From: Candidatus Levyibacteriota bacterium
GTDB taxonomy: Bacteria > Patescibacteriota > Microgenomatia > Levybacterales > UBA12049
Direction of reading: 5' to 3'
NCBI GenBank assembly: GCA_029260905.1
Contig: JAJDCH010000012.1
Location: 2,249-66,248 of the forward strand
DNA length: 64,000 bases
Made by a program: the position numbers and the translations under genes. Position 1 is the first letter of the stretch. Every line of letters begins with the position of its first letter. This document shows, piece by piece, positions 1 to 64,000 of this stretch. Under the pieces are notes generated by a model, which had not been told where the DNA came from, ran no database searches, and worked only from the letters and a program-made list of their open reading frames with translations.

Positions 1-2475
1 TGGCTGCTTGACTCTTATTCTCGCATCTTTTCTTGCTGACAGTCCCATCTCAACAATTTTTCTAACTATTTTCATATCATTAATCAGTTTTGAGTTTTGG
101 GTTTTGAGTTTTGAATCTGACAACGGCCAATCAACCAAGTGCACTGATTCCTCTTCAGTCAGATTTTTATAAATTGCATCTGATATAAACGGCGCAATTG
201 GTGCAAGCAGCTTACAAAGAGTTGTCAAAACTTCATAAGAAGTGGAATAAAATGCACCCTTATCATCCTCCCCAGTCGCGCTTGGCCCAACCCTATCCCT
301 ACTTCTCCTGACATACCAAGTTGAGAAATCATCAACGAATTTTTTGATGAGGTCAATAGCACTGACAGTATCATAACTATCCAAACTTTTTGTAGTATCT
401 TCTATCAAATTATTAAGAAGTGCCAAGATCCACTCGTCCAAAACGTTTTGAGTTTTGAGTATAGAGATTTGAGTTTTTGGATTCCAGGAATCCAGGTTCG
501 CATAAGTTACAAAAAAATTATAAGTATTCCAAAGAATAAGCATAGTACCTCTGATTTGCGATTTATATGCTTCCTCTGAAATCAAGATATCCTCACCCTT
601 CATCACAGGCGATCCAAGCAAATAAAATCTCAATGCATCCCCACCGTACTTATCAAGCATCTCCCGAGGATCTGGATAATTTTTAAAATTTTTACTCATT
701 TTTCTGCCATCTGTTCCAAGTATCACGCCCTCAACCAAAACATTTTTAAATGAAGGAGATTTATAAATCGCAGCTCCAATCACATGAAGAACATAAAACC
801 AAGCTCTGATCTGACCTGTATATTCAGCAATAAAATCAGGAGGAAAAAAATCATCTAATTTTTCATCCTTTTTAAACGGAAAATGCCGCTCTGCAAAAGA
901 AGCGGATCCTGCCTCAATCCAACTATCCAAAACCTCACTTACTCGCTTTGCATCCTTGCCACACTTTTTACACTTAACCATTACCTCATCGATATCAGGC
1001 TTATGAAGCTCAGACACCTTTCTACCTGACGCCTCTTCAAGCTCTTTTATAGATCCTGGAACAAACCTCTCCCCACACTTACATTCCCAAACAGGAACAG
1101 GAGAACCCCAGTATCTATTGCGAGAGATATTCCAATCTGGTGCATTTTCCAAACTTTTTAAAAATCTTCCATTTTTAAAGTGTTTTGGATACCAACCAAT
1201 ATCAAAGTTTGTTTTTTTCATCAGAGGCTTGAGATCTTGAACATTTACAAACCATGCATCAATTGGCGCATAGTAAAGCCTTGTATGACACCTCCAACAA
1301 AGAGGAACTCGGTGAGTGTAATCAACTTTTTTATAAACAAGACCACGCTTTTCAAGATCTTCATCAACTGCCTTGTTGGCTTTGAGATAATACATACCAC
1401 CAAAAATAGGCACCTCATCTTTAACATGTCCCTCCTCATCAAGATGAAGCTCCATGTGAACACCCTCTTCTTTCATCAGCTTCATATCCTCTTCACCATA
1501 AGCAGCAATTGTCACAACACCTGTCCCATCTAGTGCTGTCACAAACTCTCCTCCCAGTATTTCAAATACTTTTCCTTTTGCACGATTGCTGTAGTAATCA
1601 TAGTGCGGAACAAATTTTTTACCAATCAGATCTTTACCCATTAATCTCCCAACAATTTCGCATTTCCCATCAAGCATCTTTTGTGTTGTCTCAGCCAAAA
1701 TATAAAATTCTTTTCCTTGTTTAACTTTTATGTATTTCATTTCAGGATTAACAGCAAGAGCAGGTGTTGCTATCTTTGTCCAGGGAGTTGTTGACCATGC
1801 AAGAATATAAGTATCTTTTTCACCTTCTAGCTCATACTTATATGTTGTAGATGGATCAACAATGTCTTTGTAATTATCTGCATCCATCGCCACTTCAAAA
1901 TTGGAAATAGGTGTTACGCAATGCGGACAATAAAGAGAAACCCGAAGCCCCTTGTACACAAATCCCTTGTCATACATTTGCTTAAAAACCCACATCACAG
2001 ACTCCATATAATTCTTGTCCCAAGTTTTATATGCATTTTCAAAATCAACCCATCTGCCAATCCTATCCACATACCATTCCCAATCACTTGAAACCATATT
2101 TACATAATGCTTGCACTCGTCAATAAATTTCTTAACACCTACCACTTCTTCAATATCTCTCTTGCTCTGAATTTCAAGCTCCTGCTCAACTTTATTTTCA
2201 ATCGGAAGTCCATGCCCATCCCAACCCCAAACACGTCTCACTCTATATCCCTTCATAGTAAAATATCTACCAAATAGATCTTTGGGAAGACTTGAAAGAA
2301 GCGATCCATAATGAGGCATACCAGTTACGAAAGGGGGTCCGTCCAAAAAAGTCCATGAACCATTTGGTGCATCTTTTTCAACTGATTTTTCAAAAATCTT
2401 ATTTTTTTTCCAGAATTTAAGTATTTCATTCTCCAGATCAGGAAAACTAACTTGCGGTGAGACAGACTTAAACAT
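1..2475 (-). CDS. ileS: Isoleucyl-tRNA synthetase, type 2 (archaeal/eukaryote-like); partial, C-terminus lies beyond the window start
   Basis: Hand translation of the minus strand from the ATG at complement 2473-2475 gives MFKSVSPQVSFPDLENEILKFWKKNKIFEKS...FLDGPPFVTGMPHYG. That matches the IleRS type-2 N-terminal region (FYDGPPFATGLPHYGH-like), plus WSTTPWT and a KMSKS-type GRKMSKNFKNYPDP motif. The ORF is missing from the track because it runs off the window edge. Confidence 0.8.
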   Translation of the reverse strand, partial: MFKSVSPQVSFPDLENEILKFWKKNKIFEKSVEKDAPNGSWTFLDGPPFVTGMPHYGSLLSSLPKDLFGRYFTMKGYRVRRVWGWDGHGLPIENKVEQELEIQSKRDIEEVVGVKKFIDECKHYVNMVSSDWEWYVDRIGRWVDFENAYKTWDKNYMESVMWVFKQMYDKGFVYKGLRVSLYCPHCVTPISNFEVAMDADNYKDIVDPSTTYKYELEGEKDTYILAWSTTPWTKIATPALAVNPEMKYIKVKQGKEFYILAETTQKMLDGKCEIVGRLMGKDLIGKKFVPHYDYYSNRAKGKVFEILGGEFVTALDGTGVVTIAAYGEEDMKLMKEEGVHMELHLDEEGHVKDEVPIFGGMYYLKANKAVDEDLEKRGLVYKKVDYTHRVPLCWRCHTRLYYAPIDAWFVNVQDLKPLMKKTNFDIGWYPKHFKNGRFLKSLENAPDWNISRNRYWGSPVPVWECKCGERFVPGSIKELEEASGRKVSELHKPDIDEVMVKCKKCGKDAKRVSEVLDSWIEAGSASFAERHFPFKKDEKLDDFFPPDFIAEYTGQIRAWFYVLHVIGAAIYKSPSFKNVLVEGVILGTDGRKMSKNFKNYPDPREMLDKYGGDALRFYLLGSPVMKGEDILISEEAYKSQIRGTMLILWNTYNFFVTYANLDSWNPKTQISILKTQNVLDEWILALLNNLIEDTTKSLDSYDTVSAIDLIKKFVDDFSTWYVRRSRDRVGPSATGEDDKGAFYSTSYEVLTTLCKLLAPIAPFISDAIYKNLTEEESVHLVDWPLSDSKLKTQNSKLINDMKIVRKIVEMGLSARKDARIRVKQP
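84..118 (-). repeat. Degenerate tandem heptamer tract (TGAGTTT-like, about 5 copies) inside ileS. Coding strand reads AAACTCA/AAACCCA repeats, translated in frame as KTQNSKLKTQ-like
   Basis: Direct reading of tcagttt tgagttt tgggttt tgagttt tgaatct. Confidence 0.6.
450..477 (-). repeat. Degenerate tandem heptamer tract (GAGTTTT GAGTATA GAGATTT GAGTTTT) inside ileS
   Basis: Direct reading; same AAACTCA family as the tract at 84-118 and 4573-4586. Confidence 0.55.
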
Positions 2476-2566
2476 AGGTTTAATTTTAGCCTAAACACCG
2501 ATCTAATTCAAGGCTCTAGACAAACACTTAATTTGAGCTATAATAAGGTCAAGCTTCTGCTCAGTC

Positions 2567-3682
2567 ATGAAGATTAAAAAAACAAAAATTAGAGAAAGAA
2601 TAATTCCCTTCGCGCTTGCTCTAGCAGCAAGCATTATTTCTATTTTTATAGCAATTATCCTTAAACCCATTTTGGGCGATCAAATTTTTTTCTTCTCACT
2701 TATTGCAGTTGTCTCATCGGTTTTATCCAAAAACATAAAAGCAGGACTCACAACCACTTTTCTAAATACTCTTGGCATTACATATATTTACTCAGTCGAT
2801 CTTTCATCTGGAACACTTAATCCGATAATATTCATTATTCAAATATTTATTTTCCTCTTATCATCAGTTTTTCTTCTGAGTCTTGCAGACAAAATAAAAA
2901 ATACCAATGAGGTTCTTGCTTACAAAAAAAGAGAAAAAGAATACCTCGAATTGATTGAAAAAATGAAGCTGGAAAAAGCTGAAGATGAAAAAAAAATACG
3001 GGCAAGAGACGAATTCCTATCAATCGCATCACATGAACTAAAAACCCCTCTTTCGTCTATGCTTCTTCAAGTTCAAATGGCTATACATAATATAAGAAAC
3101 GTTTCCCTTGCTCAATTCTCAGTTGAAAAATTAATGAAAATGCTGCAATCAACCGAGCAGCAAACCCACCGCTTATCAAAGATGATTAATGACTTACTAA
3201 ATGTTTCACTTATTACAACCGGGCGACTCGAACTAGAAAAAGAAAGGTGTGACCTAAAACTACTTGTCAAAGGCGTTATAGAACGTTTTCATGAAAGAAT
3301 AAAAAAAGAAAAGTATCATGTCAAATTTGAGTCAAAATCAAAAATTATTGGCAACTGGGATAAATTGAGAATTGAACAAGTAGTAGGAAATTTAATTTCA
3401 AATGCTATTAAATATGGTGATGGAAAACCAATTGAGATAAAAGTTGTAAAATCAGGATCTAACGCAAAAATAACAGTTGTCGATCAGGGAATAGGTGTTC
3501 CGCAAGATATTCAAAAGAAAATTTTTGAAAGATTCCAACGAGGTGTTTCCAATCAAGATTACCGCGGACTTGGTGTGGGGCTATACATAGCAACTCAAAT
3601 TGTAAAAGCACATAGTGGTAAGATATATTTATCAAGTAAACTAGGAAAAGGTTCGACTTTTACAGTAGAACTACCCCTATAA
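2567..3682 (+). CDS. Membrane-anchored sensor histidine kinase (HisKA + HATPase_c). No response regulator is adjacent
   Basis: H-box SIASHELKTPLSSM and ATPase G-boxes DQGIGVP / GLGVGLYIATQIVKAHSGKI. Two N-terminal TM segments. Confidence 0.8.
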   Translation: MKIKKTKIRERIIPFALALAASIISIFIAIILKPILGDQIFFFSLIAVVSSVLSKNIKAGLTTTFLNTLGITYIYSVDLSSGTLNPIIFIIQIFIFLLSSVFLLSLADKIKNTNEVLAYKKREKEYLELIEKMKLEKAEDEKKIRARDEFLSIASHELKTPLSSMLLQVQMAIHNIRNVSLAQFSVEKLMKMLQSTEQQTHRLSKMINDLLNVSLITTGRLELEKERCDLKLLVKGVIERFHERIKKEKYHVKFESKSKIIGNWDKLRIEQVVGNLISNAIKYGDGKPIEIKVVKSGSNAKITVVDQGIGVPQDIQKKIFERFQRGVSNQDYRGLGVGLYIATQIVKAHSGKIYLSSKLGKGSTFTVELPL

Positions 3683-3699
3683 TAATTTTAGTAATTGAC

Positions 3700-3900
3700 A
3701 AAATCTCAAAACGGGATTATATTAAACAAAATTAAATTGGTCAAAAGGTCCGAAAGCTGTGTGATTCAGCGCTATGCCGTAACTGTTAAAGTCAGATCGC
3801 AGACTTTTGATCTCAATTACCATCCTTCGAGCAAAGGAGAGGCTAGCTAAGTTTAGACTTAACACAGACTTCTCACTTGAGAAGTCTTTTTTTACTTCTC
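3700..3900 (+). ncRNA. Candidate cobalamin (B12) riboswitch-like structured leader with an intrinsic-terminator expression platform
   Basis: The 259-nt untranslated region sits upstream of a putative corrinoid-binding cluster. It has partial matches to core B12-riboswitch elements: GGTCCGAAAGC vs GGUG-AAA-UCC, GCG..GCCGTAACTGT vs GC.G..CCGCCACUGU, and AAGGAGAGGCTAGC vs the B12-box AGCCAGGAGACC. Matches are imperfect and no covariance-model search was run. Confidence 0.3.
3866..3893 (+). terminator. Rho-independent terminator: 9-bp perfect stem AGACTTCTC / GAGAAGTCT, 4-nt loop, then a T7 run
   Basis: Read directly from the sequence. It lies 50 nt upstream of the 3942 start codon, consistent with a riboswitch or attenuator OFF-state terminator. 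Confidence 0.55.
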
Positions 3901-3941
3901 AGGTAGCTAACTGCCCCTTATCGAAGATTTGAATCAAAAAT

Positions 3942-4568
3942 ATGTTTGCACAAATTAAAAAACTATTTAAACAACTTCCAGTTCTTGTCTGGATATCAAT
4001 TCTGTTTTTCGGGTTGGCAATTGGACTCTACGCTACTCCTACAAATACTGATAAAAAATCAGATACAGAAACAGAAACAATCTTTCCTTCACTTGTTCCC
4101 TCTATTACTGATGAAAAAAACACTAATTTTGATTATTTAAAAACAACAAATAATGCACAGTCAATCACCCCTACAATTGTAGTTTCAAATTCTTCTAATG
4201 GAGAATCTCAAACAACTGCAAAAAATCAGAATGAGGCCAAAAATGAATCAGGAAATAGTCAGCAACAATCAAAAATTTCAGTAACCCTATCTATTAATGG
4301 CTCCTCAGTTGGTGCTGTTAGCCTTGATGAGGGATCAAACCAATGCAACGTGCTATCGAATGCAAAAGATCAAGGAAAAATATCAAGTCTTGATATGCGC
4401 TACATTTCAAGCCTTGGAACAAATGGTGTTTATAAAATAAACGGGATTGGAAAAGACAACGCCATCTGGTGGGTTTATAAAGTAAATGGCGCATCACCAA
4501 GCCAAGGATGCAGTCTGGTTAAAGCAAACAATAACGATAATGTTGATTGGGAATATGTTGGAAATTAA
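3942..4568 (+). CDS. Secreted/TM-anchored low-complexity protein with a C-terminal DUF4430-like (transcobalamin beta-domain-like) region
   Basis: N-terminal TM helix; S/T/N/Q-rich linker; C-terminal GVYKINGIGKDNAIWWVYKVNGASPSQGCSLVKANNNDNVDWEY, recalled from memory as DUF4430-like. Confidence 0.4.
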   Translation: MFAQIKKLFKQLPVLVWISILFFGLAIGLYATPTNTDKKSDTETETIFPSLVPSITDEKNTNFDYLKTTNNAQSITPTIVVSNSSNGESQTTAKNQNEAKNESGNSQQQSKISVTLSINGSSVGAVSLDEGSNQCNVLSNAKDQGKISSLDMRYISSLGTNGVYKINGIGKDNAIWWVYKVNGASPSQGCSLVKANNNDNVDWEYVGN

Positions 4569-4572
4569 TATG

Positions 4573-4586
4573 AAACTCAAAACTCA
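4573..4586 (+). repeat. AAACTCA x2 heptamer repeat at codons 2-5 of the secreted-protein gene
   Basis: Direct reading; the same heptamer occurs in ileS. Confidence 0.7.
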
Positions 4587-4619
4587 AATTTATAAAAATA
4601 ATCTTTGTCTTTTGCTTAC

Positions 4620-4647
4620 CACTTTTTGCTTATCACTTTTTGCTTAT
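4620..4647 (+). repeat. CACTTTTTGCTTAT x2 (14-mer) perfect tandem repeat, preceded by a partial copy, in the signal-peptide coding region
   Basis: Direct reading. Confidence 0.75.
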
Positions 4648-5938
4648 CACTCCTGTTTTTGCTGAATCTACTACTACAGATATTGCTCTTGATTTCTTAA
4701 GATCCAAGCAGGACTCTACCGGAAGAATAAATACTGGCTTTTCTGCTCCTTCTCAATGGTCTTCAATTGCTTTTGCATCCCAAAATATTAACATTTCAGA
4801 TGTCAAAAATCCCGATGTATCACTTCTTGATTTTCTCAAAACAGATATTCCTATTGATCCATCAGCAGCAACAGATTGGGAAACAAAAATTCTAGCAATT
4901 GTTGCAATTGGTAGTAATCCATCAAATTTTAACGGTGAAAACTTTATTAAAAACCTTGAAGACTTTCACACTGATGGACAAATTGGTGATATATGCTCTT
5001 TAAATGACGATATCTTTGGACTACTCGCACTCACCGCAAGCGGAAAGTTGGCTGACAACAAGATAAAACAAGACGCACTTAATTTTATTATTGATAATCA
5101 GGACGAAACTAATGGAGGATTTGGTTTTTCTGCTCCTGGCTGTGAATGGTATAACACATCAACAGACATGACAGCAGCAGGACTTCACGCTTTAGTATCA
5201 GCCAGGGATAGCGGTATGGAAGCAGCAGGGTTTGATGATGCTATAGATCAGGCAAAAAATTATCTTTTTTCAAACCAAAATTCTGATGGAGGATTTGGAT
5301 ATTCGGAGAAATCTGATTCAGACACAACTGGCTGGGTAATAATTGGTCTAAATGCTGCAGGTCTTAGTAGCTCAACTGAGGCAAAAAATGCCAAAAGCTG
5401 GCTTCTTACACAACAATCAGAATCAGATGGAGGTTTTACTGCTTTTGATTGGGGAACAAGTGAATTTGTATCCAATGCCACAACTACCTCTCATGCGATC
5501 CTTGCCATAAACGGTAAAACATGGATTTCCAAAATTTATCAAGCATCAACTGATGACATCATCCCAACTTCTACTCCCTCTCCGACAAATATGCCAACCC
5601 CTAGTCCAACTCTGACGCCAACACCAACAGCTACTCCTACAACATTAAGCACCACCAACAGCAACACAACCAATATCTACAATTACTCATCTGGCTTGGG
5701 ACAAGACACAGACAACATCAATAAGTATCTACAAAACCAAACACCAAAAGAACAAATCAATCAAGTTCTCGGAGAAAAAACAAAAAATGAAAATCATGAA
5801 GAAATAAAGATTGAAAATTTAAATAGTGGACTCAGAAGAATCTTTGCTGAAATATTCTTTTTTCTCGGAATAGCAACTTTAAGTTTTTATATAGGCGGTT
5901 TAAATCAAAAGAAAAAAGTTTCTCAAAAGTTGTTATAA
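4640..5938 (+). CDS. Secreted alpha/alpha-toroid protein with prenyltransferase/squalene-cyclase-type repeats (transcobalamin alpha-domain-like), ending in a P/T-rich linker and a C-terminal TM anchor. The 5' end is frameshifted relative to its ATG and signal peptide
   Basis: Repeated QxxxGG(F/W) motifs: QDSTGRINTGF, QDETNGGFGF, QNSDGGFGYS, QQSESDGGFTAF. The PTPSPT linker is followed by a hydrophobic C-terminus. The track's start is a TTG at 4640 and leaves no signal peptide. Confidence 0.55.
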   Translation: MLITPVFAESTTTDIALDFLRSKQDSTGRINTGFSAPSQWSSIAFASQNINISDVKNPDVSLLDFLKTDIPIDPSAATDWETKILAIVAIGSNPSNFNGENFIKNLEDFHTDGQIGDICSLNDDIFGLLALTASGKLADNKIKQDALNFIIDNQDETNGGFGFSAPGCEWYNTSTDMTAAGLHALVSARDSGMEAAGFDDAIDQAKNYLFSNQNSDGGFGYSEKSDSDTTGWVIIGLNAAGLSSSTEAKNAKSWLLTQQSESDGGFTAFDWGTSEFVSNATTTSHAILAINGKTWISKIYQASTDDIIPTSTPSPTNMPTPSPTLTPTPTATPTTLSTTNSNTTNIYNYSSGLGQDTDNINKYLQNQTPKEQINQVLGEKTKNENHEEIKIENLNSGLRRIFAEIFFFLGIATLSFYIGGLNQKKKVSQKLL

Positions 5939-5945
5939 TATTCTT

Positions 5946-6470
5946 ATGAAAAACATTTTAAAAAATCCTATTATTCCAATCTCCATTATCTTTATCGCTG
6001 TAATCGCACGTCTTATTCCACATGTTCCAAATTTTGCGCCAATTGCTGCAGTTGCGCTTTTTGGGGGTACATACCTTCCCAAAAAATTTGCATTCATAAT
6101 TCCACTTCTTGCAATGTTTTTTTCTGATATTTTTCTTGGGTTTCATTCAACCATGATTTATGTATATGGAAGTTTTGTTTTGACAACTTTTATTGGTCTC
6201 TGGATTAGGAAAAATAAAAAAATCTCAAATACGATCCTCGGAACATTTGGCGCATCTATTCTTTTCTTTCTAATTACCAATTTTGGTGTCTGGGCTAATG
6301 GAATGTACTCAAGAGGTATTGAAGGGCTAACACAAAGCTATATCATGGCGATTCCTTTTTTTCGTTTCACCCTTGCAGGGGATCTTTTTTACACAGGCAT
6401 CTTTTTCGTGGGATATGAATTAATCTTAATGTACTCCCAAAAGTATGCCAAAGCAAACGCCAAAGCTTAA
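5946..6470 (+). CDS. Small polytopic membrane protein (about 5 TM). A possible ECF-type substrate-capture component, but unverified
   Basis: Hydrophobicity pattern only, plus its position inside the putative corrinoid-uptake cluster. Confidence 0.35.
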   Translation: MKNILKNPIIPISIIFIAVIARLIPHVPNFAPIAAVALFGGTYLPKKFAFIIPLLAMFFSDIFLGFHSTMIYVYGSFVLTTFIGLWIRKNKKISNTILGTFGASILFFLITNFGVWANGMYSRGIEGLTQSYIMAIPFFRFTLAGDLFYTGIFFVGYELILMYSQKYAKANAKA

Positions 6471-7395
6471 AAAACTAAGAATCTTATCTCTTCTTCCCGC
6501 AGCAACTGAAATCATTTCCCTACTTGGTCTTTCAAAAAATCTTGTCGGTATAGGACATGATTCTTACTACCCCAAATCAGTAGCTGGACTCCCAAAAGTC
6601 ACAAGTACGATAATAACAAATCAGATGACAAGTCTTGAAATTGACCGAGCTGTCAAAAGAAGCATTCACAAAGGCCAGAGTATTTTCCATATTGATAAAA
6701 AGATAATTTCCAAACTTTCCCCAAATCTTATATTTACCCAGGAACTATGTCCGGTCTGCGCGCCATATCTAAAAGATGTTAAACAAATTGTAAAAAAAAT
6801 AGAAACAGATGCTAAGATTGTTTCTTTCTCTCCTACTACGATTTCTGATATTTTTGAAAATATCAAAACAGCTGGGAAAATAATAGGAAGATTAAAAAAA
6901 GCTAACAAGCTAATAAAAAATCTTAAACTTAGAATTAAAAAAGTAAAAGATAAAACAAGATCCTTGAAAAGACCGAGTGTAATAATAATTGAATGGATAG
7001 ATCCTATCATGTCCTCTGGGCACTGGACTTATGAGATGGTTGCTGTAGCAGGCGGGAGACTCTTTCTTTCTGAAAAAGGCGGCAAATCCAAAAGGATTCT
7101 CTGGGAGGATGTTTTGAAACTTGATCCTGATATACTTATCATCGCCCCTTGCGGATTTGATATTAAAAGATCAAAAAAGGAAATTGGGATTATTAAAAGT
7201 AAAAAAGGATTTAAAAATTTGAAGGCATACAAAAATAAAAAAATTTTTTATATGGACGGTGACTCATATCTGACGCGTCCAGGCCCCAGAATAGTAGATG
7301 GCATCGAAACCCTTGCCAAGATATTACACCCAAAAATTTTAAAAGAAAACACACAGAAGAGCACAGAGAAAAATAAATTAAGAATACCTTTGTAA
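6445..7395 (+). CDS. Periplasmic/solute-binding protein of the BtuF/FhuD (TroA-like, class III) family, a cobalamin or siderophore binder
   Basis: N-terminal LRILSLLPAATEIISLLGLSKNLVGIGHDSYYP resembles the BtuF motif (SLAPSNTEILFALG..VVGVS). The length is typical of the family. Confidence 0.6.
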   Translation: MPKQTPKLKKLRILSLLPAATEIISLLGLSKNLVGIGHDSYYPKSVAGLPKVTSTIITNQMTSLEIDRAVKRSIHKGQSIFHIDKKIISKLSPNLIFTQELCPVCAPYLKDVKQIVKKIETDAKIVSFSPTTISDIFENIKTAGKIIGRLKKANKLIKNLKLRIKKVKDKTRSLKRPSVIIIEWIDPIMSSGHWTYEMVAVAGGRLFLSEKGGKSKRILWEDVLKLDPDILIIAPCGFDIKRSKKEIGIIKSKKGFKNLKAYKNKKIFYMDGDSYLTRPGPRIVDGIETLAKILHPKILKENTQKSTEKNKLRIPL

Positions 7396-7613
7396 AATCT
7401 TTGGGTTTGTTTTATCATTTCACCCATTCCTTGAATCTTTGCTGGAGCTATTTCTGTATCCAAAACTTGAAACTCTCCATCTGCTTTGATAACTCCTCTT
7501 TCTAAATCTATTGGAGTATATACTCCTGATATATGCGTTTCTCTTTCCAAGCCAACAGCTCCATCCTCTCCTACACTAAATCTTAAACTTCCTTGAATCA
7601 GCTGACAGGCCAA
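7248..7613 (-). CDS. Hypothetical small protein. Only the first ~70 aa (7400-7613) look genuine; the remainder overlaps the 3' end of the BtuF-like gene
   Basis: An AAGGA-like RBS lies upstream of the ATG. Sequence MACQLIQGSLRFSVGEDGAVGLERETHISGVYTPIDLERGVIKADGEFQVLD was not recognised. Confidence 0.25.
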   Translation of the reverse strand: MACQLIQGSLRFSVGEDGAVGLERETHISGVYTPIDLERGVIKADGEFQVLDTEIAPAKIQGMGEMIKQTQRFYKGILNLFFSVLFCVFSFKIFGCNILARVSMPSTILGPGRVRYESPSI

Positions 7614-7775
7614 TCCTTTTCTTATCTCATCATCAACGGCCTATTTCCTATCGCTACTTCATTTCTCCAATGTTCTCTATCTATTCTAAAAAGACCATCA
7701 GCAGAATTTGCTGTCATATTGAAATACTTTTATCATGTTTTCTTATTAAGTCAAGATAATTTATCTTAATCAAGA

Positions 7776-9011
7776 TCAAGAATAAATGTTAAATAAAGGA
7801 TATATTTCCCACATGCTTACACTATAAAATAAATTGAATAAAACTCCGATTATAATTAGTGTTATTGCGGTTTTGGTGATTTTGCTTCCAAGTGCAGGTA
7901 TAAGAAGGAGAAAAAGAAACGGCAGGAAATCAAGCGCGTATCTATAGCCAAACTGGGCAAAACCAATGCTATACCAGGTAAAAACAGGAATAGCTAAAAC
8001 AAATGCAGCTATTCCAGCTGATAAGCTATATTTGTTTTTCTTAAAATTAGTAAGCAATACTAAAAATAGTGGCGATGTAAACCAAATCGCTATTCCCCAC
8101 GGATCGGCCTTAAGATATGGAAATTTTAACACCATTCCATTATTTTTGTTCTCAAGAAATGGTTCAGGAGATTTTAATAAAAAACTATAAAGATTTGCAG
8201 GAACATGAATAATATTTATTTCACCATATTTAAAATTCTCAGCAATTGGCCCATCATTTTTGGTAATGCTGTAGTGATAGCCTGTCTCAAAATAAGAATT
8301 AAAACGTCTATTGTTATACCCGCCAAGTATCAATAAAGCAATAATAATTGGAATTGCAATTATTACCAATTGTTTAAAAATCAATCTTTTTTTCAAAAAT
8401 TCTATAAAGAAAAATATAGATGCAAGAATAAGTGTCACTCGAGTCATAACAGCAAGACCCAAAAAAAGACCAGTTAAAAAAGCTGGTTTTTTATAAAAAT
8501 ATGCCCAAAGCGATAAAAGCATAAATGGCACTCCAAGCGCCTCAACCTGATATGCGCTGACATTTATAACACTTGAGCTAAACAAGACTGTGGAAAAGAC
8601 AAAGAAAACTGAAAGCCAAAGAGAATCCAACTTGTCAAATTTAAAATGTTTTGCAATTAAAAAAATAGAAGCAAAAGAAACAATTATTGAAAAAACACCA
8701 AGACTTACCTGTGGAACTGATTCACCAAATATAAAAACAAAAGGCATTAAAAGTATAGATGCCAAAGGACCAAAGTAAACATAATAATTATTGTAATAAT
8801 TTGCAACATCTCTGACAGGTACATTAAAAATAGAAAGTGATACTTTCCATTCTGTAAATCTCATTGAAAGCATTACCAAATCTGTATCAAATCCACGTTG
8901 ACCTATTGTGAGATATAAAAATGTAGCGTAAACACAAAGAAGTGCAACAAAAACTAATAAAATTTTCTTTACCATAATTACATCATACAATTTTAATGAT
9001 ATTTTTAACAA
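7776..9011 (-). CDS. Polytopic membrane protein, possibly a GT-C-fold glycosyltransferase (ArnT/PMT-like)
   Basis: About 11 predicted TM helices. AFLTGLFLGLAVMTRVTLILAS resembles the ArnT-family core. Not verified. Confidence 0.4.
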   Translation of the reverse strand: MLKISLKLYDVIMVKKILLVFVALLCVYATFLYLTIGQRGFDTDLVMLSMRFTEWKVSLSIFNVPVRDVANYYNNYYVYFGPLASILLMPFVFIFGESVPQVSLGVFSIIVSFASIFLIAKHFKFDKLDSLWLSVFFVFSTVLFSSSVINVSAYQVEALGVPFMLLSLWAYFYKKPAFLTGLFLGLAVMTRVTLILASIFFFIEFLKKRLIFKQLVIIAIPIIIALLILGGYNNRRFNSYFETGYHYSITKNDGPIAENFKYGEINIIHVPANLYSFLLKSPEPFLENKNNGMVLKFPYLKADPWGIAIWFTSPLFLVLLTNFKKNKYSLSAGIAAFVLAIPVFTWYSIGFAQFGYRYALDFLPFLFLLLIPALGSKITKTAITLIIIGVLFNLFYSVSMWEIYPLFNIYS

Positions 9012-9013
9012 GT

Positions 9014-10900
9014 TTAATAAAGCACACGAAGTTTTATAGTTCCTTTTATCTCAGATAATTTTTTAATAATTTCTTTGTTATAACCTGTATTAACATCAGA
9101 TATTACATATCCTATTTCATTTTTTGTCTTAAGGTATTGTCCCAATATATTAACATTTCCTTTCGCAAGAACTGTATTTATTTTTGAAAGAACACCTGGA
9201 ATATTTTTATGAATATGTATGAGCCTATGTGCATTTGGATAATCTGGGAGTTGAAGTTCAGGAAAGTTAACACTAAGCATCGTGCTTCCGTTATCAATAA
9301 ACTGCATTAATTTTTTACCAACAAACTCTCCTATATTTCTTTGCGCTTCAATTGTTGATCCACCAATATGTGGTGTGAGAATTACATTTGATATTTGCTG
9401 AAGCGGACTAAAAAAAGAATCATTATTCCCCCTTGGCTCTTCCGGAAATACATCAATTGCTGCGCCTGCAATTCTTCCTGACCCTAACACCTGTTCAAGT
9501 GCTGATATATCTACCACATGACCTCTGCTTGCATTAATAAAAAGTGCATTTTTTTTCATTAATGCAAATTCATTCTTGCCTATTAGGTTTGAATTACTTT
9601 TTGCACCATCAACATGAATTGTTACCACATCTGAAATTTTTAAAAGCTCATTAAGACTACTGCATTTTTTTGCATTACCAAGCGTCAATTTTTCCTGAAT
9701 GTCATAAAAAACAACATCCATTCCAAGTGTTTCTGCAACAACAGAAAGTTGTGTTCCTATATTTCCATATCCAACGATACCAAGCGTTTTACCACGGACT
9801 TCATGAGAATTCTTGGCAGACTTATCCCAAATACCTTTGTGAGCATTTAAACTTTTTTCAAAAAGTTGTCTATAAAGAAGAATAATTTCAGCAATTACCA
9901 TCTCTACCACAGACCTTGTATTGGAATATGGCGCATTAAAAACTGCAACGCCCTGATTAAGAGCGACCTGAAGATCAATCTGATTTGTTCCTATACAAAA
10001 CGCGCCAATTGCAAGAAGTTTTTTTGCTTTTTTGAAAACTTTTTCTGTGACATCTGTTTTGGATCTTATTCCAAGAATTGAAACGTCTTCAATTTTTTTT
10101 AAAAGGTCATCCTCACTTAAAGCTGTTTTTAAAAAATCTACTGCGTAGCCTTCATTTCTAAATGTTGCAACTGTTTTTTGTTCAATGTTTTCTAAAAGAA
10201 GAACTTTCATTTTACTTTTTGGGTATGAAAAAGCTCTTGGCATATTTAACATAAATAAAAACTCATCAAAACTTGATATTTTTTCATCTGCGACATCTAT
10301 GACATTTTTTCTCTTGATATTTTCCGTAAAAGCAATAAATTTATATGCAAGTCCTTCTTTTTTTATTTCATAATCCGTGTACCCATCACCTATTATGTAG
10401 GTTGTTCCTTTTAAGTCTAATTTTCTTACGGCTTTTACTTTACCTTTCTCTTTTGATAACAACATTTTCTTATCAAATCCTATTACTTTTTGTTTCTTGT
10501 TATAAATAAATTTATTTGCTAATACATGATTTTTTTTAATACCAAAGTCTTTAAGAATAGGAACAATATATTCTTCAAAACCACCAGATATTACATAAAT
10601 ATTTTTACTGTTTTCTACAAAAAAATGCTTATTTCTGATAATAGATTTTGAGATTTGCTTTTCCAAATTTTTTCTTAGAATTTCAATGTCTTTCATTGTC
10701 GGATTAAAAAGTAAAAGTCTTTTTTGAAGAGAAGTTGGGAAGTCAATTTTCCCTTCCATTCCCTGTTTTGTTATCTTTTTTATATTTGCTACAATTTTTG
10801 ATTTATTTGGGTTATTTTTAAGTACTATTTTTGAAAGCTCATCCAAAGATTCAACTTTTATAAAAGTGCTATCAAAATCAATAATAAAATTAATATTCAT
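9014..10900 (-). CDS. serA: Bifunctional phosphoserine phosphatase (HAD, SerB-like) / D-3-phosphoglycerate dehydrogenase (SerA) with a C-terminal ACT domain
   Basis: HAD motif I IDFDST and motif IV IGDGYTDYE in the N-terminal ~200 aa. NAD-binding GIVGYGNIGTQ and the catalytic region ...TPHIGGST follow. The ACT-like tail is IHIHKNIPGVLSKINTVLA. Confidence 0.75.
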   Translation of the reverse strand: MNINFIIDFDSTFIKVESLDELSKIVLKNNPNKSKIVANIKKITKQGMEGKIDFPTSLQKRLLLFNPTMKDIEILRKNLEKQISKSIIRNKHFFVENSKNIYVISGGFEEYIVPILKDFGIKKNHVLANKFIYNKKQKVIGFDKKMLLSKEKGKVKAVRKLDLKGTTYIIGDGYTDYEIKKEGLAYKFIAFTENIKRKNVIDVADEKISSFDEFLFMLNMPRAFSYPKSKMKVLLLENIEQKTVATFRNEGYAVDFLKTALSEDDLLKKIEDVSILGIRSKTDVTEKVFKKAKKLLAIGAFCIGTNQIDLQVALNQGVAVFNAPYSNTRSVVEMVIAEIILLYRQLFEKSLNAHKGIWDKSAKNSHEVRGKTLGIVGYGNIGTQLSVVAETLGMDVVFYDIQEKLTLGNAKKCSSLNELLKISDVVTIHVDGAKSNSNLIGKNEFALMKKNALFINASRGHVVDISALEQVLGSGRIAGAAIDVFPEEPRGNNDSFFSPLQQISNVILTPHIGGSTIEAQRNIGEFVGKKLMQFIDNGSTMLSVNFPELQLPDYPNAHRLIHIHKNIPGVLSKINTVLAKGNVNILGQYLKTKNEIGYVISDVNTGYNKEIIKKLSEIKGTIKLRVLY

Positions 10901-10902
10901 AT

Positions 10903-12294
10903 TTAATCTAAAAATATTTTACCAGGATTTAAAATTTCTTTTGGATCAAAAAGTTTTTTTATTTTTTTCATAAGAGACAAACTTGTCGGGTATTCTATTG
11001 GAAGATATTTCCTTTTTCCTATTCCTATTCCATGCTCACCGGAAGTTGTTCCACTTATTTTTATAGCATACTTAATCAGCTCTTCATTTAGGCTTATTGC
11101 TTTATCAAAGCTTTTTTTATTATCTTTTTCATAAAGCGCCCAGTCATGAAAATTTCCATCTCCTAGGTGACCGAAAATAATTGTTGGGATTTTGTATTTT
11201 TTTGAAAGAGAATCTGTCTTTTTCAAAAAATTAAAAAGTTTTGATATGGGCAATCCAACTTCAGCTGCGAGTATTGCTTTTGTGGGATAAATTTCTTGAA
11301 GAACTGTTCTTCCAGCTTTTCTATACTTCCAGAGTTTTTTAAGCGACTCCTCAGCAATATAATCTTTTTCAAAAGTAGGATTAAAAACTTGCATTTGTTT
11401 TTTTAAAAAATTCATTTTTTCTAAAACTGTTTTTTCATTTCCATGAAACTGAACAATAAGTGATGGATTTGCAGGAATTGTAAATCCTTTTGCCTTACCG
11501 ATATAACTTATATAGACACTATCCATGAACTCCATCGCGGCTGGTTCAAGATCAGATTTCAAAATATTAAGCGCAGCACTCGTACATAACTTTATATTTT
11601 TAAATGAAATAAGCTTGGCAACTTTTTTATCTGGAACTGATAAAAGCTTAAGAACTGCTTCTGTTATAATACCAAGTGTTCCTTCTGATCCGATAAATAA
11701 TTTTTTTAAATCATAACCTGTCACACTTTTAAATGACCTGCTTCCTGTCTCGATTATTTGCCCATCTGCCATCACAATTTTAAGCTTCAAGACCCAATCA
11801 CCGACTACTCCATAAGCCACAGCATGCATCCCTCCTGCGTTATTGGCAATCATCCCTCCAACAGTTGCTATATTGCTACTACCTGGTGCAGGGGGAAAAA
11901 ATAATTTATATTTTTTTAATTTTTGATTAAGTATGTCTCCAACAATTCCTGGCTGAACGACCACCTGAAAATCTTCTTTATAGATTTTGATGATCTTGTT
12001 CATTCGAGTCATATCAAGAACTATCCCGCCTTTTACAGGAATAGGATTGCCCTCAGTACTTGATCCACCACCCCAAGGAGTAACAAAAATACTGTTTTTA
12101 TTTGCAATCTTCATGACCGCACTTACTTCTTCTGTTTTTTTGGGCCAGATCACAACTTCTGGATTTTTGGCTGGGTGAAATGACCAATCCTTGGAATGAG
12201 CTACCAAATCCTTAGCACTTGTTGAGATATATTTTTTACCAACTATGTTTTCAATTTTTCTTATCAGAAAGGGAGTTAATTTATTCATAAACAA
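10903..12294 (-). CDS. FAD-linked oxidase of the GlcD / D-lactate / D-2-hydroxyacid dehydrogenase family
   Basis: FAD_binding_4 region TPWGGGSSTEGNPIPVKGGIVLDMTRMNKII and a C-terminal FAD-oxidase_C-like region. Confidence 0.75.
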   Translation of the reverse strand: MFMNKLTPFLIRKIENIVGKKYISTSAKDLVAHSKDWSFHPAKNPEVVIWPKKTEEVSAVMKIANKNSIFVTPWGGGSSTEGNPIPVKGGIVLDMTRMNKIIKIYKEDFQVVVQPGIVGDILNQKLKKYKLFFPPAPGSSNIATVGGMIANNAGGMHAVAYGVVGDWVLKLKIVMADGQIIETGSRSFKSVTGYDLKKLFIGSEGTLGIITEAVLKLLSVPDKKVAKLISFKNIKLCTSAALNILKSDLEPAAMEFMDSVYISYIGKAKGFTIPANPSLIVQFHGNEKTVLEKMNFLKKQMQVFNPTFEKDYIAEESLKKLWKYRKAGRTVLQEIYPTKAILAAEVGLPISKLFNFLKKTDSLSKKYKIPTIIFGHLGDGNFHDWALYEKDNKKSFDKAISLNEELIKYAIKISGTTSGEHGIGIGKRKYLPIEYPTSLSLMKKIKKLFDPKEILNPGKIFLD

Positions 12295-12390
12295 AAAAAG
12301 GGGGACAGCGCTAAGTATCTATAATGTTATTATATTGGTAATAAGAAATAAATACAAATCATTAAATATGCTTGTATTATACTATAAGTT

Positions 12391-12978
12391 TTGCTATACT
12401 CTGAAATCATGGTTGAACGCGCAGAAACAAAATCACCAAAAACATTTTTTCAAATCGAAGGAGTTCCACACATAAAACAAAAAAAGGGTCCTTGGTGTGG
12501 ATACACAAGTCTTGCAATGGTATTACAACACCTTGGCCATTCCCAAATAACACCTGATGTTGTTTTTAATCATATTTATCCTGATATCCCTCCAGATCAT
12601 GACTGGAGACATCCTCCGCTCGCACCAAGCATAGATACACTTGCCTTAGTGGCCAAAGAACTAAAACCAGAAGTGGTTTCTCACCTATTTACCAGAAAAA
12701 TATATAAAGCTCTTCAACAAAATAAAGGTCTTTCGCCCTCTGAAACCCTTAGAACGTTTATAAATAAAGGTGTCCCCCCAATCATAAGAACACCAGGACA
12801 TTTTATGGTTGTAACTGGAATGAATCTTACTGATAAAACGTATAGAGTTAACGATCCTGTGTGGAGTCGACCTCGTTGGATTTCAGCAAAGGAACTCGAA
12901 GAAAACTGGTCACGAAGTAGTAGTATTTATACCAGAACAGATAAAAATTTAATGCTTGTAATCCGCCCAGCAAAATAA
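12391..12978 (+). CDS. Papain-fold cysteine peptidase domain protein (peptidase C39-like)
   Basis: Cys motif KKGPWCGYTSLAMVLQHLG and a downstream His in PGHFMVVTGMN. It runs convergent with ftsZ and abuts it directly. Confidence 0.5.
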   Translation: MLYSEIMVERAETKSPKTFFQIEGVPHIKQKKGPWCGYTSLAMVLQHLGHSQITPDVVFNHIYPDIPPDHDWRHPPLAPSIDTLALVAKELKPEVVSHLFTRKIYKALQQNKGLSPSETLRTFINKGVPPIIRTPGHFMVVTGMNLTDKTYRVNDPVWSRPRWISAKELEENWSRSSSIYTRTDKNLMLVIRPAK

Positions 12979-14145
12979 TCAATTTCTCTGTCTGAGGAAT
13001 GCGGGGATGTCCCAGTCGTCTTCTGGCGTGTCTTCCTTTTTATCTTGCGCACCGTTTCCTTGCTGAGGCTGCTGATTATTATTAAAATTTATAGGATCTT
13101 GCTGTTGTTGAGACTGATTCTCAGTCAACATGGATGGAGACTTGACCTCTGGCTCAGGCTGCTCCACCATAAATTGCTGAAGACGTTGTTTGTTTTGATC
13201 AAATCCTGTTGCAACAACAGTGATCCTTATTTGATCACGCATCGTTTCATCAATTGTTGCTCCAAAAATAATGTTAGCATCTGGATCTGCAGCATTTGAA
13301 ATAATCTTTGCTGCCTCATCTACCTCAGTCATAGTCAAATCCTCACCACCAACTATATTAAACAGAACGCCCCTTGCGCCTTCCATTGAGATCTCAAGAA
13401 GTGGCGAAGAAATCGCAGAGCGCGCTGCTGTTTGAGCCCTATTCTCACCAATTCCTGTTCCAATTCCCATCAAAGATGATCCTGCCTCAGACATAATAGT
13501 ACGGACATCAGCAAAGTCAACATTAATAAGTCCTGGAAGTGTGATTATTTCAGAAATTCCTTGCACGCCCTGTGAGAGCACGCTATCTGCTACTCTAAAA
13601 GCATCAACAAGCGATAATTTGCGATCAACTACGTCTAAGATTCTTTGGTTTGGGATAACAATAAGCGTATCAACCTTATCCTTAAGACTTTCTATTCCTT
13701 CTTCAGCTGCGACCATTCTTCTTGTTCCTTCAAAAAGAAAAGGCTTTGTAACAACTGCTATTGTCAATGCGCCGATCTCTTTTGCAATCTCAGCTATTTT
13801 GGCTGTTGCGCCAGTGCCTGTTCCGCCCCCCATACCAGCTGTTAAGAAAACCATATCTGATCCATCAAGAATTTGTTTTATTTTCTCTGCTGATTCTTCA
13901 GCCGCTTGCCTTCCCATCTCAGGATCCCCACCCGATCCAAGACCTTTAGTGATATTCTCACCGATTTGAATTTTGGTATCTGCTTTGTTGAGAAGAAGAG
14001 CTTGTGCATCTGTATTTACTGAAACAAAGTCAACGCCTTGAATGCTGCCATGTGAGATCATGGAGCCAACTGCATTTCCTCCTCCACCACCTATACCGAC
14101 TACTCTTATTTTGGCAAAATTACTTGATTGGGGTCTAATTAACAT
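12979..14145 (-). CDS. ftsZ: Cell division GTPase FtsZ
   Basis: GGGGGNAVG and the tubulin signature GGGTGTG. Q/N-rich C-terminal linker ending in [10 protein letters not shown]. Confidence 0.92.
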
Positions 14146-14246
14146 ATAGTGTCTATATCAATCAAATCCTACCAGATGTAGATATCAATTGCAAGATAGT
14201 AAATTGAGGCTCTGCTTGATATAATCAGAAAAACTAATGGAAATGT

Positions 14247-14579
14247 TTAGAACTTTGATGGGGTGGTGATGCCAACTTCTTCTTCCAGCACTTCAATTCT
14301 TTTTCTATGATTCTCTAGTCCCACAAATACATCCTGAATTAAATTACCCAAATCTTCTGATTCCTGCATAATAACATTTTCCAATTTTTCTTCTAAGGAA
14401 TTTATCTCTTCAGATATTTTCTTGCCTATCCTTGCTTCTGAAGCTTTAATCTCAGTTGAAATTTTATTGCTCATTCTTGCTTCTGAGGCACTGATCTTTT
14501 TTGAAGTGCTTTCGTCAGATTTATCAAAGAGCTCCTGAAGTTGTTTTACTTGCTGAACACTAAACATCGTATTATCCAA
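14247..14579 (-). CDS. Small coiled-coil protein with an internal repeat (ASEARMSNKISTEI / ASEARIGKKISEEI), inserted between ftsA and ftsZ
   Basis: Heptad-like charged repeats and no TM segment. The ftsA-ftsZ junction it occupies is normally conserved. Confidence 0.5.
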   Translation of the reverse strand: MDNTMFSVQQVKQLQELFDKSDESTSKKISASEARMSNKISTEIKASEARIGKKISEEINSLEEKLENVIMQESEDLGNLIQDVFVGLENHRKRIEVLEEEVGITTPSKF

Positions 14580-14626
14580 TATAAACGCTAGGGGTAAAAA
14601 TTACAAGAGATAAAACCGTATCAATT

Positions 14627-15922
14627 TTAAGGAATGAAGGATTTGATGATATTGAAAGCTTTTTTAAAAATCTTACTTATCCCACCCATTCCTTTTGGAA
14701 TAGGAAGACGAAAACTTGATCCACCACCACTACTATTTCTCGCACCATATTGAATAAGACCAATCGCAGTTGAAAAAGCAGGATGTGAAATCTCATCAAC
14801 AATTCCTTTTAAGTTGCTTGGAACGCCAATCCTAACAGGCATTGCTAAAGTTCGCTTTGCAGATTCCTTAATGCCTGCAGTGAGTGCCCCCCCACCAGTT
14901 AAAACAATTCCAGCTGGTGTTTGTCCTGCAAAACCAGATTTTTTAATCTCCATTCCAATCATTGTACATATTTCATTGAGGCGTGGTTTGATTATCCCTT
15001 CAACCAATGTTTTTTGTGAAACTTTTCTAATCTCCTCTGATAGATTTAGGTGTGTCAGATCAATCTCATCAGATGGTCTTCTCTCTTTTTCTTCCCCATC
15101 CTCTGATTCATCCGGAACTACTATAGTTCTCTTGCTCGGGTCTTGTGAAAGAAAAAGCTTTATTTTTTCCGCTGATTCAAGTGAAATGCGAAGTCCTATT
15201 GCGAGATCATTTGTAACATGACGAGATCCAATTGCCAAAACAGATGAATACGCAACTGATCCTTCTACATAAATAGAAATGTCCGTTGTTCCAGCACCAA
15301 TATCAACCAGTATCACTCCCAACTCTTTTTCAGTATCTGACAAAACTGCAAGAGACGATGCATAACCTGAAAACGCGAAACTATCAACATCAACTCCCAC
15401 CTCAGAAAAGGCTTTGTCCATGTTTCTAATTGATACAGAGTTGGCTGTAATAATATGCGTATCTACTTCAAGACGTGTCCCTGACATACCAGTTGGATCT
15501 TTAATCCCTTCCTGACCATCAACTATATAATTTCTTGGAAGAACATGAACAATATCACGAGTTGATGGGAGAGAGACTGCCTTTGCAGCATCGATAACAC
15601 GTGCTAGATCCTGATTTGATATCTCAGCTTGAGGATTGGAAACAGCAACTACCCCACGAGAATTTTGACATTCGATTTGTGATCCACCAATTGATGCAAA
15701 GACGTGAGATGCAGAATATCCTGCCATTCTTTCTGCAGATTCCAAAGAATTATTAATAACACCAACTGCTTCTTCTATGTCAACAACTTGACCCTTTCTT
15801 ATTCCTTTGGATTTTACCTCTGAAGCACCAAGAATATTTACAATATTCTCAGTTACCTTCGCAATAACTGTTACTGCTTTGTATGTGCCGACATCAATTC
15901 CTACTATAATCTTTCCATCCAT
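14627..15922 (-). CDS. ftsA: Cell division protein FtsA (actin-like ATPase)
   Basis: N-terminal IVGIDVGTYKAVTVIA phosphate-1 motif, DIGAGTTDISI, and its position upstream of ftsZ. Confidence 0.85.
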   Translation of the reverse strand: MDGKIIVGIDVGTYKAVTVIAKVTENIVNILGASEVKSKGIRKGQVVDIEEAVGVINNSLESAERMAGYSASHVFASIGGSQIECQNSRGVVAVSNPQAEISNQDLARVIDAAKAVSLPSTRDIVHVLPRNYIVDGQEGIKDPTGMSGTRLEVDTHIITANSVSIRNMDKAFSEVGVDVDSFAFSGYASSLAVLSDTEKELGVILVDIGAGTTDISIYVEGSVAYSSVLAIGSRHVTNDLAIGLRISLESAEKIKLFLSQDPSKRTIVVPDESEDGEEKERRPSDEIDLTHLNLSEEIRKVSQKTLVEGIIKPRLNEICTMIGMEIKKSGFAGQTPAGIVLTGGGALTAGIKESAKRTLAMPVRIGVPSNLKGIVDEISHPAFSTAIGLIQYGARNSSGGGSSFRLPIPKGMGGISKIFKKAFNIIKSFIP

Positions 15923-15924
15923 AT

Positions 15925-16353
15925 TTATTTTTCTTTTATGACTGGTTTATCAAAACGCAAATCAAGACTCGTAAAGAGCTTACCTTCCATTTTAAGCCTT
16001 GTAAGCATGAATTGTAAAGAGGCGATTTGATCCCTCAGCCTCTTAACACTTGATAAAATAATAATTGATCCATCTTTTAACTCAATTATAAAGGCTTCAT
16101 CCTTTATTGTGACCTCCTTGTAGTCAATTTTTTCCTTTTCCAAAAGAAGCTCTAACTCGTTAATTCCTTGCGTATTATCTGATGATTTAGCTGATAAAAC
16201 ATCAGCAAGCGGACTAATAAAGTAAGTTTTATTATCAAAATTTGAAAAATAAAAAAAACCTGAAATAAAAATCAAAAAAGATCCAAGAAAAATTCCTAGT
16301 GTTTTGAGAAGTTTTTTTAACTTTCTTTTGTTCTTAAGACCTTTTTTCTGCAT
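15925..16353 (-). CDS. Short FtsQ/DivIB-like protein (single TM + POTRA-like region)
   Basis: Basic N-terminus, one TM helix, ~100-aa extracytoplasmic domain, and its position between murG and ftsA. Confidence 0.45.
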   Translation of the reverse strand: MQKKGLKNKRKLKKLLKTLGIFLGSFLIFISGFFYFSNFDNKTYFISPLADVLSAKSSDNTQGINELELLLEKEKIDYKEVTIKDEAFIIELKDGSIIILSSVKRLRDQIASLQFMLTRLKMEGKLFTSLDLRFDKPVIKEK

Positions 16354-17446
16354 ATATAATATCTATTATTTTATCAGCAGCATCTTTACTTACAAGTGCT
16401 TTAGCTTTTTCAGCACTTTCTTGATAAACATTTAGGCTTTTGAGCATTTGCTTTATTTTTTTAAAAAGCTTTAGCGGTGTGATGTCTTTTTGCTCTATCA
16501 CTTCAGCAATGCCTGTTTTTTGAACAAACTCCGCATTGGTAAGCTGTTCGTTTTTTTGTCCATATGGAAGCGGGATAAAAAGAGAAGTTTTTCCGAGCGA
16601 CAAGATCTCACTAACAATATTTATACCAGATCTTGAAACAACTAAATCTGCATAATTTAAATAATTTAAAATCTCATCAGGATCAGCAAATTTCAAAATT
16701 TTATATCTATCCCGCAAATCATCTTTTAAATTCTTCTTTAACTCTGAAAGTCTTTCAAAATCTTTATATTTCCTGGCGTCTCCTGTTTGATGAATTACAT
16801 TGTAATTTTGTAGCAAATCATTCAGACATCCCTCAATCAGAAGATTCAGATCATGCGCTCCGGCACTTCCACCAGTAACAAAAACTACAGGTAAATGACT
16901 GTTTGCCGTTTGCCATTTTCCTTTTTTTATTTGCTTGCTACGTATCGGATTTCCGGTTAAAACTGTTTTTTCTTTGGAAAAAAATCTGGCTGATTGCTCC
17001 CATGAAATAAGAATCTTGCTTGCAAACCGTGAAGTTTCTTTACTTGTAATTCCAGCACCTAGTGTTTGTTCGTGAACAACAATTGGAATTCCTCGAAAAT
17101 AGCCAGCAGCACAAATCGGATAAGCGACATAACCGCCAAAGGAAAGAACCACATCTGGCTTAAAACTTGAAATAATTTTAACTGCTTGAAAAAATCCAAA
17201 AGGAATTTTTATAAAAGACCTCATTGCTTCAAAACTAATCTTTCTCTGGATTCTTCCTGTTGCAAGCGGCTTAAAATTAATACCAAGCTTTTTGGAAGTA
17301 ATATATTCAAAAGAAAGAGTCTTATCTGCTTCAAACGCATATTTTCGTCCTACCACCAAAAAATCAGCATCTTTGGGAAGTTTTTCAATAACTGAAAAAG
17401 CTGCAGCAAAATGCCCTCCACCTCCTGCAACAATAAGTACTCTCAT
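16334..17446 (-). CDS. murG: Undecaprenyl-PP-MurNAc-pentapeptide UDP-GlcNAc transferase MurG
   Basis: N-terminal VLIVAGGGGHFAAAFSV (G-rich loop), a GT28 C-terminal domain, and dcw context. Confidence 0.85.
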   Translation of the reverse strand: MRVLIVAGGGGHFAAAFSVIEKLPKDADFLVVGRKYAFEADKTLSFEYITSKKLGINFKPLATGRIQRKISFEAMRSFIKIPFGFFQAVKIISSFKPDVVLSFGGYVAYPICAAGYFRGIPIVVHEQTLGAGITSKETSRFASKILISWEQSARFFSKEKTVLTGNPIRSKQIKKGKWQTANSHLPVVFVTGGSAGAHDLNLLIEGCLNDLLQNYNVIHQTGDARKYKDFERLSELKKNLKDDLRDRYKILKFADPDEILNYLNYADLVVSRSGINIVSEILSLGKTSLFIPLPYGQKNEQLTNAEFVQKTGIAEVIEQKDITPLKLFKKIKQMLKSLNVYQESAEKAKALVSKDAADKIIDIIYAEKRS

Positions 17447-17494
17447 ATTTTTGATTATAGCATCAAAAATGATAATTTCAGCTAATACCTGTAA

Positions 17495-18571
17495 TCAACT
17501 TTGATGATGTCCTTGTTTGGCGATATTTAACAGTATTCCAATTGATGCAATATCGACGATGAGGGCTGATCCGCCAAATGAAATGAACGGAAGAGGAACA
17601 CCAGTAAGTGGCAAAAGAGCTGTCATCGCGCCAAGGTTAATAATAATTTGAATACCAATAAAAGATGTAATTCCTGCTGCAAGAAGCTTTCCAAAGTTGT
17701 CTTTTGCGCGTGTTGCTATCACAAACCCCCTTGCAATAAGCGCAGCAAAAAAAAATACTAAAACTGCAGATCCCAAAAGCCCAAATTCCTCAGCAATAAT
17801 CGGGAAGATAGAATCGGTGACATTCTCTGGAAGATAATCATATTTCTGAATCGAGTTACCAATTCCTAGTCCAAATATCCCACCTGATCCCAGCGCAATT
17901 AAGATCTGTTTCACATGATAAGAAGTTCCCTCAAGTGATCTGTCAAGGTTAAGAAAACTAGTAAGCCTTGCCATACGGTATGGAGCTGATTTTATGAGAA
18001 GATATCCTATTCCAAAAGCAACTGGTGTAGCTACCACAAAATGCATTATACTTCCACCTGATAGAAAATAAATAACAGCTGCTTCAAAAAGTATAATTGC
18101 AGCTGTCCCCATATCGGGTTGCAGCATCACAAGCAATAAAACTGAACCGATCAAAAGTAGAAATGCAAAAAACCTGCCTTTCTCTTTTTTGGAAAACCAG
18201 GCAGATAAATAAATTGCCAGAGCAAGCTTGACAAACTCCGCAGGTTGCAATCTGAAAGAACCAAGATTTATCCAGCGTGATGCGCCCTTGGCGCTTGATC
18301 CTATCCCAGGTATAAAAACCAAAACAAGAATAAAAAGAGCAACAAGAAGTATTGGAATAGCAAGATTAAAAAATCTGTGATAATCAAAAAAGTAAAAAAA
18401 TAAAAGACCACTAAAACCAAGAAGAACCCAAACCAATTGATCTTTTATAAAATGGTACTTATCATTAAATATATTAAATCCAACAACAGAAGATGCGCTA
18501 TAAATCATCAAAAGTCCAAACACAACTAGTATAAAGACTACACCAAAAAGTAAAAAATCAAATTTCTTCAT
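17495..18571 (-). CDS. ftsW: SEDS-family peptidoglycan glycosyltransferase FtsW
   Basis: 10-TM SEDS pattern and its position between mraY and murG. Confidence 0.8.
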   Translation of the reverse strand: MKKFDFLLFGVVFILVVFGLLMIYSASSVVGFNIFNDKYHFIKDQLVWVLLGFSGLLFFYFFDYHRFFNLAIPILLVALFILVLVFIPGIGSSAKGASRWINLGSFRLQPAEFVKLALAIYLSAWFSKKEKGRFFAFLLLIGSVLLLVMLQPDMGTAAIILFEAAVIYFLSGGSIMHFVVATPVAFGIGYLLIKSAPYRMARLTSFLNLDRSLEGTSYHVKQILIALGSGGIFGLGIGNSIQKYDYLPENVTDSIFPIIAEEFGLLGSAVLVFFFAALIARGFVIATRAKDNFGKLLAAGITSFIGIQIIINLGAMTALLPLTGVPLPFISFGGSALIVDIASIGILLNIAKQGHHQS

Positions 18572-18625
18572 AAAATACAGGAAGCCCCTTATATAATTCT
18601 ATAATAATTTGGATAAATATGTAAC

Positions 18626-19627
18626 TCAGACGAAGGCCATGAAGACACCAAGAACAGCAAGAAAAATACCTATCAGCCACGCCCTCATAACTATTTTTGG
18701 CTCTTCCCAGCCCTTTTGTTGTAAATATAAATGAAACGGCGCAGCTGGAAAAACTTTTCTTCCTAGATATTTTTTAGCAAGAAGCTGAATAAGAGATGAT
18801 CCAGCTTCAAGAACAAAGAATCCACCTATTATCATTAGAGCAAGCGCCTTTCCTGTCAGAAGTCCGATAACAGCAAGAACCGCACCAAGAGATAATGACC
18901 CAACATCTCCAAGCCAAATCCTTGCTTTGTAAATATTAAAATACAAAAATGCTATCATCGCCCCCACCAATACTGCTATAAAAATACCAAGCGATTCATC
19001 AAGTTGAGCTGAGTTTATAATCAAAAAAGCAATTAGACAAATAAGAAGAAGCCCCGATGCAAGACCATCTAGACCATCTGTAATATTAAAAGCATTTACA
19101 AAAGCAACAATCACAAATGCTGCGAAAGGAATAAATAAAATTCCAAGAGGAAGCTGACCCACAGCATGAATATATATAAAGTCGTATCCAAGCTGAAAAT
19201 AAAAAACAGATGCTATTATAAATGCCAAGATCCACTGAATAATAAATTTATGCCTGAAGCGAAGACCAAACCAGCCAGTATTGTCAATCAATTTTTTAAA
19301 ATCATCATAAAATCCTAAAAGTCCAAAACCAATAAAGCTGAAAAACAACACAAAAATCTCCCAGATCCTTAGCTGTGTTGCAAAAACACCGTATGCCCAA
19401 AAAGTACAAATTGTTACAATAAGAATGATTATTATTCCTCCTCCAAAAGGCGTTCCTACCTTCCAGGAATTGAATTTATCAAAAAGAGGAGTTTTTTTAT
19501 TGAAGATGTCACGCGTTATCTGATGCTGTCTTCTCAGCTTTATTCTATATAGGAAATCAATAAACGGCACCAGCAAAATAGCTGTTACAAAAAATGATGA
19601 CAAAATTAATCCTAAAATCCGTTCCAC
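18626..19627 (-). CDS. mraY: Phospho-N-acetylmuramoyl-pentapeptide transferase MraY
   Basis: Signature NAFNITDGLDGLASG, polytopic topology, and dcw context. Confidence 0.88.
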   Translation of the reverse strand: MERILGLILSSFFVTAILLVPFIDFLYRIKLRRQHQITRDIFNKKTPLFDKFNSWKVGTPFGGGIIIILIVTICTFWAYGVFATQLRIWEIFVLFFSFIGFGLLGFYDDFKKLIDNTGWFGLRFRHKFIIQWILAFIIASVFYFQLGYDFIYIHAVGQLPLGILFIPFAAFVIVAFVNAFNITDGLDGLASGLLLICLIAFLIINSAQLDESLGIFIAVLVGAMIAFLYFNIYKARIWLGDVGSLSLGAVLAVIGLLTGKALALMIIGGFFVLEAGSSLIQLLAKKYLGRKVFPAAPFHLYLQQKGWEEPKIVMRAWLIGIFLAVLGVFMAFV

Positions 19628-19650
19628 AACTTGTTATTATACTCTATCTA

Positions 19651-20406
19651 CTAGTCGGAGTTCAAATAAGAAGATTTCAGAAGCTTTTCCGCCTCAATTA
19701 AATCACTCTCTGTATTCACGCCACGCCACAAAATATTTCCCGCTCTTAATGTTTGCACCCTCTCATTATTTTCAACTCCCAAATTTATTATGTCTGTCAA
19801 GTAATATTCATTTGTAATCTTGTTTTTCTTAATACGTGGCAGATATTTTTCTAAAAAATCTATTCTGAAAATATAACAACCTGTATTTACTTCCTTTATC
19901 TCTTTTTCTTGATCAGTTGCATGTCTTTCCTCTATGCTTCTTATAGCTTTACCAGTACTATCTCTCACAATTCTACCAGCACCTCTAGGGTTATCTACAT
20001 CAACCGTCAAAAAGGTAAGTTCTGATCCCGAATCAATATGCTTAAGCAACATTTTTTCCAGGAGCTTATCTTTATATAAAAAAGAGTCATCTCCCTGAAT
20101 AACCAATACGTCGGTAATATCATTTTTTATTTTTAAGAGACCTGTTTTTAAGACATCAGCAGTCCCAATCTGCTCATCCTGAACAGCAAAATCCACACCC
20201 TTTCCTCTCAATGAATTTTTTACTGAATCTTTTGCAAATCCGACAACCACTACAATTTGCCTAAGGTCCAACTTTTCAAGAAGTTCTATTGTATGAAGAA
20301 TCAAGGGCTTTCCAAAAATTGGCAAAGCAACTTTGTTGATATTAGTTGACCCCATTCTTTTGCCTTTGCCAGCTGCAAAGACAACTGCTCCTATTTTCCT
20401 TGTCAT
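19651..20406 (-). CDS. Sugar-phosphate nucleotidyltransferase (GlmU N-terminal-like uridylyltransferase domain only, no LbH domain)
   Basis: G-rich loop VFAAGKGKRMGS...NKVALPIFGKPLILHTIE. At 251 aa it lacks the hexapeptide acetyltransferase half. It overlaps murA by 4 nt. Confidence 0.6.
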   Translation of the reverse strand: MTRKIGAVVFAAGKGKRMGSTNINKVALPIFGKPLILHTIELLEKLDLRQIVVVVGFAKDSVKNSLRGKGVDFAVQDEQIGTADVLKTGLLKIKNDITDVLVIQGDDSFLYKDKLLEKMLLKHIDSGSELTFLTVDVDNPRGAGRIVRDSTGKAIRSIEERHATDQEKEIKEVNTGCYIFRIDFLEKYLPRIKKNKITNEYYLTDIINLGVENNERVQTLRAGNILWRGVNTESDLIEAEKLLKSSYLNSD

Positions 20407-21737
20407 AATTCGTCTTTTTTTTCTCTTTTTATATTGGCGCCAAGTTTTTTTAATCTTTTTTCAAAACTCTCATAACCCCGATCCAATTTCTCAATTCCAA
20501 AAATAGTCGAAACGCCAGTTGCTGCAAGAGCTGCAAGAACAACTGCAGCACCAGCCCTTATGTCAAGAGTAGTCATCACTGCATCATGCAGCTGGGATGG
20601 TCCTTTTATCTTTACTGCATGGAAATTTTCAGGACTATCATCATCAAGATTGAAGTTATAAACTTGCTCAGGACTTTTAACGTTTGGGTTAAAAAGCTCT
20701 GCTCTTGCACCCATTCTTACAAGATCATGAACATACGATAATCTATCTTCAAAAACTGTTTCATGAATAACAGACTCGCCTTTTGCCTGTGTCATAAAAA
20801 CTGTCCAAATTGATTGCCAATCAGTTAAAAACCCAGGATGAATTCCTGTTGTCACATTAACTGCATCGAGATCTCCAGTTGAATAAAATCTGATCCCGCC
20901 GTTTCCTATCTCAACACCAGCACCTGTTTCTCTAAATTTTTCCAAAAAATCCCCAATCTGGGTTTTATCAGCATCTTTGATAAATACATCTCCCCCTGTC
21001 ACGACGGCTGCAATTGCAAATGTCGCGACCTCTATTCTGTCTGGATTTATAACAATTTCTGCCCCATGCAGTTTCTCAACTCCTTTGATAGTGATCTGAC
21101 GCTTTGCCGAACGCTTAATTTTAGCACCCATCTGATTTAAAAGATCAATTATCTCATCAATCTCTGGTTCTTCTGCGGCATTATCAAGAACTGTTGTTCC
21201 TCTTGCAAGAACTGCTGTAAGAATCATTGTCTCTGTTCCTGTATGAGTGTTTTTTTTAAACTCATAATTAGCTCCAATTAGACCTTTTGTCTTGGCATAA
21301 AAAAATCCATCATCACTTTCATAAAGAATATCAACATTCATTTTTTCGATTCCTTCAATTGTCCGATTAATAGGACGCGCACCAAGCCTGCATCCTCCGG
21401 GATTTGGAATGACAGCTTCCCCCACCCTTGCAAGAAGCGGTGCTATGAACATAGATGATGTTCGTGCCAATACTGCTTTATCAAGAGGTATAGAAAAATG
21501 ATTAAAATTCTCCATCTGTATCGAAAGAGTGTGATCATTAAGCTTTACCTTTGCTCCGAGATCTTTCATAATATCAACCATTACAAAAAAATCAGCAATC
21601 AATGGAACATTGTGAATAATAACCTCTTCCTGAGTCATACATGAAGCAACAAGCGCTTTAAGCGCAGCATTTTTTGCGCCGGAAACAGTCACAGATCCTT
21701 TTAATTTATTACCACCTTTTATTATGTATTTTTCCAT
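20403..21737 (-). CDS. murA: UDP-N-acetylglucosamine 1-carboxyvinyltransferase MurA
   Basis: IKGGNKLKGSVTVSGAKNAAL and the active-site loop NPGGCRLGARPINRT. Confidence 0.9.
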   Translation of the reverse strand: MEKYIIKGGNKLKGSVTVSGAKNAALKALVASCMTQEEVIIHNVPLIADFFVMVDIMKDLGAKVKLNDHTLSIQMENFNHFSIPLDKAVLARTSSMFIAPLLARVGEAVIPNPGGCRLGARPINRTIEGIEKMNVDILYESDDGFFYAKTKGLIGANYEFKKNTHTGTETMILTAVLARGTTVLDNAAEEPEIDEIIDLLNQMGAKIKRSAKRQITIKGVEKLHGAEIVINPDRIEVATFAIAAVVTGGDVFIKDADKTQIGDFLEKFRETGAGVEIGNGGIRFYSTGDLDAVNVTTGIHPGFLTDWQSIWTVFMTQAKGESVIHETVFEDRLSYVHDLVRMGARAELFNPNVKSPEQVYNFNLDDDSPENFHAVKIKGPSQLHDAVMTTLDIRAGAAVVLAALAATGVSTIFGIEKLDRGYESFEKRLKKLGANIKREKKDEL

Positions 21738-21764
21738 AAAAATTTATAATGCAAATTTCAAAAC

Positions 21765-23180
21765 TCAAATAAATTTCAATTCTGAGTGTATTTTATAGAT
21801 ATCTCCTGCCCCCATTGTCACGAGAACCACATCTGACCTAAATCGTTTTTGATTTATGTATTCTACCACATCAACAAGAGAAGGTTGATAGCTGACGTTT
21901 CTGGTATTATTCATGATTTCATCTGTTAGAAATTTGGCTGTAACACTATCGTCTTTTTCTTCTCTGAGAGATGCATAAATATCTGTAATCACCACCTCAA
22001 AGGCATCTTCAAATGACTTTGAAAAATCAATAAAAAGATTCTTAGTCCGAGAATAAGTGTGTGGTTGAAAAATACAAACTATTTTCTTGTTTGGATACTT
22101 CTTTTTTAGTGTTGCAAGAGTTGTCTTTATTTCTGTTGGGTGATGGGCATAGTCATCATAAAATATCCCTCCAGTTATAAGCTCTCCAATATATTCAAGT
22201 CTTCTTTTCGATCCTGTAAAAGCTGAGAGCCCTTTTTTAATATCTTCAACTGAAAGACCTATTTCTAGCCCCGCAACAACTGCTGCCAAAGCATTTTTTG
22301 CATTATGATCACCTGATACTTTTAATACAAACTCTCCAAGCCTTGAAGAAAAAGCAGTTACCCAAAAAAATGTCTGATCGCCTGAAACAGTAATCCTATC
22401 AATAATATAATCATTCTCTGGACTCGTTCCATATTTAATTATTCTTCCATGGTAATCTTTAAGCATCTCTTTTATTTCTGGATCATCACCACTTGCAATC
22501 AAAACTCCATCTTTTGGCAAGCTATTTACAAACTTTAAAAACTCATCTCTTATCTTTTCAACAGAATCATAAACATCAGGATGATCAAATTCTATATTTG
22601 TGAGAACAATTATTTTTGGTTTTTGCCAATGAAACTTAATAGTCTTATCATGTAGAGGATCTGTTATATATTCATCTGCTTCGGCAATAAAATAATTGCC
22701 CTTTCCAAAGTGTCCTGGTGCACCAAGCGATCCTACATCTCCTGTCCCGATAACATACGACGGATCAAGACCAGCCTCCTTAAAAAGAGTTGCAATCATA
22801 GCAGTTGTAGTCGTTTTACCATGTGCGCCAGCAACTGATATTCCTATAAATTTTTTATTAAAAAGATGACCCTTCATGAACTCACCGACTGCCTCAGCCT
22901 GTGTAATAACCTGAATATTTTTACTCTTTGCTGTTTTTACCTCAATATTATCCAACCCGCCATGAGCACCAGTAGCGACAATTAAATCCTGATTATTAAT
23001 ATGTGATTGATTAAATTCGGAAAAGACTTCTATTCCTGCGCTTTTTAAGGCCTTATCAGTTATAAATTCTTGAGCGATATCAGATCCTGTTACACCAAAA
23101 CCAGCCTGCTTTGCGATAATTGCCAGAGGCGTCATCCCAACGCCCTTTATCCCTGTAAAATGTATTTTTAACTTCTTCAT
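21765..23180 (-). CDS. murC: UDP-N-acetylmuramate--L-alanine ligase MurC
   Basis: IHFTGIKGVGMTPLAIIAKQAGFGVTGSD and the P-loop GISVAGAHGKTTTTAM. Confidence 0.85.
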   Translation of the reverse strand: MKKLKIHFTGIKGVGMTPLAIIAKQAGFGVTGSDIAQEFITDKALKSAGIEVFSEFNQSHINNQDLIVATGAHGGLDNIEVKTAKSKNIQVITQAEAVGEFMKGHLFNKKFIGISVAGAHGKTTTTAMIATLFKEAGLDPSYVIGTGDVGSLGAPGHFGKGNYFIAEADEYITDPLHDKTIKFHWQKPKIIVLTNIEFDHPDVYDSVEKIRDEFLKFVNSLPKDGVLIASGDDPEIKEMLKDYHGRIIKYGTSPENDYIIDRITVSGDQTFFWVTAFSSRLGEFVLKVSGDHNAKNALAAVVAGLEIGLSVEDIKKGLSAFTGSKRRLEYIGELITGGIFYDDYAHHPTEIKTTLATLKKKYPNKKIVCIFQPHTYSRTKNLFIDFSKSFEDAFEVVITDIYASLREEKDDSVTAKFLTDEIMNNTRNVSYQPSLVDVVEYINQKRFRSDVVLVTMGAGDIYKIHSELKFI

Positions 23181-23217
23181 AAAATTTTTTGTGATGTATC
23201 AATACATGGGTACTGAC

Positions 23218-23865
23218 TCAAATCAATGAAATAACAGATGCAAATCTTCCATTAACATTTCCACCACGATATGAATAAAAAATATCCATATTGTCCTTTG
23301 TACAAATATTTATAACTTCAATATTTTTTTTCTCAATTCCTTTTTTCTCTAGCTGATCAAATGCCAACTGAAAAATATCAATAAAATCTCCATCAACCTC
23401 ATAACATTTCTTCTCAATACCAGGTCCAATACCAATTAAAATATCTTTAGGATCTGATCCAAATTCTGATACAAGCTTATTTACCACGTTTCCAAGAATA
23501 TTTAGTCCCAAGCCCTTCCTTCCACCATGCCCTATTCCTACTGCTTCTTTTTTAGGATCATAAAAAAGAACTGGCAGACAATCCGCAACAACAACTGACA
23601 ATGGAATATTTTTTTTATCGGTTACCAGTCCGTCCGCATTCTGAATCTGCCAAATTTTGTTGTCAGTTACAACTGCGACATCCCCACCATGGATCTGATG
23701 CATGCAAACTTCTGCTTTTGGTAAATTAAGTTCAATGATAAACTTTTCAAGATTCTCTTTACTAAGAGAACCATCTTCATTTTTCATACTGCCAAAACTA
23801 CGAGTTGAAATCCCATGTTTTATGTTTCCAAATTCAGATAAATTTTTAAATCTTAAAAAATTCAT
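23218..23865 (-). CDS. pgeF: Peptidoglycan editing factor PgeF (YfiH/DUF152 family)
   Basis: HQIHGGDVAVVTD...ADGLVTD...VVVADCLPVLFYD...GIGHGGRKG matches the family's His/Cys/His pattern. Confidence 0.75.
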   Translation of the reverse strand: MNFLRFKNLSEFGNIKHGISTRSFGSMKNEDGSLSKENLEKFIIELNLPKAEVCMHQIHGGDVAVVTDNKIWQIQNADGLVTDKKNIPLSVVVADCLPVLFYDPKKEAVGIGHGGRKGLGLNILGNVVNKLVSEFGSDPKDILIGIGPGIEKKCYEVDGDFIDIFQLAFDQLEKKGIEKKNIEVINICTKDNMDIFYSYRGGNVNGRFASVISLI

Positions 23866-23867
23866 GA

Positions 23868-25106
23868 TTATTTACCATTGGTTATTTTTTCAATTGCTTT
23901 AAGGGCAATCGCGCTCTCATTCCATTCCTCCTCACCTCTTCCGTAATTCATAGATTTCTCATGCCCCTTTCCTGTTAACAGAACAATATCGCCCTTTTTT
24001 GCAATTGATACAGCAAATAATATCGCTTCTCTCCGATCTTTTATTTTATAAACATTTTGAACTTTACGTTTTGAGCTTTTTGTTCCAAGTTCTATCTCAT
24101 CCATTATCCCACCCGCATCTTCACTACGCGGATCCTCAGACGTCAGAATAATAACATCAGCATTCTCAGCTGATATCTTTCCCATTTCAGATCTTTTATA
24201 TTTATCTCTCTCACCTGCCGCTCCAAAAACATGAATAAGTCTACCATTGGTTATTTTTTTTATCTCAGGAAGTACACTTAAAAATGAATTTGGTGTATGT
24301 GCAAAATCATTTATAATCTTAAATTCATTGTCATAGACAATTTCCTGTCTGCCTTTTGGTAAAGAAAAAGTCTTAATCCCATCTCTTATCAAGACGTCAG
24401 GTATACCAATCTGTCTAGCAACAGAAATAGCAGCAAGACAATTATAAAGATTAAATTTCCCAATTAAATTTGTTTCAAAAGGAAAAACATCGGGATTTAC
24501 ATCTGAGTCATTTTTCAAACCATAAGTAATCATTTTTCTTTCCTTAATTCCTAGTTCATAATTCATAATTCTTTCATAGGATTTATCATCTTTATTAATA
24601 ATTGCAGTTTTTGCGGCTTTTAAAAGCCTGGCCTTTACATCAACATATCTATCATATGTTTTGTGATAATCTAAGTGCTCATTTGAAACATTGGTAAGTA
24701 CTCCGATCTCAACCGGTATTCCAAATGCCCTATACTGATCAAGAGCATGTGATGTTAACTCCAACACGACATATTCAACACCCATATTTTTTGATTTTCT
24801 CAGATATGATTGAAGAGCAAATCTCCCGGGAGTTGTGACATGATAGCCAATATCTGATGACTTATCTTTAATTGTCGCGCCAATTGTCGAGATAAGCGAA
24901 ACGTCTTTTCCTGAATTAGATAAAATATGAAAAATCAAATTTGCAGTTGTTGTTTTTCCATCAGTTCCAGTAACACCAATAACTCTTAATTTTCTGGATG
25001 GAAACCAGTATATAAGATTGGCAAGTAACGCCTGACCGAGATGATACTGATTCTTTGCCTGTTGCCACATAGTTTGCTTGTATAGTATATCAAAATTCAA
25101 GCACAA
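23868..25106 (-). CDS. murE: Mur ligase, most likely UDP-MurNAc-L-Ala-D-Glu:diamino-acid ligase MurE, with a shortened N-terminal domain
   Basis: P-loop VIGVTGTDGKTTTANLI and the MurE-like TSEDPRSED (DNPR-type) motif. It sits directly downstream of ftsI. Confidence 0.65.
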   Translation of the reverse strand: MCLNFDILYKQTMWQQAKNQYHLGQALLANLIYWFPSRKLRVIGVTGTDGKTTTANLIFHILSNSGKDVSLISTIGATIKDKSSDIGYHVTTPGRFALQSYLRKSKNMGVEYVVLELTSHALDQYRAFGIPVEIGVLTNVSNEHLDYHKTYDRYVDVKARLLKAAKTAIINKDDKSYERIMNYELGIKERKMITYGLKNDSDVNPDVFPFETNLIGKFNLYNCLAAISVARQIGIPDVLIRDGIKTFSLPKGRQEIVYDNEFKIINDFAHTPNSFLSVLPEIKKITNGRLIHVFGAAGERDKYKRSEMGKISAENADVIILTSEDPRSEDAGGIMDEIELGTKSSKRKVQNVYKIKDRREAILFAVSIAKKGDIVLLTGKGHEKSMNYGRGEEEWNESAIALKAIEKITNGK

Positions 25107-25134
25107 ATATGGAATTTTGTGTTAAAATAGATTA

Positions 25135-25470
25135 ATGAAACCGATTATTGAGTATGATGATTTTGTCAAGCTTGACCTACGGGTGGGCACTGTAGTTGCA
25201 TGCGTTGAAAAAGAGGGATCTGATAAGCTTTTGAGATTAACTGTCGATTTTGGTGAAGATGGAACTCGAAATGTTTTGTCAGGAATTAAGCAATGGTTTA
25301 AACCAAAAGATCTGATGGACAAACAATTTGTCTTTGTTTTTAATCTTGCTCCACGCCGGATGATGGGTGAAGAATCAGAAGGCATGATCTTGGCAGCAGA
25401 TGGAAAAGATGGAAAGCCAGCCCCCCTCAAACCCAAGTCCAAAGTCCCAAATGGAGCAAAAATCCTTTAA
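25135..25470 (+). CDS. tRNA-binding protein (CsaA/YgjH, Myf/EMAP-II-like OB domain)
   Basis: DDFVKLDLRVGTVVACVEKEGSDKLLRLTVDFGEDGTRNVLSGIK...ESEGMILAA is collinear with CsaA. Confidence 0.8.
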   Translation: MKPIIEYDDFVKLDLRVGTVVACVEKEGSDKLLRLTVDFGEDGTRNVLSGIKQWFKPKDLMDKQFVFVFNLAPRRMMGEESEGMILAADGKDGKPAPLKPKSKVPNGAKIL

Positions 25471-25472
25471 TT

Positions 25473-25733
25473 ATGCTAGACAACCTCAAAAAACAATCGC
25501 TATTTGAAAAAATAACCCAAATACTTCTACCAATTTTTACAATCGCTGGCTTTATTCTTACATCAGTTAAAAACCCAGGACTTGGCTTAGTGTTTGGTCT
25601 AATTGCACAAATATTTTGGCTTTATTCAAGCTACAAAGCATGGAAAGGAGCAAATCAAATCGGGATTTTTGTCACTTCCATAATTCTTACTTTTGTTATC
25701 TTGTTTGGTGTCATCAATTACTGGCTTTTGTAA
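25473..25733 (+). CDS. Small membrane protein (2-3 TM), hypothetical
   Basis: Hydrophobicity only. Confidence 0.35.
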   Translation: MLDNLKKQSLFEKITQILLPIFTIAGFILTSVKNPGLGLVFGLIAQIFWLYSSYKAWKGANQIGIFVTSIILTFVILFGVINYWLL

Positions 25734-25750
25734 AAAAGACAATTATAATA

Positions 25751-27427
25751 CTAGTTCGTAGGTGTTATTCCATAATATGTTAAGATCTTCTGCGCGACAC
25801 TAAAAAAAACAGGTGCTGCTGTTTCTGCACCATAAATAGAACTTGTTGGTCTATCAAAAATAACAAGCATTAAAAATTTGGGATCATCAGCTGGCGCAAA
25901 TCCGATAAATGACGCAATTGTTTTAGTCGGATCGTAATGTCCGGCAACAGGGATTTGAGCAGTACCTGTTTTTCCTGCAATTCGATAGCCCTCAGGTTTG
26001 GCAAATTTTGCCTCACCATTATCAACTGCGTTCACCATCATTTCAGTTATCACCTTTGCAGCTCTATCTGAGATTGGTCTTGAGAGAACTTTTGGTTTTA
26101 TTTTTATTTCCTCAGCATCTGCTGTAATAATCTTTGCAACCACATGTGGTTCCATTCTTTTACCCTCATTTGCAATGGCTGAAAAGGCTGTAAGAAGCTG
26201 AATCGGAGTCACAGTTATTCCCTGACCAAAACTTGCTGTTGCAACATCTATGGGGTACCAATTGTCCCTTGGTCTTAAATTTTCACCAACTTCTCCTTGA
26301 AGATCAATTCCTGTTGTTTCGCCTATTCCAAATTTCTGAAGATAACCAACCATCTTATCCAAGCCTAGCTTTTGTCCTGCAAAAACCATACCTGTGTTAT
26401 CAGAATGCATTATTACATCAGTCATGCTTGATCCCGCATAGTATTTATCATTCCACGTCTTTATCTCATACCCTCCAATTGATACAGGACCAGAGCAAAT
26501 ACTGCACTTGGTGTCTGCTTTTACCAGCCCTGCATCCAAAGCACTAGACATGATAAGAGGTTTAAACGTACTCCCAGGCTCGTAAGTATCAGAAATAAAA
26601 GGATTTTTATAAAACAAATCGCTATACTCTGCATAATTACTAGGATCAAAATTGGGAAAAGAAGACATAGCAAGTATTCCACCTGTTTTGGGATCCATTA
26701 CAGCAGCCATTGCGCTTTTTGCCCCGTATTTTTTGACACCATCTTTGATAGCTTCATCCAAAAGGAACTGAATGGTTCTATCAGTATGAAGAACCAGCGT
26801 TCTACCATCAATTTTATTATTTTTATCAAGCTTTGAGAGAATCGGTTTTCCAAGAGCGTCATGAATAACAACAGCCTCAGCCCCTTTTCCTTTTAGCTGT
26901 CTATCATAATAGCCCTCGAGCCCAAAATAGCCTTTACTTTCACCATTTTCACCTTTGCCGACAAACCCCAAAAGCTTTGCAGCCATTGAAGCCTCAGGAT
27001 AAAACCTGCTTGACTGCTCCTCAAATCCGATTCCTGGAATATTCATTGAGCTAATTTTCTCTTTCTGATCATGATTGAGATCGTTTTGTATTGAAACCCA
27101 AAATTTATCAAGCTCAAGAACTGCGCTAATTGATGCTGAATCTGCTTCGAGAACTGAAGAGATTTTCTCTGCAATCTTTTGAGTATCTTTTATTTGTTTT
27201 GGATTGGCAAAAAGAAGATAGGTAAGCTTATTTGCAGCAATTGGAAAATTATCTGAAGTTTTTATTTCGCCACGCAGAGCATCAAGGCTTATTCTTCTTT
27301 CATACTGGTTCCTGGCAATAACTGATAACTCATCTGCTCTTACTACCTGCCAATAAAAAAGACGTGCAAGAACCAAAACAAAAAGAAAAATAAAACCTGA
27401 TAATATAAAACGATACCTCCAGTTCAT
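25751..27427 (-). CDS. ftsI: Class B penicillin-binding protein / septal transpeptidase FtsI
   Basis: N-terminal TM anchor, then STFK (SxxK), HSDN (SxN) and KTGTAQ (KTG) motifs. Confidence 0.85.
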   Translation of the reverse strand: MNWRYRFILSGFIFLFVLVLARLFYWQVVRADELSVIARNQYERRISLDALRGEIKTSDNFPIAANKLTYLLFANPKQIKDTQKIAEKISSVLEADSASISAVLELDKFWVSIQNDLNHDQKEKISSMNIPGIGFEEQSSRFYPEASMAAKLLGFVGKGENGESKGYFGLEGYYDRQLKGKGAEAVVIHDALGKPILSKLDKNNKIDGRTLVLHTDRTIQFLLDEAIKDGVKKYGAKSAMAAVMDPKTGGILAMSSFPNFDPSNYAEYSDLFYKNPFISDTYEPGSTFKPLIMSSALDAGLVKADTKCSICSGPVSIGGYEIKTWNDKYYAGSSMTDVIMHSDNTGMVFAGQKLGLDKMVGYLQKFGIGETTGIDLQGEVGENLRPRDNWYPIDVATASFGQGITVTPIQLLTAFSAIANEGKRMEPHVVAKIITADAEEIKIKPKVLSRPISDRAAKVITEMMVNAVDNGEAKFAKPEGYRIAGKTGTAQIPVAGHYDPTKTIASFIGFAPADDPKFLMLVIFDRPTSSIYGAETAAPVFFSVAQKILTYYGITPTN

Positions 27428-27452
27428 AATCTAAGTGTAGCAAATTTGACAC

Positions 27453-27737
27453 CTATCGTCCCAGCGCAATAGGCAGAGGTTCTGTGAGATAAACATGAGA
27501 TTTTGCATCAACAAAGCCTGAGCTACTTGCTTTTTTTGAAACTTCAATCAAAGATGCCTCCTTTAAGTATCTTTCTTTAAGAATTGCATTTGCTTTTCTA
27601 TAGCTTGATAAAGATTCTTCTAGTTTCACCAACTCCACACCAGTAGTTGAAACATTATTCTCAACACCAACTCTCACAATTGTCAAAACAACAATTATGC
27701 TAAAAATTATTGAAATAATAAATATTGGTTTCTTCAT
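27453..27737 (-). CDS. FtsL-like small bitopic division protein
   Basis: 94 aa, one TM helix then a coiled-coil region, located between rsmH and ftsI. Confidence 0.5.
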   Translation of the reverse strand: MKKPIFIISIIFSIIVVLTIVRVGVENNVSTTGVELVKLEESLSSYRKANAILKERYLKEASLIEVSKKASSSGFVDAKSHVYLTEPLPIALGR

Positions 27738-28648
27738 ATCTTTTCAAAAACTCTTAATTTTGCACTTCTGCTTCTTGGATTCATATCGATCTCTTCATCT
27801 CCTGGCGCGATTGGTTTTTTTGTAACTATTATCCCCTTTCCTATCTCTGCCCATTTTTTGAATTCATTCTTTACTATCCTATCCTCAAGTGAGTGAAAAG
27901 AAATAATTGCTATCCTACCACCTTCTTCAATCACATCAAGTGCTCTTGGCAAAAAATCTCTTAAACTATTCAACTCATCATTTATGGCAATCCTCAATGC
28001 CTGAAATACTTTGGTGGCTGGATTTATTTTCCCGCCACTGCTTCTTACCACTTTCCTAACAATCTCTGACAGTTCCCAAGTTGTCTCTATCTTTTTCACT
28101 TGACGGGCGCTGACAATAGCGCTAGCAATGGCTTTGGCATGATAATCTTCACCAAGTTTATTAAAAAGCTCATACAATTCTCCTTTCGTTAAAATATTTA
28201 CTAAATCTCCTGCTTTGACATTAAGATTTCTATCCATCCGCATATCAAGAGGGCCAAGATTCATAAAACTAAAACCCCGCTCACCCTCATCAATCTGATG
28301 GCTAGAAACCCCAAGATCAACCAAAACTCCTGCGACCGGATCAAATTCATTCTCTTTTACAATTTTTTCTATGTCTTTAAAATTCCCCTGAACCAAAATC
28401 AAATTCTCACCTATTCTTAAATCTTTAATCTTAAATCTTAAATCTGTTTCCGAATAATCTAAAGCGTCTTGATCCAGATCTATACTCAAGACTTTTCCAC
28501 CTCGCTCTAAAATTTCCCCCGTGTGTCCTCCTCCTCCTAAAGTGCCATCTACATAATGCTTCTCAGGCTTGACTTTTAATAAATCTATCGTCTCCTTCAA
28601 AAGTACTGTTTTATGAAAAAAACCAGCTTGTCTATTGTTATCAGTCAT
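27734..28648 (-). CDS. rsmH: 16S rRNA (cytosine1402-N4)-methyltransferase RsmH (MraW)
   Basis: HKTVLLKETIDLL...YVDGTLGGGGHTGEIL. Confidence 0.9.
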   Translation of the reverse strand: MTDNNRQAGFFHKTVLLKETIDLLKVKPEKHYVDGTLGGGGHTGEILERGGKVLSIDLDQDALDYSETDLRFKIKDLRIGENLILVQGNFKDIEKIVKENEFDPVAGVLVDLGVSSHQIDEGERGFSFMNLGPLDMRMDRNLNVKAGDLVNILTKGELYELFNKLGEDYHAKAIASAIVSARQVKKIETTWELSEIVRKVVRSSGGKINPATKVFQALRIAINDELNSLRDFLPRALDVIEEGGRIAIISFHSLEDRIVKNEFKKWAEIGKGIIVTKKPIAPGDEEIDMNPRSRSAKLRVFEKI

Positions 28649-28661
28649 AAATTATCAGTTA

Positions 28662-29093
28662 TCAGTCTGTAGTATTGGATAGTTTTTCAGCTATCGCTTC
28701 GATATTCCCACTCAAACTTTTCTGATGATCATTCCAAACCTTTTTATCCCAGATCTCAACAAATCTCTCAATTCCTGCAAAGATTATCTCTGTCTTTATA
28801 TCTGCAAACTCTCTCAAATATGATGGAAGCACAAATCTTCCCTTGTTATCCAAATCTAAATCAGTTGCATTTCCCAATAAAAATCTCTGCAATTCCCTGG
28901 TATTTTTACTTGTAAAAGGCCTTCCCTCAGTTCCCTCAAGTAACGTTTTCCAATTCTTAACTGAAACAACAATCAGACAATTCTCAAATCCCTTTGTTAT
29001 TATTATTTTTTGTCCAAGAACATCTCTAAACTTTTTCGGCAATGCTGTTTGGTTTTTTTCACTAACTTTAGCTTCATACTGACCTATTAACAT
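28662..29093 (-). CDS. mraZ: Transcriptional regulator MraZ
   Basis: Two MraZ repeats (MLIGQYEAKVSEKNQTALPKKFRDVLG... and ...DLDNKGRFVLPSYLREFA); first gene of the dcw cluster. Confidence 0.85.
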   Translation of the reverse strand: MLIGQYEAKVSEKNQTALPKKFRDVLGQKIIITKGFENCLIVVSVKNWKTLLEGTEGRPFTSKNTRELQRFLLGNATDLDLDNKGRFVLPSYLREFADIKTEIIFAGIERFVEIWDKKVWNDHQKSLSGNIEAIAEKLSNTTD

Positions 29094-29149
29094 TTCTCCT
29101 GCCTTTCTGAGTCCAAATCTTGACCTACTATTTCCTACTTTGGACTACT

Positions 29150-29190
29150 TTTATATAATGCGCCTTTAAAAATATCTTGTCAACAGGTTC
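29150..29190 (-). promoter_or_regulatory. Possible mraZ/dcw promoter (TTGACA on the minus strand at complement 29182-29187, with an A/T-rich -10-like element 18-20 nt downstream)
   Basis: Hexamer read from the sequence; the spacing is imperfect. Confidence 0.25.
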
Positions 29191-29305
29191 GATCAATATG
29201 GTAGTGTTTGTCAAAACAATAAGGTACAAAATGTGGGGTATTTTATGTAAGAAAAGTGTAAGAACAATTAATTGGGGTAAATAAATTAGAGGCTAAAATC
29301 AAAAA

Positions 29306-29803
29306 CTACAACTCCAGGTTACTTTCGGCAGAGTATGTTTTTCCGTCAGCTTTTTCAATTTTCAAATCAAGCTCAACCAATTCAACTCCTGAGTCATATC
29401 TACAAACATTTTTGGAACAACTCCCAAGATCAAGCCACTCTGATTCAAAACTTGCTCCTCCTTTTACATCAGCCTCGCCTATTATGCCTCTTTGCACACG
29501 ATCCAATCCACCCTCACTTCTCTCACTAGCTGTAGAATCTGCTTCATAGCTAAGGCTGTATTCGATTGATTCAATTCCCTCGGCTTTCTCAATTATAAAT
29601 TTTACTGCTTTTCCATCAGATTTTGCCTCCAGCTTTAATCCAAGCTCGTCTGCTGAAAGTTTTATGACTTTATTGGTTTCAACCAGTGATTCATCATCTT
29701 GTTTTTCTGCTTTGGGTGCAAAAAGAAGAAAACCCGTGACAAGAAGTAAAATAACGACAACAGCTGCACCTATCTGAACCCGACGATCTTTAAACATTTT
29801 CAT
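29306..29803 (-). CDS. Hypothetical signal-anchored secreted protein
   Basis: N-terminal TM helix (IGAAVVVILLLVTGFLLFA), then an acidic soluble domain. Confidence 0.4.
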   Translation of the reverse strand: MKMFKDRRVQIGAAVVVILLLVTGFLLFAPKAEKQDDESLVETNKVIKLSADELGLKLEAKSDGKAVKFIIEKAEGIESIEYSLSYEADSTASERSEGGLDRVQRGIIGEADVKGGASFESEWLDLGSCSKNVCRYDSGVELVELDLKIEKADGKTYSAESNLEL

Positions 29804-29835
29804 TAATTAATGATACTGAAATGCAATGAGCATTG

Positions 29836-31209
29836 TCAAGCAAGCTTTGCCTGAAAATATGAAGCAAGATCTTTTATCGCAACCCTTTCCTGATCTGCGG
29901 TATTGCGATCTCTGATTGTCACTGTATCATCATCTAACGTGTCAAAATCAACTGTCACACACCATGGTGTGCCTGCCTCGTCTTGAGCCATGTAGCGCTT
30001 GCCTATATTGCCCCGTCCATCAAAAACAACTGAGAAATCTTCCTGAAGATCATCAAAAATTGATCTAGCCTTACTGATAAGCTCTTCTTTATTGCCAAGA
30101 AGCGGAAAAACAGCTACTTTGTACGGCGCGAGCATGGGGTGAATCTGCAGAACAACTCTTTTTTCTTCCTCTTTATATGAATCAACCAAAACCATTAGTA
30201 AAAGCCTGTTAATGCCAACAGCAGGCTCTATAACATGAGGCAGAATCTTTATTCCTGTTTGTGGATCAACTATTGTGAGATCTTTTTTTGACAAATCCAT
30301 ATGCTGTCTGAGGTCGTAGTCCGTACGATACGCAAGCCCCCAGAGCTCTTTAAAACCAAAAGGAAATTGGTATTCAAGATCCTCTGTGCGCATACTATAA
30401 AAAGACCTTTCCTCATTTGTATGCTCTCTCCAACGGAGATTGGTTTCATCGATTCCGAGTTTTTTAATCACAAAATCCCATATTTCTGCTTTCCATTTCT
30501 CAAATAACTCCTGCCAGTTACTTTGCTTGGGATCAAAAAAATACTCAATCTCACTCATGTCAAACTCGATTGTCCGAAAAACCGAATTACCTGGTGTTAT
30601 CTCATTCCTAAATCCTTTCCCTTGTTGGGCAATACCAAAGGGGAGTCTTACTCTTGTTGAATCAACGATGTTTCTGAAATTTATAAACATTCCTTGTGCT
30701 GTTTCTCCTCTCAAATAAGCCAAGCCCTTATCACCCTCAACTATTCCCAACTGAACAGGAAAAAGTTGATTAAATTTTCGAACATCAGTCCAGTCGATCT
30801 TGCCGCAATTGGGACACTTTATCTTATTTTGCTCAATGATCTTTTGCAGCTTGTCAATTGGAAGACCTTCTACTTTCTGATCAGGCAGACTATCCTCAAT
30901 CAGGTGATCAGCCCGCATCCGAGCCTTGCAGTTCTTGCAATCAATCATCGCATCAGCAAATCCCGACACGTGCCCTGATGCTTCCCAAACTTTCTGATGC
31001 GAGATGAGGCTGGCATCAAGTCCGACTATATCTGAATGTTTTTGCACAAAAGTCTTCCACCAGAGATCTTTTATATTTCGAAGAAGCTCTGTCCCCAGAG
31101 GTCCGTAGTCATAAGTATTGGCAAGCCCGCCATAGATCTCACTGCCTGGATAAATAAACCCGCGACGCTTTGCCAGTGCCACAATCTTTTCCATCTTATC
31201 TGATACCAT
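29836..31209 (-). CDS. glyQS: Glycyl-tRNA synthetase, alpha2 homodimeric (archaeal/eukaryote-like) type
   Basis: RRGFIYPGSEIYGGLANTYDYGPLG class II motif 1 region, a two-zinc-knuckle-like CKNC...CPNCG insertion, and an anticodon-binding C-terminus. Confidence 0.9.
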   Translation of the reverse strand: MVSDKMEKIVALAKRRGFIYPGSEIYGGLANTYDYGPLGTELLRNIKDLWWKTFVQKHSDIVGLDASLISHQKVWEASGHVSGFADAMIDCKNCKARMRADHLIEDSLPDQKVEGLPIDKLQKIIEQNKIKCPNCGKIDWTDVRKFNQLFPVQLGIVEGDKGLAYLRGETAQGMFINFRNIVDSTRVRLPFGIAQQGKGFRNEITPGNSVFRTIEFDMSEIEYFFDPKQSNWQELFEKWKAEIWDFVIKKLGIDETNLRWREHTNEERSFYSMRTEDLEYQFPFGFKELWGLAYRTDYDLRQHMDLSKKDLTIVDPQTGIKILPHVIEPAVGINRLLLMVLVDSYKEEEKRVVLQIHPMLAPYKVAVFPLLGNKEELISKARSIFDDLQEDFSVVFDGRGNIGKRYMAQDEAGTPWCVTVDFDTLDDDTVTIRDRNTADQERVAIKDLASYFQAKLA

Positions 31210-31263
31210 TAGGGATATTATAAAGGGTTGAGCAAAAAGCGTAAAGGGTGAAGAAATAATAAT

Positions 31264-31542
31264 CTATTTTTTAGGCTTTTTGGGAACTGGTTTTAAGACT
31301 GGATCTGAGCCTTCGGGACTAACAGGATAAAAAACACCCTTCAACACTAGTCCTCCTGGATTCTTTGCGGCTTTAGCGAAAAGATTTCTTACTCCTCTTT
31401 CATTCATTGGCGTCGTATCTTTTGGCTTCTTCCTTAACCCTTCTGCTCTTCTTTCCTGACCAAAAGTCATAGCACTTGCAGCATCAGCTCTTGAATCCCT
31501 GAAGCCTCCATTGATTACCTCTCCCATACCTATATTATACAC
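31264..31542 (-). CDS. Hypothetical small basic protein (K/P-rich C-terminal tail)
   Basis: ORF with good spacing between glyQS and recO; no recognised motif. Confidence 0.3.
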   Translation of the reverse strand: MYNIGMGEVINGGFRDSRADAASAMTFGQERRAEGLRKKPKDTTPMNERGVRNLFAKAAKNPGGLVLKGVFYPVSPEGSDPVLKPVPKKPKK

Positions 31543-31567
31543 CTAGTAGTCAATATTTGAGGCTGAA

Positions 31568-32113
31568 TTAGTTAATTTTGGTGAAGATTCTGAGGGATTT
31601 GAGACGACGCTCGAGTATGTTTTCTATAAATTGCTCTGAATCAAATGCTTGAGCAAACTGCTGCTTATTCCAGTACCCCAAAAGGCTCAAAAGGCTTACT
31701 TCAAAATCAGCCACAATCTTCTCGATATTATTTTGATTATCAGATAATCTATCAAGTGTGTCAACTAGCAACTCAAACACTTCCATATTTTCCTGATTTT
31801 CAGGACAAAGCCCATCAACGATCTCACAAAGATGATAACTTGGAGGAATTTTATCCATATTATTTTTTATCTCAGCAAAATTATTAATTGTTATCGCCTC
31901 AGTCAAAATAGGATATGAATTGCCTTGATAAAGAGTGAAGACACCATGATTGAGAAGCTCTATATGGCCTGCCCTGCGGCTTGTGATCTTACGTACACCT
32001 GTCCCGCGGACAAAAATCTTACCATGAGTTTTGGTAAAAATAGTAAGAACACGATCCTGATCCTTATAATTACGTCTTCTTATAACCACTCCCTCTGTTT
32101 TGAAATTCTTCAT
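31568..32113 (-). CDS. recO: DNA repair protein RecO (short form)
   Basis: N-terminal OB-fold pattern MKNFKTEGVVIRRRNYKDQDRVLTIFTKTHGKIFVRGTGVRK matches the RecO N-terminus. Confidence 0.65.
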   Translation of the reverse strand: MKNFKTEGVVIRRRNYKDQDRVLTIFTKTHGKIFVRGTGVRKITSRRAGHIELLNHGVFTLYQGNSYPILTEAITINNFAEIKNNMDKIPPSYHLCEIVDGLCPENQENMEVFELLVDTLDRLSDNQNNIEKIVADFEVSLLSLLGYWNKQQFAQAFDSEQFIENILERRLKSLRIFTKIN

Positions 32114-34149
32114 ATTTCAAGCTCAAGTTCTTTATCTGACAAGAGCGGGAATTCATCAATGACCTCATCGTTTACAACGATCGTGTATTGGTTATCATAA
32201 GTACCAGGCTGTTTTTGGATAAGAACAGGAAGTGGAGATCCTTTCTCAAGCTTAAATGGAAGAGTGTATGTGATTTCAAATTCAGCAGCTCCTTTGGGAC
32301 GCACTGTCAAAAAGCCCTCAAAGACAGTCTTTCCAAACTCCTCATAAGTACTTACCTTGACTTGAGATCCTTTACTATTAATCAGCTTACTGCCTTTTGG
32401 CACATAGATCCTAAACCAATCACGATATTCTGCATTTAGACAAAGCCCACCTGATTCAAGATTACAATCACTTGGAGGGAAAGGATTTTTATAATTAACA
32501 GTCACAGTTTTGGTAATTACGCCATCTTCAATCTGATACTTTTGCTCTACAGCCTCCTCCATAAAGATATTTACCTTCGCGCCAGAAAAACTACTTTCAT
32601 TAATATGCAGATAATCCCCTTCAAAATCCTTTATCCTACCTGCTGCATTTAAACCCTCGATGCCTTTTTGAGCTTGCTCATCATATAAATAAACAAGTAG
32701 ATGCTTTTCATTAATTTGTGTCAGCATTGATTGAAAAAGCGGACCCCAGTAAATCTTGGGACTTGATGAAAGAGCCTTTGTCATAATAGCTTGCAAGAGA
32801 TCTCCTAGAAGTCCTTTTCTGTCTGTTTTAACATAATTAACAGGACGTGAGATATTATCTTCCAATTCATAAATAACTTGTGGACAATCACACCTCGCAT
32901 CTTCTTTGGTGTTGAATTCGACACCTCCTGCAGTAACGGTATCATCAAGAATTTTAATAGTTGAGACAAGAACATTTGTATCAATTGCGACTATTCCATC
33001 AACATCAACACTTGTTGTTGCCTTTTCATAAAGTTTATTAAACTCTTCCATTGAGGTTATGAAATCAGGCGATAAATTACTGTCTCTCAAATTGGCTTGA
33101 GGAACTTTTGGCAAATATTTGAGAATTGGGGCTGATGCCTTTCCCTTGTTTGGTATCGAATCATCAAGATTGTAGATGTCCTCAGACTTATCAATATGAA
33201 TAACACCTTTATCAAGCCTGAATATCGCATATCCTGTCAGGAAACCACCTGTTGGTCTTAGCTCCTTATCATTCTGGAAAAGAATCAGATATTTCTTTTC
33301 CTCCTTCTCACCAAGAAGCGAAGGCAACACTTTTATAAGTGGCTTTGCATCGCTTACAAACGTAACCCCTTCATCTGTGAGATTCTTTACCATTGCTATC
33401 TGTGTCTGGATCTTTTCACCAAAGATAAGCTTAGGGTAATGCTGGGGATCTACCTTATCCATCTCTTCTTTGACTTTATCAAGGCTTTCTGAAATCTTAT
33501 CAATTTGTGGCGTTATCTTTCCCGCCGTAAGAACTGCTGTCTTGATTCTATCTTCTGCTGATCCTTCAGCAAAGCTTCCCTGCCCCTTAAGCCCCAAAAC
33601 ATCTGCATAAGGTTTAAGCGAGTCAACCACAATTGTTGCCGAATCAAGTCCATGCGCGCCAGCTGCCATCATGTGTTCTGCATCATTATAATACCAGTTA
33701 ACAACTGGGACTATTTTCAATGGAAGTAAAAATGCAAAATTTCTCCTGGTTGCCCCAAGCTCTTTTTTGGTTTTTTCAATCTCAACTGATGCTAGTTCAA
33801 TATTTTGGGTTTTTATTGCCTCAGCAGTAAGTCTCGCCTGATGATAAGTCTTTATTCCAGAACGGTATGTAGCATAAGCAGGAATACTAATAAGCCCAAA
33901 AAGAACAAGAACAATAAGAAACGCCACTCTAACTTTTTTGGGAATCCCAAATTTATTTTTTTTACTTCTTTTTCCCATATTAAAATTTGTATTCTTCCAA
34001 TCGCTTTGACCTTTTTCTTTTGAGAGACGAGAATGCACAACCGTTCCTTTTTGTCCCCAGTCACGTCCTGAATTTTTTGAAACAGGAATTCTCAATCCTG
34101 AATCGGATTTGGAATTATTATTTCCTAGCTCAATCTTATCAAACCCCAT
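32110..34149 (-). CDS. Membrane-anchored extracytoplasmic protein, DUF4012-like (envelope-polysaccharide associated)
   Basis: TM helix VAFLIVLVLFGLISIPAYA; motif FQNDKELRPTGGFLTGYAIF is recalled as DUF4012-like. The likely start is the ATG at complement 34147-34149 or 33976-33978. The track's 5' extension to 34353 runs into the IS promoter region. Confidence 0.5.
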   Translation of the reverse strand: MGFDKIELGNNNSKSDSGLRIPVSKNSGRDWGQKGTVVHSRLSKEKGQSDWKNTNFNMGKRSKKNKFGIPKKVRVAFLIVLVLFGLISIPAYATYRSGIKTYHQARLTAEAIKTQNIELASVEIEKTKKELGATRRNFAFLLPLKIVPVVNWYYNDAEHMMAAGAHGLDSATIVVDSLKPYADVLGLKGQGSFAEGSAEDRIKTAVLTAGKITPQIDKISESLDKVKEEMDKVDPQHYPKLIFGEKIQTQIAMVKNLTDEGVTFVSDAKPLIKVLPSLLGEKEEKKYLILFQNDKELRPTGGFLTGYAIFRLDKGVIHIDKSEDIYNLDDSIPNKGKASAPILKYLPKVPQANLRDSNLSPDFITSMEEFNKLYEKATTSVDVDGIVAIDTNVLVSTIKILDDTVTAGGVEFNTKEDARCDCPQVIYELEDNISRPVNYVKTDRKGLLGDLLQAIMTKALSSSPKIYWGPLFQSMLTQINEKHLLVYLYDEQAQKGIEGLNAAGRIKDFEGDYLHINESSFSGAKVNIFMEEAVEQKYQIEDGVITKTVTVNYKNPFPPSDCNLESGGLCLNAEYRDWFRIYVPKGSKLINSKGSQVKVSTYEEFGKTVFEGFLTVRPKGAAEFEITYTLPFKLEKGSPLPVLIQKQPGTYDNQYTIVVNDEVIDEFPLLSDKELELEI

Positions 34150-34208
34150 CACTATATCATAGTGAAACAAAATAAGCTTTGTCAACTTGACAAAACGGCA
34201 CTTATCCC

Positions 34209-34237
34209 TTGACAACAAGGAAATAGTATGATATACT
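34209..34237 (+). promoter_or_regulatory. Sigma70-type promoter inside the left IR: TTGACA, 17 nt, TATACT. It abuts the transposase ATG, so the mRNA is probably leaderless
   Basis: Hexamers at 34209-34214 and 34232-34237. ATG codons lie at 34238 and 34244. Confidence 0.5.
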
Positions 34238-35149
34238 ATGCCTATGACAAATAAATTTAGCCTTAGACAATTTAAGAGAAAATATGGTACACATGATATG
34301 TGCCTTGAAGCTATCAAGCAATTACGCTTTCCTGACCCATACACTTGCCCCAAATGTAATTCAGAGCAAAAGTTTTATCCTGTTAAGGGTCGCACTTCCT
34401 ATGCTTGTAATTCATGCGGTCATCACATCTATCCTCTAGCTGGTACAATCTTTGAGAAATCCACTACTCCACTTGATCTATGGTTTTTCGCTATGTATCT
34501 AATGGTACAAACACGAAGCGGTATATCCGCCAAACAGCTTGAGAGAATGCTAGGCGTTACATATAAGACTGCATGGCGTATGTTTAAGCAAATCAGAATG
34601 TTAATGGCTGAAACAGGCGGAGGGCTTTTAGACGGGATTGTTGAGATAGATGAGACTTTTGTAGGCGGTAAGGGCAAGAATAGAGCCTATGAATGGAAAC
34701 AGGAAGTTGAGGAGAAAGAAAAACAAATCTTAATGGGTTTTATCCAAAGAGAGGGCAAAGCATATATAAAACACATACCAAATACAGGTAAATATACTCT
34801 TTTAAGACAAGTTAAAGAAAATGTTAGTCCTACTGCTAGGGTTATGACAGATGAGTTTATGTCTTATCACGGATTAACTCAAATGGGATACTTTCATCAA
34901 TCAGTCAAACACAAAGCTAGAGAGTACGCTAGAGGCGATGTACACACTCAAAGCATTGAGAGCTTCTGGGGTGGCTTGAAAAGAGGTATATATGGTGTAT
35001 ACCGAGTAGTAAGTAAAAAATATCTTCAAGCCTATGCTGATGAGTACGCATGGAGATACAATTACAGATTACATCAAGGCGGAATGTTTGAGTTGCTACT
35101 TAATCAAGTAGCTGAGGTTAAGGCTTTGAAGGCTGAGAAGCTCGTTTAA
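34238..35149 (+). CDS. IS1595-family (ISXO2-like) DDE transposase with an N-terminal zinc ribbon
   Basis: CPKCNSEQKFYPV...CNSCGHH zinc ribbon, EIDETFVGGKGKN and DEFMSYHGL DDE-region motifs typical of IS1595 transposases. Confidence 0.8.
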   Translation: MPMTNKFSLRQFKRKYGTHDMCLEAIKQLRFPDPYTCPKCNSEQKFYPVKGRTSYACNSCGHHIYPLAGTIFEKSTTPLDLWFFAMYLMVQTRSGISAKQLERMLGVTYKTAWRMFKQIRMLMAETGGGLLDGIVEIDETFVGGKGKNRAYEWKQEVEEKEKQILMGFIQREGKAYIKHIPNTGKYTLLRQVKENVSPTARVMTDEFMSYHGLTQMGYFHQSVKHKAREYARGDVHTQSIESFWGGLKRGIYGVYRVVSKKYLQAYADEYAWRYNYRLHQGGMFELLLNQVAEVKALKAEKLV

Positions 35150-35214
35150 GAAGTGCTAAAAAATCTTTTTTGGCATCCTCACGACCACCTTTTGAAAGCC
35201 AATCTCGTACTTTT

Positions 35215-35694
35215 TTATCCTTTGGGCTGAATTGTCTTTTTTTGTTTGCCATCTTTTTTTCCTACCTCCTTTTCTTCTTTCTTTTTCTGAATATAATTAT
35301 AGGCTTGAAAAGCTAACGGAATAAAAATTGTAGCTAAGCCTTCAATTTTTTTGTCGTACATAAGTAGTCCTGCTCCAACAAGTATCATTGTAATTGTAAT
35401 TACAAAAGCAGCTATTATTCCCAGTCGTTCATTTAGAACATTTGAGCCTATTACTTTCCCTTCTATGCCTTGTCTATGCTTTACTTGACCTTCAAAGACT
35501 TTAATAATTCTATTAGCTGCTCCAGGACATATTTCTTCATACTTTTGCAAAATACTAGGATGTGGCAGAGGACCTGCAAAACTTTGCGAAACCATTATTG
35601 AGGTTTGTCTTGTGTTTTGGGCAGGATTAGATGTTGGCTGTTCTGTAGGCTGCTGCCTGTTCTGGATTTTCTTGTTCATATTGCTTGATTGCAT
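35215..35694 (-). CDS. Passenger ORF: membrane protein with a GPLPHPSILQKYEEICPG motif (DUF2335-like) and two C-terminal TM helices
   Basis: Motif recalled from memory as DUF2335-like. An alternative start at complement 35595 (MVSQSF...) would remove the overlap with the next ORF. Confidence 0.4.
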   Translation of the reverse strand: MQSSNMNKKIQNRQQPTEQPTSNPAQNTRQTSIMVSQSFAGPLPHPSILQKYEEICPGAANRIIKVFEGQVKHRQGIEGKVIGSNVLNERLGIIAAFVITITMILVGAGLLMYDKKIEGLATIFIPLAFQAYNYIQKKKEEKEVGKKDGKQKKTIQPKG

Positions 35695-35887
35695 TATCTA
35701 AATCACATCCAACAACTATCCAATCTCTGTTAACTGCTTTGCTATCCGCTTCCTCGTCTGTCTGGGAATAATTGTAATGATCTAATTGCCCAAATAAATC
35801 CACACCTCTTGCCACGCCCTTCATAAAAGATGGTTTTATAAATAGGGCGGACGAATTTAGGATTTGTTCTGACATATCTTTTTGCAT
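35627..35887 (-). CDS. Passenger ORF: hypothetical acidic 86-aa protein, probably transcribed from the promoter in the right IR
   Basis: ORF only. TTGACA at complement 35911-35916 lies 16 nt upstream of an A/T-rich element and the ATG. Confidence 0.3.
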   Translation of the reverse strand: MQKDMSEQILNSSALFIKPSFMKGVARGVDLFGQLDHYNYSQTDEEADSKAVNRDWIVVGCDLDNAIKQYEQENPEQAAAYRTANI

Positions 35888-36004
35888 TATCTAATTTTCC
35901 CTTCTCCATGTCAAGAAGGGATAAGATTTGTGTAAAAAAAAGGTAAATTTACTCCTTGCTCTCACGGGATAGGGTCGGACAAAACGCTTGAAAATAGATC
36001 TAAA

Positions 36005-36670
36005 TCAAAGAGCACCGCGACCAGAGATCATAGCCCATGGAGTTTTGAGAATTATCCAAAAATCATAAAAAATTGATCTTCTTTTCGCATACTCAGCATC
36101 CATCTGGATTCTTTTATCAAAATTAATATCAGACCTTCCGGCAACCTGCCAAAAACCTGTAATTCCAGGCTTGACCGAAAGCACGACTTTTACTGCATCT
36201 TTTGTATAAGGATATTTCTTCTGTTGCTCAGTCAACTCATCTGGATAATATGCGCGAGGTCCAACTATACTCATCTCACCTTTTAAGACATTTATAAATT
36301 GGGGTAATTCATCAAGTGAATACTTTCTGATAAATTTTCCAACCTTTGTAATTCTTGGATCATTCTTTAGCTTATAGCTTCCTTTTTTATAAGCATTATA
36401 TAGTTCTTTATAACGCGGATCTTTTCTAAGCAGGATGTGAGCATCTTTCACCATTGAACGAAATTTATACATCTTGAAGCGTTTCCCAAACTGACCAACC
36501 CTTTCTGGTGTATCAGCAAGAATTGTTCCTTTTGAATTTAATTTTATTGCAATAGTAACAGCAATAATAATGGGAGAAAATATGAAAAGGAGGATGATTG
36601 ACAAAATTACATCAATAATTCTTTTGGCAGTATCATAAAGGCCCTTTTTTTCTGATTCTTTATTTGACAT
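36005..36670 (-). CDS. Polyprenyl-phosphate hexose-1-phosphate transferase (small monotopic bacterial sugar transferase, PglC/WbaP C-terminal type)
   Basis: KRFKMYKFRSM and the signature DELPQFINVLKGEMSIVGPRA. Confidence 0.85.
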   Translation of the reverse strand: MSNKESEKKGLYDTAKRIIDVILSIILLFIFSPIIIAVTIAIKLNSKGTILADTPERVGQFGKRFKMYKFRSMVKDAHILLRKDPRYKELYNAYKKGSYKLKNDPRITKVGKFIRKYSLDELPQFINVLKGEMSIVGPRAYYPDELTEQQKKYPYTKDAVKVVLSVKPGITGFWQVAGRSDINFDKRIQMDAEYAKRRSIFYDFWIILKTPWAMISGRGAL

Positions 36671-36673
36671 TTC

Positions 36674-37759
36674 TTATGCTAAGTGTTCGTGTTTAGTACC
36701 CTCAAGTTTTTCAACAAACTTCTTAACCTTTGGTATTGAACTTTTCGGACAAACAAGTGTAACATCATCAGTTTGCACAACAACCATCTCCTCAAGATCA
36801 ATACCTACAACAAGACTTTTACCACCAATATTATAAACAAGTGAATCTGAACTATCCTCAACCAAAACATTGCCTCTTATAACATTATCTTTTTCTTTTT
36901 CGGAAAGTGCCTCCTTGAGCGCCTCCCATGCGCCAATATCGCTCCATTCAATGTTTTCTGAAATAACATATGCATCTTTTGGATCAAGCTTTTCCAAAAT
37001 CACATTGTCAAAATGAATTTTTTCAAGGTCCGGATAAATCTTTCCCAAAACTTCATAAAAATTATCAGTACCCCAAGAATCAACTATTTCTTTAAGTCCT
37101 TTATAAACATCTGGCGCAAACTTTTGATATTTCTTCCACAAAAAATCAGGCGTTGTAACAAAATAGCCCAAATTCCAAGTATGCTCTCCGCTTGTCAAAT
37201 ATCTTTTTGCAGTTTCACTATCAGGCCTGTATTTAAAGTCAACAAATGAATAAAAAGGAATATCGTTTCTACTTGATACAGGGTCACCATGTTTTATCCA
37301 GCCAAGGTTCTCACTTGCAAATCTAGGCTTTTGCGAAACAAAAACAATTCTATCTTTTTCTTCAGTTATTATCTCGCCTGCTGTTTTTAGTATTTTCCTG
37401 AAATGCTTTTCATTTTTAACCAAATGATCACTCCAAAGAATTACCATTGGCTCATCTGGCGCAACTTTAGTTAAGATACCAGCCATCAGACCAACAGCTG
37501 GTCCCACATCCCGCATCTTTGGCTCTCCCACCACATGATCATGGGGAAGATCTGGCAACTGCTTTCTTACTATATCTACATACGATTTTCCTGTTGCCAC
37601 AAATATATCTTCATATTTAAAATCTGGCTGAAGTCTTTCAACTGCCAACTGAAGGGTAGATTTATCCCCAACAATTTTCTCAAACTGCTTTGGAGTGTTT
37701 TTTCTTGAGAGTGGCCACAGCCTGCTACCAACTCCTCCTGCAAAAATCACAATTTTCAT
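36674..37759 (-). CDS. Mannose-1-phosphate guanylyltransferase-like NDP-sugar pyrophosphorylase
   Basis: MKIVIFAGGVGSRLWPLSRKNTPKQF N-terminus, typical of ManC/GMP. Confidence 0.7.
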   Translation of the reverse strand: MKIVIFAGGVGSRLWPLSRKNTPKQFEKIVGDKSTLQLAVERLQPDFKYEDIFVATGKSYVDIVRKQLPDLPHDHVVGEPKMRDVGPAVGLMAGILTKVAPDEPMVILWSDHLVKNEKHFRKILKTAGEIITEEKDRIVFVSQKPRFASENLGWIKHGDPVSSRNDIPFYSFVDFKYRPDSETAKRYLTSGEHTWNLGYFVTTPDFLWKKYQKFAPDVYKGLKEIVDSWGTDNFYEVLGKIYPDLEKIHFDNVILEKLDPKDAYVISENIEWSDIGAWEALKEALSEKEKDNVIRGNVLVEDSSDSLVYNIGGKSLVVGIDLEEMVVVQTDDVTLVCPKSSIPKVKKFVEKLEGTKHEHLA

Positions 37760-37777
37760 ACTTTACACATTATAATA

Positions 37778-38857
37778 TCAAAAAAGATTATTAACAACTA
37801 TTTGAAAACTTTTCTTAAAATTTTCAAATTTAAATTTGCTCGAATTCACCACTGCGCCTTCAGGATTTAGCTTTAGTCCATTAAATTTTTTAATTGCTCC
37901 AATTAGTGATTCTTTGGTTTGCTTTTCAAATAAGATTCCTGTTTTATTATCAATTACAATCTCTCTTGCGCCACCTTTTTCAAAAGCAATAATAGGTTTT
38001 CCAAAAATTTGGGCCTCAATCATCACCAATCCCAAATCTTCATATCCAGGAAAAATAAGCGCCTTACAGCTTCGATAATACTTAATAAGCTCTTCATCGC
38101 TTACTTTTCCAACAAATTCAACAGTTGGTCCTGATATTTTTTTATAATACTCAATATCACCATCACCAACTATCTTGAGGTTAATTCCAAGCTCATTTGC
38201 AGCAGCGATTGCAAGATCAACTCTCTTGTACTTTGTAAACTTCGAAAGCCTGGAAACAACCACGAAGTAATTTCCTTCCCTTGATTCTTGATTCTTGATT
38301 CTTGATTCTAACGTTACTGGTGGATAAACAACATCTGCTTCACGTTTGTAATATTTCTTAATCCTTTTTCTAACCTCCTCTGAGATGGCAACAATCTGGT
38401 CAGGCCTTTTTGATGCCTGCAAATCCCAAATTCTCAAACCATTAATAATTGGTTTTGATAATAAACGCAAAATCTTATTTGAAAAATATTCATCATAACC
38501 ACTCCAAAGATAACGAGTGGGAGTAAGCATATAACAGAGGTGCTTTGTCTTTCCTGTTGTTATTATTCCTTTTGCAGACTCGGACGTAACAGATATAACT
38601 AAATCAAAATCTTTAAAATTAAAAGATTCAAAAGCAAATGGCATAAATGGCGCAAAAAATTGATGATAATTTTTTGCAAAAGGAATATTTTGCAAAAAAG
38701 ATGGATTTACCTTAAAAACTTTAGCCCAGGAAGCCTTGTCTTTGTCATAAACAGATGTAAAAAGAGGAGCATCAGGATACAATTTATGAAGTGCCAAAAG
38801 AACACGTTCTGCTCCTCCCCATTTATTTACCCTATCATAGACAAAAGCTACACGCAT
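37778..38857 (-). CDS. GT4-family (GT-B) glycosyltransferase containing an in-frame heptamer repeat
   Basis: C-terminal EX7E region EDLGLVMIEAQIFGKPIIAFEKGGAREIV. GAATCAA x4 encodes LESRIKNQESRE. Confidence 0.8.
   Translation of the reverse strand: MRVAFVYDRVNKWGGAERVLLALHKLYPDAPLFTSVYDKDKASWAKVFKVNPSFLQNIPFAKNYHQFFAPFMPFAFESFNFKDFDLVISVTSESAKGIITTGKTKHLCYMLTPTRYLWSGYDEYFSNKILRLLSKPIINGLRIWDLQASKRPDQIVAISEEVRKRIKKYYKREADVVYPPVTLESRIKNQESREGNYFVVVSRLSKFTKYKRVDLAIAAANELGINLKIVGDGDIEYYKKISGPTVEFVGKVSDEELIKYYRSCKALIFPGYEDLGLVMIEAQIFGKPIIAFEKGGAREIVIDNKTGILFEKQTKESLIGAIKKFNGLKLNPEGAVVNSSKFKFENFKKSFQIVVNNLF
38281..38308 (-). repeat. GAATCAA x4 (plus strand TTGATTC x4) perfect tandem heptamer inside the GT4 gene
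   Basis: Direct reading. Confidence 0.85.
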
Positions 38858-38901
38858 ATTTTGGCTTATGGCATATAGCTTATGGCATATTGAACCACAA
38901 A

Positions 38902-40077
38902 CTACTTACTACCCGCTACCTCCTTATAAATATTTATTGTTTGTTTTGCCATTTTTTCCCAGGAATACTTCCTAACCCATCCCAGACCCGAGTCAATAAT
39001 TTCTTTTTTCTTTTTATCATCAAGTACATAGACTTCATTCATCTTTTTTGCTATATCCCCAACTGAATTTGGATCAAAATAAAATGCGTGAGTAGAAAGA
39101 ACCTCTCTAAAAACAGCAATATCAGAAACTGCAACCAGAGAACCATGGGATATTGCCTCAACGGGAGTCAAACCAAATCCTTCAGCAAGAGATGGAGAAA
39201 GTAAAGCAATTGAATTCTCATAAAGTCCATAGAGCTCAGCATCTTTTACATTATGTTTAAACACTATGTTTGTGTAATTCTCTTTGTCGATTTTCTCTTC
39301 AAGTTTTTTATAAAAATAATCATCTTTTCCAACAAGAATAAGCATCACATCTTCATTAATATTCGTTCTAAAAACAGAAAATGCTCTTATCAATTTTTCC
39401 AGATTTTTATGCGGATATGCATTCCCAACATATAAAAAGTATGAAGTATTATGTATTAAGTATTTAGTGTTATTTTTTCTTTCCCCTGATGCTTTATGCT
39501 TGCTACTTGATACTGCATAGCCCACTCCCTCATATGTCACTGCAATCTTATCCTCATGAACCCCAAGTGTCTCAATAAGATCTTTCCCAACCGTCTCAGT
39601 TGGAACAATTATTTTCTTTGCTTTATCTACTGCACGTTTTACAACATATTTATAACCAAGCCGCTTGAGATTATACAAAGAAAGGGGAAGAGTGGATGCC
39701 TTGCCTGTCGGGAAATGGCTTATGATCAGATCGTGAATTGTAATAACATACGGCTTTTTATAAAAAGCAGGTGCAGAAAAATATGGAAAGTGCATCAGGT
39801 CAAGCTCCTCTTTATTCAAAATCATGGGAAATCTAACCTGTTCTTCAATTGAATGCCAACGAATATCAGCAATAACAATTTTCCAGTTTTTACTAATTCC
39901 CAATTCCTTACCTGCCTTGCCGGCAAGTAGGTTCCTTATTACTTCATAATCTCTACTGCGGATAAACAAAACATATTCATTGTCTTCATCAATCTTTTGC
40001 AATTCACTAACTAGATTTCTGATATATCTACCAACCCCAGTCTGTCCCCACAGCCTGCAATCAATGCCTATTTTCAT
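38902..40077 (-). CDS. GT4-family glycosyltransferase
   Basis: AEGFGLTPVEAISHGSLVAVSDIAVFREV (EX7E). Confidence 0.8.
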   Translation of the reverse strand: MKIGIDCRLWGQTGVGRYIRNLVSELQKIDEDNEYVLFIRSRDYEVIRNLLAGKAGKELGISKNWKIVIADIRWHSIEEQVRFPMILNKEELDLMHFPYFSAPAFYKKPYVITIHDLIISHFPTGKASTLPLSLYNLKRLGYKYVVKRAVDKAKKIIVPTETVGKDLIETLGVHEDKIAVTYEGVGYAVSSSKHKASGERKNNTKYLIHNTSYFLYVGNAYPHKNLEKLIRAFSVFRTNINEDVMLILVGKDDYFYKKLEEKIDKENYTNIVFKHNVKDAELYGLYENSIALLSPSLAEGFGLTPVEAISHGSLVAVSDIAVFREVLSTHAFYFDPNSVGDIAKKMNEVYVLDDKKKKEIIDSGLGWVRKYSWEKMAKQTINIYKEVAGSK

Positions 40078-40101
40078 GCAATAAGTATAACACAGGAAAG
40101 T

Positions 40102-41013
40102 TTAAGAAGAGTGTTTTCTATGAAAAATATCAATCCCCTTGTTAACCAGCCAATTTACAAACTTCGGATATTTTTTATCATAATTTTTTTTGAAAAAAAT
40201 TCTCATTGCATCAAAGCGGTGGCCTTGCATTTTTTTCTTAATAACATGATCAGCAGTTATTTCATTATGATTCCTATTTCGAATTCCTGATGCAGCACTT
40301 CCCAGATGGATTATGCTAACATCTGGAACAAAATAAATTTTATACCCCAACTTTTTTAAATCAAAACAAAATTGAATATCCTCACCATAAAAAAAATAGT
40401 CTTCGTCCCACCAATTAATTCTTTCACCCACTTCGCGTCTGACAAAAAGAAACGCACCAGATATCACATCTACCTCATGAATTTTTGATAAATCTTTAAA
40501 GCCCTGGATATATCCACCAAACAATTTTGTTTTTGGAAGTATTTTCTCAAGTCGGGAAAAATGAGCAAATGCATTCCAAGGCGTTGGAAATCCACGATGA
40601 CAGGCATCATCAAGTGCACCATCAACTGTTTCGATCCTACAAGTCACAGCTCCAGCATCTTTATTTTCATCCATAAATTCAATCATCTGATTTAAGGTCT
40701 TAGGATTTACAATAGTGTCGGGATTTAGAAACAAAACATATTTGCCATTGGCAAGAGACAATGCTTTATTATTACCCTTTGCAAAACCAATATTTTGCTT
40801 ATTATCAATAACTACAAAGTTTTTAACTTTTGTCTGCTTTTTATATTTTTCAAACACAGCAAGGGATCCATCGGGGCTTGCGTTATCTGCCAAAATAATT
40901 TCAAATTTACCTGATGCAACTTCATGAGGATAATTCTCCTCAATCGATTTCACACAATCAAGCGCTAGGTCTTTCGTATTATAATTTAGAATAATTATTG
41001 ATAATTCTCTCAT
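40102..41013 (-). CDS. GT2-family (GT-A) glycosyltransferase
   Basis: LSIIILNYNTKDLALDCVKSI...ILADNASPDGS (DXD-type). Confidence 0.8.
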   Translation of the reverse strand: MRELSIIILNYNTKDLALDCVKSIEENYPHEVASGKFEIILADNASPDGSLAVFEKYKKQTKVKNFVVIDNKQNIGFAKGNNKALSLANGKYVLFLNPDTIVNPKTLNQMIEFMDENKDAGAVTCRIETVDGALDDACHRGFPTPWNAFAHFSRLEKILPKTKLFGGYIQGFKDLSKIHEVDVISGAFLFVRREVGERINWWDEDYFFYGEDIQFCFDLKKLGYKIYFVPDVSIIHLGSAASGIRNRNHNEITADHVIKKKMQGHRFDAMRIFFKKNYDKKYPKFVNWLVNKGIDIFHRKHSS

Positions 41014-41453
41014 CGTAAATCTTACTCCTTATATCCTACATCTTCATAAACCCGATTTAGTTTCTCAGCTATACTTTTCCAGGTATATTTTTGCTCCACC
41101 AACTTCCGTCCATTTTTACTTATTCTTTCATAAAGTTTTTCATCTTCCAAAAGACTTATGGTTTTTATTGCCAAATCAATTGATAGATCAGATGCCATAA
41201 TGTCCTCATTATCTTTTGCGCCAAGACTATCTGCGCTCATTTTTGTGGTTATAACTGGTGTTCCACAACTCATGCTTTCCAAAATCTTATAACTTGTCCC
41301 ACCACCAACTCTTATTGGAGCAAGCAAGACATCTGCTTTCTGAAAAATCTTCTCAGTTGGCAATTCAGAATTTTTTTCATCGAACAAAATATCTGGATCA
41401 TTTGTTAGATTTTTAATTGAGGTAGAAATTTTTCTCCCCACAACCCACAACTG

Positions 41454-41478
41454 GATCTTTGATCTTTGATCTTTGATC
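41454..41478 (-). repeat. GATCTTT x3.6 tandem heptamer (coding strand GATCAAA), sitting at the frameshift point
   Basis: Direct reading. Confidence 0.85.
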
Positions 41479-41563
41479 TAATTTTTGGCCAGATTTCTTC
41501 AATTATGAATTTTACAGAATCTCTATTTTGTATCCATTTAAAATCTCCAATAAATAGTATCTG

Positions 41564-41596
41564 CTTTGATCTTTGATCTTTGATCTTTGATCTTTG
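41564..41596 (-). repeat. CTTTGAT x4.7 tandem heptamer (second tract of the same unit, translated as QRSKIKDQRSKQ)
   Basis: Direct reading. Confidence 0.85.
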
Positions 41597-42232
41597 GAGA
41601 AACACGAACTTTTCCGTATCCACTCCATTTGAAACAACTTCAGCGCTAGCTCCTGCATCCCTCATCACTTTTTTATCTTCTTCAGAAACAGCAATCAATT
41701 TGTCGGCTTTTTTCCACGAAGCTTCTTCTTCTTTTTTTATTTTTGCGATATCAATATTCAAAAATGGTCGCATAAAAAAAGGCGCTTTGTCAACAAATCT
41801 CTGATAAACCTGATATTCGATATTGTGCTCTGCCAAAACAATTGGAATCTTTGTTGTGGGCAGATTGTGCATGACATAAAATGTTTCAATGTGAATAAGA
41901 TCATATTTATTTTCTTTCAACTCTTTCTCAATCTCTTCTTTAAGCAAAAAATTGGTATGTCCGATTCTTAGAAAAGAATCATTACCCTTTATTGAATAAA
42001 AAACATTTTTCAAAGACCACTGTCTACCTGTCGCAACTGAAATTACTTTTTTACAAATTTTCTGAAGAACTTTTATATCATTATCAGTTATCGTTTGCCT
42101 AAATCTTTTCTCACAAATAAGTGTAATTTCGTGTTTTTTCGACAACTCTTTTAAGAGATTAAATAGCCGCACTTGTCCACCAGAATACAAAGGGTATGGA
42201 AAATAAGATGAAACAACAAGTATCTTCATAAA

Positions 42233-43990
42233 TTATGAATCAACAATAAAACCTTTTACTTGATGATCCCACATAGTCTTAAATACTCCATTTTTTTTCT
42301 TTAAAAGCCTGTTCGGATCTCCGTCTTCAACAATTTTTCCTTCATTTATCACTATAATTCTGTCCATTTTCTTTAAGGTTGAGAGTCTATGCGCTATTGC
42401 AACTACGGTTCTTTTTTTCATCAACTTCTCCAAAGACTCCTGAACAGCATGCTCACTTTCACTATCAAGGCTGCTTGTTGCTTCATCAAGAATTAAGATT
42501 GGAGCGTTTTTGATAAAGGCTCTTGCAATTGCAATCCTTTGCCTTTGCCCTCCTGACAGCTTCACCCCGCGCTCTCCAACAAGTGTATCATAACCCTTTG
42601 GAAGCTTCATTATAAAATCATGCGCCTGCGCCAATTTAGAAGAATTTATCACATCATTTTCAGAGGCAGAAGGATTACTATAGATTATGTTTTCTCTTAT
42701 ACTTCTATGAAACATGCTTGTATCTTGAGGAACAAAAGCAATCGCACGTCTCAAGCTATCAAGTGTTACGAGTGAAATATTTTGGCCATCAATTTTTATC
42801 TCGCCTTTTCTTATATCAAAATGACGAAGAATTAGAGATACGAAAGTTGTTTTACCCGCACCAGATCTTCCAACCAGTCCCACCTTTTCACCAGATAATA
42901 TTTTTAAAGAAAAGTCTCTAAATATTCTGGTATTATCATATTCAAACGTTATATTATCAAAAACAATATCTCCTTTTTCCGCCCTTAAATCAACCGAGCC
43001 TTTTCTGTTGACAATTGAATGTTCTTTTAAAATCTCAGAAAGTCCTTCTTTTGTTTTTCCATAATTTTCAGCTGTATCTCTTAGCTGTTCACCGATAAAA
43101 AACAACTGACTTGACATTTCTGTAACTATTGCAATAACCATCACAATCACTCCGATACTAATCAGTTCGTTCTGGAAAAGATAAATAGATGTTCCTATCA
43201 TCATAAAAATAAAACCAAAAATTAAGATTCCGTTTATTGTAAGCGTGTACTCAAAATATCTCCATTGCTTAAGGCCAGTATCGTGTTGATTTTTAACAAA
43301 TCCGCCTATATATTTCCTTTCGCCCGATACTGAAGCATATTCATGAACCAGGGAAATGTTGGATAAAGAGTCAACTATTCTTCCTTTTAATGCTGACAGT
43401 GATGAGGCAAATTTATAAGCATGAGGTTGTAGAATTTTTGCAAACCAGATATTTGCACCCAGAAAAAGAACTGCCCAAGCTACGATAATAACACCAAGCC
43501 TGAAATCGCTTTGCCATGCAATCCCAACATACCATACAAGCCCGACAATAAGTGGTAAAAACTGCCACAAAATTTTTTCAAATATTGATTCAGCGCCATC
43601 AACAGCATTCGAAACTTTATTCGTAAGCGCTCCTGCAAATCTACTATTAAAGTAATCCTTGCTATGCAGAGTTAAGTATTCATAAAGTTTTCTATATGCA
43701 GATGTCCTCAAATTCATAAACCACTGCATTCCCGTGAACCCACTTCCTCTCCAAAATATATGAGCCACAAGATAAAAAATAGGGTATAAAACACCCCACA
43801 CCCAGACTGTTTCAATACTAATTGGGTCTGCTGCAACTGAATCTGTCAAATTTCTAAGAACTATAATACCTATCCTCTCACTAGCAGTTGCAAGAAATAC
43901 GAATATCAATGCGCTTATCGCCCATTTCTTATGAATTTTGGTAATAAAAAGTCCAAATGAGATTGGATTTTTGGGAATCTTATTTTCCAT
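42233..43990 (-). CDS. ABC exporter, fused permease-ATPase (MsbA/PglK-like), a candidate lipid-linked oligosaccharide flippase
   Basis: Six-TM N-terminal domain, Walker A GRSGAGKTT, signature LSGGQRQRIAIARA, Walker B ILILDEATSSLD. Confidence 0.85.
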   Translation of the reverse strand: MENKIPKNPISFGLFITKIHKKWAISALIFVFLATASERIGIIVLRNLTDSVAADPISIETVWVWGVLYPIFYLVAHIFWRGSGFTGMQWFMNLRTSAYRKLYEYLTLHSKDYFNSRFAGALTNKVSNAVDGAESIFEKILWQFLPLIVGLVWYVGIAWQSDFRLGVIIVAWAVLFLGANIWFAKILQPHAYKFASSLSALKGRIVDSLSNISLVHEYASVSGERKYIGGFVKNQHDTGLKQWRYFEYTLTINGILIFGFIFMMIGTSIYLFQNELISIGVIVMVIAIVTEMSSQLFFIGEQLRDTAENYGKTKEGLSEILKEHSIVNRKGSVDLRAEKGDIVFDNITFEYDNTRIFRDFSLKILSGEKVGLVGRSGAGKTTFVSLILRHFDIRKGEIKIDGQNISLVTLDSLRRAIAFVPQDTSMFHRSIRENIIYSNPSASENDVINSSKLAQAHDFIMKLPKGYDTLVGERGVKLSGGQRQRIAIARAFIKNAPILILDEATSSLDSESEHAVQESLEKLMKKRTVVAIAHRLSTLKKMDRIIVINEGKIVEDGDPNRLLKKKNGVFKTMWDHQVKGFIVDS

Positions 43991-44023
43991 AAATAAATTA
44001 TAGCAGAATACGAGGCTAAAAGT

Positions 44024-45454
44024 TTATTTTCTAATATCAAAAATTACATATTGAGAATCACTCTTTATAATATTATACTGCCTAGCAAAATTTAGCTCAT
44101 TTTTTCCTGGGTTAACAAGGATCATATAATCAGCTCCTTTTTCTACCATTTCTTCGACTGAGTTTTGCTGACTCGCCCAACCTTTTCTCTTAGTCTGATA
44201 CAGAAATGATGTGTCTCCATCATAGACTGCAATTACTTTTGCACCCCTTGGAGTCAAACGATCAACTGCCATGCCAGCTGCAATTATAGATCTATTGTTG
44301 ATATTAAAGTAATCCTTTATCTGATTCCAGCCAAAATAGAAAAGACAGAATATGCAAGTCAACAAAATTACTTTACCTAGGGTTGATTTATACAAATAAA
44401 AACTTCCTATTGCAAAAATGATCGAAAGACTGGGCATGATGAGAATCTGATAATAGTCATGCTGCACATTTCCTGTTGCAAAAACAGTCACATAAAATAT
44501 AGAACTGATCAAAAAAGAAGATAAAAAAATCCATTCTTTGAGCATACGAATTTTCCATATCCCAAAAAACAAAATCACAACACCTAGATATCCACTAATT
44601 AATTTTATTATTCTTTCATAGCCAATCCAACGGAAAAAGGAAGGCCTAAAACGAATCCCATTTCCATTTAAAAGCCACTTACCCGCTGGCACACCTTCAG
44701 GAAACTGCATAATCCAGATCCTCCAAAACGCCAATGGCGTTACTGTCAAAATGGCAAAAAGCCAGAGTTGCCATTTTTTTAAAAACCCCCAACCCCATTT
44801 TTGATAAGAAAGAACAATCATCGGAAGTGTAAAAAATAATGCATAAGGCTTGAGAAGAAAAGCTGATGCAGTAAATATTGTTGCCAGTAAAAAATATATT
44901 GTGCTTTTGGTTTTGAGCTTTATGCTTTTTCCAATCCACAGATCAAAAAAATAAACACCACCCAGAATTGCAGCTACCATCAAAGTATCAGGCAAGATCG
45001 TCCTTCCATAATAAATGTTATAAGGAATAAATGCGTAAAAGAAACTACTTAAAAGTCCAAGCATTTTATTACTTTTTCTTGCAACAATCAAATATAAAAA
45101 CAGGGACGAGAAAACAGAAGAGATTATACTAACCAACCTTCCCCATTCTTCAAGCGTAAAAAAACCAAATGTCTTAAATAAAAATGCTTGTTTGATGTTA
45201 TAAATCGGAAACTCCACCATCCTATATCCTTCGGGGTTATCTATCCCTGATGGAACATTTGAGAGATCATGGTATTTGGGATGAAGTATGTCAAATCCCT
45301 TTTCAACAAATTCTCTTGAAACACTGGAGGTGTCAGCCTGGCGCCAACTATGCCAGTCAGCAATAGGACTATCAAACCTGTAAAGACGCACCAAAAATCC
45401 ACCAATTAAAATCAAAACGAGGATAAAAATATGTAGCTTTTTCTTTGAAAACAT
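44024..45454 (-). CDS. GT-C-fold glycosyltransferase, family 39/83-like (ArnT/PMT-like)
   Basis: Polytopic protein whose N-terminal loop motif DWHSWRQADTSSVSREF is typical of GT39-annotated proteins. Confidence 0.55.
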   Translation of the reverse strand: MFSKKKLHIFILVLILIGGFLVRLYRFDSPIADWHSWRQADTSSVSREFVEKGFDILHPKYHDLSNVPSGIDNPEGYRMVEFPIYNIKQAFLFKTFGFFTLEEWGRLVSIISSVFSSLFLYLIVARKSNKMLGLLSSFFYAFIPYNIYYGRTILPDTLMVAAILGGVYFFDLWIGKSIKLKTKSTIYFLLATIFTASAFLLKPYALFFTLPMIVLSYQKWGWGFLKKWQLWLFAILTVTPLAFWRIWIMQFPEGVPAGKWLLNGNGIRFRPSFFRWIGYERIIKLISGYLGVVILFFGIWKIRMLKEWIFLSSFLISSIFYVTVFATGNVQHDYYQILIMPSLSIIFAIGSFYLYKSTLGKVILLTCIFCLFYFGWNQIKDYFNINNRSIIAAGMAVDRLTPRGAKVIAVYDGDTSFLYQTKRKGWASQQNSVEEMVEKGADYMILVNPGKNELNFARQYNIIKSDSQYVIFDIRK

Positions 45455-45465
45455 TTATCTTAATA

Positions 45466-48400
45466 CTATTTAACTCTTGCAATATCACCATATTTATCAA
45501 AGCTAAATATATAACTGCTTGTTGGATTTTTTAATGCTTCTTTTTTTGCAAGACCTATTGAATCAACATATGTTATATTTGGCAGATTATCCCCATAAAT
45601 AAACCACAAACCATCCTCAACCCCGGTTGGAAACGCCCAAACACCCTTGTATTTAACAGGTGTATTAACAAGATACACATAATCCTTATTATTAAGATTT
45701 TGATAATTTGCTCTAAAGAAATAAAGCGTATTTTTGGTAACAAATCCTGATTCTTTCCATTTATTTTCTGCTTTTACCAAACTTTGATAATAAAAAAGTA
45801 ACAATACAAAAACAAAAACAAAAGCTATTAATGCTTTGTGCTTTTTATTTATCTTGGCAGAAACAAGATTAACAAAATATATCAAACTAATTGAAAAACC
45901 AATTGACGCAAGATACATATATCGATCAGCAATATTTCCAAGACCTAGAAAGGGAATTAGCGCAGAAAAAGCAAACACAATTCCAAAAACGATCTCTTTT
46001 CCATCTTTTCCAAAAAAGTCATTAATTACCTTTCTGGATTTATAAATAACAAATGATGCTACTCCCAAAAAGATTATTATTAAAAAACCAACGGTAAAAG
46101 AATTGTCTCTTAATCCATCTCTTAAAGAATTATAAACCGGAAGAACCAAGTCTCCTCCCAGAAAAAGCGCGATATACCCTAAGAAATTACCTATAATATT
46201 TGGGATAAGTTTTAAGAAATTATAAGTATAGTCACCTCCAGATTGAAATGCATCTGCAAAAATTCTAAGTATGTAATATGCGGGAATAAGCGCAAAAAAC
46301 AAAACATGCGGGAGGTAATACTTCAACTTTTTTGTTGCCCTAAAAAGACAAATATCAATAGCTAGAAAAACAAAAGGAATCGCAACTGCTATTTCATATG
46401 AGGCAAACGCTAAAAGACTAAATACAAATGCCAGACAGTATGACAAAATAGATCTTTTTTCCCTGAATCTATAAAAACTAATAAGTCCATAAATTATAAA
46501 AACCACTGCCAAAACACCAGATAACCCTGAATACCAAAAAACATTTTCTGCATGAGTTGGGTGAATTGCAAAAATAATCGAAACCAAAAATGCAATCCAA
46601 CCTTTTTTGCTCACTTGTTTTGCAAAAAGAAATACGCCAATAATTCCAAGATAATGAAGAAATGTAATAAATACATGATAGGCATGTGGCTGAAATGAAA
46701 ATATAACGTAAAGAAAATAAGTAATTATTTTATCAAGCGGTCTATAGAAAAATCCCTGAGCGTCAACAAAATGCTTTAGGAGCATTGATCCATCATCGTT
46801 TGCTGCCCATCTAAGCCAGGTAAAATCATCTGCGACAAAAAAGTTTCCCATTGATGGAAGAAATACAAAAACAATTATCATTAATAGATAAAAAAAGTAT
46901 GCAATATTTGTTGTGAGAACTCGACCAAGCTCTGTAATCCAGGATATTTTATTTTTTTGATAAAGAAGAAGGGAACCAACTCCAATACCAGATAATATCC
47001 ACAAGCTTTCAGCCACTTTTGATGCCTCAAAAACATCAATCAATATCGCATTTACCAAAAGCCCCAACACGCCTCCGGCTAGACCATACGCAAACCCACT
47101 TGCTAAAGAAGGCTTTGATATTGGAGCAAGTTTTAAAAGAACGACATACAGCATCACAAAAATACCGATAAAACTAAAAAGCCCCAACACGCCAGTCTCG
47201 CCTATTGCCCTAAAATAATCATTATCAGTTGCAAGAGTTATGGTTGAATAACCACTTCCCAAAAGCTTATTTCTTTCATACGCTTTCCAGGCATTTGGCC
47301 ACTCAGCCTGGAATCTGGTTGTAAAAGATATATCATAAAGAAGAACTTTTTTTACCAGAAAACTTCCGGAAACTGTTGATATCTGAACACTGCCACTCTG
47401 AAGCCTTCTTCTCCTTGCCTCTTCAGGAGTAAGTGTTCTTTTTACAATGGCAGAATCAGTTTTTTCCAAATCCTTATCTTGAGACAAACCAATAAATGCA
47501 GATCCCTCAGGAAGCTCTTCTCCTGAATTGGGTCCTTCTATGTCAGATTTTAATCCACTTGGCACTGTTCCACCAATCAACTTTCCCTGATCGTCAACCA
47601 CAACCTCTGCAACTCGAAATGTAGAAAGAAATCTCCTTGCAGTTGACTCACTAAAAATCGATAAAAATAAAACACTTATTATCAAAAGAGGAATAATAAG
47701 AATTTTTTTCTTATACAAGACTAGAGTAAAAATGCTTCCTATCACAAATGCAACAAAAGCTGCTCTTTGAGCCGTAAAAACAAGCATGATAATACCACTT
47801 AGAAAAATCAAGCCAGTCAGAATTTTCCAAATCCTTTTTTTGATTGCCAAAAATCCACCCAAAATGATCGGAATCACAAGTACAGAATAAGCCGCCAAAT
47901 CATAGGATCCTCCAAAAGTACTGGTAATCCTGCCTCCTGGTGGCAGACAAAGAGGTATTCCTTTTGCAAATTCTTCATTCCCTGTCTGAAATGATGGAAA
48001 ACAAGCTCTTATTTCTTGAAGACTAGGAAGCGCGCTCCACAAAATTAGATAATATCTCTGACCAAGCGCATAAAGAAAAACAGCAGAGGCAGTACTTGCA
48101 AGAATTACAAAAAAGTCTCTGAGGTCACTTTTTTCTTTTATTGCAGAAAAGGCAACAAAGAAAAGAATCAAATACTCAATTCTTCTTATATATGAAAGGA
48201 CAGCAATGCTTGGGAAAAAATTTGTGAGATTGGGGGCTATGAACAAAAACGAAAAAACAAGTGATAAAAGCCCAACCAACCAGTACAATCCAACCGATAC
48301 AGACATTGGCTTAAACAAGCTTACTTTTTTTCGCAGAAGCTGCACAAACCAGATAAAAACAGTTATAAGTATGAAAAAATCTTCAAGTCTTATATAGACC

Positions 48401-48516
48401 CATGTGTGGTGAATATTTATTGATGGAAGCTTGGGATAAAGCGCAACAAAAGGAATCAATCCTCCAACAAGAATCTTTAAAATGTATTTGTCATATAACC
48501 CTAAGAGCTTTTTCAT
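45466..48516 (-). CDS. Large (1016 aa) polytopic membrane protein. The N-terminal region is O-antigen ligase/polymerase-like and the C-terminal region GT-C/PMT-like
   Basis: More than 20 hydrophobic segments. The central soluble loop is rich in charged residues. The fusion architecture is inferred from composition only. Confidence 0.35.
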   Translation of the reverse strand: MKKLLGLYDKYILKILVGGLIPFVALYPKLPSINIHHTWVYIRLEDFFILITVFIWFVQLLRKKVSLFKPMSVSVGLYWLVGLLSLVFSFLFIAPNLTNFFPSIAVLSYIRRIEYLILFFVAFSAIKEKSDLRDFFVILASTASAVFLYALGQRYYLILWSALPSLQEIRACFPSFQTGNEEFAKGIPLCLPPGGRITSTFGGSYDLAAYSVLVIPIILGGFLAIKKRIWKILTGLIFLSGIIMLVFTAQRAAFVAFVIGSIFTLVLYKKKILIIPLLIISVLFLSIFSESTARRFLSTFRVAEVVVDDQGKLIGGTVPSGLKSDIEGPNSGEELPEGSAFIGLSQDKDLEKTDSAIVKRTLTPEEARRRRLQSGSVQISTVSGSFLVKKVLLYDISFTTRFQAEWPNAWKAYERNKLLGSGYSTITLATDNDYFRAIGETGVLGLFSFIGIFVMLYVVLLKLAPISKPSLASGFAYGLAGGVLGLLVNAILIDVFEASKVAESLWILSGIGVGSLLLYQKNKISWITELGRVLTTNIAYFFYLLMIIVFVFLPSMGNFFVADDFTWLRWAANDDGSMLLKHFVDAQGFFYRPLDKIITYFLYVIFSFQPHAYHVFITFLHYLGIIGVFLFAKQVSKKGWIAFLVSIIFAIHPTHAENVFWYSGLSGVLAVVFIIYGLISFYRFREKRSILSYCLAFVFSLLAFASYEIAVAIPFVFLAIDICLFRATKKLKYYLPHVLFFALIPAYYILRIFADAFQSGGDYTYNFLKLIPNIIGNFLGYIALFLGGDLVLPVYNSLRDGLRDNSFTVGFLIIIFLGVASFVIYKSRKVINDFFGKDGKEIVFGIVFAFSALIPFLGLGNIADRYMYLASIGFSISLIYFVNLVSAKINKKHKALIAFVFVFVLLLFYYQSLVKAENKWKESGFVTKNTLYFFRANYQNLNNKDYVYLVNTPVKYKGVWAFPTGVEDGLWFIYGDNLPNITYVDSIGLAKKEALKNPTSSYIFSFDKYGDIARVK

Positions 48517-49366
48517 AAGTTTGCTTTAGATAACTATTATTTGTAATTGTGCTTAAAAAAATTAAAGATTTTGCCTTTGTAATTAAGAGATTTTTTGCTA
48601 AATTATATTCAAAACTACTTTTATGTTTTTTATAAAAATATAAAATATTTTTATAAATATTTACTACTGCAAAACTTCTATTTGATGACCCTTGATCTTT
48701 ATGAGTTGCAGAAACAGATGGATAAAAATAAGTAAAGAAATTATTTTTTCTTGCTCTATAACAAAACTCCATATCCTCAACATACATAAAAATGTTTTCA
48801 TCAAAGCCTTCCAACTTTTCAAAAACACTTCTTCTGACCATCATCAAACTTCCCTTTACCCAATCAACTCTTGATGGATTTCTCAAACCCCAAAACCCAA
48901 TCTTTTCAATTCCCAACAGGAAAAGGCTTAACTGAAAAGGATCCAAAAAATTACCATACGACAGCTGCCTTGAACCATCAGTATTTTTCATATCCGCGCC
49001 AACTACTGAGGCATCGCTTGTTTTTTCAAAAAAAAGAGACATCTCCAAAAAGCCCCGATCTTCAACAATAATATCATTATTTAGAAATAGAAACAAATCT
49101 CCTTTTGCTTTTTTTGCGCCGATATTGCAACCCGTACTAAAACCTGCATTTTCATTGTTTAAAATAAGTAATAAATTTTTATAATTTCTCTTTCCAATTT
49201 CTTTTTCTAACTTTTCTCTGTTTTCTTTTTCTGATCCATTGTCTACAAGAATTACTTCAAATACACCTGTTTCTAGTTCTTTTTTAAAATTTTTATAAAT
49301 CGAATCTATACATAAAAGAGTCATCTGAGGCTTATTGTAGTTCAGGGTAATTATTGAAAGATTCAT
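48491..49366 (-). CDS. GT2-family glycosyltransferase
   Basis: LSIITLNYNKPQMTLLCIDSI...ILVDNGS. Confidence 0.75.
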   Translation of the reverse strand: MNLSIITLNYNKPQMTLLCIDSIYKNFKKELETGVFEVILVDNGSEKENREKLEKEIGKRNYKNLLLILNNENAGFSTGCNIGAKKAKGDLFLFLNNDIIVEDRGFLEMSLFFEKTSDASVVGADMKNTDGSRQLSYGNFLDPFQLSLFLLGIEKIGFWGLRNPSRVDWVKGSLMMVRRSVFEKLEGFDENIFMYVEDMEFCYRARKNNFFTYFYPSVSATHKDQGSSNRSFAVVNIYKNILYFYKKHKSSFEYNLAKNLLITKAKSLIFLSTITNNSYLKQTYEKALRVI

Positions 49367-49369
49367 ATC

Positions 49370-49963
49370 CTAGCTAAACCATGCTGCCCTTCCTAACCTG
49401 TAGTCAAAATCTTTAAGCTTGCGATCACTTATCACTTCAGCCGGCACACCCCCAACAATCTTTCCTTTTTCAACATTTTTGGTTACAACTGCGCCTGCTG
49501 CGACAACTGCTCCTTTCCCGATCTTAACACCAGGAAGTATTATTGCGCGAGGTCCTACAAAAACATAATCTGCTATTTCAACAGGTTTTGTGATAGCATT
49601 AAAATCTTTTGAATTTAGATCATGCTGAGCATTGTAAATCATTACATCAGATGCTATATCAACATGATCTCCGATAATTAATTTATCCCGTCCATCAAGC
49701 ACTGACCCCTCTCCAATTATGGTATCTTTTCCAATAAAAATATTTTCTGGATTATAAAATCTTGCACCCATATGAACTGATGATCCAACGCCAATTGAAA
49801 CACCAGATATTCGATAGAAAACTTTTCTGACAAAATGTGAAGGTATAAATCCAACAATACGAAGAATCATTACCCAAAATTCCAGAAGAATAGTATCTAG
49901 TCTATTACTAGTTTTTTTAATAAGTTCTTCTGTGGATAGCACTTTTCCTGCTTTATCTTTCAT
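49370..49963 (-). CDS. Hexapeptide-repeat (LbH) sugar O-acetyltransferase (WcaF/WbbJ-like) with an N-terminal membrane anchor
   Basis: Left-handed beta-helix repeats IGKDTIIGEGSVLDGRDKLIIGDHVDIASDVMIY. Confidence 0.7.
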   Translation of the reverse strand: MKDKAGKVLSTEELIKKTSNRLDTILLEFWVMILRIVGFIPSHFVRKVFYRISGVSIGVGSSVHMGARFYNPENIFIGKDTIIGEGSVLDGRDKLIIGDHVDIASDVMIYNAQHDLNSKDFNAITKPVEIADYVFVGPRAIILPGVKIGKGAVVAAGAVVTKNVEKGKIVGGVPAEVISDRKLKDFDYRLGRAAWFS

Positions 49964-49995
49964 AACTTATGATTTCTTGCATCATATATCCTAAA

Positions 49996-51147
49996 TCATT
50001 TATCGCTTCCTGCTGCTTTTTGTATAACCCTAAGTGTTTCCTTTGCTGTTTTTTCCCAACTAAATTTCTTTATCTGTTTTTTTCCTTTTTCTACCAATTC
50101 TTTTCTCAAATCCTTATCATCAACTAGCCTTTTGATCTTCTCAGCTATATCATCAACATCTTCTGGATCTACGTAAAGCGCTGCATCTCCCCCAACTTCA
50201 GGCAGACTACTGACATTACTTGTTATTACCGGACAACCATCTTTCATCGCCTCGAGAACAGGAAGTCCAAATCCCTCGTAGAGAGATGGGAGGACAAAAC
50301 AGATCGCATTTTTATACAAAATACTTAAATCACGATCATCAACATTTTCAAGAAACTTAACCTGTTTTTCAATACCAAATTTTTGTGGGGCTGATAAAAT
50401 TTCTTCAAACTGCCAACCCTTCTTACCAACAATCACCAGCTCCAGATCCGCTTTGCTTAGTACTTTATACTTAACACTTAATACTTTACTGAATGCCTCT
50501 ATTAACTTTGCAATATTTTTCCTAGGCTGAAGAGTCCCAACAAAAAGAACAAAATTATTACCTATTTTATATTTTTTCTTGAAATCCTTCATATTTCCTA
50601 AATCATAAGTCTTAAAACTTAAATCATTTTTAATTCCGGGATATGTAACCACCACCTCGCTTGATGACTTTTTATACTCCCTGATTATATCATTTTTACT
50701 TGAATTACTGATTGTAAGAATACTCTTTGCATTTCGCACTGAATACTTTGTCCAACTTTTTAGTTGATGTAGGTCATTTGCATTAAAAAGCTCAGAAAAA
50801 TACAAATATGATAAATCCATTACTGATATTACCGTTGGACATGGTGAGAGTCTGGGAGCATAGTGACTGGGGCTAAAAAAAACATCAGGCTTTATCCCAC
50901 CAAAAAATAAATCCAAGGGCAACCTCCATTGTGTCCACAGCCTGCCAGGCCTTAAGACTCGGTACTTCCAATTGCCAGATTCTTTTGGCATATCAGAGAG
51001 CTGCTTATTCTTTAGATAAACAACAAAACTAATGGCTGATGGCTGATGACTGATGACTGAAAACTCCCTCAATAATTCAAACGCGTATTGTCCTATTCCG
51101 ACGCGCTTTTCTACATTTGCCTCATTTCCATCAATTCCAATTATCAT
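49996..51147 (-). CDS. GT4-family glycosyltransferase with an in-frame heptamer repeat near its N-terminus
   Basis: [36 protein letters not shown]. The tract ATGGCTG/ATGACTG x4 encodes [11 protein letters not shown]. Confidence 0.8.
51032..51059 (-). repeat. ATGGCTG ATGGCTG ATGACTG ATGACTG tandem heptamer (coding strand CAGTCAT/CAGCCAT) inside the GT4 gene
   Basis: Direct reading. Confidence 0.8.
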
Positions 51148-51149
51148 AA

Positions 51150-51686
51150 TTACATTCCCGGACTTGCAACGGACAATCTATCCCGCTTAATTCCAAGTAT
51201 TTCAATTGCATCAGTTCTTGTTTGATCTGAAATACAAATTATCTGATCACATTCCTTCTTTACCCAATTCAATCTTCGCCTTTGAGTTTGAACTATCCTG
51301 CTATGAGTCTCTTCTGGATATCGATAAACAATAAGGTCATAAAGAATAGTCACTTTTTTGGCGCGTTTAGTTGGAGGCTGTGTCCAGTCAGATGAGACAA
51401 AAACATCAACTGGTCCAATCAATTCTTCAATTGGCATTATGTGAAGCTGATTCCAAAAAACATCAAGCATGGTCGATGGCATCTTCTTTAGATTAAGAGT
51501 AAAATTTTTATTTCTTTCTGCTATGTCTTTTGCAAATTGAGGTACTTTTTTCCGGAGGGAAGAGAAAAAAAGAATATATTCATTTTTTTTATCAACTGCT
51601 GCCAAATTCTCAACCAAATTTTGCACATAGTTTGCAACACCTGTATTCTCGTATGCAGTTTGTGATATGTCTATTCCTATTTTCAT
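51150..51686 (-). CDS. GT4 N-terminal-domain-only protein, a likely remnant of a duplicated glycosyltransferase
   Basis: MKIGIDISQTAYENTGVANYVQNL parallels the N-terminus of the adjacent full-length GT4 ([25 protein letters not shown]). There is no EX7E C-domain. Its stop overlaps the next start (ATGA). Confidence 0.45.
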   Translation of the reverse strand: MKIGIDISQTAYENTGVANYVQNLVENLAAVDKKNEYILFFSSLRKKVPQFAKDIAERNKNFTLNLKKMPSTMLDVFWNQLHIMPIEELIGPVDVFVSSDWTQPPTKRAKKVTILYDLIVYRYPEETHSRIVQTQRRRLNWVKKECDQIICISDQTRTDAIEILGIKRDRLSVASPGM

Positions 51687-51760
51687 AATTTAAATAGCTA
51701 AATAGTTGTATGGCTATATTGCTCATAACTATCTAGCCATATAGTTATCTCGCTATTCCA

Positions 51761-52696
51761 TTACCCCTCGCTTGAAAATTTCAATGGAAAACTTTTTTCG
51801 TAATCTGATCTGTTTTGAGAAATATTTATTACTAGATCAGCAATAAATCCTGTGAAGAAAATCTGAAGACCGGCTATGAAAAGAAGTATTCCAAAAAGAA
51901 GCAGTGGTCTATCTCCTATCGTTTCTCCAGAAAACCACAATACAATCAAATAAGAAAGAATAACTAATCCAATAAACGCCGCCCCACCTCCGATAAAACC
52001 AAAAAAATGCATCGGCTTCTTGCCAAATTTGGAAAGAAAAATCATGGTAAACATGTCTGGAATATCTTTAAAGACTTTTGAAAAACCGTATTTGGATTTT
52101 CCAAACTTTCGTACCTCATGAACAACGGGAATCTCGGTTACACTAAACCCACTTTGCACAGCTAAAAGTGGTATAAATCTATGAAGCCCTCCATACAGTC
52201 GAAGAGACTTTGCAAGATCTTTTGAATATGCCTTAAATCCACAGTTATAATCATGTACATCTATACCAAAAATATAGTTTAATAATTTATTAAAAATCTT
52301 TGATATCACAAGCATTTTCTTCTTATCTTTTCTTTCTTTTCTCCATCCACAGACCAAATCTACTCCCTTCCTACTTTCTTTCAAGAAGCCTGAAATCTCT
52401 GAGGGCTTATCCTGAAGATCTGCATCCATTGTAATCACAATTTCTCCTCTTGCTTTTGCAAAACCAAGAGTTAATGCCTCTGATTTACCTAGGTTCCGAC
52501 GAAATGAAAAAATGCGGATCGATTTGTCTTCTTTGGATAAGTCTTTTAATATTTCAAGTGATTTGTCAACTGATCCATCGTCAACAAAAACCACTTCTGA
52601 ATCTTCCTTCAAGTCTGACAAGACAGTCTTCAGCTCTATATAAAAGGCCTCGACTCCTTCTTCTTCATTAAAAACAGGAACGACAATTGAAATCAT
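51761..52696 (-). CDS. GT2 polyprenol-phosphate sugar synthase (DPM1/Ppm1/ArnC/GtrB-like) with C-terminal TM helices
   Basis: MISIVVPVFNEEEGVEAF...VVFVDDGSVDKS...ITMDADLQD, then two C-terminal TM segments. Confidence 0.75.
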   Translation of the reverse strand: MISIVVPVFNEEEGVEAFYIELKTVLSDLKEDSEVVFVDDGSVDKSLEILKDLSKEDKSIRIFSFRRNLGKSEALTLGFAKARGEIVITMDADLQDKPSEISGFLKESRKGVDLVCGWRKERKDKKKMLVISKIFNKLLNYIFGIDVHDYNCGFKAYSKDLAKSLRLYGGLHRFIPLLAVQSGFSVTEIPVVHEVRKFGKSKYGFSKVFKDIPDMFTMIFLSKFGKKPMHFFGFIGGGAAFIGLVILSYLIVLWFSGETIGDRPLLLFGILLFIAGLQIFFTGFIADLVINISQNRSDYEKSFPLKFSSEG

Positions 52697-52786
52697 AGAG
52701 GTATTTTAACACTTTTTTGCATTCAAGACTATGCGAACAAAAAATCTAACCCCCAAGAATCAAGCTGCTCTGAACCCAAAAATTTT

Positions 52787-55711
52787 TTAAAACAGATAGT
52801 TTATCTGCCCTTTTTCTGTAATTATTTGCAATATTTTTATTCCTTCATACTCTTGCTTCTTCTTGTCTTCAACTACTTTCGTGATGTTTTCTTTGGGGTC
52901 ATACTTCAGAACTATTTTATCTTGATTATTTAGCTGAAGCTTCTGGTCAAATTGCTTAATTTCTCCATTTTCATCTTCTTTATATGCAACCACAAATTTA
53001 TTTTTATCCAGTTCAAAAGACTGATCATTGTATGATAATGAATAGATATTTAGCTTACTTCTTTTTCCCTTCTCTCTTTCTCTGTCCTCAACAACTAATT
53101 CATTTCCTGCAATGTCTGATATTATTATTTGCTCCCTTTTCTTTCCAAAATCTTTTTCTTCTATGTCTACTTTTCCTGAATCATCTATACCAATAAATTC
53201 AATTTCTTGTTTATCTCTGTTGAATTGAACTTTTACCTCAGGTGTTGTTTTGTCGATATGAAACTCTACTGATTTAGGTTCTTCCAGATTTCCATCTTTA
53301 TCTTGAGAATAATAATCAATCTTGTAGCTATTCTCTTCACTAAATTTAATCGGGTCTGTGTATTCTTGCCACTCCTCACCTTCAATCTTATAAAGCACTA
53401 TTTCAACCCCAAGACCTCCTTGGTTGTCAATGCTATCAAGTGAAAACTCTACATCAAAGCGAAACCAATTATCTTTCCCTTCCACTCCTTTTAGATTTAC
53501 AGATGTAGTGGGAGGAGATGTATCAATCCTCTCACCCATCAAAGCAAAATATGTCAGATGGTCAACTTCTGTTGTTGCATTTTTATTAAAAAAATCAATT
53601 AACGTATTTTCTTTTTTCCATGTCTTTCTATCTGTACTTGAATAAATCGAAACTGTTCCAGGTTTGAATCTTGAAATATCGGCCTGACTAAAATCAATAG
53701 TTATTTTTATTGGTTTTACCAAAGTTGTTATTAATTCTCCAAAAGGATTTCTAAGAAAAATATTTATTATTTGACCAATGGGTACGACTATTTCTGATAT
53801 CTTTTCAGATGGGAAAAGATTTGCAGAAAATTCCAATCCTTCAAGCGTTTCTTCTTCGGGAAGAAATAGCTCATATCTGCCAATTTCGAAAATTCCACCA
53901 TTTGCTGTTAATTTTTTATCAAGTTTTGGGATTTTCTTTTTCCAAAGATAATAACTTCTATTTCCTGTTTTTTGCACTCCGTGTTGAAAAAATGAATAAT
54001 TCTCCCATGGATCAGGATCAGCTGACTGCCAACCAAATGGATCCGTTGCACCATCAGGAATATTATCATTAAAGCTACCATCGTTATTTTTGTCCTGAAA
54101 AACTCCAAAATGAATATGAGGACCTGTTGTATGTTCGCCAGTTGAGCCAACTCTTCCGATAACAGTTTCTCTATCAACCGGTATATTTACACCTGGAGTT
54201 TTCGCAATAAGTCCCGTACTTTGAAGATGATAATACCTGGTCTGATATCCGTTGCCATGATCTATAAATATACCATGACCTCCAGCTCTGTCATAAACAT
54301 ACTGCGCAATTCCTGGAGCTGCTGGATATACAGGATCGCCATTTTTGACACCTGCTTTATATGCACCCCAATCATATCCATCATGACGAGAATAATCTCT
54401 CTCAGCATCACTTAGACCATCAAATGCTGTTATCTGATTTGAAAAATTAGCAGGCTCAATCATGCCCCCGCCAAGCAGCGGATAACTATGATCAAAATAC
54501 GCATTTATCTCCAATCCTACGTCTTCAAATTTCTTTCCTTGCCCCTCATAATTCCATGGAAGATCCAGAAACGGCGCCGGCGCGCTTTTTTCCCTTAGTA
54601 TCTCTGCGCTTTTTAACCATTCTGAATCAGAATCTAATCCACCTACTACCAGGATATCTCCATTTTTAAGCAAAACTGCCATGTGAAATGTCCTCACATT
54701 ATTCATAGCAGGCATCAACTTCCATTCATTACTACTAGGGCTATATAACTCGACAAGATTTGTCGCTATAGTCTCGTCAATATTATTCATACTTGACCCT
54801 CCTAGCACCATCACTTCACCACTTGGCATCAGAACAGCTTGATGAAATGCTCTTTTTGTATCCATATCATCTGCCTTACTCCATGCTCCTGTTGAGGGAT
54901 TATAGATTTCAGCTCCTTTTGAGGTGATATTTATATCAGTTCCTCCCGTCACAAGCACTCTTCCATCTGTTAATAATGTTGCAGTGTGCCCAAAACGACT
55001 TTCGTTCATACTTCCAGTTGGCTGCCAGGTATTAGTTAACGGATCATATATCTCTGCGCTTTTAAGAAAAGTGGATGAGTTAATCTGTCCACCTGTCACA
55101 AGGACTTTACCATTATTGAGCCTAGTTGCAGTATGAAAAAAACGCGGGCTGTTCATCTGCGCAGCCTCAGACCAACTATTTGAAGTAAGCTTATAAATCT
55201 CTGCCCTCCATAATATAGAAAATGACGTAGTTAACCCTCCCGTAACCAAAACATTGCCATTATCAAGAAGTGTGGCTCTATGAAAAAATCTGGGATCAAT
55301 CATATCTCCACCTTTTACCCAGCTATTGTTTTCAAAATCATATATCTCTGAAGATATCAGCTCCGAATTATTTTTGCCATAACCAAATCCAGCTATCAAT
55401 AGCTTGCCGTTTTTAAGATCAGTAACTGTACTTCCCTGTATGGCCATTGATACGGGCGATGTTTGCTCCCATTTTTCAGTTTTAGAGTTAAAAAGCTCTG
55501 CTACTGATTCTCCTTGAGAAGAACTATTACCGACAATAAGTACTTTCCCGTTTTGAAGCAGTGTAGCCTGAGGCAAAAATCGTGAAGCTCGCATATCATC
55601 TACATTCTCCCAGCTTCCAAGATTTTGAGCATGGATGTTTGGGACAGAAACAAAAAGGAATAACAAAACAAAAAGAGGTAATAAAAATAAAGTTGTTAGC
55701 TTTTGCTTCAT
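52787..55711 (-). CDS. Secreted multidomain protein: signal peptide, 7-blade Kelch-type beta-propeller, M23 (LytM/lysostaphin-like) metallopeptidase, and a ~400-aa beta-rich C-terminal region
   Basis: Kelch blades NGKVLIVGN, NGNVLVTGG, NGKVLVTGG, DGRVLVTGG, SGEVMVLGG, NGDILVVGG. M23 motifs HDGYD...GHGIFIDHGNGYQTRYYHL...GPHIHFGV. Confidence 0.75.
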   Translation of the reverse strand: MKQKLTTLFLLPLFVLLFLFVSVPNIHAQNLGSWENVDDMRASRFLPQATLLQNGKVLIVGNSSSQGESVAELFNSKTEKWEQTSPVSMAIQGSTVTDLKNGKLLIAGFGYGKNNSELISSEIYDFENNSWVKGGDMIDPRFFHRATLLDNGNVLVTGGLTTSFSILWRAEIYKLTSNSWSEAAQMNSPRFFHTATRLNNGKVLVTGGQINSSTFLKSAEIYDPLTNTWQPTGSMNESRFGHTATLLTDGRVLVTGGTDINITSKGAEIYNPSTGAWSKADDMDTKRAFHQAVLMPSGEVMVLGGSSMNNIDETIATNLVELYSPSSNEWKLMPAMNNVRTFHMAVLLKNGDILVVGGLDSDSEWLKSAEILREKSAPAPFLDLPWNYEGQGKKFEDVGLEINAYFDHSYPLLGGGMIEPANFSNQITAFDGLSDAERDYSRHDGYDWGAYKAGVKNGDPVYPAAPGIAQYVYDRAGGHGIFIDHGNGYQTRYYHLQSTGLIAKTPGVNIPVDRETVIGRVGSTGEHTTGPHIHFGVFQDKNNDGSFNDNIPDGATDPFGWQSADPDPWENYSFFQHGVQKTGNRSYYLWKKKIPKLDKKLTANGGIFEIGRYELFLPEEETLEGLEFSANLFPSEKISEIVVPIGQIINIFLRNPFGELITTLVKPIKITIDFSQADISRFKPGTVSIYSSTDRKTWKKENTLIDFFNKNATTEVDHLTYFALMGERIDTSPPTTSVNLKGVEGKDNWFRFDVEFSLDSIDNQGGLGVEIVLYKIEGEEWQEYTDPIKFSEENSYKIDYYSQDKDGNLEEPKSVEFHIDKTTPEVKVQFNRDKQEIEFIGIDDSGKVDIEEKDFGKKREQIIISDIAGNELVVEDREREKGKRSKLNIYSLSYNDQSFELDKNKFVVAYKEDENGEIKQFDQKLQLNNQDKIVLKYDPKENITKVVEDKKKQEYEGIKILQIITEKGQINYLF

Positions 55712-56331
55712 GGATCGTATTGGAAAGATCTGGCTATTTGGTCAAGGTCATTGTACAAAATCTTATCATCTGCTGAAAATGCATAAACCCGACCTTCTGA
55801 TATAAAAATAAAGTATACTTTTCTAGAAGGAATAGTATTGCTAAATACATGTGTGCGAAAAGCCGCATCGTGTCCATCTATCAATAATCTTTGATCTATT
55901 TGTACTTCCATTGTCCTTCGAGAGTCAAAAACCTTTAGAAACTCATTTAAGTTGTTCTGATTTGTGGTCAATTTATCTATTTTTATCTGACCAAATTCAG
56001 CGTCTAAAATTATTGTATTAAACCTCTCCTCCACCTCATATTCAGCAGGGTATTTGAAAGTTAACTTTAGAAAATCAGAATGGTATGTTTTAAGAGCTGG
56101 TGTGGGGGTGATTGTTTTTTGAATTTCAGGTTTTGAGATGTTATCAATTGATTGACTGCTGGACATCAGGCTTACCAACCACAAAACACTTAACGCTAAA
56201 ATCCCGATTAGAATATGGATTTGGAAATTTTTCTTTATACTTTTCTTCTTTGCCATAAATATGCCCCTACAAATTATACTACGTAGCTTTTCTGAAAAAT
56301 GCAAGACCAAGATTAATGAAGGATAAAGCAA
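55708..56331 (-). CDS. Hypothetical signal-anchored secreted protein
   Basis: N-terminal TM helix; no recognised motif; start overlaps the upstream gene. Confidence 0.35.
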   Translation of the reverse strand: MLYPSLILVLHFSEKLRSIICRGIFMAKKKSIKKNFQIHILIGILALSVLWLVSLMSSSQSIDNISKPEIQKTITPTPALKTYHSDFLKLTFKYPAEYEVEERFNTIILDAEFGQIKIDKLTTNQNNLNEFLKVFDSRRTMEVQIDQRLLIDGHDAAFRTHVFSNTIPSRKVYFIFISEGRVYAFSADDKILYNDLDQIARSFQYDP

Positions 56332-56363
56332 TTAAATCCCGATGATTTTAATTCCCTACTAGA

Positions 56364-57488
56364 TTATCCGGTATTAACTCCTATTTTTGAAGCTCGAAAA
56401 ACAAAAGACATATGGAAAGCTCCTACAACAAGAAATAAATACGCCCAGATTGCTGATTTTTCTGCAAAATCTTCAAAACCAAAAACGAAGAAGAATAAAG
56501 TCAGGACAAGAAAAAAAACTGCCAAAAGAAATGAACTTTCTACTCTCAGTCTACTTATTGCTACCAAAATTGCCCAAATTAAAATAATGATAAAAAGTAA
56601 TAAATTGTTAATTTCTGTTACTATAAAAATCTCACCAATAATCACCATAAATAAAACCACTCCAAATACAGGAATGCTTTCTAATTTTCTTTTATCATCC
56701 AACAAGTGGATGTTATACAAAAAGCCAAAAACAACATTAAGCAATCTTATTACTGGGGGAAGAATATATTTGTGAACAAAATTAATAAAAAATATTTTTT
56801 TAACAAATTCAGGTGTAATTTTTTTATTCTTCTCATAAAGTAAATAATAGTAAGCCACAAAAGGTAAAAAGAAAACGAGTATTGAATAAATACTTTCTAG
56901 GTTTTTAACAGCATAAACTATTTTTTCTTTTAAATATGAAAGGGCAAATGAAGGATTTTTTAGATTACTTCGTTCTATTTGATATTCTGTAACTATGGGT
57001 CTATTTTGATTTACAGACAATGCGCTTTTTTCATTTGCCCCCTTGGTAGATACTTCAAATACATAATTTTTATTTTTTGAATTAGAAATCAGATTAAAAC
57101 CAAAAGGAAATAAATTCAGCTCCTTGAATTGTCCCCCGCTATAACTATTAACACTTTGCCATTCATTCTCGCCCTTTTCTCTTATTTTGAAAAAAACTTT
57201 GAAATTATCAGAAACATTTTCTTCATTATTATTCCTAATCCTAATCGCCACAACACCCAAATTCTCTTTCTTTGCTACAAATTCTCCTTTAATTATCTTG
57301 CCATCATATAGCTTTGCGCCTGATGTGTAAATTGCTGAATCTATTTCATGGACAACAGGCACCACGGTATAATGAACATCAAGCATTATGATTTTATAAA
57401 ATGATGCCAAAAAACCAACTAAAAATATAGTCAAAGGAATGATAAATAATAAAAATAATTTTGTTTTTAGAAATTTAATTTTTGTCAT
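56364..57488 (-). CDS. Hypothetical membrane protein (N-terminal TM, ~180-aa extracytoplasmic domain, C-terminal multi-TM)
   Basis: Topology only; translationally coupled (14-nt overlap) to the upstream YfhO-like gene. Confidence 0.35.
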   Translation of the reverse strand: MTKIKFLKTKLFLLFIIPLTIFLVGFLASFYKIIMLDVHYTVVPVVHEIDSAIYTSGAKLYDGKIIKGEFVAKKENLGVVAIRIRNNNEENVSDNFKVFFKIREKGENEWQSVNSYSGGQFKELNLFPFGFNLISNSKNKNYVFEVSTKGANEKSALSVNQNRPIVTEYQIERSNLKNPSFALSYLKEKIVYAVKNLESIYSILVFFLPFVAYYYLLYEKNKKITPEFVKKIFFINFVHKYILPPVIRLLNVVFGFLYNIHLLDDKRKLESIPVFGVVLFMVIIGEIFIVTEINNLLLFIIILIWAILVAISRLRVESSFLLAVFFLVLTLFFFVFGFEDFAEKSAIWAYLFLVVGAFHMSFVFRASKIGVNTG

Positions 57489-59742
57489 AAAATTTTCTAA
57501 CCTCTTGAATTAAAGTATAAATTGTTAACAAAAGCAAGGCCGTACTCGCAATAAGTATCGTAATCAAGTAATAAACTTGATTTTTATAGATAATTACTCC
57601 ATACAATTCATTGTTTTGGACTGTTAATTCAGGAATGTCTTTTGGATAGATAATCCATGTATTTCCAATATAATTTCCCTCTATGTGATAATTGGATGAA
57701 GCGCTAGAACTATTTAGATATAATGCAGTTTCTAAATCTATCATCGGACTATCGTATTGACAACTAGAATTATTACTTTTCTGAAAAGATACTGGCTTTG
57801 AAATACAATCAATTTTTTCATATTCTTCTCTGGATATCCAGACAATCTTCCAACTAGATTTAAATGCCTGAGTCAGATGAATAGCAAACGGCTTATCAGT
57901 TTCTAAATTTGCGAGCTTTATGTAATATCTTGTAGGATCATTTGGAGATACTTTATACGAAACTGAAACACCCTGCTGCAAAGAAGTATTCTTATATTTA
58001 CTATTATTAGGCATGAAAACAACCTCTCTTAATTCAGGATCCAATGAATTGTCAAAAATAGAATCAATTGTTTGTTTGAAAACTATTTTTTTAGGAGAAT
58101 AGATAAAGAAATCATAATCTTTTTTGTTTTTAAAATAATAATGGTTAAAATTAGGGTTTTGGGACACATCCAGTTTGGGATTCTTTTCCATTTCCCCTCT
58201 TAATGAATTTATTTTCTCAATCTCTTCTTCACCATAAAGAGGCCCAGCGTCAATTTCTGGAACAATATCTTTTGCAACAATTATATTTTTCAAATTATGA
58301 GTTACCTGCAAATTATCTATATTCGGATTCATAAATAAATTTTTTGTTATATAAAGTTCTTTGCCTGATATAACTCGAGGATTATCAAAAGAAATTGAGC
58401 GATATTTAGATACTCCATTGTCTAAACAAAGCGTTGAAATTTTTTCATCTTGCATATATCCAGCTCTCCAACATGCACCTGGATAATACTGAACTGCCTC
58501 TGGAATTTTATAAAAAGATTTAACAAAATAGCTTTGATATGAAAGAGGTATTTTATCAACCTGATATTTTTGAAGTCTAAAATCAGAAAAGTTTAATAAT
58601 GGAAGAACGGAAAGTATAACTATTAGTGATGAAAGAGAAAGAAATACTTTTTTATTTCTGGTTCCTACAGTGCCGAGTAAAAAAATAATTGGAATATTTG
58701 CCAAATACAATCCATAGATAGGCGCGTTTGTTAAAAATGGAAAGAGCTTTATCAGAGATGAATAAGCTTCCCGTCCAAAAATATACCCCATCTCAAAAAA
58801 AGTAAACCCCAAAATCATCAAAACAATATTCAAAAAAGTAAATAGTGATTTTTCTTTTAAAACATTTTTAAGCAAATAAATTAAAAAGGTAATAAAAATA
58901 CAAAAACCAAGTACTGTGTATGATCTATGTTCATAAAGAATAAGATTTGTTGACTGAAAGTAGTTGAACATGTCATAAAATCTTCCTTTTACAACAAAAT
59001 TATTAAATACCGAACTGAAATTAAATATACCTGGATTTTTTTCAAAAAAAGGAGTAATAAATGAATATAAAACAGGTAAAAAAATAATTATATTAAAAAT
59101 AACAAAACAAACTATTTTTTTAATTTTCAGAGTTTGCTTTCTTAAAGAAAAAATAATAAACAACAAATACGGTACGATTATAAAAAAATTCAAATGCAAG
59201 AAGCGTACATTTGCCAACCATAAAGACGATGCAGCAAGATTAACCAATAAATACTTCCCCCATCCTTTGTCTTCAAAATAAAATTTATAAAAGCTATATA
59301 TAAACAGTGGAACTGCTGCGTGAATAAGCCCAACACCTCTAAAGCTATACATTAACGGGTTAAACGAATATATTAAAGATAAAACAAATCTTAGCGTTTT
59401 ATCCTTGAAAAATATTGAAGTTAAAAAATAAAATGAGAAAAAAACAAGAATATATGTGGTTAATGAATTAAAGAGTTGAGATCCACCAGCTCCAAATATA
59501 TTGAAAATTGAAAAAGTAAAGAGATTAATTAAAAAATTATTGAAAGCAAAAATTCCCCGATCAAGACCTAAATAATAATTAGTGTTTGAAAAAAGATAAA
59601 ACTGAGAATTAAGCAAGGAGTAAGCTTCTGCAAAATTTTTTGGCCATGATGACTGATCCTGATAAAACCACAAACCCTCTTGAAACATAAAAAAGTTTGT
59701 AGCAATAAGGAAAAATAAAAAAACTATTATTTTAATCTTCAT
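57475..59742 (-). CDS. YfhO-like GT-C-superfamily polytopic membrane protein (~13 N-terminal TM, large extracytoplasmic domain, final TM)
   Basis: The architecture matches YfhO-family teichoic-acid/glycopolymer glycosyltransferases. No motif-level confirmation. Confidence 0.4.
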   Translation of the reverse strand: MKIKIIVFLFFLIATNFFMFQEGLWFYQDQSSWPKNFAEAYSLLNSQFYLFSNTNYYLGLDRGIFAFNNFLINLFTFSIFNIFGAGGSQLFNSLTTYILVFFSFYFLTSIFFKDKTLRFVLSLIYSFNPLMYSFRGVGLIHAAVPLFIYSFYKFYFEDKGWGKYLLVNLAASSLWLANVRFLHLNFFIIVPYLLFIIFSLRKQTLKIKKIVCFVIFNIIIFLPVLYSFITPFFEKNPGIFNFSSVFNNFVVKGRFYDMFNYFQSTNLILYEHRSYTVLGFCIFITFLIYLLKNVLKEKSLFTFLNIVLMILGFTFFEMGYIFGREAYSSLIKLFPFLTNAPIYGLYLANIPIIFLLGTVGTRNKKVFLSLSSLIVILSVLPLLNFSDFRLQKYQVDKIPLSYQSYFVKSFYKIPEAVQYYPGACWRAGYMQDEKISTLCLDNGVSKYRSISFDNPRVISGKELYITKNLFMNPNIDNLQVTHNLKNIIVAKDIVPEIDAGPLYGEEEIEKINSLRGEMEKNPKLDVSQNPNFNHYYFKNKKDYDFFIYSPKKIVFKQTIDSIFDNSLDPELREVVFMPNNSKYKNTSLQQGVSVSYKVSPNDPTRYYIKLANLETDKPFAIHLTQAFKSSWKIVWISREEYEKIDCISKPVSFQKSNNSSCQYDSPMIDLETALYLNSSSASSNYHIEGNYIGNTWIIYPKDIPELTVQNNELYGVIIYKNQVYYLITILIASTALLLLTIYTLIQEVRKFYDKN

Positions 59743-62015
59743 TTTCTTAAATTATACTTTTCGAATCTCTGAATAACAAATATTGAAACAAAAAATATGA
59801 TTGCCACGATAAGCTGAACAAGTAAACTTACATAAAAAAGCATCTGTGTTGAATAATAAGCAATTATATTTATATCAATACTTCCGTCTTTGTTCTCGAT
59901 ATAATAATCTTTTGAAAAATTTTCCTTTATTGTTCCTGGGTCTATCTTCCATAAATTTGCATATCCATTTCCAATTGTATGTGAAGATTCTGAAATTTGA
60001 AAATCTTTCTTCATAAAACTTAATTCATATTCATACAGCTCATTTACATCTCCCGATATATAATTTCTTGAGCTTAAATTGAAATTTTTATTATTTGTCT
60101 TCTGAAGATACAGCTTCCAGTTTTTATCAAAATTAAGATTTAAATAAATATCAGAAACGTCTTTTATACCGTTTATATTTGCAGAAACCCTAACGGGATT
60201 CTGAAAATAAACATTTGATAGTTTGATGTTTTTACCCACCGATAAAACATCACTTCTACAATCGCTTACAATTGAATAAATTGTAAATCCGCTTTCCTTT
60301 TTACCGAAATATTTCTTATTTTTGACCATTTTGTTTTCATCCAGTAATTTTATTAATTCTTCAGATCCATCCTCAGTATTTGCGCCTTTAAAAACATCCT
60401 GTCTTATCATAAGATGTGATATCCCTTGTTCTTTTACAGAACTACAAAACGACTTATTTCCTCTAATCAAATCCATAGTTTCATTTACTTTTTCCTTTTG
60501 GAATGTTTCCAAGGATCCTGTTGAAGAGTCAGGAATAAGCATCTGGAAATTCCAAAAAGTCTTAAGAAAATCATCACCATGATAATAATTTAAAGATTTA
60601 TCATAATATGGTGAGTCACCGTAAAAACCTGGAGCGATAAAAACCTTATTTACATTATCTTTCTTAAGAACTTCTTTCGCATCAAAATAATATCTTGGAA
60701 TTGAAAAATATGTAAAATTCTGTATAAGTAAAAATGAAACAATTGAATAAATTGACAATCCACTCATTAATATTAACAATAATATTTTTTGTTTTTTAAT
60801 TTTTAAGTATTTAAAAATGAATGAAATACCTCCAGCCGACAGCATTAAAAAGAAAAAATAAAATACCCAATAAAATTTCTGAACAGGTCTTCTAAAAATC
60901 TGAAATCCTGGTACATTGTCATACAGCCATTGAAACACTATTTGAAAAGGTTCCTGTCCGCCCTTTGTTATAAAAATTCCAGCAATTATCATCAATACAT
61001 AAAGAGCTATTGCCTTCTTTTTTATTTTTAAAATCGCAATTATAAAAAATGTTATCAAAAAAAGAAAAAATATTATTGAGAAAGGATATGAATTTGGTTG
61101 TGCACCTAGAACTGCTTGATTGCTAAAAAATAATTTATAAATATCTGCATTTTTTACATTTAGCGAGATTGCCTGGCTAATAGCGTTTGTAGCTGAATTA
61201 AGAGAAATTGCTTTGCCAATATTGGAGATAAAAGGAATAAGCCACCACAGGTTGGATAATAAAAGTACAGCAATCACTCCTGAAAATCTTAATAATGATT
61301 TGAAAAAATTTAACTTTTCTATAAATACCAAAAAAATAAAGTAAAAACCAAGAGCTATTAAAAGCGAATAAATTATGGCAACATTACCAAATGAGGTTGC
61401 AGAAAAAAAGAAAATCCAAAATAAAATAATAAAAAAACTTAACTTAATCTTTTTCTCTATTAGTATTTTGTCTGTTAAAAAAATTATTGTCGGAAATAAT
61501 GAATATGGAATAAGGAGAATAAAATGTCCTGGCTCAATGAAGCTTGCAAAAAATGGAGAAAAGGCATATAAAATTGCTCCAAATCCAGCTATCAGATTAT
61601 CAAATCTAGTTGTAGTTTTTATCTTATTTGTCAAAAAATCTTTTATAAAAAAATACATTGAAATCTCAGCCAAAAAGAGCAACATAGATATAAAAAGAAT
61701 TGTCGCAGCTGGAAAAGAAATATTTATAAAATCAAGCAGTAAAAAAAATAAGGTTAGCGGAAAAAGCCCAGAAATATAAAAAGATATATCAATTCCACCA
61801 AAAACAATCGGGTCAAAAACAAACAATCTTTTTTGAAGATATATATCCCAGATAATAGGGGAAATAAAATCTCCTTCTCCTGCTATTAAAAATTTAGAAT
61901 TTCCTACTAGCCATGTGAGAGGTAAAAAAGAAAAAACTATAAATAAAATAATGAATGGATTATTCTTTACAATTTTATTTACTGAAGTAAAAATTTTTTG
62001 CATGATTCTGACCAA
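59739..62015 (-). CDS. Second YfhO-like GT-C-superfamily polytopic membrane protein (tandem paralogue)
   Basis: Same architecture as 57475-59742, with a 4-nt overlap to it. Confidence 0.4.
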   Translation of the reverse strand: MVRIMQKIFTSVNKIVKNNPFIILFIVFSFLPLTWLVGNSKFLIAGEGDFISPIIWDIYLQKRLFVFDPIVFGGIDISFYISGLFPLTLFFLLLDFINISFPAATILFISMLLFLAEISMYFFIKDFLTNKIKTTTRFDNLIAGFGAILYAFSPFFASFIEPGHFILLIPYSLFPTIIFLTDKILIEKKIKLSFFIILFWIFFFSATSFGNVAIIYSLLIALGFYFIFLVFIEKLNFFKSLLRFSGVIAVLLLSNLWWLIPFISNIGKAISLNSATNAISQAISLNVKNADIYKLFFSNQAVLGAQPNSYPFSIIFFLFLITFFIIAILKIKKKAIALYVLMIIAGIFITKGGQEPFQIVFQWLYDNVPGFQIFRRPVQKFYWVFYFFFLMLSAGGISFIFKYLKIKKQKILLLILMSGLSIYSIVSFLLIQNFTYFSIPRYYFDAKEVLKKDNVNKVFIAPGFYGDSPYYDKSLNYYHGDDFLKTFWNFQMLIPDSSTGSLETFQKEKVNETMDLIRGNKSFCSSVKEQGISHLMIRQDVFKGANTEDGSEELIKLLDENKMVKNKKYFGKKESGFTIYSIVSDCRSDVLSVGKNIKLSNVYFQNPVRVSANINGIKDVSDIYLNLNFDKNWKLYLQKTNNKNFNLSSRNYISGDVNELYEYELSFMKKDFQISESSHTIGNGYANLWKIDPGTIKENFSKDYYIENKDGSIDINIIAYYSTQMLFYVSLLVQLIVAIIFFVSIFVIQRFEKYNLRK

Positions 62016-62027
62016 AGAGAGGAGAGC

Positions 62028-62738
62028 TTAATAGTTCATCCTAACAGCAATCTGCTTAAGCATATCCATAAAAGATTGTACGAAATTGTCATTTCTTAGA
62101 GATTCAATATATTTTCCGTATTTTTTAAGATATTTCTCATCAACAATTACACAAAGCCCACAACTCCATTTGAACCGAATCAAATGTAAATTGATGCCTG
62201 TTTTCTCAACCCATTCATTTATCGCTTTTGTACCATGAAATCTTATATCTTGCAGATCAGGATCTGAAGGCGCGCAATATTCATCAAATAAAATTATTGT
62301 GCCTACTTGTATGTGAGGAGTGATCTTATTCAGAGCATCACGATATCCTTCATAAATATCCGCATCAATATGCGCAAATTTTATTTTCTTCACGCCATAT
62401 TTTGACAAAGGTTTTAATTTAGAAAAAACACCTTTAACTAGTTTTGCATTTACTTTTTCTTTGTTCATTCTTCTCTCAACTTGCTTAAGACTTGTTTCTG
62501 TAAAAGTGCCTATTCCCCAATCTTTTTTTAAATTCCCCCCAAGGGGTTGATTAGTGGGTGGCATTCCTCCAAAAGAATCAAATCCAAACAGCTTAATTTT
62601 TTTACCCAAATACCTTTCGCCGAGCTTTGAAGTTTGCACAAGACTACCACCTTGATATACGCCAAACTCCACAAAATCACCAGCAACTGGCGCTTTCCTC
62701 ATTAACTTAAATGCTCTATCAAAAAGAAACTGGATCAT
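62028..62738 (-). CDS. TylF/MycF-family (macrocin-O-methyltransferase-like) SAM-dependent sugar O-methyltransferase
   Basis: GDFVEFGVYQGGS (TylF GDIVECGVWRGGS-like) and HIDADIYEGYRDALNKITPHIQVGTIILFDEY (TylF DGDLYEST..AL..LYPKLS.GG.VIVDDY-like). Confidence 0.65.
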   Translation of the reverse strand: MIQFLFDRAFKLMRKAPVAGDFVEFGVYQGGSLVQTSKLGERYLGKKIKLFGFDSFGGMPPTNQPLGGNLKKDWGIGTFTETSLKQVERRMNKEKVNAKLVKGVFSKLKPLSKYGVKKIKFAHIDADIYEGYRDALNKITPHIQVGTIILFDEYCAPSDPDLQDIRFHGTKAINEWVEKTGINLHLIRFKWSCGLCVIVDEKYLKKYGKYIESLRNDNFVQSFMDMLKQIAVRMNY

Positions 62739-62755
62739 AATTTAAACAAAACTTA

Positions 62756-63817
62756 TTATAACACTTTATTTTTTATTTTTTTACTCTTTTTATATATTTC
62801 TATTATCTGCTCAGCTCTATTATGATATGTATGATATTTCAAAACCCTTTCCATGCCCGCCTTTGCTATTTTTTTTCTTTCTACTGGATGTCTAAGATAA
62901 TAATCTATTTTATCATGCCAGTCTTTTTCATTCTTCGCAATTACCAGTTCTTTTTCAGAAAAATACTTTCGAATAAGTGGAACATTATCAACCAACTCAA
63001 ATCCTCCACATGCAAGAATCTTATATGTTCTCTCATTGAATTCACAATTGCACTTCTGGACCTGGGCTTCATGAACGTTTAAACAAATCTTTGCTGATGA
63101 ATAAACTTTTTTCTCGTCTTGAAAAGAAAGTGAAAACTTGCGTACTTTTTTTAACGGATTTATATTAAAGTACTGTCCTGCTTTTTGTGCATATCCAAGC
63201 ATTTTATTTACAAACGTCCAGTCACTGCCATATATCTTTACATCATATTTATTTTTCAATGGTAATAAATTTTTTTTAAAAAATGCCCGCTTTGCTGGTA
63301 AAAAACTACCCACATAAGAAATGTCGCATTCAAATTTTTTATTGTATTTAGGATAATAAATTGTCTTATCAGCCGCCATGTGTATAGTTTCAAATTTATA
63401 TCCTGTTTCTTCTGTAAATCCCTTCATCATCGGCTCTTCCTGTTCAAACCAATGCCAAAAAACATCTCCAGCAAGACCATCTTTTATAGCCCTTACCTCT
63501 TTTTTATTCTTACTAAGATCTCCAGAACCAGGAAGATCAGAAAGATGATTCCACGAACGGAGTTGACAAAAAACAATGAGTCCTTTCTTTCTATATTTTT
63601 TAAGTATATTAAGATCTATGAATTTCAGATGGTAAAAATTAAGACTGTAGAAGAAAATATCAGGCTGAAAACTATCAAGAAGCTTTTCCAAATTATCATT
63701 GGAAGTAAAAGGCCTAAAATCATGCCCCTTATCTTTGAATGCATTTCTTAACCCTTCATATATAAATCTCGCCGCATAAACAGACTCGAGACTTGGAATT
63801 GTAAACAAGATTCTCAT
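62756..63817 (-). CDS. CgeB-like / GT1-fold glycosyltransferase-like protein
   Basis: C-terminal region ...ILACGGFELVDNVPLIRKYFSEKELVIAKNEKDW...AGMERVLKYHTY resembles the CgeB/Glyco_trans_1_2 C-domain. Confidence 0.45.
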   Translation of the reverse strand: MRILFTIPSLESVYAARFIYEGLRNAFKDKGHDFRPFTSNDNLEKLLDSFQPDIFFYSLNFYHLKFIDLNILKKYRKKGLIVFCQLRSWNHLSDLPGSGDLSKNKKEVRAIKDGLAGDVFWHWFEQEEPMMKGFTEETGYKFETIHMAADKTIYYPKYNKKFECDISYVGSFLPAKRAFFKKNLLPLKNKYDVKIYGSDWTFVNKMLGYAQKAGQYFNINPLKKVRKFSLSFQDEKKVYSSAKICLNVHEAQVQKCNCEFNERTYKILACGGFELVDNVPLIRKYFSEKELVIAKNEKDWHDKIDYYLRHPVERKKIAKAGMERVLKYHTYHNRAEQIIEIYKKSKKIKNKVL

Positions 63818-64000
63818 TATTTTTTTTCTCCCGACACATAATACATTTGTGTTGCAAATGATTTTTTTGAAATGTTGTAATATAAATCACGAAGAAACTT
63901 GTTTCTAAGCTTTGATTTTGATGGATAAAAAGCGAATGATCCGACTGAAATATTTATAAATCCATTTTTAACTTGAAGCTTCTTTAGTTTATTTTTAGTA
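63817..64000 (-). CDS. 3' end of a minus-strand gene that continues beyond the window end (hypothetical)
   Basis: Open frame ...NGFINISVGSFAFYPSKSKLRNKFLRDLYYNISKKSFATQMYYVSGEKK* ends at a TAA overlapping the next ATG (TAATG). It is missing from the track because it runs off the edge. Confidence 0.35.
   Translation of the reverse strand, partial: TKNKLKKLQVKNGFINISVGSFAFYPSKSKLRNKFLRDLYYNISKKSFATQMYYVSGEKK

Follow-up and report, generated by a model that had tools for sequence, protein, structure and literature searches.

Tandem heptamer arrays in the signal-peptide coding sequence of an alpha/alpha-toroid protein gene from a Microgenomates bacterium and a possible slipped-strand OFF allele

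Gene organization of the locus

The CPR/Patescibacteria are ultra-small, mostly episymbiotic bacteria whose cell surface is exposed to hosts and phages. In one of them, Candidatus Levyibacteriota bacterium, we analyzed a 64,000-nucleotide stretch of DNA (hereinafter the window) that contains an operon coding for a DUF4430 protein, an alpha/alpha-toroid protein, a DUF6580 membrane protein and a substrate-binding protein of the Peripla_BP_2 family (Table 1). The assignment of the second of these products to the alpha/alpha-toroid fold, as made in the original prediction, is borne out by a Pfam match and by an AF2 model with a pLDDT of 95.6. Its ORF is undecayed: 64 of 69 conserved columns are kept, compared with a homologue mean of 0.945. 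The AF2 model matches transcobalamin with TM scores of 0.62-0.64; terpene cyclases rank higher and the fold is generic. Sequence searches against the PDB with the toroid and DUF4430 proteins gave no functional assignment, and the DUF4430 profile had no PDB relative. Going by its InterPro naming, DUF4430 is presumably linked to the beta-domain of transcobalamin. The Sec-type leader described below, the Pro/Thr-rich linker and the C-terminal transmembrane (TM) anchor suggest that the toroid product is exposed on the cell surface.

While an Rfam search of the window at the gathering threshold found nothing, a permissive search of 281 nt recovered a candidate AdoCbl-II aptamer in the 5' leader of the operon, matching the full model (positions 1-81, E = 5.7e-5). 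Cobalamin riboswitches scoring above threshold are present at the equivalent place in four orthologous operons (L014, L006, L012 and L015). Judging from these matches the operon is probably linked to a cobalamin riboswitch, the window's own aptamer being a candidate below the gathering score. The B12 context is formed by this riboswitch candidate, the BtuF-like binding protein and the Cob_adeno_trans genes found in L164 and L165, from which we infer that the toroid protein acts in corrinoid capture.

Table 1. Coordinates of the features discussed, in window numbering
Feature	Coordinates	Strand	Remarks
Promoter-like site TTGACA-17-TATATT	3695..3723	+	11/12 match
Candidate AdoCbl-II (cobalamin) riboswitch aptamer, RF01689	3741..3810	+	28.9 bits; gathering score 36.5
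Terminator-like hairpin followed by T-run	3866..3887	+	possible expression platform in 5' leader
DUF4430 protein gene	3942..4568	+	208 aa; signal-anchor-like N-terminus; conserved upstream partner (synteny)
Conserved ATG start codon of toroid gene	4570..4572	+	orthologues start at an ATG abutting or overlapping the DUF4430 stop (TAAT-ATG or ATGA)
Out-of-frame 31-codon reading from the ATG	4570..4665	+	to TGA 4663-4665
Heptamer array (AAACTCA) x2.3	4573..4588	+	TRF; 1 or 4 copies in frame, 2 or 3 out
Signal-peptide coding sequence, main frame	4574..4663	+	NSKLKFIKIIFVFCLPLFAYHFLLITPVFA, predicted cleavage VFA/E; no usable start codon
14-mer array (TTTTGCTTATCACT) x3.0	4610..4651	+	TRF; 42 nt; encodes predicted hydrophobic core FCLPLFAYHFLLIT; homologous h-region arrays in L081, L166, L164 and L165
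Mature alpha/alpha-toroid protein	4664..5938	+	Pro/Thr-rich linker 5564-5644; C-terminal TM anchor 5840-5902, then basic tail
DUF6580 membrane protein	5946..6470	+	conserved downstream partner
Peripla_BP_2 (BtuF/IsdE-like) substrate-binding protein	6445..7395	+	
GT4 glycosyltransferase, split into ORFs 41405-42229 and 41022-41450	41022..42229	-	break at (AGATCAA) x3.7, 41454-41479

The start codon and the toroid domain lie in different frames

The stop codon of the DUF4430 gene (TAA, 4566-4568) is separated by a single nucleotide from an ATG at 4570, which is preceded by a Shine-Dalgarno-like GGAA (4560-4563). Translation from this ATG yields a reading of only 31 codons, MKLKTQIYKNNLCLLLTTFCLSLFAYHSCFC, which is closed by a TGA. 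The main toroid ORF occupies the frame shifted by +1 (frame 2) and reads NSKLKFIKIIFVFCLPLFAYHFLLITPVFA followed, past the cleavage point, by ESTTTD. Because a TGA at 4571-4573 overlaps the ATG itself, this frame is open only from 4574, that is, up to the very region of the start codon. Its first ATG, GTG or TTG is the TTG at 4640, which leaves only MLITPVFA ahead of the cleavage site, and the deposited 432-aa protein is accordingly called from a position within the signal peptide. Re-deriving the frames thus upheld the central claim of the original prediction, namely that the toroid ORF (4640-5938) has no ATG in its own frame; the ATG of the gene and its signal peptide are in different frames.

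The frame-2 leader, as well as all four reconstructed leaders described below, has the K-rich start and the V-x-A before E of a Sec-type (SPase I) signal peptide, with a maximal 10-residue hydropathy of 2.2-3.0, comparable to that of the homologues. The cleavage site also aligns with A/D in about 120 homologues. An alternative genetic code, in which the TGA would be read through, was ruled out: TGA ends 20 of the 53 long ORFs in the window, which therefore uses the standard code.

Two tandem arrays separate the start codon from the cleavage site

Between the ATG and the cleavage site (4663/4664) lie the heptamer and the 14-mer arrays, neither of whose unit lengths is divisible by three. That two tandem repeat systems intervene between ATG and toroid domain had been predicted earlier; the 14-mer, previously counted as two copies plus a partial one, is resolved by TRF as 3.0 copies, the first with one mismatch, and is the top-scoring tandem repeat in the window. 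The 14-mer array itself keeps the frame, because its length is 42 nt. The frame is restored by the loss of one heptamer (giving 453 aa) or the gain of one 14-mer (460 aa), and likewise by the gain of two heptamers (460 aa) or the loss of two 14-mers (446 aa). Hence, changes in copy number at either array toggle between an ORF of 446-460 aa and a stop after 31 codons. Any 1-nt deletion just after the ATG would restore the frame as well. The earlier arithmetic, by which losing one AAACTCA or gaining one 14-mer gives an in-frame textbook Sec leader, was therefore correct. The two routes do not give one and the same leader, as had been supposed: the heptamer loss yields MKLKFIKIIFVF... and the 14-mer gain MKLKTQIYKNNLCLLLTTFCLSLFAYHFLLITPVFA.

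Exact period-7 repeats of at least 2.5 copies number eight in the window, compared with 0.17 expected, and the period-14 repeat is the only one of its kind in the window, with none expected; two-copy heptamers number 21. Neither leader tract is long: with 2.3 and 3.0 copies in the window and 2.9-4.9 in relatives, they stay below the more than five units typical of high-frequency slippage.

Repeat-encoded leaders in the orthologues

The original prediction had proposed a comparison with orthologous loci. In about 130 relatives the gene without exception starts at the equivalent ATG and is in frame, its ATG and Sec leader aligning to frame 2 of the window. In the window's clade, as defined from the tree, a leader built of two arrays recurs, with an A-rich heptamer after the ATG and a T-rich heptamer or 14-mer in the hydrophobic core. 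Heptamer arrays of the n-region are seen in L164 (AAGTTCA x4.9), L166 (AAAGTCA x4.6), L002 (AATATCA x4.6), L089 (AATTTAC x4.9), L093 (AATTTTC x4.0), L085 (x3.4) and L081 (x2.9), most of them thus having 3.4-4.9 copies; those of the h-region, as heptamers or 14-mers, occur in L164, L165, L166 and L081. The clade's arrays are in register when aligned, and A, A and T columns recur invariantly every 7 nt. Their copies are near-perfect inside one species and the unit differs from species to species, indicating ongoing turnover. The repeat-encoded leader is a feature of the whole clade and shows concerted evolution. Five of the eight exact heptamer arrays in 276 kb of close loci fall in the toroid leader (binomial P = 3e-7), and both kinds of unit can be read without a stop in any of the three frames.

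The 3' flank of the window's heptamer array is identical at 17 of 18 positions to that of L002, where it is read in the frame that corresponds to frame 2 of the window; the shift is thereby located within the heptamer tract and not in the 14-mer. L163 has a similar flank, but reads it in another frame. Based on this one flank alignment in low-complexity DNA, the heptamer tract is most likely the site of the shift, rather than the 14-mer or a 1-nt indel. A loss of exactly two units from a four-copy array is possible in the window, and the L002 flank and the 35-37-aa leaders of near neighbours point to it; against such a loss, the window's leader (94 nt) is no shorter than that of some relatives (93 nt), and no gap is introduced in this region by MAFFT.

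Not one of the approximately 11 other orthologues with arrays, nor of about 110 further ones, is out of frame, so that OFF alleles amount to 1/12 leaders with arrays versus 0/110 without (Fisher P = 0.098). Two apparent cases were rejected: like the window's own call, those of the proteins P0052 and P0085 start within the signal peptide, but the corresponding DNA (L161 and L162) has the true ATG in frame, and the starts of P0052 and P0085 are thus gene-caller artefacts. Loci flagged as potentially OFF by an automatic leader classifier proved to be DUF4430-toroid fusions or mis-anchored matches with no frameshift. Clusters of relatives at least 90% identical showed no copy-number variants of the N-terminal repeat, a comparison that covered two array-bearing orthologue clusters of 2-3 members each. 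Exact look-ups of the toroid protein (P0001) and of both neighbouring proteins returned no other copy, and P0001 is alone in its cluster.

A second gene broken at a heptamer array

On the opposite strand of the window the gene for a GT4 glycosyltransferase is split in two at a heptamer array (Table 1). One added copy of AGATCAA results in an intact 404-aa protein, in which the GT1 domain match becomes continuous and rises from 43 to 67 bits. For two random breaks, the probability of both landing within heptamer repeats is about 3e-5. When copy numbers were altered at 34 heptamer arrays, only the GT4 array of the window was rescued; 12 of 454 random-position controls were also rescued, via gene-junction fusions, and this test is therefore not significant by itself. 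No broken arrays were found in other assemblies (0 of about 26).

Besides the toroid and GT4 genes, no other broken gene was found in the window, 94% of which lies in open frames of at least 150 codons. Within intact frames there are 126 homopolymers of at least 7 nt, indicating that the data are not indel-prone. RecO (31568-32113) and an adjoining 92-aa ORF, considered as a third broken gene, are two separate genes, the second of which has its own TTGACT...TATAAT promoter. The ORF at 25122-25442 on the minus strand is spurious, the real gene there coding on the plus strand for a protein with a tRNA-binding domain.

Similar heptamer arrays also occur in the essential genes for IleRS, a Mur ligase and RsmH, which argues for a general mutational bias as opposed to designed switches.

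Comparison with known repeat-controlled loci

The opa genes of Neisseria, with which the locus had originally been compared, carry a CTCTT pentamer in the region coding for the leader peptide, and whether the ATG and the mature protein share a frame depends on its copy number. As in the window, a surface protein has a repeat within the stretch that codes for its signal peptide. However, the unit of opa is a pentamer, present in many copies and at several paralogous loci, and opa switching, in a host-adapted pathogen, is documented to be of high frequency. The closest known analogue of the window's locus is not opa but neuO, the capsule O-acetyltransferase gene of E. coli K1, which is switched by a heptanucleotide VNTR, AAGACTC, that slips in the 5' part of the coding sequence (PMC13001214). 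In both neuO and the window a tandem heptamer comes right after the start, its copy number modulo 3 sets full translation, and the unit is open in three frames and encodes a heptad peptide. Even the units are near-identical: AAGACTC contains CTCAAGA and translates as KTQDSRL, and AAACTCA contains CTCAAAA and translates as KLKTQNS. This similarity may simply reflect the need for all frames to be open and need not signify homology. The differences are equally clear, in that neuO has 3-53 copies, with slippage that has been measured and 65.6% of genomes OFF (PMC13001214), whereas the window has 2.3 copies (relatives mostly 3.4-4.9) and a single OFF allele. Moreover, the neuO repeat forms an N-terminal extension of a cytoplasmic enzyme, whereas that of the window would form the n-region of a signal peptide and is accompanied by a second array for the h-region.

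Heptamer tracts in Haemophilus have 1-7 units, vary between strains and sometimes leave a frameshifted ORF (PMC2651432). Those of H. influenzae resemble the present case in being heptamer simple-sequence repeats (SSRs) tied to surface or uptake proteins (the hmw promoters; the AACAACC tract of a TonB-dependent receptor gene). They differ in being mostly promoter-located or longer, in belonging to a cultured pathogen with strain collections and in building no signal peptide. More generally, period-7 tandem repeats are the over-represented class among long prokaryotic SSRs, for which polymerase slippage has been suggested (PMC4679880). The window and its relatives share such a period-7 excess with the genome-wide TAACTGA repeats of Beggiatoaceae and cyanobacteria; the latter, however, are mostly intergenic or in 5' UTRs and have one fixed sequence, whereas the repeats seen here are mostly coding, comprise many units and are read in all three frames.

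Origin of the out-of-frame allele

The reading that we prefer, though we regard it as evenly poised between right and wrong, is that the toroid gene is a real and recent OFF allele that arose by a slipped-strand copy change in the heptamer array after the start codon. The A-rich array would encode the basic n-region and the T-rich heptamer or 14-mer array the hydrophobic core. With one or four heptamer copies the predicted product would begin MKLK(TQNSKLK)FIKIIFVF...PVFA/E (the slash marks cleavage), and with two or three there would be no read-through. The window has two full copies, from which ribosomes starting at ATG 4570 would make a 31-residue peptide and stop, with no toroid protein exported. 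Slippage as the cause, and with it the reversibility of the change, are suggested by the repeats; further slippage could then restore the gene and the locus could thus behave as an on/off switch. Of the phase variation originally proposed, two elements stand, namely the coincidence of the break with repeats whose units are not multiples of three and the restoration of the leader by single slips. Less favourable to it are the short tracts, the lack of any other OFF orthologue and the lack of variants in near-identical clusters.

A stronger form of the argument holds that the leader repeats are an evolved contingency locus, kept by selection for frequent ON/OFF switching as in neuO and opa. The benefit would then lie in evasion of phages or hosts or in saving costs when B12 is plentiful, and the GT4 gene would count as another locus of this kind. 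The array position is conserved across the clade and far over-represented there, the units have no stop in any of the three frames, the toroid ORF is undecayed, and the two broken genes, one for a surface-anchored protein and the other for a glycosyltransferase, are of the kinds classically subject to phase variation. Nevertheless, every one of the other 11 orthologues with arrays is ON, unlike the majority of neuO genomes, near-identical strains show no copy-number variants, the tracts are short and essential genes contain arrays too; we therefore consider selection for switching unlikely.

It is improbable that the gene is instead an incipient pseudogene, in which a 7-bp duplication of AAACTCA or another small indel inactivated a dispensable gene and the repeats are incidental. 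Two heptamer copies are exactly what a single tandem duplication would produce, the removal of one leaves a leader of 29 aa that is normal and resembles that of P0002, heptamers present twice are not uncommon in the window and OFF alleles are rare in the family. Yet the downstream ORF of 1.3 kb is fully intact with its conserved residues kept, the GT4 gene is interrupted at an array of this type too, a coincidence with the low probability given above, and the clade-wide array architecture implies that the leader repeats are not incidental.

Quite improbable, too, is an artefact of assembly or consensus, whereby in-frame or mixed alleles exist in the population and a wrong or minority copy number was assembled at both arrays. 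Both broken genes do come from one assembly, with no such breaks in others, and mixed-copy populations can confuse consensus calling. The arrays, however, measure only 16-42 nt, below read length and typical k-mers, and the rest of the window, including its homopolymers, RecO and other suspect pairs, is intact.

Expression of the gene as it stands, by a +1 ribosomal slip (e.g. on A-AAA-A at 4579-4582, giving MKLKLKFIKII...) or by non-canonical initiation at ATA 4592, ATA 4598 or ATC 4601, is highly improbable: although a slip on the AAAA run lands in the main frame, which is open up to the ATG, neither a stop (as in prfB-type programmed +1 frameshifts) nor a rare codon adjoins the slippery site, no frameshift-stimulating structure was found in the leader RNA, which is unstructured (z = 0.13), the ATA and ATC codons have no SD-like sequence, whereas the ATG does, this genome uses TGA as a true stop codon, and no orthologue needs a frameshift, so that nothing conserved marks a programmed event.

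Returning to slippage in the heptamer array, it is conceivable, though rather unlikely, that two heptamer-based arrays encode the entire signal peptide of a B12-riboswitch-controlled, transcobalamin-like surface protein and are maintained as a mutational switch in a Microgenomates clade. Were the arrays such switches, they might, with the glycosyltransferase arrays, be the first simple-sequence contingency loci known in CPR bacteria, with the window in the OFF state. As had been claimed, no paper was found that links CPR/Patescibacteria with phase variation or slipped-strand loci. If the tracts slip at appreciable rates, tiny genomes would have in them an inexpensive stochastic switch acting on glycosylation enzymes and on a surface protein that scavenges a cofactor, and if switching is true, annotation pipelines would systematically miscall such genes. 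If there is only a single frameshift allele, what results is a corrected gene model, with period-7 repeats as hot spots of frame error in these genomes. A signal peptide made from two short arrays, one A-rich and one T-rich, also illustrates how repeat expansion could create or remodel targeting sequences.

The frame break at the start of the toroid gene

The frame opened by the ATG at 4570-4572, one base 3' of the TAA stop (4566-4568) of the DUF4430 gene, reads MKLKTQIYKNNLCLLLTTFCLSLFAYHSCFC and ends at a TGA (4663-4665), as originally described, while the toroid ORF continues in the +1-shifted frame (frame 2), where it reads NSKLKFIKIIFVFCLPLFAYHFLLITPVFA|ESTTTD... A TGA at 4571-4573, overlapping the ATG, limits the open part of frame 2 to 4574 onward; the first canonical start in this frame, TTG 4640, gives the deposited 432-aa call (P0001), which is devoid of a signal peptide. 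TRF recovered the heptamer (AAACTCA)x2.3 at 4573-4588; the 14-mer, described earlier as two copies plus a partial one, actually has three copies with one mismatch (4610-4651), and this frame-preserving 42-nt array is the top-scoring tandem repeat of the window. By sequence editing, loss of one heptamer (453-aa ORF) and gain of one 14-mer (460 aa) both restore the frame, but these two proposed routes yield different leaders and not, as had been thought, an identical one. The frame is also restored by gain of two heptamers (460 aa), by loss of two 14-mers (446 aa) and by any 1-base deletion directly 3' of the ATG. Downstream of the break the toroid ORF shows no decay, keeping 64 of 69 conserved columns (0.928 vs a homologue mean of 0.945).

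Database look-ups found no second copy of the window's organism on record; the closest relatives of the toroid protein, all Patescibacteria/Microgenomates, are ~60% identical. The orthologue comparison bore out the expectation of a displaced leader, in that an ATG and a Sec leader were found in all of about 120 homologous proteins. Their leaders end ...(V/Y/H)A|D(S/T)V.DN..FLKSKQD and align to frame 2, and the true start is an ATG abutting or overlapping the DUF4430 stop, in the same place as ATG 4570. The N-terminal extensions of some homologue calls (MEIYRIM...) are the DUF4430 gene end read in another frame and not true leaders, and P0052 and P0085, two candidate leaderless homologues, were rejected because their DNA shows an in-frame start. 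This leaves the window as the sole truly out-of-frame (OFF) member found, i.e. one OFF allele in 12 array-bearing orthologues against none in 110 others (Fisher P = 0.098).

A leader built of heptamer repeats

Many homologues display a 7-residue period in the n-region, the basic start of the leader (e.g. MKFKVQSSKFKV, MNFQFSIFNFQ and MNIKYQISNIKF...), and a neighbour-joining tree built on the mature domains groups these with the window. Within this clade, the leader is made of two tandem-repeat systems: an A-rich heptamer array immediately 3' of the ATG and, in the hydrophobic core, a T-rich array of heptamers or 14-mers (Table). When aligned, the n-region arrays are in register, with invariant A, A and T columns per seven bases. 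The copies are near-perfect inside each species while the unit varies between species, which points to continuing expansion and contraction (concerted evolution) rather than an ancient static sequence. Across 57 close loci (276 kb), five of the eight exact heptamer arrays, all of them in frame, fall in the toroid leader of ~100 nt (binomial P = 3e-7). Arrays encoding hydrophobic segments also occur in codons 3-40 of ORFs shortly downstream of the toroid gene in two relatives' loci, L001 (4943-4972, CTTTATA x4.3) and L034 (4737-4772, TTCTACT/TTTCTAT); hence repeat-built N-terminal membrane segments may extend beyond the toroid gene.

These comparisons also bear on the site of the shift. With two heptamers added, the leader becomes MKLKTQNSKLKFIKIIFVF...PVFA, 36 aa long and near those of its neighbours (35-37 aa) in pattern and length. 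The 3' flank of the heptamer array (TCAAATTTATAAAAATAA) is identical at 17 of 18 positions to that of L002, which reads it as AAA-TTT-ATA, the counterpart of frame 2, and the shift would therefore lie inside the heptamer tract, with the 14-mer array not at fault. This siting is suggestive, not conclusive, being weakened by the low complexity of the DNA, by the similar flank of L163 in a different frame, and by the window leader being at least as long (94 nt) as those of some relatives (93 nt).

Repeat and operon features of the window and leader arrays of the relatives' loci (L numbers)
Feature	Location	Strand	Detail
Promoter-like site, strong	3695-3723	+	upstream of DUF4430 gene
AdoCbl-II riboswitch match, full-length, sub-threshold	3741-3810	+	28.9 bits vs gathering score 36.5
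Terminator-like hairpin	3866-3887	+	upstream of DUF4430 gene
Pro/Thr-rich linker of toroid protein	5564-5644		
C-terminal transmembrane helix and basic tail of toroid protein	5840-5902		
Heptamer arrays in coding sequences	86-114 and 445-477	-	3.9-5.1 copies
Heptamer arrays in coding sequences	24545-24571, 28415-28445, 38280-38309, 39437-39472, 51028-51060		3.9-5.1 copies
n-region A-rich array	L164		AAGTTCA x4.9
n-region A-rich array	L166		AAAGTCA x4.6
n-region A-rich array	L002		AATATCA x4.6
n-region A-rich array	L089		AATTTAC x4.9
n-region A-rich array	L093		AATTTTC x4.0
n-region A-rich array	L085		AATTTCA x3.4
n-region A-rich array	L081		AAAACTT x2.9
n-region A-rich array	L163 and L165		imperfect, about 5 copies
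Hydrophobic-core T-rich array	L164		CTTGCTT x3.6
Hydrophobic-core T-rich array	L165		imperfect, about 5 copies
Hydrophobic-core T-rich array	L166		14-mer x2.4
Hydrophobic-core T-rich array	L081		14-mer x2.3
Hydrophobic-core T-rich array	window		14-mer x3.0

Heptamer arrays and a second broken gene in the window

The window has a strong excess of exact period-7 tandem repeats, with 21 of at least 2 copies (7 expected), 8 of at least 2.5 copies (0.17 expected) and 3 of at least 3 copies (0 expected). The same count returned no repeats of period 8, 10 or 11, and the single period-14 repeat is the 14-mer of the toroid leader. By the summary in PMC4679880, heptamers outnumber the other classes of long SSR in many prokaryotes. 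The majority of the arrays are intragenic and read through all three frames; those of 3.9-5.1 copies encode heptad peptides (SKLKTQNSKL, ESRIKNQESRE and DLRFKIKDLR) in several glycosyltransferases and in the essential IleRS, Mur ligase and RsmH. The AAACTCA unit itself recurs on the opposite strand within the isoleucyl-tRNA synthetase gene, translated as the first of these peptides and as PKTQISILKTQN. The relatives' DNA also has a period-7 excess, at lower density. The contig end of L036, from a Candidatus Doudnabacteria relative, is a 15.4-copy array (ACTCTTA, 1-108), indicating that far longer heptamer tracts occur in CPR genomes and can break assemblies.

One GT4 glycosyltransferase is divided between two ORFs (41405-42229 for the N-terminal domain and 41022-41450 for the C-terminal one, both minus strand), whose overlap falls exactly on an (AGATCAA)x3.7 array (41454-41479). 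Addition of one unit by sequence editing joins them into an intact 404-aa ORF, in which the GT1 domain match is continuous and the Glyco_trans_1_4 match spans model positions 2-142 of 142 and rises from 43 to 67 bits. The gene has a second, in-frame AGATCAA array (x4.7, 41564-41596). No other split genes were found in the window, RecO and other suspect pairs being intact. Immediately after recO lies a 92-aa basic ORF (MGEVINGGFRDSRADAASAMTFGQERRAEGLRKKPKD..., 31264-31542, minus strand) with its own near-perfect TTGACT...TATAAT promoter and no Pfam match. Over the whole of 1-64000 the GC skew stays negative (-0.08 to -0.24 per 4 kb), the cumulative curve steadily falling, and nearly all genes past 7.7 kb are on the minus strand, similar to the strand composition disparity of UBA1400 Microgenomates genomes (PMC7143001).

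Origin of the out-of-frame allele

The most likely explanation, to which we give about an even chance, is that the toroid gene is a real, recent OFF allele made by slippage at a heptamer tract prone to turnover. In this state, ATG 4570 would yield a 31-residue peptide, and the exported toroid protein would not be made. Of known switches, the closest is that of E. coli neuO: an AAGACTC heptamer in its 5' coding region slips, and full-length translation occurs only with copy numbers divisible by 3 (PMC13001214). Compared in the same register, the two units are one base apart and their heptads near-identical (KTQDSRL in neuO, KLKTQNS in the window), probably because both converged on a heptamer with no stop and hydrophilic products in any of the three frames. 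The mechanism is already known; what is unusual is that two heptamer-based arrays make up a whole signal peptide, an arrangement conserved throughout a clade. In agreement with the supposed novelty for this group, we found no open-access paper on phase variation, phase-variable genes, slipped-strand mispairing or simple sequence repeats in CPR/Patescibacteria.

The proposal of phase variation is partly supported: the likely mechanism matches known simple-sequence switches, but frequent, adaptive switching at an evolved contingency locus we consider unlikely. Haemophilus has heptamer tracts of just 1-7 units that vary by strain (PMC2651432). Speaking against such switching are the shortness of the tracts, the in-frame state of all 11 other array-bearing orthologues, as against 65.6% OFF genomes for neuO (PMC13001214), and the absence of N-terminal copy-number variants from clusters of near-identical relatives. 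Moreover, like arrays in essential genes argue for a general mutational bias, and both broken genes are confined to the window's assembly, with none broken among about 26 arrays examined in others. A copy-number rescue test of the arrays gave no significance vs random controls. A plain one-off inactivating duplication, in a gene whose ORF is otherwise preserved, appears less probable still: two random breaks would both fall in heptamer repeats (~0.5% of the window) with a probability of ~3e-5. An assembly or consensus artefact is more doubtful again: open frames of at least 150 codons cover 94% of the window, and 126 homopolymer runs of at least 7 nt lie within intact frames. Expression of the toroid as is, via a +1 slip or non-AUG initiation, is very improbable given the lack of conservation, of stimulatory structure (leader RNA z = 0.13) and of an SD sequence; an alternative genetic code was rejected, TGA being a true stop in this genome.

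The toroid protein and its operon

The alpha/alpha-toroid assignment is supported by Pfam matches (SQHop_cyclase_C and Prenyltrans), by terpene-cyclase-like PDB relatives and by the AlphaFold model of the mature domain (pLDDT 95.6), which matches alpha/alpha-toroids including transcobalamin (TM 0.62-0.64), with terpene cyclases ranking first. Given its linker and C-terminal transmembrane helix with basic tail, the protein is predicted to be exported and surface-anchored. DUF4430, toroid and DUF6580 stand in this order in relatives too; a BtuF/IsdE-like binding protein gene comes next in the window, and a cob(I)alamin adenosyltransferase gene comes next in two relatives. As cobalamin riboswitches score above threshold in four orthologous operons, at the position equivalent to the sub-threshold match, the window operon is very probably under B12 control and devoted to corrinoid capture. 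The DUF4430/toroid pair may be a split transcobalamin-like binder. More distant relatives encode fusions with DUF4430 N-terminal to the toroid (P0107, P0110, P0111, P0113 and P0117; e.g. loci L018 and L046), which supports the notion of a joint function of the two adjacent genes.

Follow-up and report, generated by a model that had tools for sequence, protein, structure and literature searches.

The minus strand of the 64-kb window analysed here (the whole stretch of DNA, 64,000 nucleotides) carries a block of 22 near-contiguous, head-to-tail ORFs (36005-63817) whose content supports its identification as a surface-glycan assembly system operating on a lipid carrier, in which a phosphoglycosyl transferase (PGT) and cytoplasmic glycosyltransferases (GTs) are followed by extracytoplasmic GT-C enzymes. 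The source organism is an uncultivated ultra-small CPR bacterium of the Levybacteria type, and the core of the block is conserved gene for gene in dozens of related species. With a confidence slightly short of even, we read it as a lineage-wide (Microgenomatia/Levybacteria) pathway for a mannose-containing envelope glycan that is built on a polyprenyl carrier, has switchable steps and ends up wall-fixed or capsule-like. The evidence comprises the enzyme families, their order and cross-species conservation, the architecture of a fusion protein, and repeat tracts together with the frameshift alleles that map to them. A literature search returned no description of such a system in CPR, in agreement with the first-pass annotation of this DNA, which had called it uncharacterised in organisms of this type.

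Families were assigned by Pfam and NCBIfam profile searches of the block's proteins, and conservation was scored per gene in related loci, the denominators being the loci that could show the gene. A syntenic core of 16.7 kb (36005-52696) recurs in the majority of the 80 species loci compared from Microgenomatia/Levybacteria, synteny being kept in 45-99% of them, in the order GT4N-GT4-AcT-GT2-[1016-aa protein]-PMT_2-GT4-GT2-GT4-GT4-ManC-PGT. DUF4012 and RecO come next as fixed neighbours, with the dcw genes further downstream; the left ~11 kb of the block, unlike the core, varies between species. A further ORF overlaps the last start codon of the block (TAATG) and continues past the window end. 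The first-pass annotation rightly saw a near-uninterrupted minus-strand block, but the block is not an island, because the neighbours of its vertically conserved core are fixed in many species and variability is limited to the left ~11 kb. Most of its family calls also hold, the exceptions being the YfhO and GT39 assignments, a supposed domain remnant and an overlooked Wzy_C-like N-terminal half; its otherwise largely accurate gene list omitted a 974-aa Kelch + M23 protein and two membrane proteins of 207 and 374 aa. One-to-one conservation of GTs across distant species is unusual for capsule and O-antigen loci.

The initiating enzyme is a small PGT of 221 aa (36005-36670; Pfam Bac_transf, 208 bits), confirming the PglC-like enzyme proposed earlier. 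It has one hydrophobic segment and a DE dyad in the motif SLDELPQ, and its best NCBIfam matches, under the cut-off, are EPS_sugtrans and the WbaP catalytic domain. Adjacent to it, the expected pyrophosphorylase is a mannose-1-phosphate guanylyltransferase of the ManC type (36674-37759; NTP_transferase and ManC beta-helix), assigned to GDP-mannose by both Pfam and NCBIfam and devoid of a PMI domain, the GMP_PMI model being matched at positions 3-350 of 467. Either gene is retained in 45/49 related loci. The cytoplasmic transferases assigned by Pfam, with the fraction of related loci that contain them, are GT4a (37778-38857; 49/51), GT4b (38902-40077; 52/53), the soluble GT2a (40102-41013; Glycos_transf_2, 90.9 bits; 46/53), GT4c (41022-42229; 59/60), which is split into an N-part (41405-42229) and a C-part (41022-41450), GT2b (48491-49366; 63/76) and GT4d (49996-51147; 61/62). 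GT2b overlaps the start of the gene for the 1016-aa fusion protein by 26 nt, an overlap shared with the closest relative (locus L002). The count of five GT4 enzymes, the split one included, stands, but the fifth, GT4N (51150-51686; 178 aa; Glyco_transf_4, 32.9 bits), is a stand-alone GT-B N-domain protein and not a remnant, standing alone in 58/59 related loci with a median identity of 55%. The three GT2 enzymes are likewise confirmed, one of them with C-terminal TM helices, as are the WcaF-like hexapeptide O-acetyltransferase (49370-49963; Pfam/NCBIfam; 66/68), which has a hydrophobic segment at its N-terminus, and the TylF-like and CgeB-like proteins of the left part, the latter as Glyco_trans_1_2.

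Transport across the membrane is less uniform. A half-size ABC exporter of the MsbA/NdvA type (42233-43990; ABC_membrane and ABC_tran) is specific to this window, being found in 0/65 related loci that could show it. Its best NCBIfam matches are NdvA and MsbA, whereas the PglK model gives 175 bits against a cut-off of 1000; of the former MsbA/PglK-like label only the first half survives, and the postulated core of PglC, GTs and ABC flippase is not supported. Family searches found no Wzx flippase in the window's cluster or in the related loci inspected, and the exporter may be a candidate flippase in this genome only.

The 1016-aa protein, as far as profiles and structure models indicate, fuses a WaaL/Wzy_C-like half to a GT-C half of the STT3/PMT/ArnT fold. 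Its N-half (aa 1-~520; 46957-48516) has ~12 TM helices plus a beta-rich outside loop and scores 30.3 with Wzy_C (cut-off 31.7); PF04932 is precomputed on most homologues, and the AF2 model (pLDDT 79 for the whole protein) aligns in this half with WaaL (7tpg) at a TMt of 0.58. The C-half (aa ~521-1016; 45466-46956) was assigned by Foldseek and hhalign: Foldseek matches STT3, Pmt4, ArnT, PglB and ALG12 with a probability of 1.0, and hhalign relates it to the neighbouring PMT_2 family (probability 75%, E 2.7e-5). It contains an invariant FVADDFTW loop, with an invariant DD at 563-564 in the acidic first outside loop, and a small outside domain at the C-terminus. The family numbers more than 1400 homologues, with members in 573 species genomes, and neither the protein nor the family profile matches any PDB chain at the sequence level. 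In WaaL and PglL a His is the catalytic residue; an invariant His is absent from the N-half in the family alignment. The family consensus shows no WWDxG motif of the PglB/STT3 type, and no PglL-specific domain or feature was found in the protein. The GT-C-like C-terminus had been noticed before, the O-antigen-ligase-like N-half had not, and the oligosaccharyltransferase that was to be sought elsewhere in the genome has a candidate, on sequence and model evidence, within the cluster itself. Wzy-type chemistry, which the first-pass annotation had set against its own reading, is half present: there is a Wzy_C-like domain and no Wzx.

Downstream lies a PMT_2-type GT-C glycosyltransferase of 476 aa with ~9-11 TM helices (44024-45454; PMT_2 36.1, cut-off 26.1), present in 71/72 related loci with an invariant DWHSWRQADT loop. 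It matches neither GT39 model (PMT, PMT_4TMC) even at E<=10, has no NCBIfam or PDB sequence match, and is thus placed by the generic PMT_2 model only; its GT39 membership is not supported. The orthologue in locus L004 also matches the PMT model PF02366. The third GT2 (51761-52696) carries two C-terminal TM helices and is of the polyprenyl-phosphate sugar synthase type, with ArnC, PgfS and AglJ-like best matches; it occupies the same position in 34/55 related loci. Both members of the proposed pair of Ppm1/ArnC-like synthase and GT-C protein are therefore in the block, the second as a GT-C enzyme but not as a GT39-type PMT, and the reading of the pair as the core of protein O-mannosylation is not supported.

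A DUF4012 protein of 701 aa (NCBI call; 32110-34215, minus strand), with an N-in single TM helix and a large outside domain, is the conserved partner of the PGT, here parted from it by an insertion (34238-35887) that comprises an IS1595-family transposase (34238-35149, plus strand), a DUF2335 gene found in 0/49 related loci, and a small ORF. In relatives DUF4012 directly follows the PGT with no insertion; it has 2742 homologues at 60-73% identity and occurs in 40/49 related loci. Its topology is LCP-like, and the a/b domain of its AF2 model gives LCP-family Foldseek matches over a partial fold with low TM-scores (0.35); no LCP signal was found in it at the sequence level. DUF4012 is enriched in CPR and Gram-positives (PMC6744442) and adjoins the priming transferase, next to cpsD, in the CPS/EPS locus of Bifidobacterium longum 105-A (PMC5412050), the only literature context we found for it.

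The variable left part begins with a secreted Kelch beta-propeller + M23 peptidase protein (974 aa; 52787-55711; Pfam), present only in the closest relative (1/48) and probably not involved in glycan synthesis. Two membrane proteins follow (55708-57488), of 207 aa (1 TM; 1/48) and 374 aa (~7 TM; 5/46), with no noteworthy Pfam or NCBIfam family at E<=10, and then two large polytopic proteins of 755 and 758 aa (57475-62015; GC 0.27-0.30; 2/44 and 0/44), both of which have a TM bundle at the N-terminus, then an outside domain and finally a TM helix at the C-terminus. The 758-aa protein is an AftD-type GT-C (GT-C_AftD, 33.8 bits) and the 755-aa protein matches no family; neither matches YfhO and no paralogy between them is detectable, so that their earlier description as tandem YfhO-like proteins has to be dropped. 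A TylF-type O-methyltransferase (62028-62738) and a Glyco_trans_1_2/CgeB-type protein (62756-63817), both Pfam assignments and both in 0/44 related loci, are tailoring genes of this variable region.

The heptanucleotide tracts in the GT4 genes, already recognised in the first pass as switches, behave like frameshift switches on the sequence evidence, although only those of GT4a and the split GT4c are perfect. GT4a carries (AGAATCA)x4.3 in its inter-domain linker (38280-38309), in frame and thus ON, with tracts at the homologous site in 8/53 related loci. Imperfect heptamers lie in GT4b (39437-39472, in frame) and near the 5' end of GT4d (51028-51060); in relatives GT4d tracts fall either at this position or shortly before the start of the gene. 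The frameshift of GT4c falls at an (AAGATCA) tract (41454-41479), a second perfect tract lying at 41564-41596, and adding one unit or removing two restores an intact GT4 of 404 or 397 aa. In a species with 36% identity (L041) the GT4c orthologue is broken at the homologous tract and again one additional unit restores it. GT4N of relatives has tracts too, heptamers being concentrated at ~nt 138, where 20/65 of them have one. Housekeeping genes of the window (IleRS-like, MraW, MurF-like) contain imperfect heptamers as well.

It is possible, if less than probable, that the tracts arise neutrally from a lineage-specific bias towards 7-bp duplications and are tolerated in surface loops without serving as a switch, the split GT4 being an ordinary pseudogene. 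The housekeeping tracts would fit this, as would the low copy number (3-5) and the position of in-gene tracts in loops or linkers, ~90% of them in frame (ON). The distribution of the tracts speaks against it. All three perfect tracts of the window fall in GT4 genes of the cluster where none is expected; in 1.38 Mb of loci 41/44 perfect repeats have period 7, and of these 39 lie in the core and 2 outside, an 8-fold higher density (binomial P = 1e-4). The core tracts fall solely in GT4 and PMT_2 genes, whatever the species; the PGT, ManC, GT2a/b, AcT and fusion genes of the core loci surveyed have none. Tracts recur at homologous sites in 10-31% of loci as against 0-2 matches per site (47-80 loci) at 14 control sites. 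The unit differs between species in all its copies (e.g. AATTCAA vs AATTCAG), and such whole-tract replacement implies ongoing slippage. The two independent OFF alleles, each reversible by one unit, and an (ATAAATC)x11 tract that shortly precedes GT4d in the closest relative likewise count against neutrality.

In the pathway that we envisage, the small PGT would place a sugar-phosphate onto the lipid carrier, ManC would supply GDP-mannose, and four GT4s, a GT4N subunit and two GT2s would extend the oligosaccharide at the cytoplasmic face, where the WcaF-like enzyme could O-acetylate it. The lipid-linked glycan may be flipped by the inserted ABC exporter here and by an unlinked flippase in relatives. 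On the outer side, transfer or polymerisation of the glycan would fall to the WaaL/Wzy_C-like half of the 1016-aa protein. The GT-C half of that protein, together with the free-standing PMT_2 enzyme, would add sugars from the polyprenyl-P-sugar made by the membrane-bound GT2. The product would most likely be a cell-wall-fixed or capsule-like layer, with the DUF4012 protein acting in the last step, and the left 11 kb would contribute species-specific tailoring by methylation and extra GT-C/GT-B enzymes. Slippage at heptamers in loops of GT4 and PMT_2 proteins could disable and re-enable individual steps of elongation or decoration, such that the glycan varies within the population.

Several observations count against this reading: the cluster contains no conserved flippase, the Wzy_C score is just under its cut-off, the N-half has no invariant His, the LCP link of DUF4012 finds no support in sequence, and the tracts, mostly in frame and low in copy number, have imperfect counterparts in housekeeping genes. 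One-to-one GT conservation fits a core glycan, a protein-linked one included. General protein O-glycosylation, with en-bloc transfer to Ser/Thr/Tyr of S-layer, pilin or other surface proteins, is rather unlikely in our judgement: O-oligosaccharyltransferases are members of the Wzy_C family, and the Wzy_C/WaaL-like N-half may be a PglL/PilO/WsaB-type transferase, with the GT-C modules decorating the protein-bound glycan. All GTs are conserved gene for gene over 80 species, more in the manner of conserved protein-glycan cores than of hypervariable capsule loci, and the best NCBIfam matches of the membrane GT2 include the protein-glycosylation enzymes PgfS and AglJ; all NCBIfam protein-glycosylation equivalogs, however, are far under cut-off, neither an acceptor protein nor a sequon or PglL-specific domain came to light, the N-half is without the invariant His, and the literature context of DUF4012 is a polysaccharide locus only. 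Pilin glycosylation in CPR, suspected but unexplored, lends this reading some plausibility (PMC11623550).

Two narrower alternatives appear improbable. Actinobacteria-like protein O-mannosylation beside a PglC/ABC-flippase en-bloc system, as first proposed, would account for the membrane GT2, the PMT_2 protein, the GDP-mannose supply and the PF02366 match in L004, but the window's own protein matches only the broad model, the GT2 is much less constant among relatives than its presumed partner (34/55 vs 71/72), and the exporter is absent from them. The same enzyme pair equally defines glycan or lipid decoration of the ArnC/ArnT, GtrB/GtrC and GacI/GacL types. We give as little credence to a lipid-anchored lipoglycan (lipomannan- or lipooligosaccharide-like), in which the WaaL-like half ligates the glycan to a glycolipid and the GT-Cs extend it with polyprenyl-P-mannose. 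Actinobacterial LM/LAM synthesis uses a parallel mix of GDP-Man, GT4s, Ppm1-like GT2 and GT-C enzymes, and phase-variable GTs are typical of lipooligosaccharides; the cluster nonetheless lacks lipid-anchor synthesis genes, initiation by a PGT leads to an intermediate with a pyrophosphate linkage, which PIM-based lipomannan does not have, and nothing ties DUF4012 to lipoglycans.

Taken as an envelope-glycan pathway, the cluster shares with the Wzy-dependent capsule and wall-polysaccharide pathways of Gram-positives (S. pneumoniae cps, B. longum 105-A eps) the PGT start, several GT4/GT2 enzymes, an O-acetyltransferase, a Wzy_C-type membrane protein and a large outside protein adjoining the PGT (DUF4012). 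It differs in having no Wzx, CpsC/D-type chain-length regulator or recognisable LCP, in the fusion of its Wzy_C-like module to a GT-C glycosyltransferase, and in a GT set that many species share one-to-one and that is not hypervariable. Bacterial en-bloc protein glycosylation (Campylobacter PglC/PglK/PglB, Neisseria PglL, Geobacillus/Paenibacillus S-layer WsaB/WsfB) likewise has a small PGT, ~7 cytoplasmic GTs, an ABC half-transporter (here in this genome only), a Wzy_C-family candidate transferase, a methyltransferase (here in the variable part) and phase-variable GT genes (here predicted), but the cluster is without WWDxG or PglL features and the Pgl equivalogs are far under cut-off. With three-component systems (ArnC/ArnT, GtrB/GtrA/GtrC, CsbB/YfhO, GacI/GacL, PgfS/PgfM, Ppm1/PMT) it has in common a membrane GT2 and one or more GT-Cs; it lacks a GtrA-type small flippase, its GT-Cs match the generic PMT_2 and AftD models and not YfhO, ArnT or GT39, and the pair sits within a larger PGT-initiated pathway. 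Both fusion halves resemble WaaL (PDB 7TPG) and STT3/PglB/Pmt4/ArnT in predicted fold, acidic first outside loop included, and depart from them in having no PDB sequence match, two modules on one chain and no invariant His in the ligase-like half; we know of no characterised enzyme that carries ligase-like and GT-C modules on one chain.

Finally, the tracts recall the SSR contingency loci of Neisseria, Haemophilus and Campylobacter (LOS, capsule, pilin glycan) in their non-triplet repeats in or just upstream of GT genes and in frameshift OFF alleles that one unit can reverse. The Neisseria pgl genes are themselves SSR-controlled, pglE by a heptanucleotide tract. In the cluster, by comparison, the unit is almost always 7 bp, with 3-5 copies and one tract of 11, and the sites of the tracts are conserved among many species, which belong to the CPR and are uncultivated and non-pathogenic.

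The first-pass annotation had described a ~28-kb surface-glycan block on one strand, and this description stands: from 36005 to 63817 the minus strand carries 22 ORFs in head-to-tail order, and most of the family calls are upheld by Pfam and NCBIfam. The final start codon is overlapped (TAATG) by yet another ORF, which exits the window end, so the window truncates the block. The minus-strand genes begin with a Bac_transf phosphoglycosyl transferase (PGT, 36005-36670; 221 aa, Pfam 208.1 bits versus 27), a ManC-type GDP-mannose pyrophosphorylase without a PMI domain (36674-37759) and the glycosyltransferases GT4a (37778-38857), GT4b (38902-40077), GT2a (40102-41013) and GT4c, which lies in two pieces (41022-42229). 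They continue with an MsbA/NdvA-type ABC half-transporter (42233-43990; ABC_membrane and ABC_tran, 6 TM helices), a 476-aa PMT_2 GT-C protein (44024-45454; PMT_2 36.1 bits), a 1016-aa polytopic fusion protein with a Wzy_C-like N-half and a predicted GT-C C-half (45466-48516), GT2b (48491-49366), a WcaF-like acetyltransferase (49370-49963), GT4d (49996-51147), the 178-aa GT4 N-domain protein GT4N (51150-51686) and a membrane GT2 with C-terminal TM helices, best matched by ArnC, PgfS and AglJ (51761-52696). Beyond these are a secreted 974-aa protein with Kelch repeats and an M23 peptidase domain (52787-55711), a TylF methyltransferase (62028-62738) and a Glyco_trans_1_2 (CgeB-type) protein (62756-63817); the Kelch-M23 protein and two small membrane proteins (207 and 374 aa) within the block had been overlooked. 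No gene match in the block reaches a curated NCBIfam cut-off and therefore none of the genes has a named equivalog. Downstream on the same strand follow DUF4012, RecO, an aminoacyl-tRNA synthetase, MraZ and MraW, and then PBP, Mur ligases, MurA, MraY, FtsW, MurG, FtsA and FtsZ; the block thus sits in the core chromosome beside the division and cell-wall cluster. A promoter and terminator scan returned sites no more numerous than in shuffled sequence.

Several other features of the window may be recorded here. GT4b and GT4a are separated by 44 nt, filled by 1.9 copies of the 14-bp unit GCTTATGGCATATA (38864-38890). Another, TTTTGCTTATCACT, occurs in three perfect to near-perfect copies at 4610-4651. 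These lie directly upstream of a prenyltransferase/terpene-cyclase-like gene (4640-5938) and overlap its TTG start, a histidine kinase gene is ~1 kb upstream, and the copies may be a regulator-binding array. A C39-like peptidase gene stands alone on the plus strand (12391-12978), between FtsZ and an FAD-oxidase gene, in an otherwise minus-strand run.

The gene content of relatives divides the block. Searches with every window protein covered 80 species loci that surround relatives of the 1016-aa protein, a family represented in 573 species genomes; each denominator below is the loci with flanking sequence long enough to reveal the gene. PMT_2 is present in 71/72 loci, GT4d in 61/62, GT4c in 59/60, GT4b in 52/53, the acetyltransferase in 66/68, GT4a in 49/51, ManC and PGT in 45/49 each, GT2a in 46/53, GT2b in 63/76 and DUF4012 in 40/49; the membrane GT2 is found at its cluster position in 34 of 55 loci and RecO in 22 of 49. 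GT4N, previously regarded as an N-domain remnant, is a conserved gene found in 58/59 loci. The conserved genes retain their order and their expected spacing, and the gene tables of L002 and L004, two of the related loci, give a matching picture. Conversely, the Kelch-M23 and 207-aa proteins are each present in 1/48 loci, the 374-aa protein in 5/46, a 755-aa protein in 2/44, and a 758-aa protein, TylF and the CgeB-type protein in 0/44 each. On the strength of gene presence and order, what had been called a 28-kb island reads as a vertically inherited core, 36005-52696 (16.7 kb) together with DUF4012, and a separate variable arm making up the remaining ~11 kb, with lower GC at 56-62 kb. Horizontal acquisition of the core was considered and rejected since its GC equals that of its surroundings and its neighbours are fixed in relatives.

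The core nonetheless appears to tolerate insertions at several junctions. Inserted in this genome are an IS1595-family transposase and a DUF2335 gene at the PGT/DUF4012 junction and the ABC exporter at the PMT_2/GT4c junction; likewise, a Fic-domain gene is inserted at the GT4N/GT4d junction of Levyibacteriota SPRUCE 49 (loci L004/L005, 6491-7468). PGT and DUF4012 are directly adjacent in relatives and are parted in the window by 34238-35887, which holds the transposase (plus strand), the DUF2335 membrane protein and an 86-aa ORF and may detach DUF4012 from the operon; of the promoter-like sites in this region, the best (11/12) lies at 35914-35886.

Within the variable arm, the stretch 56000-62000 has a GC content of 0.27-0.30 versus ~0.35 elsewhere and spans the genes of the 374-, 755- and 758-aa membrane proteins. 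These are almost without relatives, the 758-aa protein having just eight other matches among 5.8 billion proteins, four of them at 30-34% identity, and the stretch is possibly fast-evolving or, judging by its GC, horizontally acquired. The 755- and 758-aa proteins were formerly described as two tandem YfhO-like GT-C proteins, a description that has to be withdrawn: neither matches YfhO in Pfam at E<=10, the 758-aa protein is matched by GT-C_AftD (33.8 bits versus 26) and the 755-aa protein by no family. Nor are they recognisable as paralogues, as no mutual similarity is detectable. In the 974-aa protein ~6 Kelch repeats are accompanied by a lysostaphin-type (M23) peptidase domain and by beta domains at the C-terminus. 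Its only counterpart is in the closest relative (L002 2624-5539), and it could be an episymbiont's enzyme for degrading host or prey walls and not a part of glycan synthesis.

The individual enzymes were compared with the families to which they had been likened. PGT has the small form, with 221 aa and one hydrophobic segment at residues 22-40, and its sequence 'SLDELPQ' reads as the Asp-Glu dyad on which small phosphoglycosyl transferases depend; its best NCBIfam match, EPS_sugtrans, scores 256.8 bits versus a cut-off of 295.6, and no equivalog or sugar specificity is reached. The pairing of a Ppm1-like with a PMT-like enzyme had been put forward as the core of protein O-mannosylation. GDP-mannose supply (ManC) and the membrane GT2 are both in the cluster, and the latter (Glycos_transf_2, 108.7 bits) has hydrophobic segments at 235-283 in the ArnC/GtrB/Ppm1/DPM1-type layout, scoring below the curated equivalogs ArnC (157 versus 529), PgfS (140 versus 500) and AglJ (87 versus 325). 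The proposal fails on its GT39 partner: at E<=10 the window's GT-C protein matches neither PMT (PF02366) nor PMT_4TMC (PF16192), PMT_2 being its only such match, and a single PMT_2 orthologue (L004) additionally matches PF02366. The supposed place of an ABC flippase in the core set likewise fails, on conservation. The exporter does have the TMD-NBD organisation of a half-transporter; it is absent from all 65 of the 65 related loci assessed, and its match to the PglK equivalog is confined to the NBD region at 175 versus 1000 bits. Neither a Wzx (MOP) flippase nor a PCP chain-length regulator is found in the window block or the L002 and L004 gene tables, which also lack any Wzx or ABC gene within 10 kb.

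The signature protein of the core is the 1016-aa fusion. Its full-length homologues number >1400, measure ~1010-1035 aa and come exclusively from CPR bacteria, with named sources including Levybacteria, Gottesmanbacteria, Shapirobacteria, Microgenomates and 'Patescibacteria group'; the nearest, at 63% identity, is from 'Candidatus Levyibacteriota bacterium OFTM197'. The window's own source is accordingly taken to be a CPR bacterium of Levybacteria type. Pfam Wzy_C (PF04932), which the first-pass annotation had overlooked, aligns to residues 237-450 at 30.3 bits versus a gathering threshold of 31.7 and is precomputed on most homologues. An AlphaFold2 model built from 44 sequences (pLDDT 79, pTM 0.77) was compared with the PDB by Foldseek and matched GT-C enzymes at probability 1.0, with E-values of only ~2e-3 to 5e-2: yeast and human STT3, Pmt4, ArnT, PglB, AglB, ALG12 and DPY19, with STT3 and PglB at the top. 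The O-antigen ligase WaaL (7tpg_B) was also matched (probability 1.0, TM 0.58 normalised to WaaL). Because the Foldseek and Wzy_C matches combine in this manner, we read residues 1 to ~520 as a probable WaaL/Wzy_C-like module with a beta-rich outside loop and residues ~521-1016 as a predicted GT-C glycosyltransferase with an invariant 'FVADDFTW' loop. In the 44 aligned homologues D563 and D564, in the acidic first outside loop of the GT-C half, are invariant, as are Arg401, Asp431 and Arg436 in the ligase-like half; profile-profile comparison links residues 560-760 to the adjacent PMT_2 family (probability 75%, E 2.7e-5).

The first-pass annotation had proposed a search for the oligosaccharyltransferase elsewhere in the genome, and the candidate turns out to be this in-cluster protein. 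The WWDxG motif of STT3/PglB is absent from the family consensus, and the C-terminal outside domain is just ~75 aa, versus the large domain of STT3, PglB and AglB. Residues 1-520 contain no invariant or near-invariant His in the 44 aligned homologues; in WaaL and PglL a conserved His of an outside loop is catalytic. With no PDB chain matched by sequence, family profile included, no WWDxG and no such His, the fusion does not qualify as a WaaL, PglL, Wzy or STT3 enzyme. Fold and family matches suggest that it works like a ligase or polymerase joined to a GT-C enzyme.

The conservation of DUF4012 is stronger still (60-73% identity, 2742 matches). The protein combines a single N-in TM helix with a large outer portion; like the 1016-aa and 476-aa proteins, it finds nothing useful in the PDB by sequence, whether as single protein or as family profile. 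DUF4012 adjoins a priming transferase in the capsule/EPS locus of Bifidobacterium longum 105-A (PMC5412050) and is listed among the families enriched in CPR and Gram-positive bacteria (PMC6744442). In its AlphaFold2 model (pLDDT 76) the central a/b domain matches LytR-Cps2A-Psr (LCP) ligases (Foldseek probability 1.0, E~1e-2, TM 0.35). An assignment to LCP by sequence was rejected for the present: none of 37 DUF4012 members matches the LytR_cpsA_psr Pfam model at E<=10, and hhalign against Bacillus subtilis TagU gives a probability of 0.5%, the TagU sequence used having matched 6UF6 with 541 bits. The weak structural resemblance that is left makes an LCP-type ligase a lead only.

The heptamer tracts that the earlier reading placed in GT4 genes exist, and those in GT4a and GT4c are perfect. 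Across the window TRF reports ten arrays of period 7; perfect tracts with three copies or more number only three in 64 kb, versus zero expected from Markov simulations, and all are in cluster GT4 genes: 38280-38309 in GT4a, and 41454-41479 and 41564-41596 in GT4c. The split of GT4c falls exactly at 41454-41479, and the gain of one AAGATCA unit or the loss of two restores an intact GT4 of 404 or 397 aa. Locus L041, with a fusion protein sharing just 36% identity with that of the window, also has a frameshifted GT4c: the break falls at the homologous tract (AAACTCA), and the same changes of +1 or -2 units restore the gene. A truncated GT4b in L051 was examined as a third OFF allele and left uncounted: it is cut short, yet +/-1-2 units do not restore it.

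Across the 80 loci (1.38 Mb), period 7 accounts for 41 of 44 perfect tandem repeats, with 39 tracts in the cluster core (979 kb) versus 2 outside it (403 kb; binomial P = 1e-4), and 24 loci carry at least one perfect tract. The sites are in GT4a, GT4b, GT4c, GT4N, PMT_2 and in or just upstream of GT4d, and none is in the PGT, ManC, GT2a, GT2b, acetyltransferase or fusion genes of these loci. They recur at equivalent positions: a tract at GT4N codon ~46 is found in 20/65 loci, versus 0-2 loci for each of 14 control sites (47-80 loci per site). Units are uniform within a tract and differ between species (AATTCAA x4.4 versus AATTCAG x4.4), as repeated slippage and homogenisation would produce. 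Most tracts carry just 3-5 copies, and ~90% of in-gene tracts are in frame. Programmed -1 frameshifting was rejected, since only a minority of units conform to X XXY YYZ. In the closest relative, Levyibacteriota OFTM197, a perfect (ATAAATC)x11 (L002 7231-7307, equal to L008 7210-7286) takes up most of the space from the GT4N stop to the GT4d start codon and resembles a switch of promoter or 5'-UTR type; L036 and L080 have shorter tracts in this gap. In L013 a perfect (AATTTTC)x4.6 (8034-8065) lies within a 2253-nt ORF weakly similar to the window's AftD-type GT-C, and the tracts may extend to other near-cluster GT-C genes in other species.

Imperfect 7-bp arrays also occur in the window at 86-114, 445-477, 24545-24571, 28415-28445 and 28637-28666. 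They lie in housekeeping genes (MraW, a MurF-like ligase and an IleRS-like ORF that is cut off by the start of the window), have 3.9-4.7 copies at 73-91% matches, are in frame and encode K/T/Q/N/S-rich loops. They point to a general tendency of the lineage to make 7-bp repeats, which suggests heptamer duplication genome-wide and not in glycosyltransferases alone. The window's proteins are singletons in a 15-billion-protein collection, and two exact-protein look-ups gave no match; in the 2-4 kb Logan contigs of SRR15505512, ends at tracts longer than the assembler k-mer are an assembly artefact, so these contigs bear neither way on length polymorphism.

The core reads best as a conserved, polyprenyl-linked route to an envelope glycan that contains mannose. 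PGT would begin the chain, seven cytoplasmic glycosyltransferases would lengthen it with O-acetylation, and the lipid-linked glycan would be flipped across the membrane. On the outside, the ligase-like/GT-C fusion would handle the glycan and PMT_2 would decorate it with sugar from the lipid-linked donor of the membrane GT2, the variable arm contributing species-specific tailoring. Slippage-prone tracts would turn single elongating or decorating steps off and on, the priming and transfer steps being free of tracts.

As to the acceptor, a wall-bound or capsule-like polymer is ranked first because of the DUF4012 context, tentatively and at somewhat less than an even chance. En-bloc protein O-glycosylation comes second, a rather unlikely product that gains from the one-to-one conservation of all glycosyltransferases, which resembles a conserved glycan core, and from the O-oligosaccharyltransferases included in the Wzy_C family. 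More doubtful again is a bolder combination, that Microgenomatia share a near-universal surface machine in which a single-chain WaaL/PglL-like and STT3/PMT-like fusion glycosylates S-layer or pili en bloc while lineage-wide, fixed-site heptanucleotide contingency loci in GT4 and PMT_2 genes diversify the glycan; if true, CPR would have gained their first described system of phase variation, one that plausibly serves phage evasion or modulation of host attachment.

Every enzyme class in the envelope-glycan pathway is already known. We found no literature description of the conserved CPR gene set of this cluster, of the ligase-like/GT-C fusion together with its DUF4012 partner, or of lineage-wide, site-specific heptanucleotide repeats in CPR glycosyltransferase genes. 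The CPR, or Patescibacteria, comprise a large share of bacterial diversity; they attach to other cells or depend on them, and to our knowledge next to nothing has been established about their surface chemistry. A 2024 study of Saccharibacteria terms CPR glycosylation 'unexplored' (PMC11623550). The 12-gene module with DUF4012 offers a concrete target in hundreds of species, its ~1020-aa signature enzyme could be expressed and assayed, and tract length is a simple sequence feature by which surface phasotypes could be tracked directly in metagenomes. Non-triplet tracts beyond chance and unit-reversible frameshift alleles (GT4c in the window and in L041), two of the marks of SSR contingency loci, are both found here. 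Neisseria, Haemophilus and Campylobacter supply the classic cases of glycosyltransferases switched by SSRs. Should the heptamer tracts prove to be real switches, host-adapted pathogens would not be alone in stochastic surface variation, which would extend to environmental ultra-small bacteria.

Follow-up and report, generated by a model that had tools for sequence, protein, structure and literature searches.

A perfect heptanucleotide tract in the inter-domain linker of a Levybacteria glycosyltransferase: possible contingency switch or tolerated product of slippage

Does a short tandem repeat inside a glycosyltransferase gene of an uncultured bacterium act as a genetic switch, or is it simply tolerated where it lies? 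The repeat in question is a perfect heptanucleotide tract in GT4-A, a gene within the 64,000-nt stretch of Candidatus Levyibacteriota DNA analysed here (the window). GT4-A belongs to a cluster that encodes a priming Bac_transf, an NTP-transferase, GT2s, a PMT_2/GT-C protein, a Wzy_C-like protein and an ABC exporter, and it is predicted, from annotation only, to affect a surface or interaction structure. We propose that the tract is a contingency-type heptanucleotide switch, prone to slippage and probably low-rate, that would turn the gene reversibly ON and OFF, and we give this proposal about an even chance of being right. Its main competitor, which we treat as a serious contender at a little under even probability, holds that a strong slippage bias toward 7-nt units produces arrays everywhere, and that they survive only where changes of length and composition are tolerated, in GT-B hinges, in loops and in intergenic DNA, as by-products with no regulatory role. 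According to the by-product account, the tract is a low-complexity, hydrophilic linker, purifying selection holds the frame, and OFF variants are rare deleterious mutants.

The existence of the tract is secure. TRF reports a period of 7, 4.3 copies and 100% matches at 38280-38309 (plus-strand unit CTTGATT), and an exact scan independent of TRF recovers a 30-nt perfect period-7 run at the same place, with GAATCAA x4 as the reverse complement of 38281-38308. The open reading frame is stop-free and reads ...YPPVTLESRIKNQESREGNYFVVVSRL... across the tract. The first-pass annotation had described the tract as perfect and in frame within an intact gene, and TRF, the exact scan and the translation all agree with that description. 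Three period-7 tracts of at least 21 nt occur in the window (30, 26 and 33 nt), all within GT4 genes; 100 dinucleotide-preserving simulations of the window produced none of that length, the longest run being 19 nt. The GT4-A tract is far beyond chance expectation.

A 7-nt unit does not divide into whole codons, so the reading frame is lost when one or two units are added or removed. In silico, the first stop falls at aa 208, 226, 215 and 233 for -2, -1, +1 and +2 copies, respectively, and the stops for -1 and +1 uphold the earlier claim that a change of a single copy would truncate the enzyme after its N-domain. Changes of -3 and +3 copies leave open products of 352 and 366 aa. The tract thus has the form of a contingency locus, an intragenic perfect repeat with a unit not divisible by 3, and it also has the corresponding behavior in silico, in that a unit change causes a frameshift and a premature stop and a further change regains the frame. 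The features of the window discussed here are collected in Table 1.

Table 1. Glycosyltransferase genes, heptamer arrays and conserved neighbors of GT4-A in the window.
Feature	Coordinates	Strand	Basis or detail
GT4-A, intact 359-aa GT4/GT-B glycosyltransferase (predicted), conserved Levybacteria orthologue	37778..38857	-	Pfam, alignment, AlphaFold
GT4-A tract, (GAATCAA)x4 plus 2 nt	38280..38309	-	Perfect heptanucleotide; encodes LESRIKNQESRE, aa 183-194
Sugar nucleotidyltransferase (predicted), conserved downstream neighbor of GT4-A	36674..37759	-	Pfam, synteny
Bac_transf priming phosphoglycosyl transferase (predicted), conserved neighbor	36005..36670	-	Pfam
GT4-B, intact 391-aa GT4	38902..40077	-	Pfam
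Degenerate array in GT4-B linker	39437..39472	-	5.1 copies, 79% matches; encodes ...NNTKYLIHNTSYFL
GT4-C, split GT4	41022..42229	-	N-terminal ORF 41405-42229, 274 aa; C-terminal ORF 41022-41450, 142 aa
GT4-C tract 1, GATCAAA-type, linker	41564..41596	-	33 nt perfect; in frame with N-terminal part
GT4-C tract 2, GATCAAA-type	41454..41479	-	26 nt perfect; site of frame break
GT4-D, intact 383-aa GT4	49996..51147	-	Pfam
Imperfect array in GT4-D N-terminal loop	51028..51060	-	4.7 copies, 88% matches; encodes 11 aa

The tract lies between the two domains of the predicted enzyme. Pfam assigns Glycos_transf_1 (PF00534) to aa 185-325 of GT4-A (1e-23, 84.1 bits against a cut-off of 26.4) and places a weak Glyco_transf_4 N-domain match at aa 83-184; no NCBIfam model scores at or above its cut-off against the protein. 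In an alignment of GT4-A with 36 homologues, the strongly conserved core includes LTPTRYLWSGY, and E273 and E281 are invariant at the spacing of the E-x7-E motif in the C-domain of GT4 enzymes. An AlphaFold model built on the homologue alignment (mean pLDDT 90.7, pTM 0.88) contains two beta/alpha domains, with alternating elements over aa 3-170 and 197-310. Residues 181-196 of the model are coil, within which aa 181-190 form the lowest-confidence block (66). Since the residues encoded by the tract fall in this coil between the domains, the tract corresponds to the inter-domain hinge, and the modelled architecture is one of two Rossmann-like domains joined by a disordered linker. The mid-gene position of the tract fits structural tolerance as well as it fits switch design.

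If the tract is a switch, replication slippage would have created a heptanucleotide microsatellite in a permissive, disordered hinge, and the present copy number would represent the ON state, with the frame of GT4-A intact. Slipped-strand change of one or two units would leave only the N-domain, as a fragment of about 208-233 aa without the C-terminal Glycos_transf_1 domain (OFF), and a further slip, or a change of three units in either direction, would bring the frame back. Recurrent arrays at three loop positions of Levybacteria glycosyltransferase genes could then give rise to stochastic surface-glycan variation. Slippage at a biologically useful rate and adaptive switching are both steps that we infer.

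The tract of GT4-A is known from one allele only, because its species is represented once. The closest protein match is 66% identical, the 90% cluster has a single member, scans of the genome and metagenome collections return at best 63% and 62% identity, and an exact look-up of the protein found no record. Exact look-ups of the NTP-transferase of the window and of the GT4-C N-terminal ORF also found none, and for the Bac_transf protein of the window the sole exact match is on a Logan contig (1.4 kb) of SRR15505512. Most relatives of GT4-A found among the genomes bear the label Levybacteria, Levyibacteriota, Microgenomates or Patescibacteria, all names within the Candidate Phyla Radiation (CPR), and the order GT4, NTP-transferase, Bac_transf, DUF4012, RecO recurs among the relatives. 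GT4-A is about 60% identical across the lineage and belongs to the conserved, syntenic core genes of that lineage and not to its accessory genes.

What varies among the orthologues is the hinge. The YPP-VSRL linker measures 57 nt in the window and 48-219 nt, with a median of 63-69 nt, across 154 orthologues. The linker of the window thus falls below the median, so the tract makes up the linker and is no addition to it, and the view of the tract as an insert has to be given up. In 41 of the 154 orthologues this linker contains a perfect period-7 run that reaches 14 nt or more, and in 10 the run is 21 nt or longer; by chance, we estimate, roughly 1-2% of linkers would have a run of 14 nt or longer. 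The identical 28-nt array, which the first-pass annotation had said would suggest a fixed linker insertion, is not shared by the orthologues, which have other heptamer units at the position or none. Their units include TATCAAG x5 (L040), CAAATAT x5 (L163), AAATACG (L003), AAGTATC (L018, L035), AATGGCA (L027, L050) and GAATCAG (L004). Many more orthologue linkers retain degenerate array relics, and the recurrent linker peptide EIRNPKQ..NTKYKIQNT is the translation of two heptamer arrays. That differing units appear in the same linker more often than chance allows indicates that the arrays turn over yet reappear. One orthologue with a short tract (P0115) recurs without change in at least 24 contigs, which speaks against frequent or adaptive switching.

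Whatever the unit, the frame is kept across the linker in all 154 orthologues, each of which is accordingly ON. This uniformity, together with the ON state of 71 of 72 perfect tracts, is what the by-product account would predict, and the conservation and synteny of GT4-A, the placement of the tract in the coil of lowest pLDDT and the wide range of orthologue linker lengths all speak for the same account. Classic contingency loci show far more OFF alleles than these tracts do. The classic contingency model fails to explain either the near-universal ON state or the core-gene status of GT4-A.

Other arrays in the window offer points to both sides. The first-pass annotation counted three glycosyltransferases with heptamer tracts in the island; neighboring GT4 genes do carry arrays, but the number of array-bearing GT4 genes is four (GT4-A, GT4-B, GT4-C and GT4-D). 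GT4-C has a perfect linker tract, and in GT4-D the array is imperfect and sits outside the linker. In the window, essential genes carry imperfect arrays too, namely those for IleRS (86-114, 445-477), RsmH (28415-28445) and a Mur ligase (24545-24571). Such arrays can therefore arise without any switching role, as the by-product account would have it.

The heptamer pattern extends across the lineage. Two independent sets of loci, comprising 80 species-representative genome loci (875 kb) and 80 metagenome loci (651 kb), were scanned, for a total of about 1.5 Mb. Among perfect tracts of at least three copies, the genome loci contain 41 of period 7 and 0-2 of each of periods 5, 6 and 8-15, and the metagenome loci contain 28 of period 7 versus 0-1 of other periods, so that both sets together hold 69 perfect heptamer tracts. 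TRF arrays follow suit: 134 have period 7, and periods 6, 8 and 9 account for 4, 17 and 13, respectively. Copy numbers of the lineage tracts are low, at 3-6, a point against frequent or adaptive switching. The near absence of coding arrays with 6-nt or 9-nt units weighs against the by-product account, which predicts at least as many of these as of heptamers.

Restriction to glycosyltransferase genes is equally marked. All 30 ORFs with perfect arrays encode glycosyltransferases (about 22 GT4, 6 PMT_2 and 2 GT2), as do 44 of 46 ORFs with only imperfect arrays; overall, 74 of 76 array-bearing ORFs are glycosyltransferases, compared with 52 of 120 (43%) random array-free ORFs from the same loci. 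No heptamer arrays were found in the NTP-transferase, Bac_transf, DUF4012 or RecO genes of the related loci. The by-product account is strained by this restriction, since non-glycosyltransferase proteins of the same loci also have loops, yet they account for at most 2 of the 76 array-bearing ORFs. In neighboring genes, the arrays fall at about +130-200, +520-635 and +670-750 nt from the start, positions that match those of the arrays in GT4-D, in GT4-A, GT4-B and GT4-C, and in tract 2 of GT4-C, respectively. The genes concerned belong to different GT families, and arrays at three loop positions in different families are a point in favor of tolerated by-products.

Sequence outside ORFs of at least 150 aa makes up about 13% of the loci and contains about 24% of the TRF arrays. 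This enrichment outside ORFs suggests a general propensity for 7-nt slippage, with coding DNA acting to filter the arrays to glycosyltransferases, and a polymerase-based heptamer bias of the kind that the by-product account requires has been proposed (PMC4692102). Two considerations run the other way. Growth of a 7-nt array inside a gene passes through frameshifted intermediates, which requires repeated OFF states in the host genes, and the perfection of many arrays implies that slippage is ongoing and that the arrays are not old, frozen sequence.

An OFF allele localised to a tract lies close to GT4-A, in GT4-C. The frame of GT4-C breaks between ...EEIWPKI and LWVVGRK..., at tract 2. The N-terminal frame runs through ...EEIWPKIRSKIKDQRS, the C-terminal frame begins (Q)LWVVGRK, and only tract 2 and 3 nt lie between them. 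In silico, +1 or -2 copies at tract 2 give a 404-aa GT4, and copy changes at tract 1 restore no frame. When compared with L060, L032 and L001, the +1 product shows the 12-aa spacing of the orthologues L060 and L032. The break may alternatively stem from a 1-nt insertion at the border of tract 2.

A second OFF allele in the window affects the secreted protein at 4570-5938. Its signal-peptide region contains a 14-nt (2x7) repeat in three copies (4610-4651) that leaves the ATG at 4570 out of frame; the frame is regained with one copy (MKLKTQIYKNNLCLLLITPVFA followed by ES..., 446 aa) or with four (460 aa). These two repeat-localised OFF alleles count against the by-product account.

Length changes in related loci provide further hints. 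Two loci that are 99.6% identical over 11.4 kb (L151 and L152) differ by a single indel, which is one 7-nt unit. The indel falls within an imperfect, intergenic heptamer array; shortly downstream of this array follows a promoter-like site, TTGACA-N18-TATGAT, that precedes the DUF4012 gene. In a population from Rifle, a 100-N gap falls exactly over the orthologous linker in two of three assemblies, and two further contigs diverge inside the repeat. Such assembly breaks are compatible with heterogeneity and equally with repeat-induced assembly failure. The unit indel between L151 and L152 and the scaffold gaps over the orthologous tract are together no more than suggestive of length polymorphism in related loci.

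The 72 perfect tracts comprise 67 within intact ORFs, four that are intergenic or at a gene end, and one, tract 2 of GT4-C, that is OFF. Three further candidates for OFF alleles were set aside. One (L059) carries a 1-nt indel about 10 nt downstream of its tract, on a contig whose name records about 4.6x coverage, and in the other two (L004 4376 and L060 7082) the tracts are located at gene ends and contain stop codons. The evidence for real switching of the heptamer tracts is thin.

Steps of three units would preserve the frame, and the hinge might then be tuned in length, with each step of 7 aa altering the hinge, domain closure, acceptor range or activity. We consider this very unlikely. The frame is indeed kept by changes of three copies in either direction, and linker lengths do vary widely among orthologues; however, close relatives provide no pair of linkers 21 nt apart, and a search of ten 90%-identity orthologue clusters for 7-aa length variants found none, linker lengths being equal within clusters. 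The hypothetical -3 allele of GT4-A would have a linker of 36 nt, which is below that of every one of the 154 orthologues. Single-unit slips would also be expected to be commoner than triple ones.

Several apparent length variants dissolved on inspection. P0127 and P0128 are C-terminal fragments made by 100-N scaffold gaps over the linker. In the P0152/P0153 pair, a frameshift lies upstream of the linker at the RIKKYY codons, outside any heptamer array. The contigs of P0122 and P0123 diverge inside the repeat into unrelated sequence and are probably chimeric joins. L012 and L176 (91.5% nucleotide identity) have linkers that are scrambled relative to each other and equal in length, and they offer no copy change.

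More improbable still is an assembly or sequencing artefact in the length of the tract or in the split of GT4-C: random 1-nt frameshifts do occur in metagenome-assembled genomes of the set (L059, L001), repeats do break or mis-join assemblies (L081, L082, L084, L085), and the two tracts of GT4-C share a unit and lie 85 nt apart, so that a small-k assembler could miscount them, but assemblers do not invent a 30-nt perfect repeat in an intact ORF, GT4-A is in frame, and tracts of this kind recur in over 70 independent assemblies that come from many projects.

If the low-rate switch proposed here operates in GT4-A, it may be one element of a larger system. Levybacteria, and perhaps other CPR/Patescibacteria, might possess a heptanucleotide 'phasome', in which dozens of glycosyltransferase genes per lineage, with slippery 7-nt arrays at fixed positions in hinges or loops, stochastically reshuffle surface glycans; this is a tentative idea, and we put its chances distinctly below even. 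Were it true, ultra-small and probably episymbiotic cells would vary their glycans, for instance as a defence against phages or to attach to a host, and the phasome would be the first contingency system based on SSRs to be described from the CPR. A literature search for SSR phase variation in CPR bacteria found no report. The CPR makes up a large share of bacterial diversity, and surface variation in this group is almost unstudied.

Should the tracts switch, perfect heptamer arrays in glycosyltransferase hinges would serve as a sequence signature of stochastic surface-glycan variation and would mark glycan genes under fluctuating selection. Even without adaptive switching, a microsatellite spectrum that is lineage-wide, restricted to glycosyltransferases and limited to 7-nt units is an unusual mutational pattern. 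There is also a practical warning, in that heptamer arrays break or mis-join metagenome assemblies and can mimic pseudogenes.

The closest known case for the GT4-A tract is pglE of Neisseria, with the heptanucleotide SSRs of Haemophilus influenzae second. Phase variation of Neisseria pglE, which encodes a glycosyltransferase of protein glycosylation, is governed by a heptanucleotide repeat (PMC7157529). In N. meningitidis and N. gonorrhoeae, as in GT4-A, the 7-nt repeat is intragenic in a surface-glycan glycosyltransferase, and a unit change shifts the frame. The likeness extends to the pathway, since the Neisseria pgl pathway and the window each contain several glycosyltransferases with repeats, which in Neisseria generate combinatorial 'phasotypes' (PMC7157529). 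However, switching in Neisseria is demonstrated in isolates, whereas the consensus state of the Levybacteria tracts is almost always ON. The Levybacteria tract also differs from that of pglE in being mid-gene, in a GT-B hinge, and in belonging to an uncultured environmental CPR bacterium. Other Neisseria pgl genes have poly-G tracts, whereas the SSRs of Levybacteria are essentially all heptamers.

The heptanucleotide SSRs of H. influenzae have been named as candidates for mediating phase variation, and one of them, an intragenic (AATTTTG)14, is associated with a frameshift (PMC2651432). H. influenzae and Levybacteria share SSR units that are not a multiple of 3 and are concentrated in surface-structure genes. 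H. influenzae has tetranucleotide repeats in its LOS glycosyltransferases and heptanucleotide repeats at hmw1A/hmw2A and in TonB-receptor genes. Heptanucleotide tracts of H. influenzae reach 38 units (PMC2651432), against 3-6 in Levybacteria and 4 in GT4-A, and its strains show both ON and OFF alleles, unlike the Levybacteria tracts. In Campylobacter jejuni, hypermutable poly-G tracts in capsule and LOS glycosyltransferases generate surface diversity (PMC8437040), and many glycan-modifying genes per genome have SSRs, as in Levybacteria; the C. jejuni tracts are homopolymeric and their switching is shown experimentally, unlike the heptamers of Levybacteria.

A preference for heptamers as such has also been described. 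SSRs of this size are over-represented in Xanthomonas (GGGAATC) and Nostoc (GGGGA(T/C)T), as outlined in a 2007 survey cited within PMC4692102, and the bacterial heptamer excess has been attributed to polymerase-slippage bias (PMC4692102). In Xanthomonas and Nostoc, 7-nt repeats dominate other unit sizes in a lineage-specific manner, as they do in Levybacteria. The arrays of the former two are G-rich and intergenic, whereas those of Levybacteria are rich in A on the coding strand, contain no stop in any frame and lie inside glycosyltransferase ORFs. The GT4-A tract itself is thus of a known type, and the lineage-wide pattern, heptamer-only and restricted to glycosyltransferases, is the more interesting result.

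Two observations are suggestive of a role of the tandem repeats in ON/OFF switching. A 14-nt repeat within the signal-peptide coding region of a secreted alpha/alpha-toroid protein leaves the gene out of frame with its ATG as assembled, and the frame from that ATG, at 4570, ends after 31 aa. One copy of the repeat would yield a 446-aa precursor and four copies a 460-aa precursor, each with frame restored and a canonical signal peptide. An AAACTCA x2.3 heptamer (4573-4588) also lies directly 3' of this ATG. Among the related Levybacteria loci, contigs L151 and L152 share 99.6% identity across 11.4 kb, and their only indel is one 7-nt unit (AATTCAT) within an imperfect heptamer array. This array sits directly upstream of a promoter-like site (TTGACA-N18-TATGAT) that precedes a DUF4012 gene.

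Features of the window and of related Levybacteria loci
Feature	Position	Strand	Detail
Secreted alpha/alpha-toroid protein gene	4570-5938	+	prenyltransferase/SQHop_cyclase-like
14-nt tandem repeat	4610-4651		TTTTGCTTA(C/T)CACT x3
Imperfect heptamer arrays, IleRS	86-114; 445-477		
Imperfect heptamer array, Mur ligase gene	24545-24571		
Imperfect heptamer array, RsmH/MraW	28415-28445		
Imperfect heptamer array, mraZ-rsmH junction	28637-28666		
IS1595-family transposase gene	34238-35149	+	
DUF2335 gene	35215-35694	-	
Perfect 14-nt direct duplication	38864-38890		GCTTATGGCATATA x1.9
178-aa ORF	51150-51686	-	GT4 N-domain (Glyco_transf_4) only
Imperfect heptamer array, AATTCAT unit indel	L151 8925-9010; L152 8925-9017		
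G+C-rich hinge inserts	L035 2099-2212; L046 5932-6099; L005 2279-2404		proteins P0019, P0053, P0055

Imperfect heptamer arrays within or adjoining essential housekeeping genes of the window count against such a role. These arrays (73-91% matches, about 4-4.7 copies) are interrupted, which sets them apart from the perfect tracts found in GT4 glycosyltransferase genes.

The 14-nt direct duplication falls within the 44-nt spacer that separates the neighbouring glycosyltransferase gene, GT4-B, from the GT4-A start codon. The 178-aa ORF, which ends 3 nt ahead of the start of a complete GT4 (49996-51147), could represent half a gene, either orphaned or left as a remnant. The transposase and DUF2335 genes separate Bac_transf (36005-36670) from the DUF4012 gene (32110-34353) in the window; these two genes are direct neighbours in other Levybacteria loci.

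In one Rifle Levybacteria population, assemblies are interrupted precisely at the linker repeat of the GT4-A orthologue, with 100-N gaps in L081 and L082. Two short contigs, L084 and L085, change to unrelated sequence within the repeat. Linker repeats are a source of gaps, chimeras and seemingly truncated proteins in public protein sets.

The hinge itself varies among orthologues. Some GT4-A orthologues carry G+C-rich in-frame hinge inserts in otherwise A+T-rich genomes; these apparently palindromic inserts, encoding peptides of the TLSLARRAGPP... kind, could represent small hairpin or MITE-like elements that the linker tolerates. The GT4-B hinge (39437-39472, NNTKYLIHNTSYFL) is built from an AATAC-type heptamer family, placed right against the YFL strand, as are GT4-A orthologue linkers in other species (L003, L005, L016, L018; NTKYKIQNTGYFL). 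This shared family suggests that the paralogues either converged or exchanged sequence by gene conversion. Two relatives with 91.5% DNA identity (L012 1928-2067, L176 4641-4780) have hinges of equal length in which seven of nine consecutive residues differ, as if compensating frameshifts had occurred inside the heptamer array.
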